A stretch of 64,000 bases of DNA, taken from the IMG/VR virus record IMGVR_UViG_3300021426_000067. One strand, written 5' to 3'. Positions 1 to 64,000 of the stretch are shown one piece after another. This DNA comes from a virus (taxonomy: Duplodnaviria > Caudoviricetes). Below the pieces are notes generated by a model. The model searched no databases. It saw only the letters and a list, made by a program, of their open reading frames with translations, and was not told the DNA's origin. Within the stretch, counting starts at the first letter, position 1, and each line of letters starts with the position of its first letter. A program made the translations under genes and the position numbers.

Positions 1-589
1 GCTTTTGAAAATATTGTGTCCAGATTAATTTACTTAAAATAACTGGTTTATGTAAAGTTGATTTTAAATTTTCTAAAACTTTAACATCTGACAAATCAGT
101 TTCATTAATAAATAATTTATAAAAATTTATTTTTTCTTTTTTTTCTTGCTCGCGGAGACGAGCTTCAACACCCGCGCTTAAAGAAGATCTTATTTTATCT
201 ATTTCCGCCTGTATTTCCATTTTCTATTTTTTTGCTGATTCTCTAATATTATTTAAATCAGTATGAATCTGAGTTATTTCAGCATATGCCGCATTATTAG
301 CTTGTTGTATTTTAATATCAAAAATTTCTTTTCTTGCGGCTAAATCTTCATCAATTCTATTTTTCTATTTTTCAAATTGCTATTCAATAGATTTAATTTG
401 TTCTTGTTTAGATGTAATTGTTGCTGATAAGTTTAAATTTTGGTTAGCTAATTGATTTGTCTATTCAGCTAATTTCTAATTATATTGCTATTGCTATTCA
501 TTTTTTTGTAGTATTGTTCGTTGTCCTTTAAAAAAAAGGAAACAACCAATAATAAATAAAATAACACTAAGAAAATTTACTACTATCAT
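1..589 (-). CDS. Membrane-anchored coiled-coil protein, partial (runs off the window start), TAG-recoded
   Basis: ATG at 589 with GGAG RBS; hydrophobic N-terminus (MIVVNFLSVILFIIGCFLFF) then coiled coil; frame is open only if several in-frame TAGs are read through. Confidence 0.7.
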
Positions 590-608
590 ATTTTCTCCAT
601 ATAAAAAC

Positions 609-637
609 AAGGGTTAGAAATAAAATTCTAACCCTTA
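609..637 (-). terminator. Intrinsic terminator
   Basis: Inverted repeat aagggttagaa/ttctaaccctt followed by a T-run on the minus strand. Confidence 0.6.
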
Positions 638-661
638 TCAAGTCTTAACAATGAAAGGAAA

Positions 662-946
662 TTAGTCCTCAGCTTCTGGATCAAATTCACGACCTTCATC
701 AGTTAACTGGATGAATTTAACAGGTTTATGAAGTCCAGTTTCAGGGTCAACGATTTCTGCGGGGACACGAACCATTAGAGGAATCTCTTCTTTAGCCGCA
801 TTTTTATGACGCTGAAAAGCTGAAGTAATAATTCCATTTACAGAACGAACTTTCATACCAAGAGCATCTGCAATATCCTGTGCTGTAAAATCTTCTCCAT
901 CATGTTCTTTTACAAAACTTAATACTTTCTTACTATTATCATTCAT
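662..946 (-). CDS. Winged-helix/HTH DNA-binding protein
   Basis: FTAQDIADALGMKVRSVNG HTH-like segment; AAGGAG RBS; TAA stop. Confidence 0.65.
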   Translation of the reverse strand: MNDNSKKVLSFVKEHDGEDFTAQDIADALGMKVRSVNGIITSAFQRHKNAAKEEIPLMVRVPAEIVDPETGLHKPVKFIQLTDEGREFDPEAED

Positions 947-1168
947 AATTATTTACTCCTTTGTATAATTTTTATTATTTGTTTATATTTTCCTAAAGAT
1001 GAATTTATATTTATCATCTGTATTCTTATTATATGAAAAATTTTTCATAAAGTCAAGAAAAATTCCAGATAAATGAAATATATTTTTACATTTTTGTTTT
1101 ATTGTTTGAATAACAACTTTCTCTTAACTATTCATCTTATTTACAATTCTATTATATAAAAAATTTTT

Positions 1169-3127
1169 TCAGTTTTCAAGGTAATGCTTTATGAAGTCTG
1201 CTTCTGATAGGATTGGTATACCTCGTTGTTTAGCTGCATTATTCTTAGCTGAATTACTATTTACATCATTGTTAATAAGTAAATCAGTTTTTCCTGTAAT
1301 AGAACTTCCAACTTTTCCGCCAGCTTTTTCAATAATAGATTTTAATTTGTCTCTATTTTTAAAATTTGTAAGTTTTCCAGTAATAACAATAATTTTTCCT
1401 TGTAAATTACTATTTATTAAAGTGTTGTTTACAACAGGGGTTTCAATAATTAAAATTTTAGAAATTCTATCAGCTTCAGAATAATCAAAAGTTTTTAAGA
1501 AATTATCCATTTCTATGCCGAAATTAGGTAAGTCATAAAAATGATATTCCTTATCTTTTACAGCATTACGGAAATCTTCATAAGTTTTAAATTCTTTAGC
1601 TAAATCTGCTGCAACTGTTTTTCCGATAAAAGGAATACCGATAGCAGAAATAAACGCATTAAGAGTTGTATGTTTATGTTCTTCTATTGATGCAAGAATT
1701 TTGTCAACAGATTTAGTACCAAAGCCACTTTTATTAATCCATTCATTTCTATGGGCGGCAAGGGTAAAAACATCTTCTATATTATTTACCCAGCCCCAAT
1801 CAATAAGTTTTTCAAAAGTTGCTTTTGAAAGTCCTTTTATATCAAGTCCTTTCTTTCCGCAAAAATGGTCAAGTCTATTGATTAACTTACCTCCGCATTG
1901 AGGATTAGTACAATATAAAACCTCACTATCAATATCTTTTCTTATTTCTGTTGGCTGACCGCAATATGGGCAAATCTTGGGGATTTCAATCATTGGAATA
2001 TTGTTAGGATTATCTTCCTGTGCGCTTTCAACCTGTGGAATAATTTGATTAGCTTTATAAATAAAAACTTTCTGACCAGGATAAGCGCCACCCATAAGCT
2101 GTACCATAACGCTAATATTATGTAAACTTGCTCTATTACAGATTGCTCCATCAATTTCAATATCTTTATAAATTAAAACAGGAGTAAGCTGTCCAGTTCT
2201 TCCCATAGTCCATTCAATATCTTTGACTTCTGTTTCATAAGATTCATCATAGAATTTATATGCCAAACCGCCCTTGAAGTGGTGGTCTGTGCGGCCTGCC
2301 GCCTCATAATCTTTAACATTATCATATTTAAATACAACTCCGTCAATAGGGTAGCCTTTCTCTTTTGCTCTATCTTTAATATAAGTTATTGGTATATTAA
2401 GAGAATTAGCTTCTTTAATTTCTTCATCTATAATATAAGGTACTATATTAAAGCCAAGAATTTGTAACCCTATTAATTTAACGAATAATGAAGCCGCCTC
2501 TTCTTCTGCTTCTATTATATCCCAAGCCACAAAAGTTAATTTTCTTTTTTTACATTCTTTTGAATCTAATAATCTTATACTTCCACTTGCAAAATTACGA
2601 GGATTTTTATAATCTTTTTTAAATGATTCAAAATCTTCATAAGTACAAATAATTTCTCCATCAATGATTAATTCTTTTTTATATTTGATTTCATTAGGGA
2701 TAGATGAAATTACTAAAGCATTATGAGTAACATCTTCCCCTTCTATACCGTTTCCTCTTGTTTCTGCGGAAACCAGTTTTCCATCAACATAGCGTAATGA
2801 ACAAGTTAAACCATCCATTTTTGCCATAGCAATCCATTCATGTCCTTTTATAAAAGATTCTACTTCTTTTATATTTTTTGTTTTATTAAGGGAAAGCATT
2901 GGATGATTATGTTTAACTTTTTTTAATTCAGAAACTTTTTTAAAATGGATTTTATGAGTAGGAGAATTTTTAAAAAAGAAATCACATTCTTCTTCCAAAG
3001 TTTTTAATTCAAAATAAAGATTATCCCATTCTTCATCTGTCATTGTGGGAGTTCCTTTATCATATTCCTCTGTTGCTTTATTTAATAAAATTGTTAATTC
3101 TTTAATTCTTAAAATTCGTTTATCCAT
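1169..3127 (-). CDS. ligA: NAD-dependent DNA ligase
   Basis: HPMLSL, KMDG adenylation motif, ETRGNGxxGEDVT, NPRNFASGS, CPYC..C..C zinc finger, C-terminal BRCT domain. Confidence 0.95.
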   Translation of the reverse strand: MDKRILRIKELTILLNKATEEYDKGTPTMTDEEWDNLYFELKTLEEECDFFFKNSPTHKIHFKKVSELKKVKHNHPMLSLNKTKNIKEVESFIKGHEWIAMAKMDGLTCSLRYVDGKLVSAETRGNGIEGEDVTHNALVISSIPNEIKYKKELIIDGEIICTYEDFESFKKDYKNPRNFASGSIRLLDSKECKKRKLTFVAWDIIEAEEEAASLFVKLIGLQILGFNIVPYIIDEEIKEANSLNIPITYIKDRAKEKGYPIDGVVFKYDNVKDYEAAGRTDHHFKGGLAYKFYDESYETEVKDIEWTMGRTGQLTPVLIYKDIEIDGAICNRASLHNISVMVQLMGGAYPGQKVFIYKANQIIPQVESAQEDNPNNIPMIEIPKICPYCGQPTEIRKDIDSEVLYCTNPQCGGKLINRLDHFCGKKGLDIKGLSKATFEKLIDWGWVNNIEDVFTLAAHRNEWINKSGFGTKSVDKILASIEEHKHTTLNAFISAIGIPFIGKTVAADLAKEFKTYEDFRNAVKDKEYHFYDLPNFGIEMDNFLKTFDYSEADRISKILIIETPVVNNTLINSNLQGKIIVITGKLTNFKNRDKLKSIIEKAGGKVGSSITGKTDLLINNDVNSNSAKNNAAKQRGIPILSEADFIKHYLEN

Positions 3128-3203
3128 TATTTTCTCCTTTTTTTATATAAAAATATTATAACATATTTTTTATAAAAAATCAAAAAAGAGGGGCGACCCC
3201 TCT

Positions 3204-5549
3204 TTAAAATTTTACAACAGAGGAAATATTAGATTTTATCATAATATTTCCATAACTGGTTCTGGTTAATAAAGGTAAATCTGATGCGGTAATACATATA
3301 GAATTAGGCTGGCCTGTAAGAAGAACTGTATCAGAGTTAGATACGACAAAGGCTCCCGCAATATTTCCATAAACTACGCTTGGTTTATAAATTACAAGAC
3401 CTTTTCCGCCACGTCCTTGTACATTAAATTCTTTAACAGAAGTCTTTTTACCATATCCTTTTGTTGAAAATATAGCAATCTGATCTTTATCAGAAGAGAT
3501 AGGGAGTCCAACAACAACCTCGTCATCTTCATCTAATTTAATAGTTTTTACTCCTGCCGCAACTCTGCCAATAGGATTGACATTTTTACTTTCAAAATGA
3601 ATTGACATTCCATTCTTAGTAATAACTAAAATATTTTCTTCATTGATAAATTCTACATTTGCAATAGAATCACCTTCATTAATTTTAATTGCCGCAATTC
3701 CCGTACTTCTTTTTACTTTTGTATATTCTTCAAGATAGGTTTTTTTCATTAAACCTTTTTTAGTAAAGAATACAACATATTTAGCAGTATTGCTTCTGGC
3801 AAGAGAGGTGATAGCAATAACTTCATCATTTTCATCCATATGAATTAATGTACCCACATGAGTTCCTTTTGAAGCATTTGTTCCAACCGGCACTTCATCT
3901 ACGATAATTTTATACATCTTACCTTTTTTAGTAAAAAGAAGAAGATTATCAATAGTATTAGTAGAAATGGTAGACATTACTACATCATCTTTTGTTTTTA
4001 TGCCTTTCCCATTTTTGCGCTGTACCTTAAAAGATTTTGTAGGTACACGTTTAATATCACCAGATTGAGACAATATAACAACGCAATCTTCTGGAACAAC
4101 TTCTTCAATTTTTTTCTCTTCAGGTTTGATGTCAATATGAGTTAATTCAGTGCGGCGAGCATCTCCATATTTGTTAACCAGTCCTTGAAGCCGTACTTTA
4201 AGAATTCCGATTTGCTCATCTCGACTATCTAAAATCTGATTAAGCATAAAAATTTTATCTTTTAAATCTTCGGCTTCTTTTTCTAATTCAACTTTTTCAA
4301 GTTTTGCAAGAGAAGAAAGTCTCATAGCTAAAATTGCTTTAGCTTGATTTTCTGTGAACTGATATTTTTTAATTAATGCTTCTTTTGCGGCAGCCGCACT
4401 TTCAGAACTTTTAATCAGCGCTATAATGTTGTCAATATCTTCGAGTGCCCGCAGTAAACCATTAACAATTTCAAGTCTATCAATAGCTTTGTTTAAATCA
4501 AATTGAATTTCTCTTACAATACAATTAATATTAAAATCAACATAAACTTTGATACAATCTTTAAGATTTAGTTCAGTTGGTACTTTATCAATAAGAGCAA
4601 CTTGATTATAACTAAATGAACTTTGAAGATTTGTTTTTGAAAATAACTTATTTACGATACTGATGGGATTAATTTTTTTATCACATTCAATAACAATTCT
4701 AATACCTTTTTTATTAGATTCGTCACGAATATTCTCAATTCCTTCAATTTCTTTTGAATCAGCAACTTCGCCAATTTCTGCCATTAATCCTTCAACAGTA
4801 GTTCCATAAGGAATCTCAGTAAAGATAATTTTTCGTTTATCAATTTCATACTTACCGCGGACTTTTACACTTCCATGGCCAGTTCTCATAATAGTTGGAA
4901 TATCTTTTGAATTAATAATAATTCCACCCGTAGGAAAATCTGGTCCAGGAAGCATCGGTTCTTCTCCCGCTAAATATTGATTAATTGCGGCAGCTACTTC
5001 ATTTAAATTATGGGGTGCCCATGAGCAAGCCATAGCCACACCAATTCCGCTGTTAGGATTACAAAGTAAATTTGGGAAGATGCTTGGTAATGAAATTGGT
5101 TCTTCTGTTGTTTCATCATAGTTTGGAAGGAAATCAACATTATTTTTCTTTATACCTTGAAGTAATCCATCTTCAGCAAGTTTACTCAATCGACATTCAG
5201 TATAACGCATGTGAGCAGGTCCATCGCCAATAATATTACCATTATTCCCATGAAAATCAATTAATGGATAACGCATAATCCAATTTTGTGATAACCGCAC
5301 TAACGCGCCATAGATAGATGAATCTCCATGTGGATGATATGTACCCATAATATCACCCACAAGTTTAGCTGCTTTTACATGAGGTTTTTTTGATACACAT
5401 TTAGTTTTATCTTCAGCTCCCCATAAAATGCGTTTAGCAACTGGTTTAAGACCATCTTTAGCATTAGGTATAGCACGGTCAGTATTCACGGCAACCGCAT
5501 ATTCTATAAAATTTGTTCCTAATTCTTTTGTTAAATCATTCTGCATCAT
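3204..5549 (-). CDS. gyrA: Type IIA topoisomerase / DNA gyrase subunit A
   Basis: DGLKPV, YHPHGDSSIY, AHMRYTE active-site Tyr, GPDFPTGG, beta-pinwheel CTD with QRKNGKG and QGRGGKG. Confidence 0.9.
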   Translation of the reverse strand: MMQNDLTKELGTNFIEYAVAVNTDRAIPNAKDGLKPVAKRILWGAEDKTKCVSKKPHVKAAKLVGDIMGTYHPHGDSSIYGALVRLSQNWIMRYPLIDFHGNNGNIIGDGPAHMRYTECRLSKLAEDGLLQGIKKNNVDFLPNYDETTEEPISLPSIFPNLLCNPNSGIGVAMACSWAPHNLNEVAAAINQYLAGEEPMLPGPDFPTGGIIINSKDIPTIMRTGHGSVKVRGKYEIDKRKIIFTEIPYGTTVEGLMAEIGEVADSKEIEGIENIRDESNKKGIRIVIECDKKINPISIVNKLFSKTNLQSSFSYNQVALIDKVPTELNLKDCIKVYVDFNINCIVREIQFDLNKAIDRLEIVNGLLRALEDIDNIIALIKSSESAAAAKEALIKKYQFTENQAKAILAMRLSSLAKLEKVELEKEAEDLKDKIFMLNQILDSRDEQIGILKVRLQGLVNKYGDARRTELTHIDIKPEEKKIEEVVPEDCVVILSQSGDIKRVPTKSFKVQRKNGKGIKTKDDVVMSTISTNTIDNLLLFTKKGKMYKIIVDEVPVGTNASKGTHVGTLIHMDENDEVIAITSLARSNTAKYVVFFTKKGLMKKTYLEEYTKVKRSTGIAAIKINEGDSIANVEFINEENILVITKNGMSIHFESKNVNPIGRVAAGVKTIKLDEDDEVVVGLPISSDKDQIAIFSTKGYGKKTSVKEFNVQGRGGKGLVIYKPSVVYGNIAGAFVVSNSDTVLLTGQPNSICITASDLPLLTRTSYGNIMIKSNISSVVKF

Positions 5550-5790
5550 TTATAACCTCATAATTTACTTCTAAAGGAGCACCCCAATCTTCTATCCTAT
5601 AATCATCTATAATTAAATCTAAATCGCATAAAAGATCTTCTTCATCAAGAAATTTCATAGAATTTTCTTTTAATCTTTGAAGTTCCTCTTCTGTTAATTC
5701 TAAAATACCTTCTTTATGTCCATAACGTAAATACCCAAAAACATAATCTAATGGAATATTAAATTTTACTTTTATTGTTTTATTCTGCAT
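5536..5790 (-). CDS. Hypothetical acidic protein between gyrB and gyrA
   Basis: Small ORF overlapping both neighbours by a few bases (translational coupling); ATG at 5790. Confidence 0.6.
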   Translation of the reverse strand: MQNKTIKVKFNIPLDYVFGYLRYGHKEGILELTEEELQRLKENSMKFLDEEDLLCDLDLIIDDYRIEDWGAPLEVNYEVINDAE

Positions 5791-7696
5791 TATATGTAGC
5801 CTCCGCACTATGTTCTTTAATATATCTTTTTCTTGGCATAACTAAATTACCCATTAAATCATTAAAAAGTTTATTAGCCGCTGTAACATCTTCAACAGTA
5901 ATTTGTTTAATAATTCTGTTATTTGGATCTGTAAGAGTTTCTTCAATCTCTTCAACGTCCATTTCACCAAGACCTTTCATACGACCAATCTGACTTGTTT
6001 TTCCCCTATTTTCTTTTTGAAACTCAGCTAATGCTTCATCATTTTTAAGATATTTATAGCCTTTATTTGCAGCAAGAGTAACTTTATAAAGAGGGGGAAC
6101 GCCTGCATAAACATATCCATCTTTAACTAAATCTGGACAAAAGTTCCATATAAACGTATAGAAAAGATTTTTAATATGTGCTCCGTCAACATCTGCATCT
6201 GACATAATAATTATCTTACCATATCGGACTTGATGATAATTTACTTTTAAAGTTTTAGGATCAATAGACCAGTCTCCAGGTCCAAAGAAAGCATCACACA
6301 TTGTCATAATTTCTGCATTTTTTTGAATTTGTGCAAAAGTAGCTTTCTGTGTATTAAGGATTTTACCACGAACAGGAATAACTGCCTGAAATTCATTATC
6401 ACGAGCAAGTTTTAACATACCTGCCGCACTATCTCCCTCAACGACATAAACTTCACATTTATCTCTTCTTTCAGAATAACAATCCGCAAGTTTAGTGTCA
6501 AATTTAAGTGCTTTTTGTTTCTTTTTATTCTGTTCTCTTGCTTTATCTCTTGCTTTCTTCGCGGCGTCTCGTGCTTTACGTGCGGCAGCCGCCTTCTCAA
6601 AAATTAATTTTACTTCTTTTTCATTATTATTAAACCAAATATTTAAATTTGTGCTTAATGCAGAAGTAAAAGGAGTCATATCAATTTTTGTAACTCTGCT
6701 TTTGACCTGGGCATCATATCCTACATTTGGGGCTGTAATATTAAATACTACATACATTCCCTCTTGAATATCATCACCAGTTAAATTTGCATCTTTTTCT
6801 TTTAACCATTTTTTCTCTTTAAAGAATTTATTAAATTCCCTTGTAATAACAGTTTTAATCTGAGTGATATGTGGTCCAGATTCAGTCAAGCCTGTATTGA
6901 CATAGGGAACAATAGTAGAAGAATAATTGCTTGTATATGTGAAAGCCATATCAAGTTTATTTTTACCTTCTGAAAAATTCATTGAAAAACGATTATCAAG
7001 AAGTTCTGCATTTTTATTTACAACATTATTTATTAAGTCATGGATACCATTTACAGAAACAAAAATGATTGGTGCTTCATTATTATATTGTAAATTGATA
7101 GTTAATCCAGGGCATAAACTTACAATAGTTTGAAATAAATCTTTAATTTTATTTATTTCGACTTCTGTATGTGTAAAAAATTCTCCTGAAGGTTTCCATT
7201 CAACAAGAGTACCAGAAACACCTCCCGCACCAGTTGTTCTATTAGAAAAAACACCTTCTTCAAAATATACTTCTTCCCATTGTGAATCTCTCATTGTTTT
7301 AACTCTTAACCAATGAGAAAGAAAAGTAGTAATTTTAGAACCAATACCAAAAGAACCTAATGAAGTTCCTTCATAAGTTCCATCTTCTCGATATTTACCT
7401 GATGTATTTAATACACTGAAAGCTGCTTCAAGAATAGTTTTTCCATCTTCTCTAAATGAATTTGGAATAAAACCTTGTCCATAATCTCGGACTGCAACCA
7501 TATCTCCAATTATTGTTACATCAATTTTATTTCCATGTCCAAGTCGATATTCATCAACTGCATTAGAAATAATTTCAACTAACAACTGAGTTGAATATGT
7601 ACAATCACCGGCATATACTTGAGGACGAAGTCTTGTAAATTCAAGAGGACTTAAACTTTCAATACTCTCTTCTGTATATAAATGTTTATCGTTCAT
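5780..7696 (-). CDS. gyrB: Type IIA topoisomerase / DNA gyrase subunit B
   Basis: EIISNAVDE and DYGQG (GHKL ATPase), VEGDSA, PVRGKILN, IMSDADVDGAHI (TOPRIM), KGLGEM. Confidence 0.92.
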   Translation of the reverse strand: MNDKHLYTEESIESLSPLEFTRLRPQVYAGDCTYSTQLLVEIISNAVDEYRLGHGNKIDVTIIGDMVAVRDYGQGFIPNSFREDGKTILEAAFSVLNTSGKYREDGTYEGTSLGSFGIGSKITTFLSHWLRVKTMRDSQWEEVYFEEGVFSNRTTGAGGVSGTLVEWKPSGEFFTHTEVEINKIKDLFQTIVSLCPGLTINLQYNNEAPIIFVSVNGIHDLINNVVNKNAELLDNRFSMNFSEGKNKLDMAFTYTSNYSSTIVPYVNTGLTESGPHITQIKTVITREFNKFFKEKKWLKEKDANLTGDDIQEGMYVVFNITAPNVGYDAQVKSRVTKIDMTPFTSALSTNLNIWFNNNEKEVKLIFEKAAAARKARDAAKKARDKAREQNKKKQKALKFDTKLADCYSERRDKCEVYVVEGDSAAGMLKLARDNEFQAVIPVRGKILNTQKATFAQIQKNAEIMTMCDAFFGPGDWSIDPKTLKVNYHQVRYGKIIIMSDADVDGAHIKNLFYTFIWNFCPDLVKDGYVYAGVPPLYKVTLAANKGYKYLKNDEALAEFQKENRGKTSQIGRMKGLGEMDVEEIEETLTDPNNRIIKQITVEDVTAANKLFNDLMGNLVMPRKRYIKEHSAEATYNAE

Positions 7697-7764
7697 ATTT
7701 TTTACCTTTCATTTTTTATTATATAATAATATTATAACAAATTTTTTTAATTTTAGCAAATTTT

Positions 7765-8268
7765 TTACGAGAGCTTAATCTGAATATGGTTCTTTAATAT
7801 AAGATTTGAAAATTTTTGCTTGTCTGCCGCGGCAAGAGCATCAGCCAATTCATTCCCTATAATTCCTTTATGTCCTTCAACTTTGACAATATAAATTTGA
7901 TTAATGAAAAATTTTATATTATAATATTCATATAGGGATAATATAATATCCAGATTTTTTACAGTTTTGTTTTTACTATTCTTCCAGTCATTTTGACTCC
8001 AAGAATAAATCCAAGAAGTGAGGATATTTATACAATATGCAGAATCAGAATAAATTGTAGCTTGTTCATTTTTATATTTAGAATTTAATAATTCAAATGT
8101 TTTTAGAAATGCTTTTAATTCCATTTGATTATTTGTTACATTATCAAATTGTTCAGAATAAGCATCAATTAAATTGCGGTTTTCATCAAATATTATTATA
8201 CCATAGCCGCCCTTTGAATTATTTTTACCATTCCCGCGACAAGAACCATCTATATAAATATATAACAT
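7765..8268 (-). CDS. rnhA: Ribonuclease HI
   Basis: YIDGSC, TNNQMEL, YSDSAY, KVEGH, GNELADALA. Confidence 0.92.
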   Translation of the reverse strand: MLYIYIDGSCRGNGKNNSKGGYGIIIFDENRNLIDAYSEQFDNVTNNQMELKAFLKTFELLNSKYKNEQATIYSDSAYCINILTSWIYSWSQNDWKNSKNKTVKNLDIILSLYEYYNIKFFINQIYIVKVEGHKGIIGNELADALAAADKQKFSNLILKNHIQIKLS

Positions 8269-8341
8269 ATTATAATCTCCTTGATATTTTTATAGTATAT
8301 TATATAATAAAATCTTATTTTTGTCAAATAGAGACAAAAAA

Positions 8342-8378
8342 ATAGGTATTTTAATAGCTTTAGCTATTAAAATACCTA
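8342..8378. terminator. Hairpin terminator downstream of holin
   Basis: Inverted repeat ataggtattttaatagct/agctattaaaatacctat. Confidence 0.6.
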
Positions 8379-8390
8379 TACAGTTTGTTT

Positions 8391-8657
8391 TTATTTTTTA
8401 GGCTTTTGATATGTCATAGCCTGGGCACTATCAGTAACTCCTGCTGTTGTAGGGTCATTAAGTGCGTTCCATACTGATACAGCAATTAAACCAAGCACAT
8501 AGGGATTACTTAAAGCTCCCATTAAAAGGTTGCCAAGTGCTCCCCAAGTTGTAAGATCTTGAAGAGTTAATCCCGCATATGCGAGAATTGGAGTTAAGAT
8601 AGCAAGGATAAGTTGAACAATAAAAACAGGATTTCTAAATCTGACTTTTAGATTCAT
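8391..8657 (-). CDS. Holin, phi-LC3 family
   Basis: MNLKVRFRNP start, two TM segments, NDPTTAGVTDSAQA motif; GGAGG RBS. Confidence 0.88.
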   Translation of the reverse strand: MNLKVRFRNPVFIVQLILAILTPILAYAGLTLQDLTTWGALGNLLMGALSNPYVLGLIAVSVWNALNDPTTAGVTDSAQAMTYQKPKK

Positions 8658-8742
8658 ATATATACCTCCATTCAACAATAAAAAAACATTCCTTAGAGAT
8701 TTGATTCTCTAAGGAATATAAAAAATAGAAGTATATAATTAT

Positions 8743-9237
8743 TCATTTTTGTCCAAAATCCACCATCATCCGCAGTCCTTCTTTACTATTGTATTTAAAG
8801 ATGTTATCAAAGCCTTCTTTAAAAGAAGGTTCAACAAGCTGAGTAAACATACGGCGAATAGTGCCTCTGGGGACATATGCGCGAGTTCCTTTGCGTTTTT
8901 CATTTCTCTCTAAACAAGTTTCAAGATCTTCATCAATAAGAACAATATTGAGTTTAGCATATCCTGTAACGTGTTGAATGAACCATTTTCTGGATCTTGG
9001 AGTAAGAGATGTCTGATCTGCTACAACATGATTTCCTTTAGCAAGATTATCATTAATCTGTTTCCAAAATTCTTTAGTAACTTCATCTTCCCGTGAAAAA
9101 TAATCCTCATCAGGTGATACTAAAGAAAAACGAATTTTATCACGAGAAATTACTGAAACAGCTTGATTAAAATTTTCTTCAATAAAAGTTGATTTTCCTG
9201 CGCCAGGACAACCACACATTAAGTATAAGTTAGCCAT
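8743..9237 (-). CDS. P-loop kinase (AAA_33 / polynucleotide kinase-like)
   Basis: GCPGAGKST Walker A, ISRDKIR, CLERNEKR, EGFD. Confidence 0.85.
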   Translation of the reverse strand: MANLYLMCGCPGAGKSTFIEENFNQAVSVISRDKIRFSLVSPDEDYFSREDEVTKEFWKQINDNLAKGNHVVADQTSLTPRSRKWFIQHVTGYAKLNIVLIDEDLETCLERNEKRKGTRAYVPRGTIRRMFTQLVEPSFKEGFDNIFKYNSKEGLRMMVDFGQK

Positions 9238-9505
9238 TATAATTTTCCTTTCTAAGAGTTTTTAAAGGTTTTATTCTATTGCCATCTTTATCAAAATTAT
9301 GATGCTCCATTTCATATTTAAAATCTTCATAAGTATAATTTGAATAAGGCTTTACTTCAGCGTGATTCCAAAGTTTCCCACAATATACACAATAAAGTTT
9401 TTTTAAATGTCCATCCTCGCGGGAATGGGATTTTTTTCTACAGATTGGTAATCCCTCTTTTCCGCAGTTACAGCAATACATTTTTGAAATTGTAAAATTA
9501 CTCAT
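9230..9505 (-). CDS. Zinc-ribbon protein
   Basis: CCNCG...GHLKKLYCVYC. Confidence 0.7.
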   Translation of the reverse strand: MSNFTISKMYCCNCGKEGLPICRKKSHSREDGHLKKLYCVYCGKLWNHAEVKPYSNYTYEDFKYEMEHHNFDKDGNRIKPLKTLRKENYNG

Positions 9506-9731
9506 TAGATGTATTCATTACCTCCTTTAAGAAATAAAGAGATTTAGCAAAATCTTTTATATCGTCTAAAATAAATTCATCCTCAATATAGAATACATCT
9601 CTATGATATTTGTCATAATACCAACCTTGGAAATTTATGATAAATTGTCCAAACCGCCAGTCAGGAAAATAGGTTCTATGAATTTCTTTTAATGTTTCAT
9701 AAAAAGTATCTAATCTATTAGGGTCTCTCAT
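9498..9731 (-). CDS. Conserved phage hypothetical protein
   Basis: MRDPNR...PDWRFGQ...FYIED pattern; RBS and upstream promoter. Confidence 0.7.
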   Translation of the reverse strand: MRDPNRLDTFYETLKEIHRTYFPDWRFGQFIINFQGWYYDKYHRDVFYIEDEFILDDIKDFAKSLYFLKEVMNTSNE

Positions 9732-9946
9732 AATATCACTCTCCTTTTGTTTTTTAACTTTTAAATATTTTTATTTCTCATTTCTATAAAAATTATAACA
9801 AAATTTTTATAAAATATCAAAAAATTCTTTGTGGTCAAGATATAATAATTAAAATAAATAAATTTTTAATATAAGTATGGAAAGAAAATTTTTAAATGAA
9901 ACTATTGAGGTTTCTTATTGTTTTTATAAAATGGAGGAAAAATATT

Positions 9947-10228
9947 ATGTTAAATGGAAGAGTAGGGCAAGTAGTTGGCCCATTTGAAGCAGGAGTAGAT
10001 TTATTAGATAGTGATGCTCCTATTGGTGCGTATACACCTGAAACTTCAAGACCTATTATTTATAAATTAGGTATTCAGGCGGCAGAGGGTACTGAAGTAA
10101 AAATTAATAAAGCAACCATTAAAATTGGTAAAACAGGCATTTATGAATTGGATAATGTTGTTGATGTATATCGTTTAATTTTCCCGAATGGAGCAGATTC
10201 AGATACTCTTGTTGATTTTGTATATTAA
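9947..10228 (+). CDS. Small virion-associated protein (paralog of 39200-39562 and of the C-terminus of 43648-44337)
   Basis: GGAGG RBS before ATG 9947; GQVVGPFEAG...KLGIQ...IGKTGIYELD...VDFVY. Confidence 0.75.
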   Translation: MLNGRVGQVVGPFEAGVDLLDSDAPIGAYTPETSRPIIYKLGIQAAEGTEVKINKATIKIGKTGIYELDNVVDVYRLIFPNGADSDTLVDFVY

Positions 10229-10259
10229 TTAACAAAAATCGTAAAGGAGATAAAAGGAT

Positions 10260-13200
10260 ATGGCACAAGCATCAGGCGAAATTAAATATACGATTGGATT
10301 TGATGTCCAAAAACAAAGTTTAAATGATTTAAAGGCTTCATTAGAAAGCATACGTAAAATGACGTATGGCGATTTTATGAAGATTAATAATTCAAGTATA
10401 AAAGAAGCCAGAAAAGATTTTGCTGAAGTTTAGAAAACTATTAAAGTTGTTGAAACAGCTATGGAAAGTGCATTTAATAAAAAATTAAATACAGTTAACA
10501 TAGATGCTTTTAATAGTAAATTAAAACAGAATTAGTTGACTCTTTAGCAAGTATATACAACTTTTAGTAAAGCTGGTGCAAGAGGATAGGCTTCTTTTAG
10601 AAATTTAACAACAAGTTTATTAAGTGTTAATACTGAATTAAGAAAATCACATGAATTTTTAGATAAAGTTGCAAATACATTTGCAAATACAATAAAGTGG
10701 ACCATTTCATCTTCTATTGTTAATAATTTCTCTCGTTCAATCCAAGAAGCATGGGGATATACAAAAGCATTAGATTCTTCTTTAAATGATATTAGAATTG
10801 TTACTGGTAATTCAGCAAATGAAATGGCAAGATTTGCGGTTTAGGCTAATGAGACTGCAAAAGCTCTTGGTAAAACTACAACTGATTATACTAACGCGGC
10901 TTTAATCTATGCTCAACAGGGTTTAAGTGATGAAGAAATTGCAAAAAGAACCGAAATAACTTTAAAGACTGCTAATGTTACTGGGCAATCTACGGATAAA
11001 GTATCTGAAGAATTAACTGCAGTTTGGAATGGTTATAAAGTAAATGCAGATGAAGCTGAAGTTTATGTAGATAGATTAGCGGCTGTTGCGGCAACAACCG
11101 CTTCTGACCTTCAAGAACTTAGTACTGCGATGAGTAAGGTCGCGAGCGCCGCAAATGCGATGGGTGTTAGTGAAGAACAGCTTGCCGCGCAATTATCAAC
11201 TATTATTTCCGCTACTCGTCAAGCACCAGAATCAGTTGGTACTGCCTTAAGAACTGTTTATGCACGTATTTCAGATATACAGGCCGGAATTGATGAAGAA
11301 GGGGTTTCTCTTGGTAACTATTCTGGAAAGATGGCAGAATTAGGTTTCAACGTTCTTGATATGAATGGTAAACTTCGTGATATGGGCGAAGTTATGGAAG
11401 AAATTGGTAATCGTTGGGGCGATTTAACTCGTGAACAACAAATTTCTCTTGCACAAACTATGGCTGGTCAAAGACAATATTCAAATTTAATTGCATTATT
11501 TGATAATTTTGAACAATATAATAAATCTTTGACTACAGCTCAAAATGCAGCTGGCACACTACAAGAACAACAAGATATATATATGGATAGTATGGCAGCG
11601 CATTTAAAGCAATTAAAAGCATCTACTGAAGGTATTTTTAATAGTTTATTTGATGAGTAGGCAACGGATGGAATAAAAGATTTAGTAGATGGATTGTCTG
11701 GTGTTGCTGATTTAATAGCCCAAGTTACTCAAGGATTAGGCGGTGGAATTGGAGTTTTACAGACTTTAGGAACAGTTGCTCTTCAAGTTTTTCAAACTCA
11801 ATTAGCGCGAGGTTTAGCAATTTCAATAGAAAATTTTCAAGCCGCAGAAAGAAATGCTTAGGCTTTAAAACAATCTATTCAAGCAGCAGCAGATATTTCA
11901 GCTTAGTTAGAAAAAAGACGTTCTGCAGATCCTTTTAATGCAAATTTAGATTATACTAAAGATATAGTTGATAAATATCAATTTTTCGGAGATAATTCTC
12001 GTTTATTGACACAAGAAGAATTTTCGCAAGCTCAACAACTTTTACAGAAGCAAGGAGATATTAGCGGAAAAATATTAATTAATGATGAGGATATTGAAGC
12101 AATTGAAAGAGCCAGAATAGCTGTTTATTAGTTAATGGAAAGTGAATAGCGTTTTAGTAGTAGTGATGAAGTAGAAAAACATCTTTAGAAGCAAAAAGTA
12201 TCCCTTTTTGGAGTCCAAAAAGAATTAAAAAATTTTGCATCAACTTGGAAAGATTTTAGTAATGCTTTAGAACAAGGAAATACTAATGATATTAATACTT
12301 ATTTTGGACAATTACAAACAATATTAACTAACTTAAAGACAAAAGTTGGTGCGGGAGGAATTTTTCAAGATATTCCAGATGCAGCAAAAAAAGCTATATA
12401 TGCAGCACAACTTGAATTTAATAAAATTGATTTAAGTGGTTCTGCAGACAGTATTAAAGAACAAACTTTAGCAATTTTTGGAAATTTATCTGCAGGAGTA
12501 AAAACATCAATAGCAGAAATTAATGCTGAAATGGAAGTTATTAAAGGCACAGATTAGGCAAAATATAAAGAATTACTTCAACGAAGACAAGAATTAGAAA
12601 AATTATTAGCAGACATTTAGAAAGATAGACAAGCTCTTGTAAATACTACTTAGAATAGAATTAACACAGAAAGTTTAGTCAAAACAGTTGGTGGAGTTGC
12701 AAGTTTAGCAAGAGGAATAGCTCAAACAGGTCAAATAGTAAAAACTTTTTTTAATGACAATTTGACAGCAGGAGAAAAATTTACACAAATAATTACTGGA
12801 TTATCTTTTGCTATTCCAATGTTGACAAAGGGATTTCAACAAGCTAAAGAAGCGGCAGTTACATTTTTTGGAGTAAGTTAGGCGATGGCAGGACCTGTTA
12901 TAATAGCCATTACAGCGATAATAGCGGTTTTTACTGCAATCTCTGAATATCAAAAACAAATATATTAGAATGAAATTAAAGCCTATGATGCCGCTATTGA
13001 AACTAACAGAGCAATTCGATAGGAAGCTGAATCTTATGAAGGTTTATATGATGCATTAGAGAAATTAAATGAATAGCAACAAGATCATATTATGACAAGA
13101 CATTAGTTAAGAACTAAAATTGAAGAATTAATTAATGAATATGGTCTTGAAGGAGAAGCTGCTGAAAAACTTCGTAAAAATTATACAGATTTAAAACAAG

Positions 13201-16200
13201 GTATCATTTAGGCTCGTCAGTAGGCAGCAAAAACAGAATTTAATGCTGCTCAAGAGGAATTTAATGCTGCTGGTGGTAAATTCAATAAAATGGCTGATCA
13301 TTATACTGATTCAAACTTATTTGAAGGTGGACATCAGAGAGTATTTACTGGAAGAATGTCTGAAAGTGGAGATAGAGATATAGCAGATAAACTTTCTCAA
13401 ATTCAAGGGATAGAATCAAGTATAGACGGAAGCGGAATTATATCTCTTGAACTTAAAATGAGTGATTCTGTTTATGAGCGTTTTAAACAAATTGAAGAGA
13501 TAAAAACAAAAATAAATGAATTAGAAAGTGAAGCTACAACAAGTGAGGAAAAAACTGCTTTATATAACAGTCCTCTATATACTCAACTTAATGGTTTCTT
13601 AACTAAATTATAGGAAGGAACAGCAGATTATAAAACTTCTTTAGAAGCTATATAGCAAGCTACTGTAAATACTGTATTAGTAAATATTCCTGATTTTATG
13701 AATAATTCTATTTAGGGCGTAAATAATTATTTAATTAACAGAGCAGAAGCTATCAAACAAGTAGAATAGGAATTAAAATAGCAAGGAATAGAACAAGAGG
13801 GATTAGCAGCAGAATTAGTTGATAAACAGTTATCTTCTAAATTTGGAGAATTATATGCGGATTATGGTAAGGCTGGAAAATTTATTGATGAATTAACTGA
13901 AAAATTTGGAAAAGATACTGATAAAATTCAACAAGAATTAGATAAATTAAACCCAAATCAATTGGAATATTTAATTCAATTACTTGATTTAAATCCTTCT
14001 ATTGGGAAGACTTGGGAAGATATATTATCTCTTATTGATAAGGTTTCCAAAAAAGAAGTTTCTGATTTGGCGATTAATCCAGATAATTTATCGGCTTTTC
14101 AAGAAATGGCTTCTTAGAAATATAGTTCTTTACAATAGGTTGAAGATAAAGTTAAAAGTGGAAAAAATTTAACTAAAACTGAATTTCAAAATTTAGGTTC
14201 TTTAGCTCCTGATTTAACAGATTATTTTAAACAAGCAATAAATGGAACATATGAATTAAAAGAATCTGCTCAAGAATTTTATAATGCGATTGATAAAGAA
14301 AAAGTTGCTGATTTTGGAACTGCTTTAAGTACTGCTTATGACCAAATTGATAAAATAAAAACTTTAAAAGCAACTGGGGTGGATTATGAAGATGTAATGC
14401 AAAAAAATTATTAGTCAGTACAGTCTATCCCTGGAGGACCTGATCAGGCTATTGGAATTAATGATGAATTAGTTCAAAAGCAATTAGATTATTTATAGGC
14501 GGTTGATGCAACCAATAAAGAATCTGTTGATATGTGGAGATAGCAAATTCAAGAAGGTAGAGCAACTAAGGAAACTTATGATGAAATTTATCAAGCATTA
14601 GAAAGAGTAAAAGATCTTGGTGACCTTAATGACGCTTTAGGGGAAAATGAGAAAACAGCCAGATAGTTAGAACAAGCTATTCATGATGCTATGTTTCCTC
14701 TTGATGAAGATGTTGATTCAAAAGCACTTCAATCTTTAACTGATACAATTCAAGGAATGGCTGATTCTTCAGCTGAATTAGCAGATATTTTAGAAGAAGA
14801 TAAACGAGCAGCTGAAGATGTGTCAGAGTCTATTTTAAGATTTGACGATGCTATTCAAAATGTCGTAGATAGTTATGATGATTGGATGGGAGCGTTAACA
14901 AGTGGTGCTGTGGGAGAGCAATCTGAAGCAATAGATGGATTACGAGATGCTTATGCTGATTTATTAGATATGGATGCTTCTGCTTTACCTGAAAGTTTTT
15001 TACAAAGTGCTGAAAATCTTTAGTTGATGAAAGCTGCTATTGATGGTAGTGAAGAGGCTTATAATCAACTTCTTGAAAATGCTGCTCAAGCTATTTTATT
15101 AGATGTAGGATTAGATACTGATCAATTTTATAGTGACAGAGATAATATTCAAACTGCTATGGAGTATTTAACAGGACAGGAGTTTGATGATATCGAAGTT
15201 GGAGCTGAATTAAATGATGCTAATTTTTTAGCTGGTTTAGAGAATATTGTTAATGCGTCTGGGATGACCGCTCAACAGGCAACAGACTATCTTGCTGCTA
15301 TGGGCGTAGATGCAGAAGTTATAGAAGATACCAGCCGAGTTAGAGACATCCATCAATATACCGGTGCGAAACCAACCATTGAAGATAATCCTTTCCTTGG
15401 TACTGATCCTGCAACTGGAGCGCCAATGACATATCATTTCCCTACAGTGACTTATGAAACCGTTCCTTCTTAGGGTGAAGATATAAAAGAAAATTCTGCT
15501 TTTGCCTTAAAAGTAACTGCTGCTCATAAATCTTCTGGTGGTGGTTTTAAATTTAGAAATGCTGCAAATGGTGGTGGTTCTAAAGGTCAACAACGTAGAG
15601 CTGGTTCCGGTAAAAAAGGCGGCGGAGGTAAGAAAGGTGGAGGCGGGAAAGGCAAATCCGCACAACCAGATACCTCTAAAAAAGATAAGAAAAAGGAGAT
15701 GGAAGATTAGCGAGATATTTACCATGATATTAATATTGAATTAGAGCAAATTAATAGATAGCTTGAAAGAACATAGAAAGTTCAATAGAGATTGTATGGT
15801 AAAGATCTTATTGATAATTTAAATAAACAAACCGCAATCTTAGAAGCTCATAAAAAGAAACTTAAAGAAAAACAAGAACTTCAAAAAGAAGATTTAAAGA
15901 ATCAACAAAAAAATCTTAAAAATCTCGGCGTTATGTTTGATGAGTATGGTAATATTGCCAATTATATGAGTGTTCTTGGTAATAAACAACTTGAGATTAA
16001 TGCCAGAACAAAAGATTATAATGCTTTAATTGAACAATATAATAAATCAACTAATAAAGATGCTAAAAAAGCTATTGCTGACCAAGCTGAAGCTATAAAT
16101 AAAGAAATTAAAAAAGCGGAAGACGAATATAAAGACCTTGAAAAGAAAATTAAAAACTATGATAAACTTCGTGAAGATATGGAAGATTTAGTTGATGAGA

Positions 16201-18731
16201 TTGAAGAAGAAACTCAAAAGCAAATTGAATTAAATATTAAGAAGTTTAGAATGGAACTTGAAATCAGATTAGATATGGGATAGGCTGAACGAGATTGGAA
16301 TAAGTTCCGCAGAGAAGTCCTTGAAGGCACTGATGTTCTTAAAGGTACTGAATTTGAGAAGATTTTTAAGGACGCCGCAAAAGACGCTACAGATTTAAAT
16401 TCTTATTTTGATGTTCACGGAAGCAAAGGAACTATATAGACTCTTACTGATCAACTATTAGCTACAAAAGCGCAGATTGACGCTATTAATGCCACTGGTA
16501 CATCTGATATTTATGGTGACAATAAAGCGCAAGCTATGTAGGATTTACAGAATGATCTTAAAGAATTAATGGATCAAATGGAAGAAGTTGAAGAGTTAAT
16601 TAATAATATTGATGAAGCATATCTTGACACTATTGATGATGTTCAAGACCAATTTGATAAACAAATTGAAGATTATGAATATATTAATGATTTAATTGAA
16701 TCTAATATGGATTTATTAGAAATTATGTATGGTGAAAAGAATTATAATGCTATGCAAAATTATTATGATATGTTACAAAGAAATAATATAAGACAACTTG
16801 ATTCATTAAAACAACAGAGACAATTCTGGAAAGAACAATGGGATGCGGCAGTTGCTCGTGGAGACACGAACGCCGCAGAGAAATTTAAAGAAAATTATAA
16901 GGAAACTATCAAAAATCTTAATTCTTTAATTCAAGAATCTGCAGAAACTTTACAAGATAAGTATGTTAATGCTATTGATAAAATATTTGATGAATTAGAT
17001 AAGAAATTATCTAATGGTCATGGAACTGATTATTTAAATACACAATGGTAGTTAATGAATAAAAATGCAGACGAATATCTTGATACTATTAATACCGCAT
17101 TTGCTATTCAAGAGACTGAAGATAAATTTAGAAAAGCATTAGATGATACTAAGAGTATTAAAAATCAACAAGCCTTAAAGAAATTAATGAATGAACAACT
17201 TGATATTTTAAAGAATAAATAGAAAGTTACTCAATATGATATTGATAGGGCGGAGAAGCTGTTAGAAGTAGAAAGAGCCAGAATCGCACTTGAAGAAGCG
17301 CAATCCGCAAAAACTTCTTTAAGATTAAAGAGAGACTCTCAAGGTAATTATTCTTATGAGTATGCGGCAGATAGTGGTTCTGTAGATGATGCTCGTTCTA
17401 ATTTAGCACAGGCTCAAAATGATTTATATAATTTCGATAAAGAGCGTTATCAATCTAATTTGAATGATATGCTTCAGGCTTGGAAAGATTTCCAAAATGA
17501 TTATAAAGATATATTAACTGATACTGCTTTAACTGAACAAGAGAGAGTTGAAAGACTTGCTTTATTAAGAGACGAATATGGTCAATATATCAATGATAAA
17601 ACTGAAGAAAATCTTAATATTAGAAATAATTTAAGAGAGTCTGCATTTGCCGATATAGCTGCATTATATAATACAGATGTTGCTAATTATAATCAAATGT
17701 CTCAAGATGAGCAAAATATTCTTATGGGAGATTTGGTTCCAGCATGGCAAAGTGGTATTCAAGAGATGTCAGATGCGGTTGCTGGTGAAGGTGGATTTAT
17801 CCCTACCTGTGAAGAAGCATTTGAAGATATTGAAGAACAGACTCGTTCTTACCAAGATTCATTACAAGAATTAGCGGATGCTGCAGGTATCAATCTTGAG
17901 GATATTAGAAATGGTGTTTCTAATTTAATAGATGAATTTGAAGTATTAGTAGAAGAAAATGATGATATTCTTAATCGCATGAGAGATTAGATGTTTGCTA
18001 TTGAATCTTTAAAAAATCAAGCACAACAACTTGTTGGAGAATATAATAATGTTTATCAAGCAGCTGCTAATGCGGTTATTCAATTACATAATTTCGTACA
18101 AGCTGAACAAGCTGCTGCCGCCGCATATCAAGCTACTGCCGCGTCATATGAAAATATGATTCGTAGGATGCAAGCTGCTAACGCCGCCTATGCGAGAAAT
18201 CCATATGGAGGAGGCATCTCTGGAGATAGCAGTTCTGGCGGTGGAAGTAGTTCCGGTGGTGGAGGAGGAAACGGATCCGGAGGAAGTGGATCTGGAAGTT
18301 CATCAGGAAGAAGTAGTAATTCCGCTTCTGGAAATAGGGGCGGTTATGCTTATTATACAGGTAGCACAGGTAAGGTTACTTATACAGGGCATTATAGATA
18401 TGCTTCTGGTGGATATACTGGAGACTGGGGGAGTGATGACCCCAAATTAGCTTGGGTTGATAGAAAAGAGTTAGTATTAAATAAAGATGATACTAAAAAC
18501 TTCTTAGAAGGAACTTATATTCTAAGAGAAATTTCTGCTTCATTAGAAGGTTCTTTAAGTAATCGAATGAACAATATTGGTATTAGATCTGTTAATTCTA
18601 AGGATAAAGATGAAATTCAACAAAATGTGCATATAGATGCTACATTCCCTAATGTAGATAGTAAACGTGAAATCGAAGAAGCACTTAGTGATTTAGTTAA
18701 TCTTGCCGCACAAAGAGTATTACATAGATAA
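10260..18731 (+). CDS. Tape measure protein, 2823 aa with TAG readthrough
   Basis: ORF-track fragments at 11130, 13290, 14691, 15024, 15792, 16569, 17460 and 17991 share the frame of ATG 10260 and are broken at TAG; TP901-type core (LNDIRIVTG, PESVGTALRTVYARI, AGQRQYSNLIALFDN); long coiled coil; YASGGYTG C-terminus. Confidence 0.9.
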
Positions 18732-18732
18732 A

Positions 18733-18765
18733 AGTAAGGGGTATTTTACCCCTTACTTCTTTTTT
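18733..18765 (+). terminator. Intrinsic terminator
   Basis: aagtaagggg-tatttta-ccccttactt followed by T-run. Confidence 0.75.
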
Positions 18766-18776
18766 AAGGAGAAAAT

Positions 18777-18947
18777 ATGGATAAAGATGAATTATAGTTA
18801 TTAAGACACAAGTGGTAGCATAGAGTATTAGAAATTGAGGATATGTTATAGCTTGTGGATAGTGGGAAAATAACTAAAGAAGATTTTTTTGATATAACCA
18901 GATACTCTTATTAGGGTATTTATATAGCTAAAAAATTTGAGGATTAA
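18777..18947 (+). CDS. Small hypothetical protein (4 in-frame TAG)
   Basis: AAGGAG RBS; 56 aa with TAG readthrough; TAA stop. Confidence 0.55.
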
Positions 18948-19052
18948 TTTGACTTTTGAAAAAAATTATGGTATAATATCCATGAGGATAAGATAAAACA
19001 TCTTGTCTAAAGGATTTTTATATCTAATTAAAAAGAGATATAAGGAGGAAAC

Positions 19053-22000
19053 ATGAGTATAAGTGAAAAAGTTTTAGATGCTATTTAGATATTAGCAGAT
19101 AATTCTGTAAAAAAAGCAGATTACGATAGAACAATTCAAGCTCAGATACTTTCATGTGAAGATGCAACGATTGGTAAATATAGATGTCGTTATCAAGACG
19201 CAGTTTTCTATGCTTATTCAAATAATACGGATATTACGTATAGTAATGGCGCATTGGTTTATATATTAGTGCCAGGTAATGATTTTAAGAAGGAAAAAAC
19301 AATTCTTGGTACAACTAAAAAATTAGGAATTAATTATATTACTCAGGCGGAAGGCGATTAGGCTTATGATATAATTGGAACTAATGGGATAGAAAATAGT
19401 CAAACTTTTTATTTAGATACAAATTATGAATATGAGTATTCTATATATGAAGCAGAAGGCGAAAAAAGTATTGAATTAGATACCCAAGCCATAGAAAAAT
19501 ATATAAAAGAATCTTCATCTATTATTGTCGGAGCTGCTATAAAAACTTCAATAAAAGCTGAAAGACAATTAAGAGGACATTATGGTATTGTTTATAATTT
19601 AAAATTTATAGATAATGCTACTGGAAAAGAAACTATTCGTTCATATACAATAGATGAAGATAATATGGTTGGAAATCCTTATAGATTATTATATCCTATT
19701 AGACAATACCAAATTTTTGACGTTGATGGTCCGAATTTTGTAAGAGTTGAATCTATTAAAATTTTTTGTAAGAGTTTCCCAGATAGTGTTCCTTTAGAAA
19801 ATAACACTGAACTTCATCCAGATATTGAAATTAGTCAGTTATAGTTAAATGGCGCTTGCCGCATGTCAGAAAGTTAGATTAATGGGATTGCAATTTCTTT
19901 TTATACTCCACAAGGAACTTTCTTTCCACCGGGGACAAAAGGCGGCAATAAGCTGATCACCGCACAAGTTAGGGTAAAAGGAAAATTAGTTTCAGCAGAT
20001 CAAAAGATTCCTTTCTATTGGGGAAAAGAAAATGTAGGAGTAACTCCAAGTAATCCTTATTATAATAAATACTTAGGACGTGGTTGGAAATGTATTAATA
20101 GTAAACAAGAATTAGATAGTGAAACTTTTGAATGGATTTCTGGTAAAAATACATATGTTATTAATTTTGGAGAAGCTACCGCAAAAGATAACTGGTTAAA
20201 AGTTGCTATTGTATATGATGGTAATGTTATTAGTAAAAAAATTAATATTCAAAATTTAACAGATAAAATTTATCCAATAATTGAATCAAATGATGGAACT
20301 AAATTTTATTATGATGTTGGACATCCAACTTTGACCGTAAAAATTATGTAGAAAAAAGACGGTGTAATAAAATAGATTGAAGATATAAGTCAATTTCAAT
20401 ATTATTGGGCATATGAAGATAATACAGGGAATCTCGTTGAATTGCCTTAGATTTTTGGAACAGAAAGCCCTAATTATAAATATAATAAAGCTGTAAATGA
20501 TTTAAATGATTTAACCAATGATATTCAAAAAAATTATAATGCTGAAAATATTAGAGTATTAAATGAAACTCTTAAACAATATGATTTTATTCAAAGAGTT
20601 TAGGGGAATCAAATTCATGATGTTCAAATTAGAAACATAACTTCATTTGGTACTTTTAAATGCTCTGTTTTTTCAGGAGAATTATACATTGGAACCGCCC
20701 AAATTACTTTAACAAATACTTTAGATGGAGAAGGATTATATTCTCTTGTTATTAATAATGGTTCTGCGGTTTATCAATATAATGAAAATGGAGTCGCTCC
20801 TAATAATAAAACTTTAGATAATCCTCAACAGATTCCTGCACTTACATTTACTGTATATGATAATCAAGGAAAACCGCTTGATTCAAATATGATTGTAAAT
20901 GATAGTAAGTGTAAAGTTAGATGGAAAATTCCTTTAGGAAATGATACTTTATTAGTTGATAATATGCTTAAGACTCCTAATGATCCAAATCGTATTGAAA
21001 CTGAATCATATGTATATTATGATAAGGTCGAAACTTTATCTTATGGAATTGCTAATAAATATGATATTAAAAAGCAAAATAATCAGATTTAGCTTACTGT
21101 TGATTATAAAGGATTAAATTTAACAGCGAGAACTAACTTTACTTTTGCTAAACAAGGTGAACCAGGAACTAACGGTACTGAATATGTTGTTAAAATTGTT
21201 CCAAATACTACAATGGATAATCCGCCATTATGGCCGATGATTACTAAGAAAGAAGGTGCCGGATATTAGATAAATTATGGTATAAATAGTTCTGCACCTA
21301 TTTCTGAAATAAATGAAGGTGTAGATAAAAAATTATTTAAAGCTCAACTTTGGCAAGATGGAGAAGAAATTTGGGAAGGTATTTCCAACGATGATGAATA
21401 TAAAAATTTAAAAGTAGATCTTATTCATTGGGAAGTTTTAAAAAATATATATAATAAAAGTAATAATATTAATATAGAAGATTTTTCTGCTTTTCAGATA
21501 CCTTCATAGGGGGATATTCAATTATCTCAATGGGAAGGAAATTTGAAAACACCTGAAGCTAATATTATTAAATGTAGTATTACTTATGGCGGACAAGGTA
21601 AAACTTACTATGGGACTATTCCTATAATAACCGCGTGGGTTAAACAAGAAAAAAATGAAAAGAATGAATATAAAGAGAAATATAGAATTGGATTAAGAAA
21701 TTTTACTGGTTTTAGACATGTGTTATATACTTCTGATGGCATAAATCCTCAATATGATAATTCTCATCCTTTTGAATTTTATTGTGAAGAATTAATTAAA
21801 AAAGAAGGTACAGAAATTTAGACTTGGGAAGACGTTTCTAATGTTTAGGGTAGTCATCAAATAACTTATAAATTTTTTGCAATAGGAAATTATCAAAGTT
21901 ATGATGAAACATATACTTCAACTAATGCAAACTTATTAACTATATTAGGAGAGGCTTACAGAAAAGGGCTAACTCCAAATCAATGCCCTGCTCGTCCAGC

Positions 22001-23921
22001 CGCAAAATATGATGGACAATGTGTAAATGTAGCTATCTGTTGTGAAATGCGTCAGAATGGAGAAGTAATAGGTCAAATTAAAGTTCCTATTCATTATTTA
22101 TTAAATAAATTTGGTTTATCTCATATTAATGATTGGGATGGTAATAGTATTTAGATTAATAATAATGGTGGTTATATACTATCACCGCAAATGGGAGCTG
22201 GTGTAAAAAATAAACAAAATCAATTTACTGGCGTATTAATGGGTGAAGTTATTACTCCAAATAAAAAAGAATCTGATATAGGTTTATTAGGTTATGTAGA
22301 TGGCGACAGAACAATTTTCTTAAATAGTAGAAATGGTTCTGCACTTTTTGGTAGAGCTAATCAAGCTCAAATTACTATTGACCCAACAACAGATAGAGGA
22401 ATGATTTATAGTGGAAAATTTTGGAAAAACTATAATTAGGATGGGCTACCAAATGATTATAAATATAGACATTTTCCAACAGAAGAAGATAGAAAAGCAA
22501 AAAATTTTAATTAGAATGATGAAAAATATTTTAAACCTAATGAAAATGTTATTAATAAACAAGGATTAATAATTGATTTAACTACTCCTGAGATTTATTT
22601 TGGTACTGGTAATTTTTATGTAACAAAAGATGGCTATATTCATGCTGTAGGTGGCGGAGATATTGCTAATTGGCAAATTGGTAAGACTACATTAAAAAGT
22701 AAAACTGGTGGGATTACTTTAGATTCTTCTGGAAAGGTTTATTCTGGTGCTCATGATGATTTAACAAAAACCAGTGATGGATTTTATTTGGCGGCAGATG
22801 GATTGTCTATTGGTCATCAAGTTAAAATTGAAAAAGATGGAATAATGTATTTAGGAAAAAATGCAGTATCTCAAGCCTATGATAACTATTGGACTATTGA
22901 TGGAAGTGATGCTGGATCTCATATTTCTTTTGGAACATTAATAAATCTTCCAAAGTTAGATAAAAATGGAAAAGAAATAAAAGATAAAGATGGGAAAACT
23001 GTATATGAAGGTTAGAAATGGTATCCAGCGACACCTAAAAGTGGAATAAATAAAAATGATAAAAGAATAAAAGATGGAACTGACCCCAGAAGTAATACAA
23101 TTTATTTAGGTACAGATGGAATTTCTCTTGGTAAAAGATTTTCTGTTTCACCAGGTGGACAATTAATCGCTTATAATGGAATTATTGGTGGTTGGACAAT
23201 TGATTCAACAAAAATTTATGCAGAAAGTATACAATTAAATAGTGATGGTTCAATGAAAGGTGGGTATGCGAAAGCTATTCTTAATAAAGATAAACCAAAT
23301 GAAACGACTAATACTCAATGGAGTATTAGTAATCAAGGAGTAGCTTCTTTTAATTATATTAAAGCTAATAGTGGTGGAAAAATAGGTGGTTGGACAATTC
23401 AACCAGGAACTTTAACTGGAACATCAGATGGAGGCAATAAAATTATATTAGATGCAAATGGTGGAACTATAAAAGCAGTAAATAGTGATGGAGCTGCTTT
23501 ATGGTCTATTGGTCGAGGCGGAACGGCAAGTTTTAATAATAATTTTTATTTATCTGGTACAGGAGAAATTCAAGGAACTGGAAGTTTATCAGGATCAGGC
23601 ATGAGTATGGGAGCTGTAGGAAGCACGATAAATCCTGCAAGTGTTACTGTTCCAGATGGAGGTACTTTAACAAAATATATTAGTAAGTTAATTGTAAATG
23701 ATTTAAATGTATGTAAAAATTTTCAGTATAATGGTAACAAAGTTTTTTGGAGAAAAATTGAATTTGTAACAGGTATACACAAATCTCAAAGTATAGGAAA
23801 ATTTTTTTATTATACATAGTCTTTATGGGTACTGGGAACAGAGGTGACGGGAGGATTGACAGCAAAAGGTGTTACTCTTAATTTACCAGAAAGTAAGCCA
23901 AGAACATCAACAGGAGGATAA
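19053..23921 (+). CDS. Large tail/baseplate protein, 1622 aa with TAG readthrough
   Basis: AAGGAGG RBS; fragments at 20889, 21543, 22191, 22788 and 23253 are in frame; repeated GxIGGWTI motifs typical of tail proteins. Confidence 0.8.
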
Positions 23922-23929
23922 TATTATTT

Positions 23930-24136
23930 ATGAATGAAAAAATTTCAATAAATTTAGCTACACAAAATTTTAAAGAAAAATTAATAGAAGATATATAGAA
24001 TAGTGGATTACCTGCAGTAGTTATTATGTTAATTTGGCAATCTATGTTAAGAGATATAGAAAGTGCATATTATTCTTCTCTTAATATTGAAATGGCTTAG
24101 CAAAAACAAAAAGATTTTAAAGAAGAGGAAATATGA
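23930..24136 (+). CDS. Small hypothetical protein (2 TAG)
   Basis: GGAGG RBS; I*NSGLP motif; TGA overlaps the next ATG. Confidence 0.6.
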
Positions 24137-24621
24137 AAATTTTATCGTTAGATTTATCTACGAAAAGTAGCGGCTATGCAGTTTCTTAGGACTAGACCTT
24201 GGAATCTTATGGCTGCATAACCGCAACTTCAAGAGATGTAATACAAAGAATAATAAAAATGCGGAATTAGCTATCTCAAATTATTAAAGATAATAACGTA
24301 AAAAAGATATTGATGGAAGAAGTGCGACCTGATTATAATATTCATACAAGTAAAGTGTTAATGTGGTTACAGGCGGCGGTTGTTATCGCCGCCCATGAAC
24401 TGGACCCAACAATTTAGTATGAATTTATTAACACTAATTAGTGGCGGGCCGCCCTGAACATTAAACAAGGACGAGGTATACGAAGATAGCAACTGAAACC
24501 GCAAGATATTAAATATGTTTAGGATAAATATCATATAACAGTAAATGATGATATAGCAGACGCTATTTGTATATTAGATGCTTATCATACAAAAATAAAT
24601 AATTAGATTAATTGGTAGTAA
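24133..24621 (+). CDS. RuvC-like Holliday junction resolvase (9 in-frame TAG)
   Basis: MKILSLDLSTKSSGYAV, MEEV, N*WR, NDDIADAICI catalytic motifs; absent from the ORF track because of TAGs. Confidence 0.85.
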
Positions 24622-24631
24622 GGAGAATCAA

Positions 24632-25903
24632 ATGGGAAAAATTTATTGTCCGAGATTTTCATCAGATTGGGGTTCTATGATGTTAATAGAGTCTCAAGGT
24701 GAATATTTATTAATAGATACTTACTATAAAGGAAATACGCATCCAAGAAGTGTGGTTAAATGGATTGTGGGAAATAAAAAAATATCATTATTAGATACGC
24801 ATGGGCATAAAGACCATAATGGAGATACGGATGCTTATTTAGATATAGTAAATCATTATTATTGTTCAATTTATGACCCCTATCAAGAGTCAAGTAAAGA
24901 CAAGGATCGCCGCGTAGCAATCCTTTCTAAATGTGCGAAGAAAGGCATCCCAGTTACTAAACTTAAAACAGGAAGTAGTTTTGTAATTGGCGGAGCTAAA
25001 ATAACTTGTTTATTTGCGGGAAATAAATATTCAAATAATGCTAAGAGTCTTTGTCTATTGATTGAGATGGATGGATGTAGAATATTAAATTGCGGGGACG
25101 CGACTGAGTGGACTCTTAATCAACTGGTCGCGCAAGGATATAATCTGGATAATATCGACATATGGATGTTTAATCATCATGGAGTTAAAGAAAACAATCC
25201 CGCATGGTGGATTAATAAAATCAAACCTACTATTGCTATTAGTAATTGTAATGGAGAAAATAAAAATACATATAAAGGTTGGGCAAAAGAAACCTACGCA
25301 AGATGTGAAAATGCGGGAGTCAACTGTTATAGTACGCAATATAACGGTGACTTAATTTTTACATGTATTGGTGGTTTAGTTTTTCCAGAGGTTGAACGTA
25401 ATGGTCAAGAATTAATTAAAGATGGCAGAACAGTAGTAATGAATAAGGCGGCTAAGAAATATTGGCGTGGAAACTTTACTCGTAAAAACAGACTTCCGCG
25501 CGATATAGCGGTTGAAGTTATGTTACAGCAATGGGGTCGCGACCCGCAAAGATCAAGAATGATAATTGAAGGTGGATATAACCCTAAAGAAGTTCAGGCT
25601 TATGTTAATGCTTTTTGTGAAGATGAAAAAGAATTACTTTGGGCTATGGCAGATTATATTTGGCGTGGTTTTGCTGGCTCTGGAGAACAACGTAAAAATA
25701 TTTTAAGTAGAACTGGATATTATAATTATTATGCTAAAGTTCAAGATTATGTTCAGCTTATTGATAAAGTTGCTAATGATGTAATTCAAAATTTATATGG
25801 ATATGGGAAAGAGAGAGAAGAAGCACTAAGAGCAGCGGGGTATCCGCCTAATATTATCCAAAACCGCGTTAATCAAATATTAGGAAGTTCAGCGAGGTCT
25901 TGA
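24632..25903 (+). CDS. Metallo-beta-lactamase-fold (ComEC/Pce-like) hydrolase with C-terminal CW_7-like repeats
   Basis: THGHKDH, GD and NHHG motifs; IAVEVM.QQWG..R..GY..VQ..VN repeats. Confidence 0.8.
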   Translation: MGKIYCPRFSSDWGSMMLIESQGEYLLIDTYYKGNTHPRSVVKWIVGNKKISLLDTHGHKDHNGDTDAYLDIVNHYYCSIYDPYQESSKDKDRRVAILSKCAKKGIPVTKLKTGSSFVIGGAKITCLFAGNKYSNNAKSLCLLIEMDGCRILNCGDATEWTLNQLVAQGYNLDNIDIWMFNHHGVKENNPAWWINKIKPTIAISNCNGENKNTYKGWAKETYARCENAGVNCYSTQYNGDLIFTCIGGLVFPEVERNGQELIKDGRTVVMNKAAKKYWRGNFTRKNRLPRDIAVEVMLQQWGRDPQRSRMIIEGGYNPKEVQAYVNAFCEDEKELLWAMADYIWRGFAGSGEQRKNILSRTGYYNYYAKVQDYVQLIDKVANDVIQNLYGYGKEREEALRAAGYPPNIIQNRVNQILGSSARS

Positions 25904-26157
25904 TATGAAAAAAGAAGAAAAATATTTTATTCCGAGAGGAACCACAGCAAATTATAAATGAGATAATTATTAAGAATTAATAAATATCATAAAGCAAAAA
26001 TATTTAAAAAATTTTTGTCAAAAGTGATTAATTCATTTGCCGCATTTTTTATATATAAATGGAAGGTAAAAGATAATATCTTTTATTTTCTAATATGTGC
26101 ATATTTGTAACTATTAACAAAAATTTTTTCTGGTATACCATAGGAGGTCATAGAGTA

Positions 26158-26622
26158 ATGCCAAATTACACTTATACTTATCCTAACACGAATTTGCAGT
26201 CGATTACAGGGGCGCAGATTCAAAACCCATATGGGAATAATAACATGTTGATGAATTTGCCGTATAATAATGGTAGTAATTATATGGTGCAAGGTAGCAA
26301 TAGTCCAAATCAATTTTTAAAATGTAGACCAGTTTCGTCAAAAGATGAAGCAAGAGCTTATCAAATTGATTTAGATGGTTCCCTTTGGGTTTTTACTGAT
26401 GTAGGAAATGGTAAAATTTATACTAAACAAGTGAATAATGATGGAACTGCAACTTTTAAAACTTATGCTTTCACTTAGGATGAAAATCCTTATGCTTCTA
26501 CTTATGTTACAAAAGAAGAGTTTAATAAGGTAATTCAAACTTTAATGGCTACTATTTAGTCTAATGGCTCTCAAGAGTCAATGGGTATGAATAAGTCAAG
26601 TGAACCAATAATGAATTTTTAA
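26158..26622 (+). CDS. Hypothetical N/Q-rich protein (TAG readthrough)
   Basis: AGGAGG RBS; RPVSSKDEARAYQIDLDGS..FTD..NGKIYTKQ..DG, then YVTKEEF after a TAG. Confidence 0.7.
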
Positions 26623-26630
26623 GGGGGTAA

Positions 26631-26867
26631 ATGATGAATATTAATCCTTTTCAATTAATTCAAATGATTAAAAGTGGGCAGAATCCACAACAGCTTGTAA
26701 TGAGTATATTACAACAGCAGAGTCAAAAAAATCCTATTTTAAATAATGCTATGAATTTAGCGCAAGGCGGGGATGCGCAGGGGTTGGTAATGTTAGCGCG
26801 TAATCTTGCTGCCCAAAGGGGTTTGGACTTTGATACAGAGTTTGCAAACTTTAAGAAACAATTTTAA
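26631..26867 (+). CDS. Hypothetical Q/N-rich protein
   Basis: RBS; NPFQLIQMIKSGQNPQQLV. Confidence 0.7.
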   Translation: MMNINPFQLIQMIKSGQNPQQLVMSILQQQSQKNPILNNAMNLAQGGDAQGLVMLARNLAAQRGLDFDTEFANFKKQF

Positions 26868-26916
26868 AAAGGAATGGTAGTTTCCTTGGAAAGCACAAAA
26901 AGAAGGGGTATAAAAT

Positions 26917-27693
26917 ATGTTTAATAATAATAATGGTTATTCGTTAGCAGATATAGCTGCCGCAACTGGAAACAACAATAATAATGGTTTTGGTTTTAAT
27001 GGTGATGGCGGTTGGATTCTTCTTTTGTTTATCTTATTACTTGCCGGCGGAGGCTGGGGTAATGGATATGGCGGATTTGGAGGAGGTAACACTGGATATG
27101 TTACATCCGATATTCAAAGAGGATTTGACCAAAGTGCAGTTATCAACGGGCTAACGGGTATATCTAATGCAGTTAACTCTGGTTTCTCAAACGCAGAAAT
27201 TTCTCGTTGTAATTCACAGGCAAATATTCTTCAAACTCTTAATAATAATCAAGGTAACCTTTCTAATCAGCTTAATACTATAGCGATGAATCAGCAACAG
27301 TGTTGTTGTGAAAATCGCGCTGGATTAGCTGATTTAAAATATACAGTAGCAACAGAAGCATGCGCTGATCGTTCTGCGGTTAGTGATGCACTTAAAGATG
27401 TAATTGCTTCTAATACTGCGAATACTCAAGCTATTCTTGATAAATTATGCGAGCAAGAAATTGAGGCTCTTAAATCTCAAAATCAACAGCTTCAGATGCA
27501 AAGTTATCTTGCAAGTCTTGCCGCTTCTCAAAATGCTCAGACTGGTCAGATTTTAAATGACAATGCGGCTCAAACAACTGCATTACTTAGAGCATTAAAC
27601 CCAACTCCTATTCCTGCTTATGTTGTTCCTAATCCAGTAGGATGTAATTGCGGAAATGGGTGTGGATGCGCGAACGCCGCCTTCTATAATTAA
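26917..27693 (+). CDS. Hypothetical Gly/Asn/Cys-rich protein with one TM segment
   Basis: YSLADIAAATG, GWILLLFILLL, QQQCCCE, PTPIPAY..PNP..C motifs. Confidence 0.75.
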   Translation: MFNNNNGYSLADIAAATGNNNNNGFGFNGDGGWILLLFILLLAGGGWGNGYGGFGGGNTGYVTSDIQRGFDQSAVINGLTGISNAVNSGFSNAEISRCNSQANILQTLNNNQGNLSNQLNTIAMNQQQCCCENRAGLADLKYTVATEACADRSAVSDALKDVIASNTANTQAILDKLCEQEIEALKSQNQQLQMQSYLASLAASQNAQTGQILNDNAAQTTALLRALNPTPIPAYVVPNPVGCNCGNGCGCANAAFYN

Positions 27694-27709
27694 TTAAGGA
27701 GGATTGCTT

Positions 27710-28165
27710 ATGTCAAGTTATGTAACAACAGCTGATGCAACAGTAGCATTAAATGGCATAATTCCATTTAACAGTGTTTCTATTCCCTGTAATAAAGGTA
27801 ACGTCGTTCCTGTTGTTCCGGGGATTCTTAACTTAAATGGCAATACAACTAATCGCTTTGCAAGATATGCAGTGACTCTTCAAGGAAATATTCAAATTCC
27901 TACAGGAGGAACTGTCACTCCCATCGCTTTAGGGATTGCTCTTAATGGAGTTGTAATTCCTTAGAGTGTTGCTATTGTGACGCCTGCGGCGGTAGGAGAA
28001 TATTGGCATGTTAACACAACTGCCTCTGTAACTGTTCCTTGTGGATGTTGTTTAACTGTATCTGGAGTCTATGCAGATGGTACTGAAGATGATGCAGCAA
28101 CAACTCCTACTCCGTCTATTCAAGTTAGACGCGGAGCTTCATTAGAGGTAAGAAGGACAGCATAA
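27710..28165 (+). CDS. Hypothetical beta-rich protein (1 TAG)
   Basis: ORFs 27704-27964 and 27977-28165 join in frame across one TAG; AAGGAGG RBS. Confidence 0.7.
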
Positions 28166-28175
28166 GGAGGTTAAA

Positions 28176-28709
28176 ATGAGTATAGATAATTTAAAAACTA
28201 TGAAAGAACAGCTTATGAGTTGTGTGCAAGGTCAATTAGGAGATTTATCTAAGGTTGATGCTCATGAACTCGGTGAAGCGGTTGACATGATAAAAGATTT
28301 ATCAGAAGCAATTTACTATTGTACAATTACTGAATCGATGGAGAAAAGTGAATAGGATAAAAAAGGAGATACTAATATTAATTATTACACTACTCCTATG
28401 GAGAGAAATAATGGATATATGTATTATCCTACTGGCGGTAACGGAGGACATTCCAATGGCGTAAATTATTATACTGAGACGGCTGGTTTAATGGGCCGTG
28501 ACCCGCGTGAAGGCAGAAGTCCTATGCGCCGCCGCATGTATATGGAAGGCAAATAGATGCACAAAGATACTAATTCGCAACTTCGTGAATTAGAAGCCTA
28601 TTTACAAGAGCTATCCACTGATATAACAGAAATGATTAAGGATGCGTCTCCCGAAGAAAGAAATACTTTACGTCAGAAAATGACGACTTTAGCAAGTAAG
28701 ATTAATTAA
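28176..28709 (+). CDS. Hypothetical protein (2 TAG)
   Basis: AAGGAGG RBS; VDAHELGEAVDMIKDL...RDPREGRSPMRRRMYMEGK*MHKD. Confidence 0.75.
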
Positions 28710-29023
28710 TGTTTTTAATTAATAATATTTATTGGAAACTTGCATTTGTATCCCCAGATTTTCCTCTTTTACAGAGGGAATCTGGGGAATATTCCATAGG
28801 TGCATGTGATAATTTGACAAGAACCATTTATATAAATGAGACGCTAAGAGATAAACTTTTAAAAAAGGTTCTTTGTCACGAAATTACACATGCCGCGATG
28901 TTTTCCTATAATGTAAGTTTAACTCCTGAGCAAGAGGAGTTAATAGCCGATTTAATATCTACCTATGGAGAATAGATTATATATATAACAAATAAAATTT
29001 TTACTAAATTAGAAAATTTATAA
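28709..29023 (+). CDS. Small HEXXH zincin-like metallopeptidase (1 TAG)
   Basis: LCHEITHA..E motif; extends past TAG to TAA at 29023. Confidence 0.7.
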
Positions 29024-29069
29024 GAGTAATCTTATTTTATAAATAAATAGAGAAAATGGAGGAATATTT

Positions 29070-32000
29070 ATGAATAAAGCCTCTGCTTTTAGAATAAAAC
29101 AGGCGGATGGAACTTATGGCGATCCTATCGTTTTTGGATTAGACAAAAGTGAAGTTTGGCCAAGTACAAAAGAGATACCAGAAAACGCTGATTTAGACGA
29201 TTACGTTTTACCTGGAACTTATAATTGTTTAACCAATGTAATATCAGCAACTATTTCTAATGTCCCGTTGCCTAAAGCCTTTTCGCTTATTGTTTATAGA
29301 ACCGGACGCCTTAATAGTTGTGTGCAATTTCTGTCGGTGTTTTCTAATGGTTTATCAAGTCAGGGTGCGCAAGACGATGCCAATCGCATATTCACAAGAA
29401 CATATTATCATGAAGACGGTTGGTCGCCGTGGACAGAAATAGTAACAAGTTTGGACAGACCTGTTGATTATACATCGGCTGGATGGACGCTTGATACATA
29501 CGCTGACCACTGTTGGCATAAGATGGCTACTTTTAGAAATACCAATAGTACAACAGATCGTCGAGCCGTGTTTCTTGTGACAGATTCTTACTGGTACGGA
29601 ACTTCTGCACCTAATGGAAGACCAGATTTAAAAATTGGTTTGTTACATGTTCATATTCGTAAAACAATTGGAACTTGTGCGTCGACCAGAAGGCTGTCTT
29701 TTAATTTAAATGCTGGTTACGATCCAAATGATTTTGTTCTGGTATACAATCCAGTTGATGATTCAGACGAATTGTGGACAAGAATTCCAATACGTTATAC
29801 ATTTCGAACTTTCAATCTTATAGAAACTGGTCTGCATTATGGCGGGAATCGATATTACCAAACAACGGTTAATCCTATTGAAATGTATAGGCGAGTGCGG
29901 GATTCTGAGGGTTATGATTCCTACCCTACTGGCGAAGGTTATGTAGCAATTACAGCCGAAAATGCAGTCATAGAACAACCGTCAAGAGGTATTGTCGATC
30001 TTGGAGTTTACTATAATAAAACTACTACAAAACGGCTGACTTCAGCCAATAATTTGCCGTGCGGCGATGCTAATTTAAAGTATTTTAATTCTACGTCATC
30101 CATGACCGTTGCAGAAGGTAAACCGATTCATACTAAATCCTTAAGCGCAATGGACGCGCATGTGCTGCATTTGCCATGGGATAATGCCGGCGGGTACGAT
30201 GCGCAGATTGCTGTACCGAATAACTTAACAACGTCGGAAGACCCGGACGTTATAAAAACAGTTCAATGGCGCGCTGGAACAGGTCAAAAAACCACACTGG
30301 ATGACGGAACCGTAATTCAAACTGATTGGTCTGATTGGCAGCACGTTGTCGATAGCCAGTTTACATTTGATGGTATTCATCCGAATCATAGGCATGTAAG
30401 TCATTATGCAGTATGTTCTACACCTGCTGCTACTGCGGTAAAAACTGTTGATATTCTTGGCTTTTAGTTGGTTGCTGGCGCGTATGTAATTATTACGTTC
30501 ACAAATAAAAATACTGCTGCAGTTGCAAATTTAAAACTCAATGTGTCAAATACTGGAGATATTCCAATAAAATATCATAATGAAAATTTAGTGGCGACTG
30601 GAGATTTAATTGCTAATCGTCCATTTATGTTTGTATATGACGGAACAAATTGGCAACTTGGTATTGATATTGATAAAAATACTAATACTAATTATTATGA
30701 TAGAATGAAAACTGCGGGAGCTGTTTATCCTAAAGAAAATATTACTACTACTACTATTATAGTTAATGATGGTACTGGTTATTTTAAATTAAGAGCAGAA
30801 CCTTTTAATATAACTTATCCAATATTAGCTACTGGAGCAGCTTTTACAGCAGGTACTGCAAATGCAAATGCTTATACTGTTTATCATTTTGCTATAAAAA
30901 ATACTCAAAATTTTACAATGACTCAGCATGCTCCAGTATTTATTAAAGGAACCTTAAATGGAGTAATGTTTACTCCAGTAAGTAATACTCCATTAGTACA
31001 AACATTACCAAATACAGAAGACGGTTATCAATATATATATCTTGGATATGCCTATTCAACAGCTAATATACAACTTGTTTAGACGCATCCTATTGTAGAA
31101 TATGTAAATGGTGCAATTAGACCGTATCAAGAAAAAAGATATGGAGATAGAATTTTAGCGCGATTACCGGATACAAGTGCTACACCAAATGATGCTGATT
31201 ATTTAGAAAATCTTTTTGCAAAAGGTCGAATTTTATTACAACCAAATGCTCATTATCATCTTAGACGCACAGTTATATTGCCAGAAAATATAGATATTGA
31301 TATGAATGGCGCGACTATTGAATATAATGGGCCTGGATGGGATGGACCTGATGAAGATCATTTATCTGATACCTCAAATTATAATTATACAACTGGTTGT
31401 GCTTTTCTTAACGTAAGAGATGGAGGACATCCTGCCAGCGCATCCGATCCAGATAGAAATATAACAGCTTATAATGGTCGCGGTAATATGCGTTTTTATA
31501 ATGGAACCTTTATGAACTGTGCTTTTGGTTTACTTCATGGGCATGATATTTCGTTTGAAGATATAACTTTTACTGAAGTTCATACAAACCATGTATTTCA
31601 GATATGTGCATGTAAAAATGTAAGTTTTGAACGTTGTACATTTTTCGGTATGGATAAAACAATTGATTATCAATATACGCCTGATGCTTCTAATCCTATT
31701 CAAAGTAATAATGAAGTTATTAATTTAGATTGTGCTACTGCAAGTGGGCAATTTATAGGAATATGGTTTCTTGAACCTATTGGTTCAACAAATGCAGCGA
31801 CTTGGGATGACTATGCTTGTAGAGAAATAACTGTTAATAACTGTACTTTTCGTCCTAATAATGACAGTATTATGTTTGATGCAATAGGCTATCATGCTAA
31901 TTTTATGAAGCCTTTAACTGATGAAGTATCTGGCGCCGCAGATTATAAATATAATTTACATAAAAATATACGAGTAACTAATAATTATTTTTATGGAACA

Positions 32001-32696
32001 AAAAAGAGTACGGGCTATAATAAATATAGTATAGCATTTTTAATTCGTCATATGATGAATAGCACTTTTGCAAATAATGTATGTGAAAATGTTAGGTCTT
32101 TATGTTTAATTGATCATGTTCGAAATATTACTATTACTGGAAATGTAGCAACAAATAATGGAGAAAATTATGCGATATGTCAAATAGTTTCGACTTCACA
32201 TAATTCAACTCTTCAAGGAGTAGCGAATTTTAAAACATTATCTAAATATTTAAATATTTCTGGTAATCTTGGATTAGACGCTTTAGCTACGCGGATTGAT
32301 ACAGAAGATAATATAACAACAATAGCTAATAGAAAAATTTATAAATATGCGGAATGGACACCAAATACTTCAGCTTATCCAAGATTTAATATAGATGGTC
32401 AAACAGTTACTTTATATGGACGTGTTAAAGCTACCGCGTCAAAAACAATAAGTTCAGAAGAAAGCGTTATGTGTCTTCCTGTTGGTCTTAGACCTACAAC
32501 AACAGTAGCTTGGATTCAACGTATTGATACATATGGAGGCAGTCCCGCTAATGCGGCTGTTCTTATTAAAATACTTAAGTCAGGTGAAATGTCTATAAAC
32601 CCCATTGGAGGGTCAATAAATGTTATTGCGGGAAGTGACCTTTGGCTTGATGGAACTTATTTAAATGATGGCGCAAGCTATACTTATGGTGGTTAA
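29070..32696 (+). CDS. Tail fibre/spike with right-handed beta-helix (possible depolymerase), 1208 aa with 2 TAG
   Basis: ORFs 29070, 30468 and 31278 join in frame; ADLDDY..PGTY and WSPW/WSDW fibre motifs; pectate-lyase-like repeats in the C-terminal half. Confidence 0.78.
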
Positions 32697-32745
32697 TTTA
32701 TATAAATAATATTGGTTTTATATTTAAGATAAGGAGCCAGATATA

Positions 32746-33324
32746 ATGGGTAAAAAAAGAGTATTTGCAATTAAAATAAAATACTCCGATGGGACTTTTT
32801 CAGATGAAATTCCTATTGGATTATTAGAAGAAGATTTAGCGCATGTCGCTATATCTGGTGAATATGAAGATTTATAGAACGCCCCAAAAATAAAACCAGG
32901 AGAAGGGGAAGATAGTATTGTATCTAATGAAGGTTATGCAGCGGAAGGTGATTTTGCACATGCGGAAGGTTATGGTACAATAGCAACAGATGACTATCAA
33001 CACGTAATGGGGCGTTATAATAAAATAAATGACGAAACTGATGACCCATTAGTTTTTATTATTGGTAATGGAACAAGTGGGTCAAACACGTTTCGTTCTA
33101 ATGCGGCTACGGTGGACTGGGACGGGAATGGTTGGTTCTCAGGACGAGTTTCCGCAGGCACATAGTAGTTTCCTGCGCCGATTGAAAAAAATAATGATTT
33201 AACAACTAAGCAATATGTTGATGATAAAATCAGTGATATTGAGATTGAAGGCGGCGGAGGAATAAATGTAGAGTTATCTGGGGAGAACTTAATTTTTCTT
33301 AATCCTCAGCATAGCGAAGATTAA
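32746..33324 (+). CDS. YadA/Hep-Hag-like fibre protein (3 TAG, including a tandem TAGTAG)
   Basis: AAGGAG RBS; AHAEG, QHVMGRYN, IIGNG..RSNA, DLTTKQYVD. Confidence 0.75.
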
Positions 33325-33343
33325 ATAAAAAGGAGAAAATAAT

Positions 33344-34885
33344 ATGAGTTCTTTTTATGGAAATGGAGGCTACTCCTCAGGTGGCGGAGGAGGTAGCGGT
33401 GAGGTAACCTCAGTCAACGGTAAGAAGGGGCAAGTAACCCTGGACGCCGCCGATGTGCATGCTTTACCAGAAGATACCTTGATTCCTTCTCTTGAGGGGC
33501 TTGCTACAGAAGAATGGGTACAGGAACAGGGATATGCTACAGAAGGGGAAATCCCAACACATATGGTGAATGGTTCTGCAGCTGGTTCGGTGCGTGGTAT
33601 CAATACAGCGTCTGAGGATTCGTCCTACACGATGGGTACTTATGCGTTTGCGGAAGGTTATACTACCAAAGCAAGCGGTCTGCGATCACATGCGGAAGGC
33701 TTCGAAACTACAGCAAGTGGACAGGATTCCCATGCTGAAGGAAGTTCAACAACAGCAAGTGGTAGTAGTTCGCATGCAGAGGGGTCTGGTAATCAAGCAA
33801 CAAATTACTCTTCACATGCTGAAGGTGGTTGGACAACAGCAAGCGGAACAGGATCACACGCTGAAGGTATGTCAACAACAGCCAGTGGGATAGCATCACA
33901 TGCCGAAAATATGTCAACAACAGCAGTAGGTGACTATTCACATGCAGAAGGTAATTCAACGACAGCAAGCGGTCCACAGGCTCATGCGGAAGGTATATCA
34001 ACGACAGCAAGTGGGATGGCATCACATGCTGAAGGTGGTGGTACAACAGCACAAGGATATATGCAGCATGTTATGGGTGAATATAATGTTCCGCAGGGGA
34101 CACAAGACTCCCACACAAGCAGTGATTATATATTTATCGTTGGAAATGGCACTGCACAAAATCCGTCTAACGCATTTGCTATGAAGTGGGATGGTACTTT
34201 TGTTTTTGCCAATAGCACAGAAATTACTCCTGCTCAATTTGCTTCTTTATATAATATAAATAATAAAATTCCTTTAACAGGGAATGAAACAGAAGGTCAA
34301 GTATTAACAATAGATGAAAATGGACAACCTAAATGGGATAATACTTCTTTTGTAAAAGTTACAGATGATGGTCAAGGTAATGTATCTATGGAAACTTTAT
34401 ATGGGGTTTTAATAGATGCAGTACCTACACAAAATAGTAATAATTTGGTTACAAGTGGCGGGGTGTATGCAATGCAATCACCAACAATTGATTTTAGTGT
34501 AAGTTCTTTTACAAATAATACATCTGTAACTTGTAATATGACTTGGGAACAAATTTATAATACAACTGGGTCTCAAAAAGAAAAAAATATTATTTTACAT
34601 GATACTTATGCTTCTTAGAGTTTTTACTGTTATAAAGCTGTTAAAACATCTGGGTTAGGAGGAGTTACTATATCTTTCTATTTTTTAAATGAAGATTTAA
34701 ATACTCAATATGTTGTAAAAACACATAGCAGCGGAAGTATGACATTATTAGTAAATAATCTTTTATCAAATTATGCACTGAAGAGTGAAATTCCTACTGT
34801 CACTAATGATTTTACAAATGATTATAAAAACAAAGTTGATTCGTTATGGGAAGACTATCAGGATGCCATAACAGCTTTAGGTTAA
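33344..34885 (+). CDS. Fibre/adhesin with 14-aa SHAEGxxTTASG repeats (1 TAG)
   Basis: About 10 tandem SHAEG repeats; VTSVNGKKG motif; extends past TAG at 34616-34618 to TAA 34885. Confidence 0.8.
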
Positions 34886-34898
34886 GGGGGGTGACGTA

Positions 34899-35726
34899 AT
34901 GGAAAAAGTATTGACTCCCAAAATTGAAGCATTGACCGCATATGCGAACGGAATAACTGGGAAAAATGATACAACCTTATCTGATGCGGTAGCAAGTTTA
35001 GCTGATGGATATGGACAAGGTGGACAATCCTATGAAGGGATAGAGGTTGTCACCGATTCGAGTGGAAAGATAACAGACTATATCTTCCACATGGAGACAG
35101 TGCCAGATTTTGTGCTTAACTATCTTGGGTACAACAGGAATGATAGGACGGATGGTATACCGAACATTAAATTTGCTGTAAAACCAAAGCATATTGGCAC
35201 GTATGCGTTCAACAAAGCGAAGGTAAAGATGGACTGGTCTAGTCTGTCTGAGATAGAGACAATCGACGGAGAATTCGCACTTTCGTTGTCTTATAGCCAG
35301 TATAATGATGCATCTGCTGATGTCGTAAATCTTCCTAAATTTGTCGGATATACGACAACGAACGTATCTATTTCACTATTCAGAACTGAAAGTGTACACG
35401 CACCAAAAGTATTCAATCTGCCAGTGTGTGCAGTCATACCGCAGTTCGCATGGTATCAATTTGCTGTGACTGATCTTGATGTGACCATCGGCAGTATTGG
35501 TCATGCTGTTACAGGCTCAAGAGTACAGCCATTCGGTTCGACTTCCAAGGCAAGCGGAACTGTAACAATCTATACCAAAGGTGATGTTCTTGATACATTG
35601 AGAACTGCAGTACAGCAGTATGCAGGAGCAAATATCTCTTTTATCTACAAGGCGGCTGAAGCCACAACTTATAATGATGTCAATTATCAAGCAGGAGACA
35701 CAATTCTTACAAGTACATCAACATAA
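34899..35726 (+). CDS. Hypothetical fibre-associated protein
   Basis: Intact ORF with RBS; TGKNDTTLSDAV..L..GYG N-terminus. Confidence 0.65.
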   Translation: MEKVLTPKIEALTAYANGITGKNDTTLSDAVASLADGYGQGGQSYEGIEVVTDSSGKITDYIFHMETVPDFVLNYLGYNRNDRTDGIPNIKFAVKPKHIGTYAFNKAKVKMDWSSLSEIETIDGEFALSLSYSQYNDASADVVNLPKFVGYTTTNVSISLFRTESVHAPKVFNLPVCAVIPQFAWYQFAVTDLDVTIGSIGHAVTGSRVQPFGSTSKASGTVTIYTKGDVLDTLRTAVQQYAGANISFIYKAAEATTYNDVNYQAGDTILTSTST

Positions 35727-35741
35727 AGGAGGTAAAAAATT

Positions 35742-35972
35742 ATGTTATATCTTATTGTTTTAATCGTCACAAACACAGATAGCACCTACTCTTATTATAC
35801 TTATGATTTTCGTAGTTTTGCGACTGCTCTTGTTGCTTATGATCGCAAACAGGCAGAAATTACAGCAGACACAAGTAGAACATTTTATACTATCAAGCTG
35901 ATGGATGCGACAGGCAACATTCTCAAATCCGAAGAGCGTGATCTTACAAACATGAGAGCGCAGGAAGAATAA
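35742..35972 (+). CDS. Hypothetical protein
   Basis: AAGGAGG RBS, intact ORF. Confidence 0.6.
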   Translation: MLYLIVLIVTNTDSTYSYYTYDFRSFATALVAYDRKQAEITADTSRTFYTIKLMDATGNILKSEERDLTNMRAQEE

Positions 35973-35999
35973 TGGATTATAAAGAAAGGAGTGTCTTAA

Positions 36000-36326
36000 A
36001 TGCCAAATGTAGAAAATAATATTATGAGTACATTTACTATTGGCGGTAAAACGTATCAAGTAGGCAGTGGCGGCAGTTTTATAGTGAGTGCGACTGTAGA
36101 TGAGGAAGATCATGTTGTTTTAAACAACACATGGCAGGAGATTTATGATGCTGCCGCAGCAGGGAAGACTGTTGTCCTGGATACGAGACCATATTTTCAG
36201 AATATTACATATCTGATGACTGTTTTGTTTGAAGATCCAAATTACGTTGTTACGTTCTATAATCTATCTGCATACGCGACTGGTCCGAATGACTATCCTA
36301 CCGTGAGAGGCGGATCATCAAGATAA
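36000..36326 (+). CDS. Hypothetical protein
   Basis: AAGGAG RBS; TWQEIYDA motif echoed in 33344-34885 (TWEQIYN). Confidence 0.6.
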   Translation: MPNVENNIMSTFTIGGKTYQVGSGGSFIVSATVDEEDHVVLNNTWQEIYDAAAAGKTVVLDTRPYFQNITYLMTVLFEDPNYVVTFYNLSAYATGPNDYPTVRGGSSR

Positions 36327-36404
36327 GAATTATTATTATATCAGAATTGGTTAAAAATATATTTTAATAATTAAAAATAATATAAAAAAGAGGTTAAATA
36401 AATT

Positions 36405-37574
36405 ATGGGAACTGTAAAATTACATATTATAGGAATGGATATTCCAGCGGATAAAGGCACTAAAAGTGGTGATTATGCAGTTTTCTATGATGAACACGGT
36501 AACGCATTGGTATTAGATGCAGGTCAAAGACCTGCATCTGCCAAATTGCGTGAATGGATAAAGAAACAAAATTTTAAAAGAATATGGGCAGTAGGTACAC
36601 ATGCACACACAGACCACGTAAACGGAATCATTGATGGGATTTATGACCCTGATATTAAAATAGATAAAGTTTGGTGTGTAGATTATGAATATTTAAAAGT
36701 CTATATGTCTGATAAATATAAATCTAAACCTTGGTACACACAATTATGCAATATGTATAATAGATGTGGGAAAGGTTTATATGATTTATGTAAAAAAAAT
36801 AATATACCTGTAGGTATGTTAAAGACAGGTACACATATTAGAATGGGAGATATTCATTGTAAAGTATTATGGCAAAAATCAAGTTATGGAAGCCCTAACG
36901 ATGATAATACAGCAGGTAGTTATATTAACAATAGTTCTCCTGTTTTCTTATTTGATTTTGGATATTTTACAGCAGGTGATAATCATTTAACACATTCTGA
37001 AATTAGAAAATTATTACCTCAAGTTATTATTGCCCAAATACCGCATCATGGAAATTATGTAGATACAGAAGCCTTTAATAAATTAAATCCTAAAGCCGCA
37101 TGGTATAATTATGGTGAAGTAAAAGGTGCTATTGGAAAAGATAAAGGATTTACTTCATGGACTATTCCTAAATTAACTAAAAAGGGAATAGATATTTGGA
37201 ATAACTATGCTCATGGTGATTTAGATATGATATTTACTGATAAAGAAGTAACTATCAAAAGTAAGAAAAAAGGTAGTAAAACTTATTCTTTAGATAATTA
37301 TAAAAACTGGCAAAGAACTGATACTGAATTGGCGGTTGAGGTTATGCTTGGTAAATGGGGGAGCGGCGATGCAAGAAAAAATGCTCTTGGAACGAGATAT
37401 AGTAATGTGCAAAATATAATTAATAATTTTGTAAAAGATGAGAATATGATGTTAAATGCGATGGCTGATTATGTTATCCGTGGTCTTGCAGGTAATGATG
37501 AAACTCGTAAAAATAACTTAAAAGGTTATTATACAAAAGTTCAAGATATTATTAATGAAAGGTATAAAAAATAA
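36405..37574 (+). CDS. Metallo-beta-lactamase-fold hydrolase with CW_7-like repeats (paralog of 24632-25903)
   Basis: THAHTDH, NNSS, AGD, PHHG; LAVEVMLGKWGSGDARKNALG..Y..VQ..IN. Confidence 0.8.
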   Translation: MGTVKLHIIGMDIPADKGTKSGDYAVFYDEHGNALVLDAGQRPASAKLREWIKKQNFKRIWAVGTHAHTDHVNGIIDGIYDPDIKIDKVWCVDYEYLKVYMSDKYKSKPWYTQLCNMYNRCGKGLYDLCKKNNIPVGMLKTGTHIRMGDIHCKVLWQKSSYGSPNDDNTAGSYINNSSPVFLFDFGYFTAGDNHLTHSEIRKLLPQVIIAQIPHHGNYVDTEAFNKLNPKAAWYNYGEVKGAIGKDKGFTSWTIPKLTKKGIDIWNNYAHGDLDMIFTDKEVTIKSKKKGSKTYSLDNYKNWQRTDTELAVEVMLGKWGSGDARKNALGTRYSNVQNIINNFVKDENMMLNAMADYVIRGLAGNDETRKNNLKGYYTKVQDIINERYKK

Positions 37575-39148
37575 TGGCAAATAAAATAGTTTTTGACTTT
37601 TCAGAACATAATACTTTTTCAAAATCCGATTGGGATAAAATGAAAACTATGTATGATGAAGGAAAACTTCATGGAATTATTCTTAGGATTGGACTAAGAG
37701 GTTCTCTTAAGGATAATCCAGAATACTATGGAAAGATTCGTTATGATTTTAAATTTAAAGATTTCTTAGCGGAGATTAAAAAGAGAAATATTCCATATAG
37801 TGTTTATTTTTTCCCTACTTCTATTACATAGACAGAAGCGCATGAATAGGGAAAATGGTTGGTTTAGGCTTTAAAAGATAATAAAGTAGAGCCTTCTATT
37901 CCAATTTGTCAAGATTCTGAAGTTGTAGATAGTAAAAATAAAAAAGGAAGGGCGGATAAACTTCCAAAAGCAGATAGAACTAAATTTATTAATATTATAA
38001 ACCAGCATTTAAAAGATGCGGGGTACAAATATGGAGTTTATGCTTCTACTTCTTGGTTTTATGATTGTTTAAATGATAAAGACTTATTATAGGGAACCTA
38101 TAGATGGGTGGCGCAATATGCTTCTAAATGTACTTATAAAGGCATTGTTAATATGTGGCAATATACCAGCGGTTATTCTTTAAATGGTAAGCATGTTGAT
38201 GCAAGTTATTGCTATTCTGAAATTAAAACTGCGGAGGCGCTGCCAATAGAAGAAAAGAAAGAAGAGCCTATGAAAACTAAAAAGAAAATAACTGAAGCGG
38301 ATTGCATTGATAAAATGATTGAAATTGCACTTGCGGAAGTTGGCTATTTATAGAAGAAATCTAATTCAAATTTATATAGTAAGACTGGAAATGCGGGGTC
38401 TAATAATTATACTAAATATGGTTATTAGCTTCATAAAATTCAATCAAGTAATATGGACTTCCCTGCCGCTTGGTGTGATGCTTTTGTAGATTGGGTAGTG
38501 TTAGAAACATGTAAGGCTTTTGGTAGAGGAATCGCGGAAGCCAGAAAAGTAATATGCGGTGATTTTGATGATTATACTGTTTATTCCGCAAACTATTATA
38601 AGAAAAAAAATAGATGGTTTACTAAACAACCTAAAAAGGGTGACCAAATATTCTTTAAAAACTCAAGTGGTATTTGTCATACAGGTATTGTATATAAAGT
38701 AGATAGTTCAACAGTTTATACTGTTGAAGGCAATACTTCAAATGCGTCAGGCGTAGTTGCAAATGGCGGAGGCGTCGCTAAAAAATCTTATAATCTGGGT
38801 TATAGCAAGATCGCAGGCTACGGTAGACCAGATTGGAGCGAGATAGTTGGAACCGAAGTCAAGGTATCTGACAGTCTAAAACCTGCGACTTCCGCATCTT
38901 CTTTTACTGTCACTGGCAAAGTTTATCCTAATAAAACTCCTAAATTTAAAGGAGTGGTAACCGCATCTTCACTTAATGTGAGAGCATGGGCGGGAGTTGA
39001 TGAAAAGAAAGTTTCATTCAGTCCGTTATTAAAAGGTAAAGAAATTCAAGTTTGTGATTCTATTTTAGATACTCAAGGAAATACTTGGTATTATATTAAT
39101 TACGATGGCAAATTTGGTTTCGTCAGTTCTGAATATATAAAAATATAA
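37574..39148 (+). CDS. Endolysin: GH25 muramidase + CHAP-like + SH3, 524 aa with 6 TAG
   Basis: FDFSEHN, DSE, WVAQY, WQYTS (GH25); AWCDAFVDW, HTGIV, EGNT, GYGRP (CHAP); SLNVR...GFVSSEYI (SH3); three ORF fragments in frame. Confidence 0.88.
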
Positions 39149-39157
39149 TAAAAAAAA

Positions 39158-39197
39158 TGGGTAGATACTATAAAAAGTATCTACCCTTTATTTTTTT
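39158..39197. terminator. Bidirectional terminator between convergent operons
   Basis: gggtagatact/agtatctaccc hairpin flanked by A- and T-runs. Confidence 0.75.
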
Positions 39198-39199
39198 GC

Positions 39200-39562
39200 T
39201 TATTTGTATTGATAATCAATATATACATTACTATCTGTTGGTTCAAGAAATTTTATTGAAACAATATGCACATCTTCTAATTCTAACATTCTTGTTTTTC
39301 CAATTTGAAATATTATAGGATTATCATTAGCATTTTCTTTTATTGCTACATGAGCATATTTATCTGGATCTGAGGGAGGCCAATAAACTCCATTTAAATC
39401 AAAATTAAAGTTCCCAGGATAATGAATTCCTATTTTAGTAATATAGTTTATAGGATTCTTACACTGAGCTTGAATACGTGAAACAACATCTTCTGTAGTT
39501 TCAAAAGCACCTCCCTAAAAAGGCCCTTGAATCTGACCAAAGAATCCATTAGTTGCCGCCAT
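39200..39562 (-). CDS. Small virion-associated protein (1 TAG), paralog of 9947-10228
   Basis: GAGGAGG RBS; GQIQGPF*GG...KIGIH...QIGKTRMLELED...IDYQY. Confidence 0.72.
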
Positions 39563-39580
39563 ATATTACCTCCTCAAACA

Positions 39581-42500
39581 TTATTTAGGTTGAATATTAA
39601 AACTTAAAGAACCAAATTCAATAGAAACTTCTGCATTTCCTGTTGGACTATTAGGATATGCAGATTTAGTAAATTTTTTCTTTCCACCTGATGTAGTCCA
39701 TGAGCCATGATAAATTTGAAGACTATATCCAAAAGGAGTCATCCATCCATTCACTTGTTTGTCGGCAGTAGCTGTATCTTGTACGGGATCAGCTTGCCCC
39801 CAAGAGTTATCGCTTCCTGCCAAATATTTACCATTTTGACGAACTTTATAATTAACTCCTCTTACAGTTATTGAAAATTTACTTGTATCTATTGGATTTT
39901 GAAAATGAATAGTACAATATACCATATTTTTATCATCATTTAAAAATCCATTTACTACAAAATTCCCTTCTAACTTAGGATTAGCTTGTGTTAAAAATGG
40001 ATGTATATTATTATTGATAATATTTGCCCAATCTGAATTGTCTGATTCAAGAATTTTTGACCAACGAGAATTATTTGATTCAAGAATATTAATCCAACGA
40101 GAATCATTTGGAAATTGAACCATATAATTCCAATTTGACCATTCTGAATTATAATAATATCGAGTTGCAATTTTACCATTTCTACTAATAGCAATTTGAA
40201 CGCAATTGTTAGCACTTGTTGTAGAACCCGCGTCAAAAATTGAACAAACAATTAATTTAAAATAAATATTAAATGGAGCATTTGCTATTGTTTGTGTTAC
40301 AGTTTGTCCATTATTTGTCCATGACATAGTTCCACCAGTGGCATAATAAGTGCCTGGAATTTTATAGTTATCTAAAGATACTAATATATTGTTTACGGCT
40401 TTATCAAAATCATAAGTAATTTTCTAACCAGGAGAAGCTAATACTAATCCTTTTTTAGTAATACCTTCTCCCATAACGCGAATATTAATACCGTCAGAAA
40501 TAATATAAGCATCATCTCTATCAATATTTTCTCCAATAATAATTGCATCTGTTGCATTTATTAAATGTTGCATTGTTTCACTTGAACTATACTCATTAAG
40601 ATTTGTATCATTTCGACCTATCACAAAAGCAACTTTTGGATTAATTTTTTCTAAATAATTAGGGTCTGTATGATTTGTATAAGTGTGGTGTTCAAGTTTA
40701 TAAATGTCTGGAGTTTTAGTAATTGAATTTGCGATTTGCGCCTGTGCGGCAGGTTCAATATCTCCTGGAGATAAAAAAGTAATATCTCCATGTTTAAATT
40801 CAGTTACTAAAGAAAAGTTATTATATCTTGTTCCCTGATTTATTTTTTCATTATAAGAAGTTACATTATAGTAGTGACTAAATTTTGAACTACAATTTAA
40901 AAATCTTACTGAAAAATGAGGATTATTAATAGCATCAAATACAAAAGTTTGTTCTTCAACAGGATAAGTAATTAAATCTTCATTTTTAAAATACATATTA
41001 AGATTGCCTGAAGTTGACTGTTTAATAGCATTAATCCAACTAATAAGATTATCATGTTGCTCTTTTATTCTACTATATTTATCCATCTCTTCTTCAGTTC
41101 CATCAATAAATTGATTTTGAGTTGGTAAGGTTGGTAAAAAGAATTTACAATTATTTTTGAAGAGATGCTATACATTTTCTGGGTTTAACAAGGTCTAAAA
41201 TCCGCCTACATGATCTATATGATAATGACTAACAATAACATGAGAAATAGGTGTAATTTGATTATTATCAATAGCTTGTTGAATTTTTGGTATTACATTT
41301 TCGATAAAACCTTTATTTGAAGCATCTACTAAAATAGTTGTTTGACCACAAGATACAATAAAACAATCTCCTTTAGTTTTAAAATTAGAATAATCAGGGT
41401 CTAATTGATTTGTTCCTTTAAAAGGTAAATAAATTTTCATCTAAGGAAGATTAAGTGTATCAATACTATTTTCAATTTGATTTAATCTTTCTTGCCAATC
41501 TATCTGTGCAGTTGCAGGGCGTTCATTTAAAGAAAAATTTAAAAGAATTGGGTCTACTACCTACACTAAAACAGGAATAGGTTTAGTAAAAGATTCCTCA
41601 TAAACGCTAAAGTTATGTGTTGATAAATCCTAAGTATCATCTAAAATATTAAATGTTATTCCAAATAATCCTGTTTCTACTGTTTTTGAAATACGTTCTT
41701 CATTTAAATTTAACCCATTTTCAGGAGTAACTTCTGCTTCATTTCTATAAACTTTAATTTTTCCTCTCATTATATTAGCATCTATTACTAATTTAGAAAT
41801 TAATTGAGTAGGAGATGCGGTAAAAGTTAACATTCCATTTGATATAATTCCAGAAGCATGATATCCATTATTAATAGTTGCTGAATCTTCATTTAAATTA
41901 AAAAGTTCAGTTCCAAAAGTACCTATCCAACGCCATTGATCTCTTTCATTAAAAGTAATATTGTCAGTACTTGCGGGTGGATCAAAATGCATTAAGAAAT
42001 TTCCAGATCCGTCTACCGCCACTCCATCAATAGAAGTTAAAGGATTAGGAGTTATAATTTGAGGTTTCTCATCTCCTTCCCATTGTACTTCTATTTTTTT
42101 ATCTGCATTTAAATTTATAGAAATTGGTCTTTTAAAGAAATTTTCAAAAATATCAATAACAGGATTATTGTTATTATTACTATCTTTTAAATTGTAAGTA
42201 ATAACTAAATTAGTTCCTTGTTTTTCTATATCTTTAATCCATTTTATAGGATTGTTTTCATTTAAAATTTGAGGATTTTCATTGTCATTCCATTTAAGGG
42301 AAAATAATCCTGTATCATTATTTAAAGTTGCAGAATCAATCCAACGTAGCTGAAGTCCGTTTTGACTGGTAATTTTTCTACCTGTGCTAAGTGTAGTTGT
42401 TATATTACCCTCTTGATCTATATCAACAGTTTCTATCCAACCGAATAAGTTAGATTCTTGAGGTAAAGCATTTGTAAAATTTACTTTTATTTTATTAGTT

Positions 42501-43645
42501 TGTGAATCAACTTCAATATTTCGAATAGAATTTAAATAAAATTTTTCAGTTTCATTTACAATCTGACTTCCGCTATCAGTATCTTGTTCAATTAAAGTAT
42601 TATATTTAACTGTAACTTCACCAGTCTATTTGTTAAAAGATATATCATCTATCCATCTTATAGGGGTTGAATTAATTTGTTCTATATTATTATCATTCCA
42701 TTGAGTTTGTAAAAGACCCTCATTAGAAAGAGTCATATCTTTAACCCATTTTATTTTTGTATCAGGGTTTATTACAATCGGACCATCATGAAGATAAGTA
42801 ATTCTTATAGAACCATCTTCCTAAAGACTAATATTTTCAATCATATTATAATCGCCAAGATATATTTTTTTAGATTCTCCTTCTTCTGAATTATCATAAT
42901 TATGATATTCATAAATTAAAATTTGTCGATGATTTTCACGATCTTCACGTTGTTTATTGTCTCCATAAGGTTCTACCCCATCATTTTCATCTGCTGTAAT
43001 AACTTGTAAATTTTTAAAACTATCTCCTTTAATACCATTTGGTATATCTAATTGCCATTTTTCATAAAAAGGATGTGAACCATCGTCAATTCGATTAGCT
43101 GCAATATCAACGTAAGGATCTACTTTCTTAAGTGTAAAATCTATTACAGGATATGGAAAGGTAAATCCAATATAAGCTATTGTATTAGTTTTTGTTTCAG
43201 CATCTCTTAAGGAGCAGCAGTGCCAAGAAATTTCATCATGAAAATCATTTCCCTATTTACCTGGAACTAAACTATGATTAGTTAAAGTATAAGAACCATT
43301 ACTAAATCTTGTATCGAATCCCTGATTATCTTTATATTGTTGATATTTTTGTTCAACATCCGCCTCAGTTGTCATCTAAACTTCAGGAGAACCTCCAGCA
43401 GGACCAACAATTGTTCCTATATATTCCGCGCCACCCTGACTGTTTGTATATTCATAACCGCGACGATAAATTTTACCATTATCTTCGCTATTTTTATCTT
43501 GTGTATTAATTATAACATATTCATCATAATGCACATCAGTATAGTTTGGTCCTTTTTTAAAATCATCGACCATATCCTGCACAGTTGGAAAATTCTTAAT
43601 TATGATGAATGAGTTACCTGGTCTTCCGCCATAAAAAGAATACAT
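39581..43645 (-). CDS. Large structural protein with internal MBL-fold hydrolase domain, 1354 aa with TAG readthrough
   Basis: Fragments 43376, 41630, 41195, 40424 and 39581 share one frame; MYSFYGGRPG start; SHYHIDH, PGD and LEHH motifs; WSNW fibre-type motif near the C-terminus. Confidence 0.78.
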
Positions 43646-43647
43646 AT

Positions 43648-44337
43648 TTAATCCTCCTCTTGAGTATATTCAAAATCTAAAATAAAATAATCAATTAAAC
43701 TTCTGGGCACAAACCCAATATAAGTAATTTTAATTTTATTATTATTAAGTTCATAAATTCCATTTTTACCTAATCGAATTTGTTCTCTATTAATACAAGT
43801 TAATAAAGAGGGTGGACCTTGGATACCTATTTTAGTTAAATATCTTACATTTGAATTATTGGCGGTTAAACGTCCCATTATATTAATTAATTGAGCAAAT
43901 TCTTTAATTTCGATTTGAATTTGTCTTGAAGTTTTTCTATAGTCATCCGTAGTTCTTTGTAATTCCCAAACAATTTGATTATAACTATTATTTGGGGCGA
44001 TTATAATTTCTAAAGGTACGGTTTCTTCATCCCCTGCACCTATTTCAAATATTTCAATTAATTGTTCATTGTCTTCTGTTGCTTGTGTATCTCGTAATTT
44101 TAAACGAATAATTTGAATATTATCTACATTTTTCTTAATATTAAAACGAATATAATAACAATTAGTATTATTCATCGTTAAATTACCTTTTAGATTTAAA
44201 CAAGGATTTGTGAAAACAACATCATTAACGGCAACAGTAGTTGTAGATTGCGTTCCTATTTCATAATTTGTATTTTCTTCAAAAGGAATAAAATATTGTT
44301 CCTATGTAGAACGTCTATATTGCCCAATTTTATACAT
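43648..44337 (-). CDS. Putative structural protein (1 TAG)
   Basis: AAGGAG RBS, ATG 44337; C-terminal KIGIQGPP..IRLGKNGIYEL..ILDFEY. Confidence 0.72.
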
Positions 44338-44357
44338 AATCTCCTTTTTCCTCCTTA

Positions 44358-46412
44358 TTAAATTCTTTCTAATGCTTTCACGCAAGATAAACTCATTGTA
44401 CCATCAGTGCCTAATGGTAATGAAATTGAGTTAATCATATAGTCTCCATATATACCTACTTCTAAATTTCTAACAGTAATTCTTACATTCGGTTCTAAAT
44501 AATAAATTGGTATCACTGTTAAAGAAATTTGTTCATTATAGCTGGTGTATTGGTAAAGTTCTTTTCTCATTTCTTCATAAGCAGATCTTAAAACTCCTCC
44601 ATTAGCTAACATAGAATAGGTATCAGGGTCCATTTGAACAAATTCTTGTTTCATATGGATACACTGCTATCTTAACTATGCGACATCTTCATCATCAGTA
44701 TTTATGATAACAATATCTGGATTATCTGGTTCAAATATGCAATTAATTGAGTCATCTACTAAAGTAGTCGTTCTACGACCTATATTATTTACGCTAAATT
44801 CTGAAATTGAACTTGGAGTATCTATAAAATCTAAAAAGAAATCTATATCGCTCGGTTCGGTAATAACATCACCATAAAATTCTTTTTTAGATATATCATA
44901 TAATTTAGGCCACTCATTCTTAAGTTCAGTAAAATAATAATTACTTGTTAATCCTAAGGGTTCACTCGCCACTCCTGATAAATATAACTAAGTTCTATAA
45001 TCAGTTGATTCTACTGAAGTTAATTCATAATTAGTCTCTTCGTATTCATTTTTAACTGGATTCCATTTATAAATAGTTTTAGTTTCGTCTGCATAATAAT
45101 ATTGATCAAATAATCCCGGCACTGGAAAGTCATCTTTTGTTAAAAATTTAATAGGCGCTTTAGCTGCGGGTTTCATAATTCCATTTTCTGGATCAGTATA
45201 AAAAAATATATCAGTATAAACATTTCCAGTTTGAGGTTTTTCATCAATAGCTAAATGATATCTAATAGGAATTTCTTGTCCATCTATTGAAATCCTTTTT
45301 CCCCATATCATAAAATCATTTTTTATTTGCTGATACTGTGGAGCATTGGTGTAAGACTGAATTATATCAGCGCCCTAAAAAGTATATACTGACTTGCCGC
45401 CCGCATAATCAACTAAATAATTGTCGGCATTTATCTAATTAATTTTAAAAGTTGAATATGAAGTATTTAAATAATTCTTTATCTATTGGAATCTAAAATT
45501 TCCTTCTATATCATAGAAATATTCATAATTTCCTAAAGTATCTTTAATTTGATCTAAAATGGTAACTACTGTATCTCCCGCGTTTCCTATTAATTCTCCA
45601 GGATAAGTAAAATCAGTAAGTATATATCCCACATCTTGCCCATAATTAAAACTTGTAAGATTTTTTTCTATTTCTTCTTGAGTTTTATTTTTAGTAAGTT
45701 CATTATAATTAGTTGAATAACGATAATAAATATTATTATTTTCATTATCAAATTCTTGATATAAATAGATAGGAATAGAACCAGTCCATTTCATTACTTT
45801 TTTAATGCGGTTATCTATATCACTAATAATAATTTTCCCAAGTTGCTAACCGCCAAAATGATTTACTAATTCTTGAATAATTTGATAAATAGTTGGTTCA
45901 ATAATAATTCTATCACCATTTACATCTACATCCTACATTTCATGGAATACTACTGATGCGGGGAGGACTCCTCCGCACTATCCATTTAATAAAGCCATTT
46001 TATCATGTAAAGTTAATGAAATATTAATTCCACTTGAATTATAAGTTATATTAGGAGTTACGATAACATATACACCTTGGGGAAACCATAAAATAGGAAA
46101 TTCTTTATATTCATCTGTTGTATTAGTAAAACCTACTAATAATTCAACTTTTTTATTTATACTTAATAAATGTTTTGTGTCAGTTAGATCATTCTAATAA
46201 GGGTCTGCTACTAAACTAATGTTACCTGTTCTCCGCATACTGGAAGAACCATCTAATGAAAGATTGCCGCCCGTAGCTTTTCCTTGTATCTATTGAATAG
46301 GTTGCTAATCAAAAGTTAGAACGATTAATTTAATAAATTGCTATTTTAATTTAATTTTATCAAAGTTTTTAAGAAAGACGGAATCTTTTAAATATGGAAA
46401 ATTATGTTTCAT
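44358..46412 (-). CDS. Putative baseplate/tail protein (DUF5048-like), 684 aa with many TAG
   Basis: Four ORF fragments in frame; IQGKATGGNLSLDGSSSMRRT, DKMALLNG*CGG, ELVNHFGG*Q, PIYYLEPNVRI. Confidence 0.78.
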
Positions 46413-46413
46413 A

Positions 46414-49287
46414 TTAATAGACCCCCTTTACAACTTGACAAGTATAATTAACAATAGCATTAATTGGATGTAACATTTCTCCAGTTCCATGTTCTCCAAC
46501 AAAGAAAGGATACCAAGCATTATGATAATAAATATATTTATTTGAATTTAAAAATTTTTCTTCAATAATTAAAATAAATTTATCATCAGTCTATTCAACA
46601 TGTTCTTCATCCATTAATAAAATAGGATTAAATCCAGCTCCTATGTCATTTTCATCAATTTCTAAAACTGTTTTAGTAATTTGATAGACTCCATTAGGCA
46701 TTGGATTTTCTACTTCATAAAAATTACTATATTCGCCTGCCATAATGGTATATTCTCCTTCTTGAGTTGCGGTAGTATCAGAAGTATCTTGCTTTTGTCT
46801 TAAAAGTATTCCTGAAAAATATAAATCTGTGATTGCCGCATCTTCGTCTCTTAATTGAAGGTATCCATTCTATAAAACATGTCTATCAAAATCATCATCT
46901 TTAGAGTCTTTTATATAGACTATTGTACCAGGCGGCGCTTCAATATCAATCCCATCAACATCAACTAAGTATTGATAAGAAGCATTATATATTTCTCTAT
47001 ATTTATTATAGATTTTTTTCATTAAAGAATCTTGAGGATTAAAAGTTCCATATAATTGTCCTGGTTTATAATAATTATAAGTAGTTTTAGCTACTTTTGA
47101 AACGTCCTCTTTTTCTTCTAATTTTACTACATAATCAATAGTAGCAGTTACAGGGTATTTAAATTTCAAACTGGTAATATAAGTATTATCTTCTTTTAAT
47201 TCAAAATATCCTAAATTTATAATCTAATATGCTGTTTCATCTATATTAGATCTTTTTCTTTCCATTTTAGGGGTAATAAGCATTTCAACCCCATTAATTT
47301 CTACTACATATCCCATTAAACGTCTTAGTGTAGTAGGGGTTGATGCAGTTATTTGAACTAATTGATTTCCCTGCTCAACAACAACATATGGAGCTGATTC
47401 AAAAGTTAATTTTAATGAAGTTAATCCTTTTACTTCATTTAAATAACCTTCATTAGCAGAACTACTATATTTATTTGTTAAAATAGTATTTAAAATGTTT
47501 CCATCTTCAGGTTTAAAATTTTTTTGAACTTGACCTAATAATTCATGAGTATATGTAACCTATGCCTAATATTTTCCTACTGTTTGAATACCATATTTTT
47601 CACAGTTGCGGACAGTTACTTCATCTATTTCTACAGCGGTTGCAGTAAAAGAATATAATTTTCTACCTAAAGATTCAACAGGTTGAAAATCAATATTCAT
47701 CAGTTTAATTAAAATATTACCTTCTGCCGCAGACCTAAATAATTTTATATTATGTTTATATAAAAATTCATAAACCTTGTCTCTAAACTATTTTTCATAA
47801 ATAAAATCATAGTAATCTGAGATTCCATTCTATTGATTATATGTATCATATAAAGATTTACTTTCTTTATAAATTTCTCTTTTAGAAGTAAATAATTTTA
47901 ATTCATTTTCTGAGTTATGAAATTGTCCATCATAAAAATGAGGATCATACCAGTTTGTGGTATCTGATAGAAAAGAAATTAATCCACCAATAGGAAAAGT
48001 TCTAAAGTAATTGTTTCCATTTCTATTGATATATGGATATTTAGCACCAATAGTAACTTGTTGAGATTCTGTAACATTATATTTAAATTCATTTAAAGAA
48101 GGATTAAATTTAATACATAATTGTTCATTTTCTCTTGTTAAGAAAATATCTTCAAATTCACATATTGCAAAATTTGAAAATATAGTTTGTCCGCGGGCGC
48201 CATATGTATTTCGTCTATGAGCGCAGTAGCGATACCAGACTCCACTTTCGATTGTAAAATCTTGCCACTATAAATCTAATGTTTCTTCATTTATATATAC
48301 TATTGTTTTAACATCTTCCCATTTCTTAAAGTCACTTTTAGAAGAAGTTCTTCTAATAGTTAAGTTTCCCATAAACCCTTGACCTTCTGTTTTGGACTTT
48401 ATATTAATTACCATTGTTCCATTTTCTTTATTTGGAGAAGCGGTAATATCTGCATTTAATGGGTCAGCGCCTTCATCTATTATTATAAATTGATATTTTT
48501 TAGTTTCTGTGTATAGATTATTTGTGGTGTATTTAAATTTCATTATATAATGTACACCTTCTACGAAATCATATAATACCTAATAATTAATTTCGTTTGG
48601 ATTATGCGGATTCGTATAAATCTAATCACTTTCCCAAAGGGGTGTTTCAGGATCCTAATTATTATACAGTTTTATTTGATAACTTTTTAAACATTCTTTA
48701 TCATTAGGATCTGCAAAAACGACTGAACCAATAATATCAGTTAAAGATGTTGACAAGGTAGTTTCTTGGAAATCAGCATTTAAATCTCTATTATCATCAA
48801 GACCTTTTAAAACAAGGGTTGGACTTGATATTGCTTTTACTAAACAAACTTTAGACCATTCTGAAAAGTTATCTTGATTTTCTTTTAACCAAACCGCATC
48901 ACCTTTTTCTGAATTATAGCTCTCTTTACAAAATCTTAATTGAGCTTTATAAAATTGATTTAATCCAAAAAAAGTCTAATTTGATCCATCATTTTTTAAA
49001 TCTGATAAATTTATTGAAACAAAATATTTATAATCATTAGTTGAATCATTAATAGTTGCTTCTTCCCAAGAAACATTCACAATTTTTGTCCCAGTTGGCC
49101 AGCTTTCAAGATTTAATACTGAAGCGTTTGTCTTTAAATCAATTAAAGATATTTGAACAGATTTTATATCACTACTTTTATTAAAAGAAGATAATCCAAA
49201 ATAAATATCACAACTTCCAGTATTTTTAAAGGCAGGCTGTGTATCATATACTATGGGAGGATAAAGATTATTAAATATATTACTCAT
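46414..49287 (-). CDS. Putative structural protein, 957 aa with many TAG
   Basis: Fragments 48976, 48268 and 46870 in frame; NNLYPP start; FSEWSKVCL and TIGAKYPY..RNG motifs. Confidence 0.75.
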
Positions 49288-49346
49288 TATAACAGCCTCC
49301 TTTTTTTCTATTTTTCATATATGTATCTCCTTTTTTCTCCTTAGCC

Positions 49347-49847
49347 TTATTTATAACTCATAACATCTTTTCCGCCTTCTTGCGGTGCTTGTTTAGGAAG
49401 GGCACGTAACTCTTCCATAAAACCCTATATAAAAGAATTTCCGCCTTCATCTGTATAATGTTGATAACGTCTTTCTAAACAATCAAGACTGAAATCATCA
49501 ATCCAACCTACATAATAGCAGAAATAGTGGTGATCTCTTGTAATATATGCTTTTATTGCATCTTTATCAGATTGAATAAGCATATCAATTTTGTCTGATA
49601 ATTTACATAAAACGTCATCAGTTACCTGTTGATCTTTTTGTAGAGATTCCATTATGGTACTTCCTTGACGAAGACGTCTTTCTAATTCTTCTTTTGAATT
49701 TATTTTTGAATATTCTTTATCGAAAAATTTTCTTATATAAGTATACCCCCAATCAAAGAAAGTAAGTAAACTCTTTACCGCTAAGGCTAAAAAAACAATA
49801 AAAATAAGAATTTCCTATAAAGAATAATGTTCAAGTAATTCTACCAT
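49347..49847 (-). CDS. Membrane protein (holin-like), 2 TAG
   Basis: GGAGG RBS; N-terminal TM segment, coiled coil, Y..EGGNSFI* motif. Confidence 0.68.
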
Positions 49848-50063
49848 ATAAGTAAGCCTCCTGTTAAAATGATTTCTCTCACTAAATATATATTAAAAAT
49901 GGGGAAGACTATTTATTTATTCTTGACCAAAGATATTTTTACAAAAATTGAAAGAAAAAAATCCAAAGGCGGTTTTGAATTGCATGGAGCGGGTGTCTGC
50001 GCGCCGAGCAGTTTATGGAATCTCTCAACCAGGTTCTATAAATCTTTTGCATATAAAAAAAAT

Positions 50064-50088
50064 GGGTGCGTGTCAAAGACACACACCC
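50064..50088 (-). terminator. Intrinsic terminator
   Basis: gggtg.gtgtc/gacacacaccc hairpin with T-run on the minus strand. Confidence 0.65.
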
Positions 50089-50101
50089 TATCTATATAAA
50101 G

Positions 50102-51619
50102 TTACGCAGTTACAGCTGCATAACGGTCAGAGAGGAGCTTCTCAAGCATGAGGTCGTAACCGTCCTTTCCGCTGAGAATAGTATCAATCATAGAAGGAGA
50201 GAAACCGCTAACATAGCTGAAACCTTCCCCAATAGCAGGGATTCTATCATTTCTCGCTTTCAGATTCCAGAAAACTACCTGAGGCATTTTGTAACCTTCT
50301 CGCGCCCATTCTCTCTTAATCTTCTCCAGATCAGAGTTAACTTCATCAATAGAATTTACAGTTTCATATTCATCCCAGTAGCCATATCTAATACGCTTAT
50401 TAGAGAAAGTTACACATTTATCGAACTCCATATCAGAGAAGATATAAATACGAGTAGGCATATCTTCAACCTTTACTCTATTGCGCTTTGCTGTAGAAAG
50501 AAGCATATCAAATACTGCTTTAATGTTAGTATTCATACCCCAATTTGCGTTCTTGCAACGATTAAGTTTGTCAACAATGTCAACGCCCTCAAATCTCACA
50601 AGTTCAGGTTTTGCAGAGAAAGTAATGAAGTGGTGTGCAAAAGGTCCATGCGCCTTATCAGCGATGTAAGCACCCATAGAAACAGCGGCTTCCATAGGAG
50701 TACCAATCATAGAACCAGATACATCAACAACTGCAATACCATTCTCTTCTCTACCATTGTAGAAGTCTTTCAGATTATCCCAATATTTCTGAAGCATCAG
50801 ACGCTCAGGAGCGTCCAGAGCACGTCGTCTCATATCAGGATCAAACGCCTTATGCGCTACATCGTGAGGATACAGTGCTTCAGCATTAACCTTAGTAGAA
50901 GTATTCTTTGCAAATGCTTCATACTTCTTAGCAATAATATCGCGTCTTGCAAAAGCATTACGATAAACAAGACCAGCCTTAGAAGGAATCTTATCAAACT
51001 CGATTTCATCCCAGCGGTTTTCACTCATCAAACGCTCAAGAACATTGATGCGGGCACGAAGAGCAGAAAGAGTCTTACGATACTGTCTGCTGGTAACACC
51101 CAGAGCATTAGCGAGAACATGTCCCAGTCTTTTAGTATCCGCATTAGATGCGTTCTGAGAAGGGAGCCACTTTGCAAGCAGAGAAGGGGTCTTTGACTGA
51201 ACATCAAGAGCAAGCTGATGCTTGATGACGTTAATCATATCTTTTTCTACAGGAGTTCCAACTGTAGTGTAAATCAGGTCATCCCAACGACCATATTCAC
51301 TAACATTCAGAAGGTTCTTTCTTGCTACTTCAGGACGGTAATTACAAAGCCAACGGAAAGCAGTTCTGAAGAAACGTCTTTCACCTTGACCACCGCGAAC
51401 GTCACGAAGATAGAACAGGCACTTCATAGCCAGGTTACGGTTCTCTTCAAATGCGTTCTTAAACAGAAGAATCACATCTGCATCAGATCTGGTACGATAA
51501 GCACCACCAACCGCAAACATATCAAGAACCTTTGATTCTGTTGACTTACGAGTCAGTCCACCATTTTCAGTACGAGTAATGTTGTTGTTTTTAACCATTT
51601 CATTTAAAAAAGTATTCAT
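50102..51619 (-). CDS. DUF2828 / vWA-domain protein (TROVE/Ro60-like)
   Basis: TENG, FYLRDVRGGQGER, EYGRWDDL, LLAKWLPS, VDVSGSM (MIDAS), FSDMEFD, VFWNL, VSGFSP. Confidence 0.85.
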   Translation of the reverse strand: MNTFLNEMVKNNNITRTENGGLTRKSTESKVLDMFAVGGAYRTRSDADVILLFKNAFEENRNLAMKCLFYLRDVRGGQGERRFFRTAFRWLCNYRPEVARKNLLNVSEYGRWDDLIYTTVGTPVEKDMINVIKHQLALDVQSKTPSLLAKWLPSQNASNADTKRLGHVLANALGVTSRQYRKTLSALRARINVLERLMSENRWDEIEFDKIPSKAGLVYRNAFARRDIIAKKYEAFAKNTSTKVNAEALYPHDVAHKAFDPDMRRRALDAPERLMLQKYWDNLKDFYNGREENGIAVVDVSGSMIGTPMEAAVSMGAYIADKAHGPFAHHFITFSAKPELVRFEGVDIVDKLNRCKNANWGMNTNIKAVFDMLLSTAKRNRVKVEDMPTRIYIFSDMEFDKCVTFSNKRIRYGYWDEYETVNSIDEVNSDLEKIKREWAREGYKMPQVVFWNLKARNDRIPAIGEGFSYVSGFSPSMIDTILSGKDGYDLMLEKLLSDRYAAVTA

Positions 51620-51706
51620 TCCTTTTAACTCCTTTACTTTTGTCAAAGTAATTTTTTATCATCTTACGTTATTTATTATATCAAAATTTTTTTTAAAAAT
51701 CAAGAA

Positions 51707-51782
51707 AGAGCTGAGAGGGATTTGAACCCCCGAATAATTGGTTTGCAGCCAACCCCCTTTAACCAGACTTGGGTATCAACTC
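51707..51782 (-). tRNA. tRNA-Cys(GCA)
   Basis: Cloverleaf, TTC T-loop, anticodon GCA. Confidence 0.85.
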
Positions 51783-51863
51783 AAAAAGGAAGGCTGGATT
51801 AAAACTATCCAGCCAAAATCAAAAGAAAGGGAATAAAGTGAGAAACTTTATTTCGGATTAAGG

Positions 51864-51931
51864 CAAGACACGAATTTTTATTGACAAAAACCTCTATTTG
51901 ACAAATCTTGATTGATTGCTGCGTGTGTCTT
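51864..51931 (-). ncRNA. ACAGCAA-stem element, copy 1 (GCAGCAA variant)
   Basis: AGACAC-AC-GCAGCAA...GTGTCTTG closing stem. Confidence 0.55.
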
Positions 51932-51937
51932 ATGATA

Positions 51938-52008
51938 AGCACCATGAGGGAGTCGAACCCTCGACTTTTGGTTGGAAGCCAAATATTTTACCGCTAAACT
52001 AATAGTGC
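51938..52008 (-). tRNA. tRNA-Gly(TCC)
   Basis: Cloverleaf, anticodon TCC. Confidence 0.85.
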
Positions 52009-52281
52009 ATGAACGCGAAATTTTAATTTTAGGAGATTTCGCACAACTCCATATACGCGTCTCTTTAAACGTAACTACTTTCCGCGAAGACAACTCATTG
52101 GCTTGAAATTTGCTTTTTCTATATCTTTTAGGTTATAAAAGTATAGCGAGGAAATCTTGAGTAAATTAAGTGCCCGATAAAAACACATTCACATTTCTCA
52201 AGTAAGCTACAGTTATCGGTCAGCAGCCTCGACCAAACTTTCCTCCCCATCGTTAGGCTTTCACTCATTACATTTAAATAG

Positions 52282-52355
52282 CTGGGGTAGTAGGGCTCGA
52301 ACCTACGAATCCGTGAGTCAAAGTCACGTGTGTTTGCCAACTTCACCATACCCCA
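52282..52355 (-). tRNA. tRNA-Gln(TTG)
   Basis: Cloverleaf, anticodon TTG, U1-A72 pair. Confidence 0.85.
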
Positions 52356-52359
52356 TTGT

Positions 52360-52472
52360 CAAGGCGTTTTAAACTAATTATCTAACCATTTGATATACTC
52401 AATAATCACGTGCTTGAGATAGGACTCGAACCTATACGTTTTAGTTAAAAAACTATTTTGCTGTAAACGCCT
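52360..52472 (-). ncRNA. ACAGCAA-stem element, copy 2, with circularly permuted tRNA-like module
   Basis: AGGCGTTT-ACAGCAA...AAACGCCTTG closing stem; T-arm lies 5' of the D-arm. Confidence 0.6.
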
Positions 52473-52474
52473 AA

Positions 52475-52548
52475 TACTCACAGAGGGATTTGAACCCTCG
52501 ACACCTTGATTAAAAGTCAAGTGCTACTACCTGCTGAGCTATGTGAGT
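52475..52548 (-). tRNA. tRNA-Lys(TTT)
   Basis: Cloverleaf, anticodon TTT. Confidence 0.87.
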
Positions 52549-52667
52549 AAAGTTTATATCAGAAAGTCGGACTCGAACCAACATCTTTTTTAGTAAACCC
52601 TCATTGTCATTCGAAGGTGCGGCGTGACCAGCGTCGCAATCTCCCATTGAATTATTTCTGATATAAA

Positions 52668-52742
52668 TCGGAGTAGTAGGATTTGAACCTACGATCTCTT
52701 GATCCCAAATCAAGCGCGCTAACCAAACTACGCTATACTCCG
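52668..52742 (-). tRNA. tRNA-Pro(TGG)
   Basis: Cloverleaf, anticodon TGG. Confidence 0.88.
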
Positions 52743-52750
52743 TTAGAGGG

Positions 52751-52930
52751 TTATTCAACCCATTGAACTTTTTCACTTGATACCCAAGCACCAAAAAGAG
52801 TTACCTTTTTTGTTGTATCTCTGCAAGGGATTTCATCACTCCACACTTCATTTGTTTGTGGATTTCTATGAGTAAACACATAAGTTTTTCCGCCGTACTG
52901 CCCTTTGCGAGTATATTTTTTAATAATCAT
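52751..52930 (-). CDS. Small hypothetical protein (59 aa)
   Basis: Promoter and RBS upstream; MIIKKYTRKGQYGGK...QWVE then TAA. Confidence 0.55.
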   Translation of the reverse strand: MIIKKYTRKGQYGGKTYVFTHRNPQTNEVWSDEIPCRDTTKKVTLFGAWVSSEKVQWVE

Positions 52931-52987
52931 TTTCCTTACCCTTTCTTATATAATTATAATAAAAATTTTTATAATTTTCAAATAAAA

Positions 52988-53061
52988 TACTCAAGGAAGG
53001 AGTTGAACCTTCGACCTTGCGGTTATCAGCCGCATACTCTAACCTACTGAGCTACTTGAGT
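52988..53061 (-). tRNA. tRNA-Ile(GAT)
   Basis: Cloverleaf, anticodon GAT. Confidence 0.87.
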
Positions 53062-53067
53062 AGATAA

Positions 53068-53140
53068 TGCTCGATAATGGACTTGAACCATTGACTTCTA
53101 ACTTGTAAGGATAGCACTCTCCCAGCTGAGTTAATCGAGC
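53068..53140 (-). tRNA. tRNA-Val(TAC)
   Basis: Cloverleaf, anticodon TAC. Confidence 0.83.
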
Positions 53141-53276
53141 AAGTGACAGTTTCCATCTCTTCTCGCTGAAACTGCCAAACCTGAGGGTCTCCCCTTATGC
53201 TTAGCTAAAGCATGAGATATGATTAGTTTATCACCTATTAAAATTATATCAAAACTAATAAAGGTATAATCAGGCG

Positions 53277-53349
53277 TGGAGAATACGGGATTTGAACCCG
53301 TGACCCTTTGCTTGCAAGGCAAATGTTCTCCCAACTGAACTAATCCCCC
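53277..53349 (-). tRNA. tRNA-Ala(TGC)
   Basis: Cloverleaf, anticodon TGC, G3-U70. Confidence 0.9.
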
Positions 53350-53493
53350 AAATGACAGATGTTTTGCCACACTTTTACCCCCTGGAAGGACATCTGCCGC
53401 GCCCCTTCTTCAATAACTGGAAGTGCAGTACAAGTTCCCCTCTACACTTGTAGGTTTGTTCTTGAATAAGACTGGCAAATTTCTTATTAAGAG

Positions 53494-53567
53494 AGGCCCA
53501 TGAGGGACTCGAACCCTCGACACCGTGGTTAACAGCCACGTGCTCTAACCGACTGAGCTAAAGAGCC
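53494..53567 (-). tRNA. tRNA-Asn(GTT)
   Basis: Cloverleaf, anticodon GTT. Confidence 0.87.
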
Positions 53568-53627
53568 TTATTTTTTCCTTTCTTTATCTTACATATATAT
53601 TATATCAAAAATTTTTAAAAAAATCAA

Positions 53628-53882
53628 TTAATGGAGTTCCCACTGGTAATCAAAATATTTTTTATAATCACTTTTTTCTCTTGAACTGTTAATTATATTC
53701 TTTGCTTTTAAACGTGTGATTTTACTACATCTTCTTTTGAGCCAAGCAGTATTAGAACCTTTAATCCTAATGATTCTATCTTTATCTTCATTATACCAGG
53801 CTCCCGCAAACCAATGATTTTTGCTTGCGTTATAAAGTTTCTTTAATCTGTGCTTTTCTTCCATTTTTCTTCGATGAGACAT
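53628..53882 (-). CDS. Small basic hypothetical protein
   Basis: AAGGAGG RBS before MSHRRK. Confidence 0.65.
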   Translation of the reverse strand: MSHRRKMEEKHRLKKLYNASKNHWFAGAWYNEDKDRIIRIKGSNTAWLKRRCSKITRLKAKNIINSSREKSDYKKYFDYQWELH

Positions 53883-54126
53883 AATAAAGACCTCCTTATT
53901 TAAAAAGCATGTAGGTGGGACTCGAACCCACACCACATAGATGATTTTCAAAAGGTGGCTAATCCCTCAAAAATACTGCTACTCCTCTTTTCACAACTAC
54001 TTTTATTAAAATATGACAACTTCAGCCACCGCTTACTCCCTATCTTAATAATTTCGTCTCTATGTGTATCGCCAATGTGACACGGCTCTGACGTCCGCCG
54101 CTCTACCAATTGAGCTACTACATGAG

Positions 54127-54199
54127 TGGATCAGGATGGATTTGCACCACCGACGCGCGGATTTTCAGTCCACTGCTCTACTGCCTGAGCTACTGATCC
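54127..54199 (-). tRNA. tRNA-Phe(GAA)
   Basis: Cloverleaf, anticodon GAA (atypical T-loop). Confidence 0.8.
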
Positions 54200-54211
54200 A
54201 TTTTTTATTAA

Positions 54212-54284
54212 AAGACCGAAAGGGATTCGAACCCTTGACTCTCGCCTTAGAAGGACGATGCTCTATCCACTGAACTATCGGTCC
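54212..54284 (-). tRNA. tRNA-Arg(TCT)
   Basis: Cloverleaf, anticodon TCT. Confidence 0.85.
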
Positions 54285-54288
54285 ATAA

Positions 54289-54372
54289 ATCGACGAGGTA
54301 GGACTCGAACCTACAATGTCCAAAGACAACTGATTTACAGTCAGCCTACTTACCAATTAGTATACCCGTCGA
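54289..54372 (-). tRNA. tRNA-Tyr(GTA)
   Basis: Cloverleaf with variable arm, anticodon GTA. Confidence 0.85.
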
Positions 54373-54376
54373 TAAG

Positions 54377-54464
54377 CGTCAGGGGAGGGATTCGAACCCT
54401 CGAACCACTTCACGTGATTAATTCCTTAGCAGGGAACCGCCTTAAGCCACTCGGCCACCCTGGC
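54377..54464 (-). tRNA. tRNA-Ser(GCT)
   Basis: Long variable arm, anticodon GCT. Confidence 0.87.
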
Positions 54465-54484
54465 GTAGTGCGGATTCCCGCACA

Positions 54485-55030
54485 TTATTCTTCCATTGTA
54501 GCTGTACAATAGAAAATTCCTTTTAAATTAGGATTTTCATTAAAAATATCTCTTGCAATAACTTCATAAATAGTTGTTAAATTGCCATTTAAATCACTTA
54601 AGTTATCATTGTAAAATTGAACAATTTCTGGTTTAAATTCTACATAAACAAAATGATTAGAAAAAATTCCATCAATAACACATACAGTATTCAAAATAGG
54701 ATTTCTTTTAAAAGCTCTCTGAAATAATAAATCTACAGAAGTGCTACTCATATATTGGGATTCTTTATTAAAAGTAAGATGTCCAACAAAAGGAAGTCCA
54801 GTATTAGATGGAATAACATTAATATTTAATGTAGTTGAACCTAAATCAATTTGATAAGGAAGAAGTGCGGCAAGTGCCTCAGCTTTTTCATTATTTTCTA
54901 CATATAACTTTACTGTTAATGGATCATTAATAAATTCAATATCAATTTCAGGGTCTTGGTCAAAAAGAGCCTCAATCTAATTAAATAACGTTACCCAAGG
55001 CGGTGAAAGTTTTGTTTTTGCATATAGCAT
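54485..55030 (-). CDS. Conserved phage hypothetical protein (1 TAG)
   Basis: LSPPWVTLFN*IEALFDQDPEI...VQFYNDNLSDLNG; extends upstream of the ORF-track call via TAG. Confidence 0.72.
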
Positions 55031-55035
55031 ATTTT

Positions 55036-55440
55036 TTACTCTCCTTTTTCAAGTGCATATTTTTCAAGGAACTCATCAGGGTCATCATAGAACATCTGGT
55101 CTAATTTTACCATGTCTAAAGTAGGCAGTTTTGATTCATCTAATTTAGTGCAAACCCACGCAGTATCTTCAGCGGTAATCTGAAATCTAATTGAATCAAC
55201 TTCACTGGCTACATCTTCATCATCGTAATCAATGCCATTAAATTCACATTCAGAACGAACCTCTTCTTCAATATACTCATCTATTGCTGAATAAGAAGAA
55301 ATAATTCGATATGAAAGTTCCATACCTTCATCTTCTGCTTCAGATTCAGTTCCTTTAAAAATTTCATATTCAATCATGCCATTCATGCCTTCAAAATAGA
55401 CATCCCATCCTTTGATTGCCCAAAAAAATTCTTTTTTCAT
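55036..55440 (-). CDS. Acidic hypothetical protein
   Basis: Promoter and RBS upstream, intact ORF. Confidence 0.7.
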   Translation of the reverse strand: MKKEFFWAIKGWDVYFEGMNGMIEYEIFKGTESEAEDEGMELSYRIISSYSAIDEYIEEEVRSECEFNGIDYDDEDVASEVDSIRFQITAEDTAWVCTKLDESKLPTLDMVKLDQMFYDDPDEFLEKYALEKGE

Positions 55441-55503
55441 TTTTCTTTTCCTCTCTTTTGACTTTCTATAAATATTATATCAAAAATTTTATAAAAATTC
55501 AAG

Positions 55504-55590
55504 CGGACAGACTGGGATTCGAACCCAGGAGCCTATTATGACACAGCGGTTTTCAAGACCGCGCCGTTATGACCGCTTCGGTACCTGTCC
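55504..55590 (-). tRNA. tRNA-Ser(TGA)
   Basis: Long variable arm, anticodon TGA. Confidence 0.88.
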
Positions 55591-55591
55591 A

Positions 55592-55663
55592 CAGGACCTC
55601 TTGGACTCGAACCAAGACTTTTAGTTTTGGAGACTAACGTGCTGCCATTAACACCAAAATCCT
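55592..55663 (-). tRNA. tRNA-Trp(CCA)
   Basis: Cloverleaf, anticodon CCA. Confidence 0.85.
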
Positions 55664-55666
55664 AAA

Positions 55667-55740
55667 GGGTGAAGTACCAGAATTGAACTGGTATTAAAAG
55701 AGCCACAATCTCTTGTGTTGCCATTACACCAACTCCACCA
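55667..55740 (-). tRNA. tRNA-His(GTG)
   Basis: Cloverleaf, anticodon GTG. Confidence 0.8.
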
Positions 55741-55744
55741 AACA

Positions 55745-55827
55745 TGCGGGCGGCGAGATTCGAACTCGCAAGGTCTCTCGACCAGAGGATTTTAAGTCCG
55801 CCGTGTATACCGTTCCACCACGCCCGC
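55745..55827 (-). tRNA. tRNA-Leu(TAA)
   Basis: Variable arm, anticodon TAA. Confidence 0.88.
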
Positions 55828-55854
55828 AAAAAAAAACTTTGAAAAAACAATGCG

Positions 55855-56495
55855 TGAATCTTCACCCTACAACCTTATATTCCCTGTTTATTAGACTACC
55901 GAGGAGATAAGTCTGAGCTAAAAGGAGCGACCCTTTAACTTCTTACCCCAGTCTTTCGACCAAAACTCGGACGGGATTGTTTACCCGTAACTTTCACCCA
56001 CCATTCAGAAAATTTTTATTCAAAACCAATCCAAATGGTCATAATAAATAATTATGAATTTGTGTCACCGCCTTAGGGCTACTCGTGCATTGACCTTGTC
56101 TTATATCCTTATTACTAAGGCTTCAAAGCGAACTTCCTTGTTGGCATTTCCTTGGTTTGTAATTGGTGCCACCCAACCACCTAACAAGGATTGTTCCCCA
56201 CAGGGGCGTCTATTATGGAAGCGACAAGAACATCGTCCTAACTAAGAGAATATAATTTGCGCTACCAACCCTCGGCACCCTATCTTTTGATAAGGTAGTT
56301 TTAAGTCATCGCTGACAAAAAACTTCATACTACCTCTAAGTATCCCAAGAGGGCATTTAGCCCGCGCCTTAGCGTGGTTGGTACCTCAGCACAGTGGCAT
56401 CTGCTCTTCACTGAGTTCCGCAAGTATTTTTCAAAGTTCATGTAAGAATTAGTGGTTAAGCTCCACCGCCACGCCAAGGCTTCTTACTTGGTGGA
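55855..56495 (-). ncRNA. Large structured ncRNA, probably ROOL
   Basis: About 600 nt, higher GC, many hairpins, no credible ORF, inside a tRNA array; 3' part GGGTCGCTCC...GCTCAGAC resembles ROOL as I recall it. Confidence 0.55.
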
Positions 56496-56498
56496 GTA

Positions 56499-56614
56499 CA
56501 AGACAGTGTTCCGTGATCTTTCTGTCAGAATCGAACTGACTTTTAATCTTTACCAGAGATTCGTTATACCATTTAACTAAAAAAGAATTTGGAATAATTT
56601 GCTGTAACTGTCTT
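56499..56614 (-). ncRNA. ACAGCAA-stem element, copy 3, enclosing a tRNA-Thr(GGT)-like module
   Basis: AGACAGT-T-ACAGCAA...ACTGTCTTG closing stem around a degenerate cloverleaf. Confidence 0.6.
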
Positions 56615-56646
56615 TATTTTATTATTTATAGTTTCACAGATGGCAA

Positions 56647-56718
56647 AGCAAGTAGTGAGAATTGAACTCACATCTAATCCTTGGCAAGGACTTATAATAA
56701 CCATTATACGATACCTGC
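56647..56718 (-). tRNA. tRNA-Gly(GCC)
   Basis: Cloverleaf, anticodon GCC. Confidence 0.82.
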
Positions 56719-56724
56719 TTAGAA

Positions 56725-56798
56725 TACAGGAAATGGGAGTCGAACCCATAAAATATAGATTTTGAATCTATCATGTATGCCAGTTCCATCATTCCTGC
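56725..56798 (-). tRNA. tRNA-Leu(CAA), short variable loop
   Basis: Cloverleaf, anticodon CAA. Confidence 0.8.
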
Positions 56799-56929
56799 AT
56801 TTATTTTTTCCTTAATCTTTAAATATATTATATAATAATTTTTTAAATTTATCAAATATTTTTTAAAGGCTTTAAGGTCAGCCAACCACATATCCCCGTT
56901 TAACCTCCCGACATTTGTTCTCTGGAGGA

Positions 56930-57002
56930 AGCCAACCCAGGGACTCGAACCCTGAACCCTCTGATTACAAGTCAGATGCTCTACCAATTGAGCTAAGAAG
57001 GC
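56930..57002 (-). tRNA. tRNA-Thr(TGT)
   Basis: Cloverleaf, anticodon TGT. Confidence 0.88.
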
Positions 57003-57158
57003 ATATCATTGTCGAGCGTGCAGTTTCAATCACGCGAATCTGTGTAGGGTTGCAGCGATAGTTTATAGAATATTTCTAAGAGGTGTCTCTCCTCAGTGTC
57101 CCTACGTACCAGCTTTATTTTCTTAATGACTTTTAATGCTTGTCTATCGACAATGGAG

Positions 57159-57234
57159 TTGCGGAAGCGGGATTTGAACCCGCGACCTTTTGCTTATGAG
57201 GCAAACGAGCTTACCGAACTGCTACCATTCCGCA
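57159..57234 (-). tRNA. tRNA-Met(CAT)
   Basis: Cloverleaf, anticodon CAT, initiator-like body. Confidence 0.85.
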
Positions 57235-57243
57235 ATATAAAAA

Positions 57244-57352
57244 CAAGACACAGTGACGTTGGAAGGAATCGAACCTTCATTTTCAGTTTTTCAGACTAAT
57301 ATCTTAACCATTTGATTACAACATTTTTAAATAAGTTTGCTGTTAGTGTCTT
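57244..57352 (-). ncRNA. ACAGCAA-stem element, copy 4, enclosing a tRNA-Phe(GAA)-like module
   Basis: AGACAC-TA-ACAGCAA...GTGTCTTG closing stem around D, anticodon and T arms. Confidence 0.6.
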
Positions 57353-57356
57353 TATC

Positions 57357-57430
57357 TCACCCAGGCAGGATTCGAACCCGCGTTCCGCTGATTTAGAGTC
57401 AGCTGTCTTGGACCGCTCGACTACTGGGCG
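57357..57430 (-). tRNA. Amber-decoding tRNA (anticodon CTA), Glu-like body
   Basis: CGCCCAG TA GTCGAGCGGTCCAAGAC A GCTGA CT CTA AA TCAGC GGAAC GCGGG TTCGAAT CCTGC CTGGGTG A; anticodon at 57394-57396. Confidence 0.92.
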
Positions 57431-57647
57431 AAATAAGAAAAATAGCTTCATCTATTCCTCGCATCCTATACTTATTGCTGATTATATTGGAGCGCTACTC
57501 CAACTGCCAGGCAAGTCACTGTTATACTTAAATAACCGCGGTGACAACGGCTGAATCTCTAAGCTAATGTACACTCGACTTAGTTTTTTTTGCTATTTTT
57601 CAATTTCTATAAATATTATAACAAAAATTTTTAATTTTTGCAAATTA

Positions 57648-57869
57648 TTATTTAAATGACCGATTAAAAATAATTATAGATGGTTTATTACTACCAGTCT
57701 CTTGTTTATATGTTTTATAATAAATTCGATCATCTTTATAACCTTTTGACAATAAAAATTTTGCTATTTTTTGATGAGATTTATTATTAATAATTTGGTC
57801 TTTACACCAATCATTAATTTCTTTTCCAGAAATTGTTTGTCCAATTATAAGAGATAGTGGATTTAACAT
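57648..57869 (-). CDS. Hypothetical protein
   Basis: GAGGAGG RBS, intact ORF. Confidence 0.6.
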   Translation of the reverse strand: MLNPLSLIIGQTISGKEINDWCKDQIINNKSHQKIAKFLLSKGYKDDRIYYKTYKQETGSNKPSIIIFNRSFK

Positions 57870-57886
57870 TTTTAAACCTCCTCAAA

Positions 57887-57958
57887 TCATTCCTATGGGA
57901 TTCGAACCCATATTCTCAGGCTGAGAACCTGAAGTCCTTACCATTAGACGAAGGAACG
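57887..57958 (-). tRNA. tRNA-Glu(CTC)
   Basis: Cloverleaf, anticodon CTC, GTC/GAC D-stem. Confidence 0.88.
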
Positions 57959-57962
57959 AAAG

Positions 57963-58035
57963 TAGCCTCTGCGGGGAACGATCCCGCATCTCCACCTTGA
58001 AAGGGTGGTATCCTCACCAATTAGACGAAGAAGCC
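57963..58035 (-). tRNA. tRNA-Glu(TTC)
   Basis: Cloverleaf, anticodon TTC. Confidence 0.85.
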
Positions 58036-58601
58036 AAAAAGAAATGACTTTGAAACCATTGTACTGCACGGATTCGTAGCAGGACTTCATGCGCATCTAC
58101 CTATTGTTCTATGGAATTTCTCTCTCTGTCCCACCAGGTTCTTCTGGCTTTCCTCTCCTGATTTTACAGCTGATATTATCAGGTTGATATTGTCATTTCT
58201 TTATTATAAATATATTATAATAAAATTTTTTATAATTTTCAAATAAAAAGTAAGGGAAGTGGTTTTGCTTTTAATCTCTTCACGAACTCCACTAAAACTG
58301 GAGAGGCAGAGTTTTCTGTCTCTGTGCCCCGACAAGCGGTAAGGGGGCTACCCCTGCCTAACGTTGGACAAAACGACCTGTGAATCAAAGTTTTAACAGG
58401 TTTTACTTACTCATAAAGATTTAAATATGGTTTTCAAATCTTTTAAGTGCCCTCGACAGGATTCGAACCTGTAAATACGGTCTCCAAATGACATTAAGAA
58501 ACGTTGCTGACAGAATCTTTGTCAAGACTCCCTTATTTACGCGCCTTTTCCAGTTAGGCTACAAGGGCAAAAAAGATTGATTTTTACGTCTTATCTGACA
58601 A

Positions 58602-58676
58602 GCGACCCCAATGGGACTCGAACCCACGGTCTCCTGCGTGACAGGCAGGCGTCTTACTCTTCTCGACTATGAGGCC
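58602..58676 (-). tRNA. tRNA-Asp(GTC)
   Basis: Cloverleaf, anticodon GTC. Confidence 0.87.
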
Positions 58677-58978
58677 GTAAAAGCATATTTCCCTCGCAAG
58701 GACGCATATGCCAGACGCATCAGCTGATTGTGCGTTTCTACCGCAGTTAAGTCAAAGCCTAAACGACACCCAAACGTTTTCCGCTGTTTTCATCATTTCG
58801 GTTCCTCATTCCACCAGAGTGAGGGTACAGCTACCCAGCTCTCTAAGCCACTTCTCATTCTTTTTATCGTCCCGAGTTGCCCAAGACTTCTCTTCTCTTC
58901 GTTACTCTTCATGTTTCCATTACTCTTTACGAAGTGTGCAGGGTCTTTTTTGTTCTCACAATGGTTGACCATCCATCA

Positions 58979-59052
58979 TACTCCAGGTAGGATTCGAACC
59001 CACACTGCACAGATCCTAAGTCTGTTGTCTCCTGCCGTTGGACTACTGGAGC
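58979..59052 (-). tRNA. tRNA-Leu(TAG), short variable loop
   Basis: Cloverleaf, anticodon TAG. Confidence 0.82.
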
Positions 59053-59056
59053 AAAA

Positions 59057-59128
59057 TCATCATAGAGGGAGTCGAACCCCCAGCTTTTGGTTCGTAGCCA
59101 AATGTTTTATCCATTAAACTATACGATG
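59057..59128 (-). tRNA. tRNA-Arg(ACG)
   Basis: Cloverleaf, anticodon ACG. Confidence 0.72.
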
Positions 59129-59133
59129 TTAAA

Positions 59134-59293
59134 CAAGACAGTAAGTTCCTTTCTATCTGTTCCTGTAGGCGATCTATTAAATTAGAACCACGATAAATTT
59201 TGACCCTTTTAATGGCTTCGTTGTCCTCGTCAACGATTACGCAAATTAAATTAAGTTCCTATTTAAATTTTTTATTTGCTGTTTTACTGTCTT
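59134..59293 (-). ncRNA. ACAGCAA-stem element, copy 5
   Basis: AGACAGTAA-A-ACAGCAA...TTACTGTCTTG; directly downstream of a promoter. Confidence 0.55.
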
Positions 59294-59445
59294 TTCTTTA
59301 TCTTACATATATATTATATAATAAATTTTTTAAAAAAACAAATTCGGTCTTTTCCTCGGAAAATACCTATAAAAACTTCAAAAAGTTTTTGTTCAACTTT
59401 ATATATATATTATATAATAATTTTTTAAAAAAATCAAATTATTTT

Positions 59446-59652
59446 TTAACCTAACCATTTAATTACATTTGTATATGCTGTAGGAACAAACTGACCGTTC
59501 TCCAGTTCCAAAATCAAGTTTCCAGCATAATGACCTTGAACAGTACCAATCTTATCTGCAAAATAACCTGTAAGAATAGTAACTTTATCACCCATCGCAT
59601 AATCAAGCGGAGTAGGCTTTCTATTATCAGGTTTCTCTCTTTTAAAAATCAT
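59446..59652 (-). CDS. Small KOW-motif protein
   Basis: GDKVTILTGYFADKIGTV. Confidence 0.65.
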   Translation of the reverse strand: MIFKREKPDNRKPTPLDYAMGDKVTILTGYFADKIGTVQGHYAGNLILELENGQFVPTAYTNVIKWLG

Positions 59653-59724
59653 AAAATACACCTCTTTTCTTGTACTGTAAATCAAAACTTTGGGAAATCA
59701 TTTAATCAACTCCGCCCAAAAATT

Positions 59725-60615
59725 TTAGAAAAATTCTTTAAGTCTTTTGGAACGGATGGGATTACGAAGTTTCTTTAATGCGGCGGCTTCAATCTGTCGT
59801 ACTCTTTCACGAGTAATACGCATCTCTTTTCCAATCTCATCCAGTGTTTTTGCACGATCCTGCCCAATGCCAAATCTCTGAATAATAACTGTTCTTTCTC
59901 TATCACTCAAAGTTTTTAAAACCATCTGGATAGCATCACTCAATTCATTGGCTTCTGCAATAGCAAAAGCAGGAATAACAGTTTCATCTTGAATTAAAGA
60001 GCCAAGTGTGTTATCTTCATCATCACCAACAACTATATCAAGAGAAGTGGTATCACCCATCCAAGCGCGGGCATTTTTAATATGCTCTACAGTTTCATTA
60101 AGAATTTTGGCAATTTCTGCATCACTGGGAGTGCGATGATAATCCTGATCGAAGTCTCGTTCAACCTTTTTAATTTTCCCAATAAGTTCAATAATATGCA
60201 CAGGCACTCTAATATTACGAGACTGTTCTTTAATTGCGGAAGAGATAGCCTGTTTAATCCAATAGGTTGCATAAGTGGAGAATCTAAAACCTTTAGCTAC
60301 ATCAAACTTATCAACCGCCTTCATTAAACCCAGATTACCTTCCTGAATCAAATCAGCAAGAATTAATCCATGTCCCATATATTTCTTTGCAATAGAAACT
60401 ACAAGGCGGAGATTATGTTTAACAAGAATATTTTTGGCTTCCTGGTCGCCGCGCGCCGCATCCTTTGCAAATTCAGTTTCTTCTTCTTTTGTTAAGAGAC
60501 TATACTGACTAATCTCTTGAAGATACATTTTTAAAGAACTTGATGTTACAGCTTCAGGGTTAGATACGATTTTATCATTCTGATTAAATGCTTCCATCAT
60601 AATTGCTTCTGCCAT
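59725..60615 (-). CDS. RNA polymerase sigma70-family factor (RpoD/SigA-like, no region 1.1)
   Basis: [57 protein letters not shown]. Confidence 0.95.
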
Positions 60616-60656
60616 AATGCCCCCTATTATTTTTGTTTTTCTTTATCTTACTTAAT

Positions 60657-60686
60657 TATTATATCAAAATTTTTTAAAAAAATCAA
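60657..60686 (-). promoter_or_regulatory. Sigma70/SigA-type early promoter (representative of at least 15 similar copies)
   Basis: TTGA(T/A/C)-spacer-TG.TATAAT; similar copies near 1030, 3155, 7730, 8300, 9795, 51675, 52955, 53600, 55475, 56830, 57615, 58215, 59410, 61575, 62930, 63635 (minus) and 18949 (plus). Confidence 0.8.
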
Positions 60687-60703
60687 TAAAAAATTTTGAG
60701 AAT

Positions 60704-60775
60704 CGGGCGTGTGAGAATCGAACTCACCCTCTTTGGTTTATAAGACCACTGCATTAACCAACTATGCTAACGCCC
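60704..60775 (-). tRNA. tRNA-Ile(TAT)
   Basis: Cloverleaf, anticodon TAT. Confidence 0.75.
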
Positions 60776-60927
60776 AAAATATCTACCCTAACAGATTTCA
60801 ACAAAGGCTCTGGTTTGGTAGACCCTACTCCTGCCTCTTTTTCGGTATTTCAACAGATTATATCGAGCACCTCAAATCTGAAGCTCCCCTTCCAAGTGCC
60901 GTAGCACCTTACTCGACGTCCAAAATA

Positions 60928-61230
60928 TTAAGCACAACAATAATTTTTACTTTGCGCTTGTTTATTTATATATGAACAGAACGCTTTAGCATCTTTTTCT
61001 GTTTCAAAATAAAATGCTAAATAGTCTGTTGGAGAGTAATAAGATAAACCCTTGGCATGAAAAGTGTTTATCAAAAGATTAATATAATCTTCAATAGAAA
61101 GATTAAGAATACGCATTGGAGTATACCATTTTGCGGAACGTCCTTTTAAATTCTTCACATCATTCACATGCCATCTACCCATTGATTCCCACATAGTAAG
61201 TTTAAACAGGTGTACTCCGTCCTCATTCAT
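60928..61230 (-). CDS. Hypothetical protein
   Basis: AAGGAG RBS, intact ORF. Confidence 0.7.
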   Translation of the reverse strand: MNEDGVHLFKLTMWESMGRWHVNDVKNLKGRSAKWYTPMRILNLSIEDYINLLINTFHAKGLSYYSPTDYLAFYFETEKDAKAFCSYINKQAQSKNYCCA

Positions 61231-61241
61231 AGTTTTTCTCC

Positions 61242-61541
61242 TTATAGATTCAACTGTTTTAAAAGATTAGCTAATCTTTCTTTCTCTTCTGCGGTTGGTT
61301 CGTCTGGGATCTGTGGAGCGGGACCTGTTGTCTTCACTTCACCAGATGAAGTTACTTCTGATCCGCCTTCAACCGCAACTTTCGCACAAGTCAATGTTAC
61401 TTTAATCTGTAAACTTTGCCCATCTTCAGTTCCGTTAATGCGGATTTCTTTTCCATCATTAAAGAGAAAACTATTGCCAGGAAATGCGGCAAGAATCTTT
61501 TCCGCAACTTCTTTCTTTAAAACTGCGCCTTTAGCTGCCAT
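61242..61541 (-). CDS. Hypothetical protein
   Basis: Promoter and GAGG RBS, intact ORF. Confidence 0.7.
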   Translation of the reverse strand: MAAKGAVLKKEVAEKILAAFPGNSFLFNDGKEIRINGTEDGQSLQIKVTLTCAKVAVEGGSEVTSSGEVKTTGPAPQIPDEPTAEEKERLANLLKQLNL

Positions 61542-61597
61542 TTTTTTACCTCACTTTTCATTTGTTAAATATATTATAACAAAAATTTTTTAAAAAA

Positions 61598-62419
61598 TCA
61601 ATTATTCTTTTTAGGTCTATTTACAATAATTTTATTTTCTTTTAAAACAGCAGCCGTATCTATGAAGCGGTCACATATATTACAGCTTCCTGGTTTATAC
61701 ATACAGCGCTTTCCGCAACCCGCTCTAACCGCACCAAAAGTGTCCAAGACATATCGACTTTCAAGGTCACCTTTAAACGAGGGAATAATATCGCTTATCC
61801 GCCCTGACCATTTCTCTTGTTTATAAATTTTAAATAGAACATGTTGTCTTTCTTTATCTGTAACTAATTCAAAAGTATCAACATATTGAGCATAAAAGAA
61901 TATATCTTCAGGTCTAATAAAAAATGTCTTTAAACTGGGGGTTTCAGAAAAACTTGATTGACATATATTAGGGAATACCCGAACTCTAATCCCATTATCA
62001 TGTAAAATTTTACTGACTTTTGGAAGAAAAAATCCTAATTCTTCACATATATACATATCTGTTGGAAGAAACTCCATTAAACCTATTAATTTATCAATAG
62101 AAGTAACGTAATCAGTAAAGAAATAAGGAATTTCATACTTTTGCGCTCTTAATAAAAAATCTCTATTAAAATTAAAAGCTATCTTTATATATTTATATTT
62201 CTTATATAATCCTTTTAATAATTGTGCGTCTATATCTTCAAAATTTTCTGAAACGTCTATTATAATAGCTTTGTCTTTATAAGTCTCTAAAAAAGTCTCC
62301 AAGGTGCGGTCGGCAGGTTGATATTTAATCTTTAATTCGTCCACACCCTCTGGAGGCTTCTATGAAGGAAAATAAGGTAAACAATACCTATTTCCTTGTT
62401 TATACTGAATTTCGTTCAT
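61598..62419 (-). CDS. Hypothetical protein with C-terminal Cys cluster (1 TAG near the N-terminus)
   Basis: ATG 62419 is in frame with the GTG-started ORF via one TAG; FFIRPEDI and CGKRC..C..C. Confidence 0.65.
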
Positions 62420-62474
62420 ATTTCACCGCCAAACCAGCTGGGGGTCTTCATACCCCCAGCTTTGATACTATATT

Positions 62475-62876
62475 TCAGGCTTCTGCAGTCTCCGCTTCAG
62501 CTTCAACCGCGAGTCTGTAAGCCATCTTACGTCTCTTGTCAACTCTTACAGCTTCCTTAACAACGCGGTCAGCCTTAATCAGCTTACCCAGACGAGCTGC
62601 AACTTTGTTAGTAGTAACATCTTCGACATCCAGAGCGAGAACAATCTCGTCAATGGTCATGGGAGTATCAGTCAGCAGACCATAAATCTCCTCAGTCAGT
62701 GCATCAGACGCTTCTTTCTTCTTCTCTGCACGCTTAGCGGCTGCATCTCTACGCTTATCCAGCTGAGCCAGCTCCTTTTCGATGAACTCCATCAGAGCAT
62801 CACCATTTTCTACATTAGCGTTAACTACCATGTCATACAGTGCATTGAAACAATCTCTCTTAGTCATCTTTTCCAT
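62475..62876 (-). CDS. Coiled-coil plus winged-helix DNA-binding protein
   Basis: PMTIDEIV...VTTNKVAARLGKL; promoter and RBS upstream. Confidence 0.7.
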   Translation of the reverse strand: MEKMTKRDCFNALYDMVVNANVENGDALMEFIEKELAQLDKRRDAAAKRAEKKKEASDALTEEIYGLLTDTPMTIDEIVLALDVEDVTTNKVAARLGKLIKADRVVKEAVRVDKRRKMAYRLAVEAEAETAEA

Positions 62877-62964
62877 ATTGTACCTCTTTCATTATTTTTT
62901 GTTTGTTTTTTCTTTATCTTATGTATTTATTATATCAAAAATTTTTTAAAATTGCAAGTAATTT

Positions 62965-63174
62965 TTAAAGACTGTTTATAAGATAGGATTTTTCTTTTTG
63001 AGATAAGTTGTCAAAATCTAAACCATTCTTGTTAAGAATCTGCTTTAACTCAGTCAAAGAAATCTCTGGACGTGGATCCGCCTTAACATCTTTAATAGTT
63101 TTATTTAATCTACCGGCGCGGGTGGGGAGTAATCCCTCAGCTTCCGCATAAAACATCATTTCTGCAAAATCCAT
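62965..63174 (-). CDS. Hypothetical protein
   Basis: Intact ORF in the operon. Confidence 0.65.
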   Translation of the reverse strand: MDFAEMMFYAEAEGLLPTRAGRLNKTIKDVKADPRPEISLTELKQILNKNGLDFDNLSQKEKSYLINSL

Positions 63175-63175
63175 T

Positions 63176-63448
63176 TTACCACTCTAACCTTTCATTTAAT
63201 TCTTCAAATCCATCTAAATCAGGATAATTTTTCTTTAATTCTTTAAGAGTTTTAATAAAATTTGAACTGAACTCAATGACAGGACCTTCATCTATTGGAG
63301 CTAACTTTCGAACTTCTACTAAATGTTCTTCTCCAACAAATTCTTCTAATTTTTTCATAGCTTCTACAAAGTTTTCAGCAAAGATTAAACCTGCAATACA
63401 TTCACTTCCTTCATCAAAAAGTGATGTAACATATAAATATTGATTCAT
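63176..63448 (-). CDS. Hypothetical protein
   Basis: GAGG RBS before MNQYLY. Confidence 0.6.
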   Translation of the reverse strand: MNQYLYVTSLFDEGSECIAGLIFAENFVEAMKKLEEFVGEEHLVEVRKLAPIDEGPVIEFSSNFIKTLKELKKNYPDLDGFEELNERLEW

Positions 63449-63455
63449 AATTACC

Positions 63456-63599
63456 TCACTCATCCAGCGGTTCCACATCCACACGACCGCGATCTCCATA
63501 TACTTCATATACCCACATAGAAGCATCCATAATACTCTCCTTGCGGATAATGATAATTGTTTCATTAGTTTCTACATCAAATACTCTAAACCTTTTCAC
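63456..63599 (-). CDS. Small hypothetical protein
   Basis: GTG start after promoter and AAGGA; 47 aa. Confidence 0.45.
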   Translation of the reverse strand: MKRFRVFDVETNETIIIIRKESIMDASMWVYEVYGDRGRVDVEPLDE

Positions 63600-63651
63600 T
63601 TTTGATTTTTTCCTTTCTTTATCTTACATATATATTATATCAAAAATTTTT

Positions 63652-63813
63652 TTAAAAATCAAAGAGCATTTCTGCTTTATAGGCTTCGTAATCATCAATA
63701 GAATAAAAATGAGGACATTCTTTACAATCAAATTCATCTTCATAAGGGCAAAATGTTTCTGCGGGTTCTTCTCGTGATCCTCCCCACTCAAGAAGATATG
63801 CACATTTTTCCAT
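63652..63813 (-). CDS. Small Cys-containing hypothetical protein
   Basis: AAGGAG RBS; MEKCAY...CPY...CKECPH. Confidence 0.5.
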   Translation of the reverse strand: MEKCAYLLEWGGSREEPAETFCPYEDEFDCKECPHFYSIDDYEAYKAEMLFDF

Positions 63814-63977
63814 AATCTCTCCTTAATATTCGCGCATTTCGCGTCTGATCTCACGTTCACGTTCAGCTTTCAGCTTTTCCTTCTTCGTATTTCTACGAGC
63901 AGGCAAGCCTCCCTTTCGAGGTTTATATTTCTTACAAGTCTGACAGGCATCTCGAAAGGTTCCCTTCTTTCCTTTTG

Positions 63978-64000
63978 AGATCGGAAGAGCGTCGTGTAGG
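63978..64000 (+). other. Illumina TruSeq adapter (assembly artefact at the window end)
   Basis: AGATCGGAAGAGCGTCGTGTAGG. Confidence 0.97.

Follow-up and report, generated by a model that had tools for sequence, protein, structure and literature searches.

Viromes from gut and rumen commonly contain stop-recoded phages, whose genes are routinely mistranslated or else read as code 15. In gut phages of this kind (crAss-like, Lak, Agate, Jade and others), Borges et al. (bioRxiv 10.1101/2021.08.26.457843) described an early phase under the standard code and a late phase that is recoded, and the only reassignments seen were TAG-to-Gln and TGA-to-Trp. The Agate clade, of about 127-154 kb and found in cattle, pig and tortoise gut, has standard, TGA-recoded and TAG-recoded members, and two of the TAG-recoded ones encode RF2 (bioRxiv 10.1101/2021.08.26.457843). 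Phage phAss-1 ('Phassvirus'), of 136 kb, carries TAG in 41 ORFs as well as suppressor tRNAs, and its TAG was assigned to Gln (PMC10607447).

Here we analyzed a 64,000-nt stretch of DNA (the window) from a gut or rumen phage, in which TAG is decoded as glutamate and is partitioned by gene class. Like the phages of Borges et al., this one encodes a suppressor tRNA and carries recoded stops in its structural and lysis genes, with homing endonuclease and lysis genes recoded preferentially; its replication genes can be read in the standard code, and it has close relatives with differing codes. Unlike them, it reads TAG as Glu, RF2 and aminoacyl-tRNA synthetases are missing from the window and from five complete relatives, and the recoded codon is largely kept out of the major capsid protein and the genes beside it; no mention of the capsid was found in the text of Borges et al. 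(bioRxiv 10.1101/2021.08.26.457843). The Agate clade can be likened by description only, being similar in size (130-145 kb here), in habitat and in its mix of standard, TGA-to-Trp and TAG-recoded members, whereas the five complete relatives here are without the RF2 of the two TAG-recoded Agate phages. Likewise, phAss-1 is similar in genome size, in the presence of TAG in terminase, portal and tape measure genes, in its many tRNAs and in having no dedicated aminoacyl-tRNA synthetase, but it reads TAG as Gln (PMC10607447) and not as Glu. No DNA similarity was found between window positions 1-25000 and GenBank phage records. Borges et al. have already put forward a model of early-to-late dependency for phages that read TAG as Gln or TGA as Trp; the amino acid here is an unusual one, and the recoded codon shows the early/late split under a TAG-to-Glu code as well.

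Results

TAG is decoded as glutamate

When TAG was read through, ORFs fused into the full-length tape measure, endolysin, resolvase and other genes. In alignments with relatives, window TAGs stood opposite E 474 times and opposite Q 71 times, and E gave the best residue-profile fit, 768 log-likelihood units above Q, although the underlying counts are not independent of one another. Each of the 61 sense codons had its standard reading. Similarly, TAG sites of a complete 139.8-kb relative (G001), aligned to relatives without in-frame TAG, corresponded to E in 48% and to Q in 7%. On these E-over-Q comparisons we rejected genetic code 15 (TAG = Gln).

In the canonical 7-bp acceptor reading, the tRNA(CUA) has C1-G72, G2-U71 and A73, and homologous CUA tRNAs are also encoded by close relatives. 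A preliminary description of this DNA had placed the tRNA in an early, sigma70-promoter region and had seen neither a release factor nor an aminoacyl-tRNA synthetase in the window. Both observations stood: a sigma70-like promoter lies upstream of the tRNA (Table 1), and no release factor or synthetase was found among window ORFs of at least 250 aa. Profiles PF00472 and PF00749 (release factor and GluRS/GlnRS) also had no match in the five complete relatives; positive controls were recovered from 10 and from 14 of the 14 reference genomes. The Gram-positive-type lysis domains CW_7, SH3_3, GH25 and Phage_holin_1 give only a hint about the host; that it uses the standard code is supported indirectly by the removal of TAG from early genes.

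Table 1. Features of the 64,000-nt window; TAG percentages are shares of Glu-type codons
Feature	Position	Strand	Remarks
TAG-rich gene	2..610	-	Downstream of early block; extends past window edge; 7 TAG/25 Glu-type codons
Replication block, TAG-free	662..10228	-	PHROGs and Pfam; also small ORFs; stops TAA or TGA throughout
ligA	1169-3127		In replication block; 0 TAG
gyrA-like	3204-5549		In replication block; 0 TAG
gyrB-like	5780-7696		In replication block; 0 TAG
rnhA	7765-8268		In replication block; 0 TAG
Holin	8391-8678		In replication block; no Glu-type codon
Kinase	8743-9237		In replication block; 0 TAG
Tape measure protein, 2823 aa	10260..18731	+	44 TAG (16%); orthologues 18%
Sigma70-like promoter	18949..18977	+	TTGACT-17-TATAAT with TG; upstream of 1622-aa gene
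1622-aa tail-module protein	19053..23921	+	18 TAG (18%); orthologues 20%
RuvC-like Holliday-junction resolvase	24133..24621	+	PHROG 827, E=8e-19; 9 TAG in 162 codons
Tail and host-recognition stretch	24632..37574	+	Low TAG, 0-25% in single genes and 0-5% in five larger ones; G+C 35-41%, higher
CW_7-repeat proteins	24632-25903 and 36405-37574	+	Part of tail and host-recognition stretch
Endolysin, GH25 + CHAP + SH3	37574..39148	+	6 TAG (19%)
Large virion proteins (1354, 245, 684, 957, 166 aa)	39200..49847	-	TAG 5-25%; orthologues 13-27%
Intrinsic-terminator-like hairpin, strong	50064..50088	-	11-bp stem, then T run
DUF2828/DUF7788 vWA (TROVE-like) protein	50102..51646	-	TAG-free
Array of 30 tRNA genes	51707..60777	-	ROOL RNA within, at 55837-56439
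Exception gene in early-promoter region	54485..55030	-	One TAG, codon 18, within conserved coding sequence
tRNA, anticodon CUA, TAG reader	57357..57430	-	ARAGORN; Rfam tRNA 62 bits
Sigma70-like promoter	57615..57643	-	TTGCAA-17-TATAAT with TG (extended -10); 185 nt upstream of tRNA(CUA)
Phage sigma factor	59725..60615	-	PHROG 351, E=1.5e-87; TAG-free
Early-type promoter next to sigma gene	60658-60686
Exception gene in early-promoter region	61598..62419	-	TAG at codon 20; several TAG in orthologues

TAG is partitioned by gene class

Taking TAG, GAA and GAG together as Glu-type codons, the denominator of all TAG shares, we found TAG in 0 of 216 such codons of the replication block versus 137 of 911 (15%) in the virion and lysis genes (Fisher p=3.5e-14), and in 5 of 177 in the tRNA/sigma region (p=1e-6). 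This confirmed that the concentration of TAG in late genes is far above chance. The ligA, gyrA-like, gyrB-like, rnhA, kinase, DUF2828 and sigma genes sum to 3212 codons without one in-frame TAG. Off-frame TAG trinucleotides did occur in early genes, at 17.6 and 10.8 per 1000 codons, and thus the absence is confined to the reading frame; the holin, having no Glu-type codons, is uninformative on TAG avoidance. Beyond the region that the preliminary description had covered, 39200-49847 (-) was rich and 50102-64000 (-) poor in TAG, and both strands hold TAG-rich and TAG-free genes.

Every TAG count given in that description was reproduced, for the TAG-free set as for the tape measure, resolvase and endolysin genes. 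Its exceptions at 54485-55030 and 61598-62419 proved to be genuine TAGs within conserved coding regions, and the one at 1-589 belongs to the gene at the window edge, whose orthologues in TAG-recoded loci have 216 TAG in 596 Glu-type codons (36%). In two further exceptions, 63176-63580 and 62965-63195, the TAGs probably lie upstream of the true start.

TAG was densest in the resolvase, with 9 of 14 Glu-type codons and 101 of 239 (42%) in its orthologues, and all six TAGs of the endolysin fall within the first 285 of its 524 codons. Across window genes the mean relative position of TAG was 0.44 versus 0.50 (p=0.014), a weak 5' skew that gave p=0.19 when the tape measure was left out; the skew in G001 had p=0.0009. 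Several late genes were poor in TAG (24632-25903, 29070-32696, 33344-34885, 34899-35726 and 36405-37574). For the stretch that holds them, 215 related loci yielded few orthologues or none, and its low TAG content could reflect gene exchange instead of protein yield.

The partition is conserved and under purifying selection

In pooled counts over the TAG-recoded relatives, which are not phylogenetically independent, TAG made up 0 of 1234 Glu-type codons in ligA, 1 of 1279 in gyrA, 0 of 852 in gyrB, 0 of 478 in DUF2828 and 0 of 106 in sigma, against 13-42% in tail and virion genes; DUF2828 orthologues from all loci had 0 of 2625. In the 14 contigs with both gene classes, TAG shares were 0-2% in early and 10-43% in late genes. 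The complete relative G001 had 43 TAG-free genes among 89, versus 9.8 expected. A uniform TAG frequency genome-wide, named beforehand as the outcome contradicting the partition, was excluded there (chi2 380, df 88, p=5e-38). Nevertheless, DNA-metabolism genes of the RecJ and Sak4 types carry TAG, as do those of the RNase H type in some relatives (11%).

At GAA sites of early window genes, the relatives show GAG in 8.2% and TAG in 0.2%, whereas at those of late genes they show GAG in 6.8% and TAG in 5.8%. Early genes are found family-wide at 50-99% identity, with normal synonymous GAA/GAG turnover and TAG about 30-fold rarer. In G001, moreover, the otherwise TAG-free replication block contains an endolysin in which TAG makes up 37%. 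These comparisons of sequences indicate that measurable purifying selection, and not history, keeps TAG out of early genes.

Capsid genes avoid the recoded codon

The HK97-fold major capsid protein of the recoded relatives had 1.6% TAG and the neighbouring head genes 1-2%, while the portal, terminase (TerL) and minor proteins had 18-28%. TGA-to-Trp sister phages showed the same gene-by-gene pattern for their own recoded codon (capsid 1/46, neighbours 48-79%). Timing alone is insufficient to explain this, since avoidance of the codon by the virion protein of highest abundance recurs in two sister clades that were recoded independently. Together with the other late genes that avoid TAG, this result indicates that timing and required protein yield both shape the distribution.

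Promoters and transcription classes

Consensus matches to strong sigma70-like promoters, counted on the coding strand, numbered 19 in 24 kb of TAG-free blocks versus 3 in 40 kb of TAG-bearing blocks, an approximately ten times higher density. Seven lie on the coding (-) strand of the replication block and about 12 on the same strand as the tRNA array. The hairpin at 50064..50088 lies at the boundary between the TAG-free DUF2828/tRNA unit and the downstream genes that bear TAG. A cascade with a host-sigma early and a phage-sigma late phase is marked by host-type promoters ahead of early genes and by a sigma gene of the phage, both present here; the early and late classes used here are those suggested by gene function and consensus promoter matches. 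In the + late block, only one strong sigma70-like promoter lies on the coding strand, and the gene that follows it has 18 TAG, an observation that counts against clean timing classes.

Discussion

The translational early-to-late switch proposed in the preliminary description survives in part. TAG is purged behind host-type promoters and frequent in tail, packaging, lysis and nuclease genes, but the capsid and several late genes avoid it and some DNA-metabolism genes carry it. We consider it fairly probable that the phage reassigned TAG to Glu through its own tRNA, with a purge from early genes, drift in late genes, a renewed purge from capsid genes and dependency on the suppressor. The tRNA(CUA) would be made from host-type (sigma70-like) promoters alongside 29 other tRNAs and the phage sigma factor. 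Genes translated on arrival in the unmodified host, where TAG would still be a stop, would come under strong purifying selection against it; these first-needed genes would be the replication enzymes, sigma and DUF2828. In genes translated once the tRNA is present, TAG could drift to about 15-20% of Glu codons, and genes of very high output, the major capsid protein and its neighbours, would lose it again because suppression presumably competes with host RF1. Most virion, packaging and lysis proteins would then depend on the suppressor tRNA, backing up the transcriptional cascade. Within this account the sequences show the code, the TAG distribution with its conservation and the selection acting on early genes, and the timing classes, competition with RF1 and a lock are inferences. 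Such a translational dependency is plausible from the arrangement of genes and promoters; since tRNA(CUA) is itself early, any delay would be its accumulation time only and could be very short. In self-harmful enzymes (the resolvase, the endolysin and a GIY-YIG homing endonuclease) the TAG share is two to four times background, and only in these is an adaptive translational lock likely; they are its best, and testable, candidates.

A purely adaptive timer would go further, TAG having been placed in virion and lysis genes to delay translation until the suppressor accumulates, with the delay as the function of recoding. Although this agrees with the published model (10.1101/2021.08.26.457843) and with the TAG surplus in the resolvase, the endolysin and a homing endonuclease, the modest 5' skew and the two genuine early-region TAGs at codons 18 and 20, we think it unlikely. 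The early promoters that transcribe tRNA(CUA) leave only a small delay, late transcription is already timed by the sigma-factor cascade, and most late genes sit at a uniform 15-20% TAG or so, consistent with drift; nor does a timer predict TAG avoidance in the capsid and other abundant late proteins. That avoidance, seen in both the TAG-to-Glu and the TGA-to-Trp clades, and the general shift of codon usage between gene classes would instead fit an effect of expression level only, in which TAG is a poorly decoded rare Glu codon, avoided at high expression and unlinked to timing, even if the host reads TAG as Glu. This is quite improbable, however. Near-absolute avoidance (over more than 4,000 Glu-type codons in TAG-recoded relatives, gyrA 1/1279) was found in the ligase, kinase, gyrase and DUF2828 genes, whose products are not expected to be abundant and which never end in TAG; the TAG-free enzymes coincide with host-type promoters; and avoidance in the capsid is strong yet not absolute (1-2%).

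We give very little credence to history or mutation bias, by which TAG-free genes would be recent gains from donors with the standard code, or would be located in a region or on a strand of differing mutational regime. The TAG-poor stretch at 24632-37574, with its higher G+C and few orthologues, is what such a history would leave, but the core early genes occur family-wide with normal GAA/GAG turnover and TAG some 30-fold rarer, they do contain off-frame TAG, TAG-rich and TAG-free genes lie on both strands, and the TAG-rich endolysin of G001 sits inside a TAG-free block. For the core early genes this explanation is largely refuted.

Building on the reading with a purge, drift and a renewed purge, we tentatively suggest that reassigned-stop density could act as a graded dial set gene by gene: zero for genes that have to be readable in the host code, near zero where yield must be maximal (the capsid), at drift level in low-copy virion parts, and raised as a lock in self-harmful enzymes, a profile that would have arisen independently in the TAG-to-Glu and TGA-to-Trp sister clades. 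If true, the profile would follow a general rule instead of being an accident of one lineage. For annotation, early genes, which never end in TAG and so read the same under both codes, are correct either way, and the remaining genes need TAG=E.

T4-type phages carry tRNA sets matched to the codon usage of their late genes. Late genes here are likewise enriched in codons served by phage tRNAs (early versus late: TTA, 49% vs 65%; CAA, 59% vs 84%; ATA, 19% vs 32%). The ordinary codons of T4-type phages can still be decoded by host tRNAs, whereas TAG here needs a phage tRNA, the all-or-none extreme of such matching.

TAG aligns to glutamate in the window phage

The 64-kb window has a G+C content of 33% and derives from a large tailed phage. 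Translated with table 11, the genes for tail and lysis proteins came out fragmented, whereas reading through TAG gave full-length genes, those of the resolvase and endolysin included (see table). Relatives in IMG/VR are contigs of 130-145 kb, several of which carry direct terminal repeats and are rated 100% complete by CheckV, and a megablast search with window 1-25000 found no match among GenBank phages. One related locus, L081 (IMGVR_UViG_3300028591_001411, 12.4 kb), has a gyrA-like product with 99% identity to the window's and probably represents the same phage species from another sample.

The window proteins were aligned by tblastn to 215 related loci. The residues facing window TAGs were Glu in 474 cases, TAG in 164 and Gln in 71, while the TAGs of relatives faced window Glu in 427 cases and window Gln in 110. 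A leave-one-out fit, which compared each codon's aligned-residue spectrum with 20 residue profiles, recovered the standard meaning of each of the 61 sense codons and placed TAG at Glu, 768 log-likelihood units over Gln, the underlying counts not being independent. Similarly, TAG sites of a complete relative faced Glu (48%) more often than Gln (7%) in related loci without in-frame TAG, and Glu in 54% in TGA-bearing relatives. These alignments indicate that TAG is read as Glu in the window phage. Because TAG aligns to Glu, TAG+GAA+GAG (Glu-type codons) is the proper denominator, as the preliminary description had assumed. Searches of the PDB with the sequences of endolysin and resolvase returned nothing usable for the identity of the TAG residue. 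Two tRNAs with the Leu anticodons UAG (58978-59053, minus strand) and CAA (56724-56799, minus strand) are only 76 nt, without the long variable arm typical of bacterial tRNA-Leu; they hinted at a sense-codon reassignment, an idea rejected on the alignment of CTA and TTG to Leu in relatives.

Features of the window and TAG share of Glu-type codons in orthologues from demonstrably TAG-recoded loci
Feature	Coordinates	Strand	Size or number	In-frame TAG	TAG share in TAG-recoded loci	Remark
ligA					0/1234
gyrA					1/1279
gyrB					0/852
Kinase					0/180
DUF2828					0/478
Sigma					0/106
Tape measure			2823 aa	44	18%	fused on TAG read-through
Tail protein			1622 aa	18	20%	fused on TAG read-through
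RuvC-like resolvase			162 codons	9	42%
Endolysin GH25-CHAP-SH3	37574-39148			6
Large virion proteins	39200-49847	-				fused on TAG read-through
Minus-strand virion genes		-			13-27%
tRNA array	51707-60777	-	30 genes			one with anticodon CUA
tRNA(CUA)	57357-57430					Rfam placement
Strong sigma70-like promoters	1-10250	-	7			TAG-free block
Strong sigma70-like promoters	50101-64000	-	12			TAG-free block
Strong sigma70-like promoters, coding strand	10251-39170	+	1
Strong sigma70-like promoters, coding strand	39171-50100	-	2

TAG is concentrated in late genes, and the partition is conserved

In the replication block (662-10228), which contains ligA, gyrA-like, gyrB-like, rnhA and polynucleotide-kinase-like genes and small ORFs, none of the 216 Glu-type codons was TAG, versus 137 of 911 (15%) in the virion and lysis genes (Fisher p=3.5e-14). 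The concentration of TAG in late genes, first noticed in the preliminary description, was thus confirmed. The tRNA/sigma region carried TAG at 5 of 177 Glu-type codons. Two of these five, at codons 18 and 20, are the single TAGs of 54485-55030 and 61598-62419, which had been named as exceptions and proved to hold TAG inside conserved coding sequence. Out of frame, TAG trinucleotides were not missing from the early genes (17.6 and 10.8 per 1000 codons in the two remaining frames), and therefore TAG avoidance is specific to the reading frame. TAG was also never the terminal stop of early genes, so early genes without in-frame or terminal TAG read identically under both codes. Ordinary codons differed as well between early and late genes (TTA 49% vs 65%, CAA 59% vs 84%, ATA 19% vs 32%), all three being served by phage tRNAs; TAG is the extreme of a wider early/late shift in codon usage. 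A holin-family gene (8391-8678, minus strand; PF04531, E=4e-26) has no Glu-type codon and is hence uninformative; within the replication block, it follows early-type promoters and is distant from the endolysin gene.

The same split recurred among orthologues (see table), and the 14 contigs with both gene classes had TAG at 0-2% in early and 10-43% in late genes. Furthermore, the complete relative G001 (139,781 bp, terminal repeat 107 bp) was examined gene by gene, using the 89 genes that each had 10 or more Glu-type codons. TAG was absent from 43 of the 89, versus 9.8 expected at a uniform share, and the share was strongly heterogeneous (chi2 380, df 88, p=5e-38). A TAG frequency uniform across the genome, the outcome that the preliminary description had set against its own reading, therefore fails in this relative. 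Its TAG-free genes encode a DnaB-like helicase, a primase, a Dda-like helicase, a Pol III alpha-type polymerase (0/99) and an RNA ligase, while TAG occurs in those for TerL (23%), a RecJ-like exonuclease (15%), a GIY-YIG homing endonuclease (36%) and an endolysin (37%). The gene for this 761-aa endolysin (128756-131041; L222:8756-11041) holds 17 TAGs inside an otherwise TAG-free replication block and shares its strand with RNA ligase and gyrB, an island that argues against a regional or strand explanation. G001 also has a second sigma-factor-like gene (PHROG 5767; 44174-45310, L218:4174-5310, minus strand) adjoining the terminase genes; as this gene carries 5 TAGs (15%), its putative sigma factor would itself depend on the suppressor.

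At GAA sites of the window, relatives carried GAG in 8.2% and TAG in 0.2% in early genes, versus GAG in 6.8% and TAG in 5.8% in late genes. The GAG figures indicate that synonymous turnover is alike in both classes; the approximately 30-fold rarity of TAG in early genes thus reflects selection, not lack of time.

The suppressor tRNA lies in a predicted early-promoter region

Strong sigma70-like promoters, defined by at least 11/12 consensus matches or by 10/12 with an extended -10, clustered on the coding strand in the two outer, TAG-free blocks of the window (see table). The upstream regions have in common the type TTGAT..-17-TGTTATAAT. One strong sigma70-like promoter is found 185 nt ahead of tRNA(CUA), and a further one immediately precedes the TAG-free phage sigma gene. 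This proximity and the regional clustering support, at the level of consensus matches, the earlier placement of the suppressor in an early, host-promoter region. Between DUF2828 and the TAG-bearing genes downstream of it lies a strong terminator-like hairpin (50064-50088), and the only strong coding-strand promoter of the plus-strand late block (18949-18977) precedes the gene with 18 TAGs. The promoter contrast holds by region, not per gene: in G001, individual genes showed no significant association with a strong promoter at up to 250 nt (Fisher p=0.11).

Comparison with the tRNA-Glu and tRNA-Gln of the phage itself gave no clear origin of tRNA(CUA) in either; with its C1-G72 pair, it may be charged with Glu and left unamidated. 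The preliminary description had seen no release factor or aminoacyl-tRNA synthetase, and none was found among window ORFs of at least 250 aa; beyond the window, PF00472 (RF-1) and PF00749 (GluRS/GlnRS) were absent from five complete relatives in searches that recovered their positive controls. The tRNA array also contains a full-length ROOL RNA (Rfam RF03087, 361 bits; 55837-56439, minus strand), and the ORF calls overlapping it (55536-55865, 56101-56328, 56378-56539) are spurious. A 121-nt stretch at 58448-58568 (minus strand) scored 40.5 bits as an Rfam tRNA with no ARAGORN call and may be an interrupted or intron-bearing tRNA. The DUF2828 neighbourhoods of related loci L136-L215 hold 23 distinct CUA-anticodon tRNAs, some of 89-92 nt with a long variable arm, and two of these loci have UUA-anticodon tRNAs; given such tRNAs, stop codons may have other amino acid meanings in more distant relatives.

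Dependency on the suppressor and the timing of late translation

The split itself is confirmed, and its interpretation as a translational early-to-late switch is partly supported. Most virion, packaging and lysis proteins need tRNA(CUA) for completion, and this dependency is the part of the switch reading that stood; a general timer favored by selection is less likely. Against TAG placement as a delay device for late genes as a whole speak the early position of tRNA(CUA) itself, a sigma cascade already in place and the uniform, drift-like TAG share of most late genes. A candidate alternative is that selection raised TAG only in some genes, as a lock on enzymes harmful to the phage itself. It is favored by the resolvase, where 9 of 14 Glu-type codons are TAG against a 15% background and the share stays high across relatives, by the endolysins (19-37%) and by the homing endonuclease, for which the intron endonuclease described by Borges et al. 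(bioRxiv 10.1101/2021.08.26.457843) offers a parallel. A modest skew of TAG to the 5' part of genes, and the early codon positions of the two early-region exceptions, point the same way.

The partition and the early/late model were published by Borges et al. and repeated in PMC10607447. Only Gln and Trp reassignments were reported by Borges et al., and we found no report of phage TAG read as Glu in the literature searched. Their Agate clade, compared by description only, resembles the window family in size, habitat and mixed codes. New relative to the known partition are TAG as Glu and the measured selection against TAG in early genes, together with the avoidance of the recoded codon by capsid genes, observed independently in each of two sister clades.

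Capsid genes avoid the recoded stop in two clades

Pfam gave no match for the TAG-poor virion proteins. The predicted fold of the G001 35937-36998 product, however, was an HK97-type major capsid protein (pLDDT 76), and the model matched numerous phage capsids and encapsulins with a Foldseek probability of 1.00; on this model, it is most likely the major capsid protein. In 19-29 TAG-recoded relatives, TAG made up 1.6% in the capsid protein, 1.0% and 3.4% in the two adjoining head genes and 1.2% in a virion structural protein (PHROG 2729), versus 18-28% in portal, TerL and minor proteins. The virion modules of L225-L303 form one family (capsid protein identity about 50-60%), in which 29 loci have in-frame TAG (Glu), 13 have in-frame TGA (Trp) and 23-28 have neither. 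In-frame TGA aligned to Trp at 87 of 106 sites, and its share in the 13 TGA loci was 1/46 in the capsid gene and 0/16 and 0/14 in its neighbours, versus 48-79% in minor proteins, 33% in portal and 63% in TerL. The same genes thus behave alike in TAG and TGA loci, so that two independent recodings converge on one gene-by-gene profile, and this convergence suggests that required yield, besides timing, shapes the distribution of the recoded codon.

The tail/host-recognition genes at 24632-37574 are likewise TAG-poor, with higher G+C and few orthologues, and a tblastn search of GenBank phages with two TAG-poor late genes yielded distant matches only or none; either gene exchange or yield would explain the TAG poverty of this region. 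The protein of 24632-25903 combines a metallo-beta-lactamase-fold region with CW_7 cell-wall-binding repeats. CW_7 repeats also occur in the 36405-37574 protein, and a related metallo-beta-lactamase-fold region occurs in the 1354-aa protein of 39581-43645.

Follow-up and report, generated by a model that had tools for sequence, protein, structure and literature searches.

Glutamate as the probable meaning of TAG in the late genes of a rumen phage that encodes its own tRNA(CUA)

The late genes of the phage analyzed here appear to use TAG as a sense codon for glutamate, with TAA and TGA as the sole remaining stops and a tRNA(CUA) of the phage itself as the likely decoder, a joint reading to which we assign a probability of about 0.85 from comparison of the genome with its relatives. 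The window, by which we mean the whole stretch of 64,000 nucleotides that was analyzed, is part of a ~130-145 kb phage of the sheep and cattle gut, that is, a rumen phage (Table 1). Its kin include Phass-1 and Enterococcus phages of 140 kb, which makes a host among the Bacillota probable.

Table 1. Recoded late genes, TAG-free genes and tRNA genes of the window.
Feature	Position	Strand	Details
Replication genes	662..9731	-	TAG-free: NAD-dependent DNA ligase, GyrA, GyrB, RNase H, polynucleotide-kinase-like protein
Tail tape measure protein	10260..18731	+	2823 aa, 44 TAGs; reading frame interrupted unless TAG is sense; matches to PF10145 and several PHROG tape-measure families
Large virion or tail protein	19053..23921	+	1622 aa, 18 TAGs; without family match; 38 tblastn segments show conservation in relatives
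RuvC-like Holliday junction resolvase	24133..24621	+	162 aa, 9 TAGs; phrog_827
Seven smaller structural genes	24632..29023	+	0-2 TAGs each
Tail-spike-like protein	29070..32696	+	1208 aa, 2 TAGs; phrog_2234
Gene with in-frame tandem TAGTAG at 33163-33168	32746..33324	+	192 aa
Tail-fibre-like protein	33344..34885	+	1 TAG
Endolysin	37574..39148	+	GH25, CHAP and SH3 domains; 6 TAGs; PF01183, PF05257, PF08239
Small paralogue of 9896-10228	39200..39562	-	1 TAG, opposite Glu of paralogue
Tail protein with MBL-like domain	39581..43645	-	1354 aa, 10 TAGs
Structural gene	43648..44385	-	1 TAG
Conserved structural protein	44358..46412	-	684 aa, 13 TAGs; phrog_32343
Structural protein	46414..49287	-	957 aa, 12 TAGs
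Last gene of recoded block	49347..49847	-	166 aa, 2 TAGs
Array of 30 tRNA genes	51707..60777	-	credible genes of the region nearly without TAG
tRNA-Gln(UUG), contrast	52281..52355	-	U1-A72, G2-C71, G3-C70, G73
Amber suppressor tRNA, anticodon CUA	57357..57430	-	ARAGORN; Rfam RF00005, 62 bits, alignment fixes ends
tRNA-Glu(CUC) and tRNA-Glu(UUC)	57887..58035	-	~450 nt from suppressor
Phage sigma-70 family factor	59725..60615	-	TAG-free

Under translation table 11, region 10260-49847 falls into fragments, which become long open reading frames on both strands and resolve into 23 intact late genes once TAG is read through. These genes hold at least 128 in-frame TAGs (~130) in 12,719 codons, or 10.1 per 1000, and 97 in-frame GAGs beside them, which bears out the claim of the initial annotation that TAGs split otherwise continuous genes; the tandem TAGTAG it had reported is likewise in frame, as codons 140-141 of its gene. 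Outside the late region, only two in-frame TAGs were counted in 3,666 codons of larger genes, with none in ligase, GyrA, GyrB, RNase H, the sigma factor or other larger genes beyond the block. Use of TAG is specific to certain genes and, on both strands, to their coding frame. Composition is in keeping with this, Glu codons and TAG together making up 6.87% of late codons as against 7.23% for Glu codons outside the late block. As had also been proposed, true gene ends are TAA or TGA: 39 of the 41 standard-code reading frames outside the late region stop at one of the two, and the other two, which end in TAG, were rejected as spurious since both overlap tRNA genes. No credible gene in the window, early genes included, ends at TAG. 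TAA terminates most genes there, and within conserved alignments to relatives no in-frame TAA was seen beyond noise.

Which amino acid does TAG specify? We aligned the window's proteins, with X at each TAG, by tblastn to 57 related viral contigs that had been fetched with the 684-aa structural protein as query. At TAG columns the relatives had Glu in 723 of 1900 instances, Asp in 199 and Gln in 63, a profile (E 38.1, D 10.5, Q 3.3%) that matches what is seen at true Glu codons (E 40.1, D 12.9, Q 4.6%) but not at Gln codons (Q 34.4, E 10.1%). When the references were restricted to 18 standard-code relatives, the columns were again dominated by Glu (249 of 735, versus 32 for Gln), and Glu won 1999 of 2000 column bootstraps when each of 72 columns had one vote. 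Many TAG columns are variable, but TAG also occupies nearly invariant ones, with Glu in, for example, 50 of 57, 49 of 49 informative and 48 of 53 relatives; in gene 44358-46412, the columns of the TAGs at codons 36, 189 and 310 have Glu in 48-50 relatives. In the seven small structural genes the relatives mostly have Glu at TAG columns, and in the RuvC-like gene, where TAG accounts for 9 of the 14 Glu-type codons, the Glu positions assigned to TAG by the initial annotation fit when tested. The paralogue pair on which that annotation had relied to fix the amino acid does exist but is weak (25% identity, pairwise E 4e-5); the TAG in GQIQGPF-TAG-GG faces the Glu of GQVVGPFEAG. An identical pipeline called TAG as Gln in nine relatives and TGA as Trp in eight, which serve as positive controls, and called TAG as Glu in the window and 14 contigs, then in four further genomes. 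When codons rather than residues were compared inside the Glu clade, TAG stood opposite GAA (37%), TAG (10%), GAG (9%) and CAA (3%), resembling the GAG and GAA rows. Homology of this kind identifies the residue favoured by selection at TAG, not the residue inserted; the preference for Glu over Gln that had been proposed is nonetheless upheld by the match to the true Glu profile, by the bootstraps and by a Glu-type tRNA(CUA) in the same genome.

This tRNA folds into a canonical cloverleaf with C1-G72, G2.U71, C3-G70, A73 and U11-A24, a 5-bp anticodon stem, a 5-nt variable loop and a long D loop of 9 nt with extra bases after G18-G19. ARAGORN labels any CUA anticodon tRNA-Pyl, a tRNA whose fold has a 3-nt variable loop, a 6-bp anticodon stem and a very short D loop; we rejected that label on account of the standard cloverleaf, the anticodon stem, the D loop and an alignment to the general tRNA model over the full length. 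The suppressor has C1-G72, G2.U71, A73 and U11-A24 in common with the neighbouring tRNA-Glu(CUC) (57887-57958), from whose anticodon its own is one base away, and it follows the family tRNA-Glu pattern: a first pair of G/C or G.U type, A73 and, often, G2.U71. Family tRNA-Gln, by contrast, has an A/U-type first pair and G2-C71 in 15 of 15 cases and G73 in 12 of 15, and bacterial GatCAB tells its substrates apart by U1-A72 and by one additional base in the D loop (PMC2811023). None of these tRNA-Gln/GatCAB features (U1-A72 or A1-U72, G2-C71, G73, a short D loop) was found in the window's suppressor. Suppressor variants from Glu-coded relatives all lack an A/U first pair (16 of 16), and the 15 that could be cleanly parsed all lack G73 and have U11-A24, with G2.U71 in 11; the suppressor of L028, a second TAG=Glu lineage, is also of Glu type. 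In the suppressors found in two Gln-coded relatives the first pair is U1-A72 or G1.U72, and G73 occurs in one of them.

Measured against the identity set defined for E. coli GluRS, the agreement is partial. The suppressor has U11-A24, a GluRS determinant (PMC9976931), together with G13.A22 in place of the U13.G22 of the U13-G22..A46 triple, a residue 47 in its 5-nt variable loop where the set lacks one (the variable loop is 4 nt in relatives L058, L060, L070 and L123), and A at position 36 where the set has U34/C34-U35-C36, position 36 being a strong determinant for discriminating GluRS (PMC9976931). When three suppressor variants were compared by BLAST, over their whole sequence, with phage tRNAs of annotated isotype, the matches were a mixture of Glu, Asp, Gln, Asn, Trp and Tyr, and the nearest neighbours within the family are of mixed isotype too. 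For this reason we use Glu-type to describe acceptor and D-arm features only and make no claim of descent from tRNA-Glu.

How might such a code operate? We propose that in the late genes (tape measure, tail, baseplate, RuvC-like resolvase, endolysin) TAG stands for Glu and is decoded by the phage tRNA(CUA) with its glutamate-type body. Neither GluRS/GlnRS nor a class I release factor was found in five complete relatives, so charging is probably the work of a host enzyme, presumably GluRS. The attached Glu would then stay Glu, because the tRNA has neither the two features required by bacterial GatCAB, U1-A72 and a short D loop, nor the tRNA-Gln set U1-A72/G2-C71/G3-C70/G73. With no TAG in the replication genes or in the tRNA array, late and lysis genes would become fully translatable only once the suppressor had accumulated, as in the timing model put forward earlier for phages with TAG=Gln.

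Could the TAGs instead be GAGs garbled in sequencing or assembly, or could the genes be broken pseudogenes? A single base separates the two codons, yet we regard this as barely conceivable. GAG persists beside TAG in the late genes, the TAGs keep to one frame in particular genes on both strands, and a matching suppressor is encoded. The window sequence is present in runs of 11 studies. Contigs assembled independently from sheep and cattle, in other studies and other years, span the TAGs, with none of the 40 listed differences falling in a TAG codon. Relatives from many other samples have their own in-frame TAGs at Glu columns, with 65 TAG-to-TAG coincidences with the window. In a strain that is 97.8% identical, the RuvC gene differs by 11 bases, comprising nine synonymous changes, one T93A and one TAG to GAG (codon 103). 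It is also very improbable, and we disfavour the idea, that TAG means Gln (genetic code 15) as in crAss-like phages, Lak and Phass-1, with the Glu signal a by-product of TAG arising from GAG. All published amber-recoded phages have been assigned Gln (10.1101/2021.08.26.457843), as the initial annotation had stated, and gene callers translated this phage accordingly; against that, Glu exceeds Gln by 263 log units on raw counts and by 20 at one vote per column, the same method shows Gln in those relatives that truly have TAG=Gln, and CAA/CAG stand opposite TAG no more often than opposite GAA and GAG.

A subtler possibility is ambiguous decoding, in which a Glu-charged suppressor is partly converted or mischarged to yield a mixture of Glu and Gln and TAG is selected mainly at Glu sites that tolerate both. 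The anticodon CUA retains U35, common to Glu and Gln anticodons, the variable TAG columns noted above would suit such a mixture, and E. coli GlnRS is known to charge many amber suppressors (cited in 10.1101/2021.08.26.457843). We nevertheless consider it quite unlikely: TAG occupies nearly invariant Glu columns, the mean Gln share of TAG columns (0.066) equals that of true Glu columns (0.064), and the suppressor lacks every Gln-type acceptor feature of family tRNA-Gln. Somewhat less remote, though still unlikely, is that the host itself reads TAG as Glu, the phage merely matching its code and boosting supply with its tRNA(CUA). Phages with code 25 are believed to share that code with their hosts (10.1101/2021.08.26.457843), and the absence of credible early genes ending in TAG would be natural in such a host. 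But the near lack of TAG outside the late block is the split expected if TAG were unreadable early in infection, the phage-type suppressor pattern was found in none of 185,579 species genomes scanned, and sister lineages with the standard code, TAG=Gln or TGA=Trp resemble families on standard-code hosts (10.1101/2021.08.26.457843).

Glutamate inserted by the phage's own tRNA thus remains our preferred reading. The window belongs to a clade of 17 contigs that has good support and whose calls are, without exception, Glu or leaning Glu, with those sister lineages in the same family. Tentatively, and at odds short of even, we suggest that the family switches among four codes and that the choice between Gln and Glu is set by a few suppressor nucleotides (the 1-72 pair, 73 and D-loop length), that these would fix whether Glu-tRNA(CUA) enters the host GatCAB/GlnRS or stays Glu, and that an indirect Gln pathway in the host would bring TAG=Glu within easy and repeated reach, a code that appears to have arisen here at least once, perhaps twice. 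With members called as standard code, TGA=Trp, TAG=Gln and TAG=Glu side by side, the family is a natural system for studying how stop codons gain meanings. Amber recoding described so far in phages is always TAG=Gln, a pattern put down to how readily GlnRS charges amber suppressors, and a TAG=Glu lineage would represent a second route, presumably via GluRS. In practice, code 15 gene callers would place Gln instead of Glu at ~1% of late-protein residues, and public collections already contain proteins of this phage translated with TAG=Gln. The compact natural suppressor may also serve genetic-code engineering in Gram-positive bacteria.

Among known systems, UAG is read as Glu in the nuclear codes of peritrich ciliates (NCBI table 30) and Blastocrithidia (table 31), where UAR means Glu. 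There, UAA is also Glu and the whole nuclear genome is affected, whereas here TAG alone is recoded, in late genes, with a virus-borne decoder and TAA as the main stop. Our literature search found no paper on TAG=Glu in phages, in agreement with the initial annotation, and Borges et al. state that, in phages with a code unlike that of the host, they saw no reassignment other than TAG to Gln and TGA to Trp (10.1101/2021.08.26.457843). Their Agate phages, which measure ~127-154 kb, come from the gut of cattle and pigs and are either TGA-recoded or standard in code, are similar in genome size, habitat and the differing codes of close relatives; the family here includes TGA=Trp and standard-code members as Agate does, but no TAG=Glu members have been described for Agate. 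The amber-recoded code-15 phages comprise crAss-like, Lak, Garnet, Amethyst, Topaz and Phass-1 (10.1101/2021.08.26.457843; PMC9523058; PMC10607447), the last a distant relative with 32% identity over the 684-aa protein. Like them, the present phage has sense TAG mainly in structural and lysis genes with replication genes free of it, a tRNA(CUA) that usually comes without a phage synthetase, and a code that varies among close relatives. It differs from them in the residue, Glu, and in a suppressor whose acceptor and D-arm are of tRNA-Glu rather than tRNA-Gln type. With broken late genes, TAG-free early genes and a matching suppressor, it has all three features of stop-recoded phages with a temporal code switch.

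When TAG is read through, the many short ORFs that the standard bacterial code gives between 10260 and 49847 become 23 genes on both strands, as the initial annotation had proposed from in-frame TAGs splitting otherwise continuous genes, and the tandem TAGTAG it placed near 33163 is in frame at 33163. Its statement that genes end in TAA or TGA also held: no credible gene ends in TAG, and the only two standard-code ORFs outside this late block that do so both overlap tRNA genes. In-frame TAG occurs 128 times per 12,719 late codons versus 2 per 3,666 codons of the larger genes outside the block, which include those for NAD-ligase, GyrA, GyrB, RNase H and a sigma-70 factor; the early genes are TAG-free. 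Glu codons and TAG together make up 6.87% of late codons and Glu makes up 7.23% outside the late block. Several presumably abundant structural genes lack TAG altogether, and a TAG-rich ORF truncated by the left end of the window is probably part of a second TAG-rich module beyond that edge.

Features of the window and of related records
Feature	Coordinates	Strand	Observation
Truncated ORF	2-610	-	7 in-frame TAGs; no family match
Tail tape measure protein			2823 aa; 44 TAGs
Several large tail and baseplate proteins	late block		Among the 23 read-through genes
GH25-CHAP-SH3 endolysin	late block		6 TAGs
RuvC-like resolvase	24133-24621	+	9 TAG, 5 GAA, 0 GAG in 162 codons; highest TAG density
TAG-free structural genes	24632-25903, 26917-27693, 34899-35726
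MBL-fold metallo-hydrolase	36405-37574	+	TAG-free; CW_7 wall-binding repeats
Tail protein	39581-43645		MBL-like domain
684-aa protein	44358-46412		Used to fetch relatives and for the tree
514-aa protein	50102-51646	-	DUF2828, DUF7788, weak vWA match; adjoins tRNA array
tRNA, Leu anticodon CAA	56724-56799	-	76 nt; no long variable arm
tRNA(CUA), suppressor	57357-57430	-	Ends fixed; end-to-end match to Rfam tRNA model
tRNA, Leu anticodon UAG	58978-59053	-	76 nt; no long variable arm
UUA-anticodon tRNA of a TAG=Glu relative	L022:2389-2463, L068:14129-14203		Ochre-suppressor-like
CUA tRNA of a TAG=Gln relative (record of L024)	L091:316-414		Acceptor stem U1-A72, G2, G3
RuvC-like protein entry P0001	L101:54-542		Translated with TAG=Gln

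Other features of gene content were also seen. The MBL-like domain of the tail protein is related to that of the metallo-hydrolase, and some of the clusters resembling the latter bear the name of the anti-Pycsar nuclease Apyc1. Around the gene for the 514-aa protein G+C is 0.38-0.40 versus about 0.30. No GenBank phage was matched by Megablast with 20 kb of the window as query, and no solved structure by the sequences of the endolysin and the RuvC-like protein.

The residue encoded by TAG was read from homologous columns, for which every protein of the window was written with X for TAG and aligned by tblastn to 57 related viral contigs fetched with the 684-aa protein (identity 27-70%). Opposite TAG, Glu predominated among all relatives (E 723, D 199, S 154, T 141, N 128, K 115 and Q 63; n=1900), a profile that is close to the one opposite the window's true Glu codons and unlike that of its Gln codons, and several TAGs occupy almost invariant Glu columns. 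With the 18 relatives that have no in-frame stops as sole reference, 249 of 735 residues were Glu and 32 were Gln, which supports the initial annotation's reading of TAG as Glu and not Gln. Allowing each of 72 columns one vote, Glu was favored over Gln by 20 and over Asp by 27 log-likelihood units, and it was the best residue in 1999 of 2000 column bootstraps. We conclude that TAG occupies Glu positions as a sense codon.

The same picture is seen at the level of codons. Relatives of the Glu clade have GAA opposite 37% of the window's TAGs, TAG opposite 10%, GAG opposite 9% and CAA opposite only 3%, and the window's GAG and GAA codons align within this clade in the same way. In a contig from another run that is 97.8% identical over the RuvC gene, nine of the 11 base differences are synonymous, one gives T93A and one changes TAG to GAG at codon 103. 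The public protein collection gives a contaminated reference for the RuvC-like protein, because many close homologues in it belong to the same clade and, having been translated with TAG=Q, carry spurious Gln; even so, at five of the nine TAG columns Glu is still the most frequent. One such entry is P0001, the RuvC-like protein of the window phage, in which about 5% of residues are probably wrong; among the 120 homologues listed for it, many likewise have Gln in these columns, likely from the same mistranslation.

As a control, the in-frame stops of each contig itself were treated likewise, with the star alignment and the standard-code references unchanged. This called TAG=Gln in nine contigs, TGA=Trp in eight and TAG=Glu in the window and 14 others, and TAG=Glu was also called in four further genomes. 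Since all calls came from the same pipeline, Gln and Glu are separable within the window's own family, which among the 57 relatives thus spans four codes: standard, TGA=Trp (8), TAG=Gln (9) and TAG=Glu (the window and at least 14). In a quick maximum-likelihood tree (IQ-TREE) of the 684-aa protein the window falls within a clade of 17 rows (SH-aLRT 100), of which 13 are TAG=Glu and four have too few columns for a call. How a second Glu pair, L026 and L028, branches with respect to the lineages of standard, Gln or Trp code was not settled by the tree, and TAG=Glu may have had two origins, one in the main clade and one in this pair. In one TAG=Glu relative (L022/L068), whose aligned genes showed no TAA in frame, the UUA-anticodon tRNA lies about 1.3 kb from the amber suppressor.

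Could the TAGs instead be an artefact? Against this stand the 97 in-frame GAG codons in the late genes, the restriction of TAG to particular genes and, on both strands, to the frame that codes, and the relatives assembled from many other samples, which have TAGs of their own at Glu columns. The stretch is, moreover, present in runs of 11 sheep and cattle gut studies, the region is covered by long pieces of contigs from three studies independent of one another, and none of the 40 differences listed (267 in all) touches a TAG codon. Six TAGs are also unchanged in RNA-library contigs, which may themselves be contaminating DNA. A different alternative, that the host shares the TAG=Glu code, appears improbable to us.

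For TAG to be read as Glu by the phage a suppressor is at hand, as one of the 30 tRNA genes in the window has the anticodon CUA. ARAGORN labeled it tRNA-Pyl, a label that was given for the anticodon only and that we rejected in view of the Rfam match. All suppressor, Glu and Gln tRNAs of the family were parsed into cloverleaf positions.

Suppressor variants of Glu-coded genomes and family tRNA-Gln compared by cloverleaf position
Position	16 suppressor variants	15 tRNA-Gln
Pair 1-72	C1-G72, G1-C72 or G1.U72	A/U type in all
Pair 2-71	G2.U71 in 11	G2-C71 in all
73	A or C in 15 cleanly parsed	G in 12
Pair 11-24	U11-A24 in all 15 cleanly parsed	Mostly C11-G24
D loop	9 nt in nearly all, extra bases after two conserved Gs	Often 7 nt

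The suppressor features are common to the family's tRNA-Glu genes, and a tRNA-Glu(CUC) about 450 nt from the suppressor has the same C1-G72, G2.U71 and A73 and an anticodon one base from CUA. Judged by sequence, then, the features of tRNA(CUA) are of Glu type, not Gln type, and the second Glu lineage likewise encodes a suppressor of its own with these features. The suppressors of two Gln-coded relatives have U1-A72 or G1.U72, with G73 in one; L074/L075 also carries a Gln-like suppressor, with few TAG columns aligned in its genome. The CUA tRNA of the L024 record, whose acceptor stem is Gln-like, has an insertion of about 29 nt or a long arm in its variable region and adjoins two tRNA-Gln genes.

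We dropped the proposal that the suppressor descends from tRNA-Glu, as mixed isotypes came up both among its nearest neighbours in a MAFFT comparison of 197 tRNAs of the family and when three suppressor variants were searched by BLAST against annotated tRNAs of phages. A pattern derived from the suppressor matched only 16 viral contigs, nearly all of the Glu clade, and its D-arm and anticodon-arm pattern had no match in 185,579 species genomes, which gave neither a clue to the host nor a bacterial source. The family tRNA closest to the suppressor (66% identity) is the window's UAG-anticodon tRNA, and similar short UAG-anticodon tRNAs recur in relatives; a tRNA-Leu of 76 nt that lacks a long variable arm is unusual for the bacterial type.

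Five complete relatives encode no GluRS or GlnRS and no class I release factor, and we infer that a host GluRS would charge the suppressor with Glu. Three features of the suppressor count against this: the U13-G22 pair is missing, position 36 is not C, and residue 47 is present, although its lack is important to E. coli GluRS (PMC9976931). Bacterial GatCAB recognizes U1-A72, and the G1-C72 pair and extra D-loop base of tRNA-Glu cause it to be rejected (PMC2811023); GlnRS-type identity depends on the U1-A72 end (PMC9976931), so Glu would be expected to stay on the suppressor as Glu without being converted. The host may plausibly be one of the Bacillota that make Gln-tRNA by the indirect pathway, because cultured kin infect Enterococcus and the window's lysis proteins have Gram-positive wall-binding modules. 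If timing follows the published model for recoded phages, full-length late and lysis proteins would be made only after the suppressor becomes abundant (Borges et al., 10.1101/2021.08.26.457843).

Amber recoding in phages is well described, always as Gln, and in crAss-like phages TAG=Gln is reported to be backed by proteomics (PMC9523058). Where phage and host codes differ, no reassignment other than TAG to Gln or TGA to Trp has been observed (Borges et al., 10.1101/2021.08.26.457843). Our literature search turned up no description of TAG=Glu in phages, and the window phage is therefore a new variant, in which amber recoding is already known and the residue, Glu, is the new element. TAG=Gln has been assumed for Phass-1, a distant relative of the window phage, whereas TAG here probably stands for Glu. 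Some eukaryotic nuclear codes do read UAG as Glu, although in these UAA is reassigned as well.

Follow-up and report, generated by a model that had tools for sequence, protein, structure and literature searches.

Phage-encoded suppressor tRNAs that give a stop codon a meaning are a known phenomenon, and the closest described systems are the code-15 gut phages, including the crAss-like, Lak and Agate phages (Borges et al., 10.1101/2021.08.26.457843; Peters et al., 10.1101/2022.01.06.475225). The survey by Borges et al. observed only TAG-to-Gln and TGA-to-Trp in phages (10.1101/2021.08.26.457843), and the isotypes predicted for 180 phage suppressor tRNAs were Gln, Trp, Ile and Tyr, with no Glu (PMC10879173). 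In the Lak phages TAG was occasionally seen to align with E, and the conclusion drawn was Q (PMC8346664). Glutamine was also assumed for TAG in phAss-1, whose Phassvirus group has genomes of ~136 kb, a tape measure protein of ~3150 aa, 36 tRNAs, TAG recoding and Clostridia hosts (PMC10607447). Phage recoding is currently described as TAG-to-Gln or TGA-to-Trp only, gene callers hard-wire TAG as Q, and no report of TAG-to-Glu in phages was found in the searchable full-text literature. UAG (together with UAA) does stand for Glu in two nuclear codes, NCBI table 30 of peritrich ciliates and table 31 of the trypanosomatid Blastocrithidia.

The locus considered here lies in a stretch of phage DNA of 64,000 nucleotides (~30% G+C), which is referred to as a whole as the window. 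The phage is a tailed one of ~138 kb from a herbivore or gut microbiome, with a probable Bacilli host. Its gene at 57430..57357 likely encodes an amber-suppressor tRNA that inserts glutamate at UAG. Recoding of this general kind is known in phages; the Glu assignment is new, and is supported by the comparisons given below.

The suppressor gene and its setting

The features of the window on which the argument draws are these:

57357..57430, minus strand: amber suppressor tRNA, anticodon CUA, C1 to A73 (ARAGORN, Rfam, parsed identity positions)
51707..60777, minus strand: array of 30 tRNA genes, including the suppressor (ARAGORN, Rfam)
55837-56439: ROOL RNA inside the tRNA array (Rfam)
57887..57958, minus strand: tRNA-Glu(CUC), with C1-G72, G2·U71, A73 and the U11-A24 D stem as in the suppressor
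57963..58035, minus strand: tRNA-Glu(UUC) (ARAGORN)
52282..52355, minus strand: tRNA-Gln(UUG), the contrast case, with U1-A72, G2-C71, G3-C70 and G73
57481..57510, minus strand: weak sigma-70-like promoter match, CTGGCA-18-TATAAT, ~50 nt upstream of the suppressor (consensus scan)
10260..49847, both strands: late gene block, with 128 of the window's 138 in-frame TAGs
1169..9237, minus strand: TAG-free replication genes (NAD-dependent DNA ligase, GyrA, GyrB, RNase H, kinase)

The CUA tRNA is canonical and 74 nt long. The original prediction had placed a complete CUA cloverleaf at 57357-57430, and these coordinates prove to run exactly from C1 to A73; Rfam RF00005 spans 57357-57430(-) end to end with 62.2 bits (gathering score 29, E 1e-12), and ARAGORN reports the anticodon cta at 57356-57431(-) under its default label 'Pyl'. 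The acceptor stem pairs C1-G72, G2·U71, C3-G70, C4-G69, C5-G68, A6-U67 and G7-C66 and is followed by the discriminator A73. U8 and A9 precede a D arm of G10-C25, U11-A24, C12-G23 and G13·A22 with a 9-nt D loop that holds G18G19. The anticodon stem is GCUGA/UCAGC around the loop CUCUAAA, in which U33 is present, the variable loop is 5 nt, the T loop is UUCGAAU, and CCA is not encoded. The gene thus has the 7/4/5/5 stems, U8, G18G19, UUCGAAU and the 7-nt anticodon loop with U33 that are expected of an elongator tRNA. A tRNA-Pyl is marked by a small D loop without G18G19, a 3-nt variable loop and a 6-bp anticodon stem. The 9-nt D loop with GG, the 5-nt variable loop and the 5-bp anticodon stem rule out the ARAGORN label, which is also contradicted by TAG partners that are Glu, not Lys.

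It is the sole CUA tRNA in the 30-tRNA array and in the window. An odd Rfam tRNA match at 58448-58568 is no second suppressor; the element resembles a tRNA but has a 28-nt insert. At least six related phage contigs carry a homologue of the CUA tRNA (G001, G002, G005:C144, G005:C69, L184 and the more divergent L181). In an alignment of five copies (window, G001, G002, G005:C144 and G005:C69) all stem positions are paired (100%), and compensatory changes are seen at 7:66 and within the T stem. No other DNA is as well conserved between the window and G001/G002 as this tRNA, which is 95% identical; its flanks cannot be aligned at the DNA level. The window CUA tRNA is therefore shown to be real and conserved. 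The order Glu(UUC)-Glu(CUC)-Sup(CUA)-Met-Thr is common to the window and L181, and the window adds a tRNA-like Phe(GAA) between the suppressor and Met. The promoter match listed above comes from a consensus scan that gave six sites in the region against 3.0 expected from shuffles.

The 138 in-frame TAGs fall in 21 ORFs, with 44 in the tape measure gene, nine in a RuvC-like resolvase and six in a GH25-CHAP-SH3 endolysin; the genes for ligase, GyrA, GyrB, RNase H and a sigma-70 factor have none. Readthrough of TAG fuses ORFs into reading frames of 2823, 1622, 1354, 1208 and 957 aa in a late region that is broken under the standard code, and readthrough of TGA or TAA gives no such long ORFs there. 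TAG is a sense codon in the late genes of the window. That every ORF ends in TAA or TGA is a consequence of TAG readthrough and carries no weight as evidence. The locus combines a CUA anticodon with in-frame TAG in otherwise intact genes and with early genes compatible with the standard code, as is expected of a phage amber suppressor. Since the replication genes are without TAG, their expression needs no departure from the standard code. TAG is present in the structural, lysis and RuvC genes, whose full-length products would be possible only once the suppressor is present. By analogy with the model of Borges et al. (10.1101/2021.08.26.457843), TAG-free early genes beside TAG-rich late and lysis genes suggest that late expression would depend on the suppressor. 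A Gram-positive host is suggested by the endolysin domains and the CW_7 repeats. Metagenomic binning, together with these cell-wall domains, links the phage to Bacilli/Erysipelotrichaceae, and the host is probably a Gram-positive of the class Bacilli.

What TAG encodes

Relatives were found in several ways. A pattern search of IMG/VR with the anticodon arm yielded G001 (complete, 130,060 bp, with terminal repeats) and G002 (a 44-kb fragment), both TAG-recoded and both with the same suppressor; a DNA pattern of the acceptor and D arm matched only G001 and G002, apart from two chance matches that lie in coding sequence. G001 and G002 have GGLMEEC as their Walker B motif. The phage GyrA led to contigs in three MAGs (G003-G005), two labelled Bacilli and one Erysipelotrichaceae, and two conserved proteins led to further related contigs of 100-150 kb. 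Megablast of window positions 10000-34900 against 50,697 phage records gave no match, and in that collection tblastn queries with the endolysin and one structural protein reached only distant relatives. A TAG-free CW_7 protein was also tried as a locus probe; it belongs to a mobile CW_7/endolysin cassette found in unrelated phages, gave four partner codons and was useless for TAG.

The window ORFs were translated with X at TAG and searched with tblastn against G001, and the partner codon was read wherever one genome had TAG and the other a sense codon. Each amino acid was then scored by log-likelihood against its own empirical substitution profile in the same alignments. The 244 TAG-versus-sense columns between the window and G001 have as partners E in 84, D in 26, K in 21, N in 19 and Q in 18, with log-likelihoods of -580.7 for E, -681.9 for D, -695.8 for K and -712.4 for Q. 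The ranking of E is stable when three, five or seven identical residues among ten neighbours are demanded, and at the strictest setting E makes up 23 of 41 partners. The commonest partner codon is GAA, which is two changes from TAG, so that mutational proximity fails to explain the result. Almost entry for entry, the partners of TAG are distributed like those of genuine Glu codons, and the Q share is the same as at the latter.

Wider comparisons agree. With 11 relatives, the window TAGs have 309 partners (E 151, S 24, Q 17) and score -633.2 for E and -884.2 for Q; since pooled partner counts over relatives are non-independent, the per-site count is the conservative figure, and of 94 distinct window TAG sites with a sense partner 43 have Glu on top (plus four ties), followed by Ser at eight and Gln and Asp at seven each. 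The TAGs of G001, compared all against all (n=593, E 255), score -1301 for E and -1686 for Q, and TAG is also assigned to E in G002, L145, L146, L181, L182, L183 and L184. Two relatives served as controls. In G004:C114 (158 kb) the TAG partners (n=268) are led by Q with 80 against 25 for E, and the scores of -712.8 for Q and -870.2 for E give TAG=Gln; in G003:C1 (73 kb) TGA has W in 75 of 141 cases, and -252 for W against -486 for Y gives TGA=Trp. The same method therefore recovers both published phage codes in relatives, plus a third here. In a mixture fit E takes 0.80 of the window TAGs, with Gln not among the top five components, and the E fraction in TAG=Glu genomes is 0.69-0.82 against 0.56 for Q and 0.65 for W in the controls; for G001 and L184 the fit assigns 8-12% to Q.

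Judged from aligned codons, TAG is shown to stand for glutamate in the window phage and its close relatives. This was also the original prediction, which the comparison with relatives decisively supports and to which the recovery of the Gln and Trp controls lends weight. Codon usage does not discriminate Glu from Gln. No TAG falls on a recognised catalytic residue of the RuvC, GH25 or CHAP domains of the window, read by inspection, and hence no single site within the window is decisive.

Comparison with public proteins does not settle the assignment. The RuvC-like protein, set against 120 database homologues, looked like Q at TAG columns; these database proteins were called with TAG=Q and so do not discriminate. 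The public protein set holds hundreds of full-length RuvC-like homologues with Q at the window TAG columns, and their contigs yield them only with TAG=Q; at most TAG columns only Q and E alternate. Q in these homologues reflects the gene-calling convention and is therefore not evidence. Public translations of the clade probably carry Gln where the proteins have Glu.

Identity elements, charging and rival explanations

Identity positions were parsed for the phage tRNAs, for assorted Bacilli tRNAs and for the full tRNA sets of two closed Bacilli genomes (78 distinct tRNAs); the two complete sets replaced a first Bacilli sample that was biased by BLAST selection. The positions compare as follows:

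1:72: host Glu G-C; host Gln U-A; window-type suppressor C-G; G004:C114 suppressor U·U
2:71: host Glu G·U; host Gln G-C; window-type suppressor G·U; G004:C114 suppressor G-C
3:70: host Glu C-G; host Gln G-C; window-type suppressor C-G; G004:C114 suppressor G-C
73: host Glu A; host Gln G; window-type suppressor A; G004:C114 suppressor G
11:24: host Glu U-A or A-U; host Gln C-G; window-type suppressor U-A; G004:C114 suppressor C-G
13:22: host Glu A·A; host Gln A·A; window-type suppressor G·A or A·A; G004:C114 suppressor U·G
D loop: host Glu 8-9 nt; host Gln 7 nt; window-type suppressor 8-9 nt; G004:C114 suppressor 8 nt
Variable loop: host Glu 5 nt; host Gln 5-6 nt; window-type suppressor 5 or 4 nt; G004:C114 suppressor 4 nt

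At every position that discriminates Glu from Gln, save 1:72, the window-type suppressor agrees with Glu. The wobble pair G2·U71 occurs in 4/4 tRNA-Glu and 0/74 other tRNAs of the two complete Bacilli genomes. The five parsed Glu-type suppressors (window, G001, G002, G005:C144 and G005:C69) have C1-G72, G2·U71, C3-G70, U11-A24, purine13·A22 and a D loop of 8-9 nt, and four of the five have A73 (U73 in G005:C144). By inspection the L184 suppressor fits the Glu type, and the divergent L181 copy has G1·U72, G2·U71 and an encoded CCA. The suppressor of G004:C114 is Gln-like in its acceptor and at 11:24. The suppressor type tracks the amino acid, being Glu-type in the TAG=Glu phages and Gln-type in the TAG=Gln relative. 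The window suppressor is shown to bear, in its acceptor and D arm, features by which host-type tRNA-Glu is told apart from tRNA-Gln. As had been predicted, it has C1-G72, G2·U71, A73 and the GUC/GAC D stem in common with the tRNA-Glu(CUC) at 57887-57958, and it lacks the U1-A72 pair of the tRNA-Gln(UUG) at 52282-52355, which proves to have G73 as well; indeed the whole Gln-type acceptor set (U1-A72, G2-C71, G3-C70, G73) is absent. A single change was said to separate CUC from CUA, and only position 36 of the anticodon differs.

The likeness to Bacilli tRNA-Glu is incomplete. The suppressor has C1-G72 and lacks their G1-C72; in the two host sets C1-G72 is found in tRNA-Pro only, and it is also present in the phage's own tRNA-Glu(CUC). 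Its anticodon is CUA, not the YUC of tRNA-Glu. U11-A24, proposed in the original prediction as a GluRS determinant, is a major one for E. coli GluRS (PMC9976931). The full E. coli set comprises U34, U35, C36 and A37, U11-A24, U13·G22··A46, the absence of residue 47, and weakly G1-C72 and U2-A71 (PMC9976931); only U35, A37 and U11-A24 are present in the suppressor, which is without U34, C36, U13·G22··A46, the residue-47 deletion, G1-C72 and U2-A71. The E. coli rules are a poor yardstick, since Bacilli tRNA-Glu itself deviates from them (5-nt variable loop, A13·A22, G2·U71). For the same reason the 5-nt variable loop, raised earlier as a caveat, is correct as a length but fails as an argument against Glu, as Bacilli tRNA-Glu also has 5 nt; the more distant homologues G005:C144, G005:C69 and L181 have 4 nt.

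Overall similarity gives a mixed picture. BLAST against the 50,697 phage records returned near-full-length matches only to the annotated tRNA-Glu(CUC) of the Streptomyces phages BillNye and Circinus (76.8% over positions 3-71; loop CUCUAAA in the suppressor and CUCUCAA in these). Against 199 Bacilli-phylum genomes the matches were mainly to the anticodon and T arm of tRNA-Lys(CUU), and positions 26-63 of the suppressor are 84-89% identical to Bacilli tRNA-Lys(CUU). Global alignment of the window copy to the two host sets gave Lys 25, Glu 21 and Asp 19. The resemblance of the body to the short-arm tRNA(UAG) at 58979-59052, which had been pointed out as a caveat, is borne out, with 66% identity over the acceptor and D arm; at 0.66 this ties with the best Glu. 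Nearest-neighbour identity is too noisy for isotype assignment. The identity elements are here called Glu-type, and descent from tRNA-Glu, which they may suggest, is not claimed as proven.

In the complete relative G001, neither PF00749 (the GluRS/GlnRS-type catalytic domain, class Ic) nor an RF-1 family gene was found, and the host's own GluRS would charge the suppressor. GatB is present and PF03950 (the GlnRS-type C-terminal domain) absent in the MAGs G003-G005, into which related phage contigs are binned, and such hosts probably make Gln-tRNA via a non-discriminating GluRS and GatCAB. A non-discriminating GluRS would already accept C or G at position 36, and these hosts would have no GlnRS by which CUA tRNAs could be captured. 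As its first pair bacterial GatCAB favours U1-A72 over G1-C72, and an extra D-loop base leads it to reject tRNA-Glu (PMC2811023); the features of its substrate, U1-A72 and a D loop without the extra base, are absent from the window suppressor. Glu-tRNA(CUA) would be predicted to escape conversion to Gln in indirect-Gln hosts, since C1-G72 in place of U1-A72, plus the 9-nt D loop, lead one to expect Glu to stay Glu. The suppressor of G004:C114, with its weak U1·U72 and Gln-type body, would be amidated. Once charged, the suppressor would compete with RF1 at UAG. U34 and C36 are strong determinants for E. coli GluRS, and B. subtilis GluRS reportedly relies mainly on modified U34 (PMC9976931); as the suppressor anticodon has neither U34 nor C36, charging by GluRS is not guaranteed. 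We infer glutamylation from the meaning of TAG and from the fact that this is the sole CUA tRNA. The phage tRNA-Glu(CUC) provides an example of a C34 Glu tRNA with C1-G72, which implies nothing about the charging efficiency of either tRNA.

Three other explanations deserve to be weighed against a Glu-inserting suppressor. Decoding might be ambiguous, with mixed charging (Glu plus Gln or Lys) and TAG placed at sites that tolerate several polar residues. The anticodon arm does resemble tRNA-Lys(CUU), and U35 and A73, which are LysRS elements, are both present in the suppressor; K, D, N and Q account for 5-10% of partners apiece, the mixture fit leaves 8-12% for Q in G001 and L184, and most TAGs are held by weakly conserved structural proteins. 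We nevertheless consider this unlikely: the TAG profile mirrors that of genuine Glu codons, the E fraction of the mixture fit exceeds that of Q and W in controls that are unambiguous, and E climbs to 23/41 in the most conserved contexts. A Glu suppressor supplied by the host or by another factor, with the window gene a relic or in some other role, would account for L182 and L183, which read TAG as Glu and have no CUA tRNA within 10 kb beside the conserved marker gene, in the part of each genome that was examined. Such a decoder is highly improbable given that the tRNA stays 95% identical between the window and G001/G002 while its flanks fail to align, that its stems keep pairing through compensatory changes, that the window has no other CUA tRNA, and that the host-type GyrA and GatB genes of the MAGs are without in-frame stops.

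The least probable explanation, and an extremely improbable one, is an ordinary code-15 suppressor that reads UAG as glutamine. It has the published default of TAG=Gln on its side (10.1101/2021.08.26.457843; PMC10607447), as well as the public gene calls, which write TAG as Q for the clade, a Q share of 5-8% among TAG partners, and the statement that E. coli CUA suppressors are often glutaminylated (10.1101/2021.08.26.457843). The log-likelihood, however, favours E over Q by ~250 in the window and ~385 in G001, and the Q share is no higher than at true Glu codons. The method is able to return Q, as it does for G004:C114, the bearer of a Gln-type tRNA, and the window suppressor has none of U1-A72, G2-C71, G3-C70 and G73. 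A GlnRS-type domain is likewise missing from the MAGs linked to the clade. Insertion of Glu by the suppressor remains the preferred reading.

A wider reading is held more tentatively, as quite possible yet short of probable. A gut/rumen phage family of ~130-150 kb may have evolved TAG-to-Glu (for which the searchable literature gave no description in any virus or prokaryote), TAG-to-Gln and TGA-to-Trp; a suppressor derived from tRNA-Glu would exploit indirect-Gln hosts, GluRS would charge both kinds of suppressor, and the check made by GatCAB on the first pair and the D loop would set Glu versus Gln. The host-pathway explanation of the Glu assignment is plausible. The amino acid of a reassignment may depend on the aminoacylation pathway of the host, as without GlnRS CUA tRNAs would not be captured for Gln, and this view makes the question of why stops go to Gln and Trp testable. 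If TAG is Glu, the public 'code 15' translations of the whole clade have Gln in its place, and Q stands wrongly for E in thousands of deposited proteins from an abundant group of herbivore-gut phages. The TAG=Glu clade would represent a further natural genetic code, and its tRNA, a natural Glu amber suppressor beside a bacterial translation apparatus, would be of interest to code engineers.

Comparison with known systems

The arrangement is much like that of the code-15 gut phages, in which the CUA tRNA is likewise part of a tRNA array, TAG is missing from early genes and abundant in structural and lysis genes, and a host synthetase is presumed to do the charging. A genome of ~130-140 kb and a TGA-recoded relative are reminiscent of the Agate clade. 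The window differs from the code-15 gut phages in its assignment of Glu and not Gln, in the Glu-type acceptor and D arm of its suppressor, and in likely hosts without GlnRS. With the phAss-1 group it has in common a similar size, a siphovirus-like giant tape measure protein, a large tRNA set, CUA suppressors, TAG in late genes and the lack of a phage synthetase. Gln is assigned in that group, and searches of the phage record collection with window DNA 10000-34900 and two window proteins gave no close relatives, so kinship is unestablished.

Among tRNAs, the suppressor resembles Bacilli-type tRNA-Glu and the tRNA-Glu(CUC) of BillNye and Circinus in G2·U71, C3-G70, A73, U11-A24, purine13·A22 and an 8-9 nt D loop with AGYGG, and the 76.8% identity with BillNye includes the loop CUCU-AA. 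It departs from them in having A36 instead of C, C-G instead of G-C at 1:72 and an anticodon stem like that of tRNA-Lys(CUU).

Tables 30 and 31 resemble the present case in that a UAR-family stop is reassigned to Glu through a suppressor tRNA. They are, however, eukaryotic nuclear codes, with release-factor changes and usually with both UAA and UAG reassigned, whereas here a virus alters UAG alone in a cell that apparently keeps the standard code. Kleina, Normanly, Abelson and Miller are said to have engineered tRNA-Glu(CUA) amber suppressors in E. coli in 1990, which reportedly were largely mischarged with Gln by GlnRS. These too joined a tRNA-Glu body to a CUA anticodon; unlike E. coli, a host without GlnRS would remove the route to Gln mischarging, and a Glu code may for that reason be viable here.

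Codes of related phages and their public translations

One phage family holds three codon reassignments, with TAG read as Glu in the window, TAG as Gln in the related contig G004:C114 (loci L101-L108), and TGA as Trp in a second related contig, G003:C1 (loci L097-L100). A Gln-type suppressor tRNA is encoded by the first of these contigs:

G004:C114 80518-80592, Gln-type suppressor tRNA

In public protein collections, the entries of the window's own clade (P0004-P0123, homologues of its RuvC-like protein; loci L144-L147) are translated with TAG as Gln and flagged 'with_TAG=Q'. As a consequence, hundreds of deposited sequences show Gln at positions that are probably Glu. In two TAG-recoded relatives, the complete genome G001 and the 44-kb fragment G002, the terminase Walker B motif is GGLMEEC (near 103850, (-), and near 40499, (+), respectively).

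The tRNA array and relatives of the suppressor

The features considered in and beside the array, and their counterparts in relatives, are as follows:

50102-51646 (-), DUF2828/DUF7788 vWA protein gene, adjoining the array
55837-56439 (-), full-length ROOL RNA (Rfam RF03087, 360.8 bits)
56725-56798 (-), tRNA with 'Leu' anticodon CAA and short variable loop
58448-58568 (-), tRNA-like element (Rfam tRNA, 40.5 bits)
58979-59052 (-), tRNA with 'Leu' anticodon UAG and short variable loop
G002 (L024) 6307-6384 and 5209-5286, counterparts of the two 'Leu'-anticodon tRNAs
L181 1984-2058 (+), divergent CUA suppressor homologue

In both the window and G002, the UAG and CAA 'Leu'-anticodon tRNAs have a class-I short variable loop in place of the long arm. 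The UAG-anticodon tRNA resembles the CUA suppressor in features of its acceptor, D arm and T arm. The suppressor homologue in the relative L181 has the loop CCCUAAC, placing C33 where U33 is near-universal, together with G1·U72, a variable loop of 4 nt and an encoded CCA. The tRNA-like element carries a 28-nt insert directly past its anticodon loop, and was called by ARAGORN in intron mode only, as 'Leu(aag)'. The ROOL RNA lies in the middle of the array. The DUF2828/DUF7788 protein is very widespread (7983 of 8000 scored candidates at E<=1e-30), and its gene is a handy marker for retrieving tRNA arrays from relatives.

A CW_7 pair in the late block

Within the TAG-rich late block are two CW_7-repeat paralogues free of TAG:

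24632-25903 (+), CW_7-repeat paralogue
36405-37574 (+), CW_7-repeat paralogue

On otherwise unrelated IMG/VR contigs (L001-L006), such paralogues (61-76% identity) form an adjacent pair beside an endolysin, an arrangement that resembles a mobile cassette for lysis or cell-wall binding.
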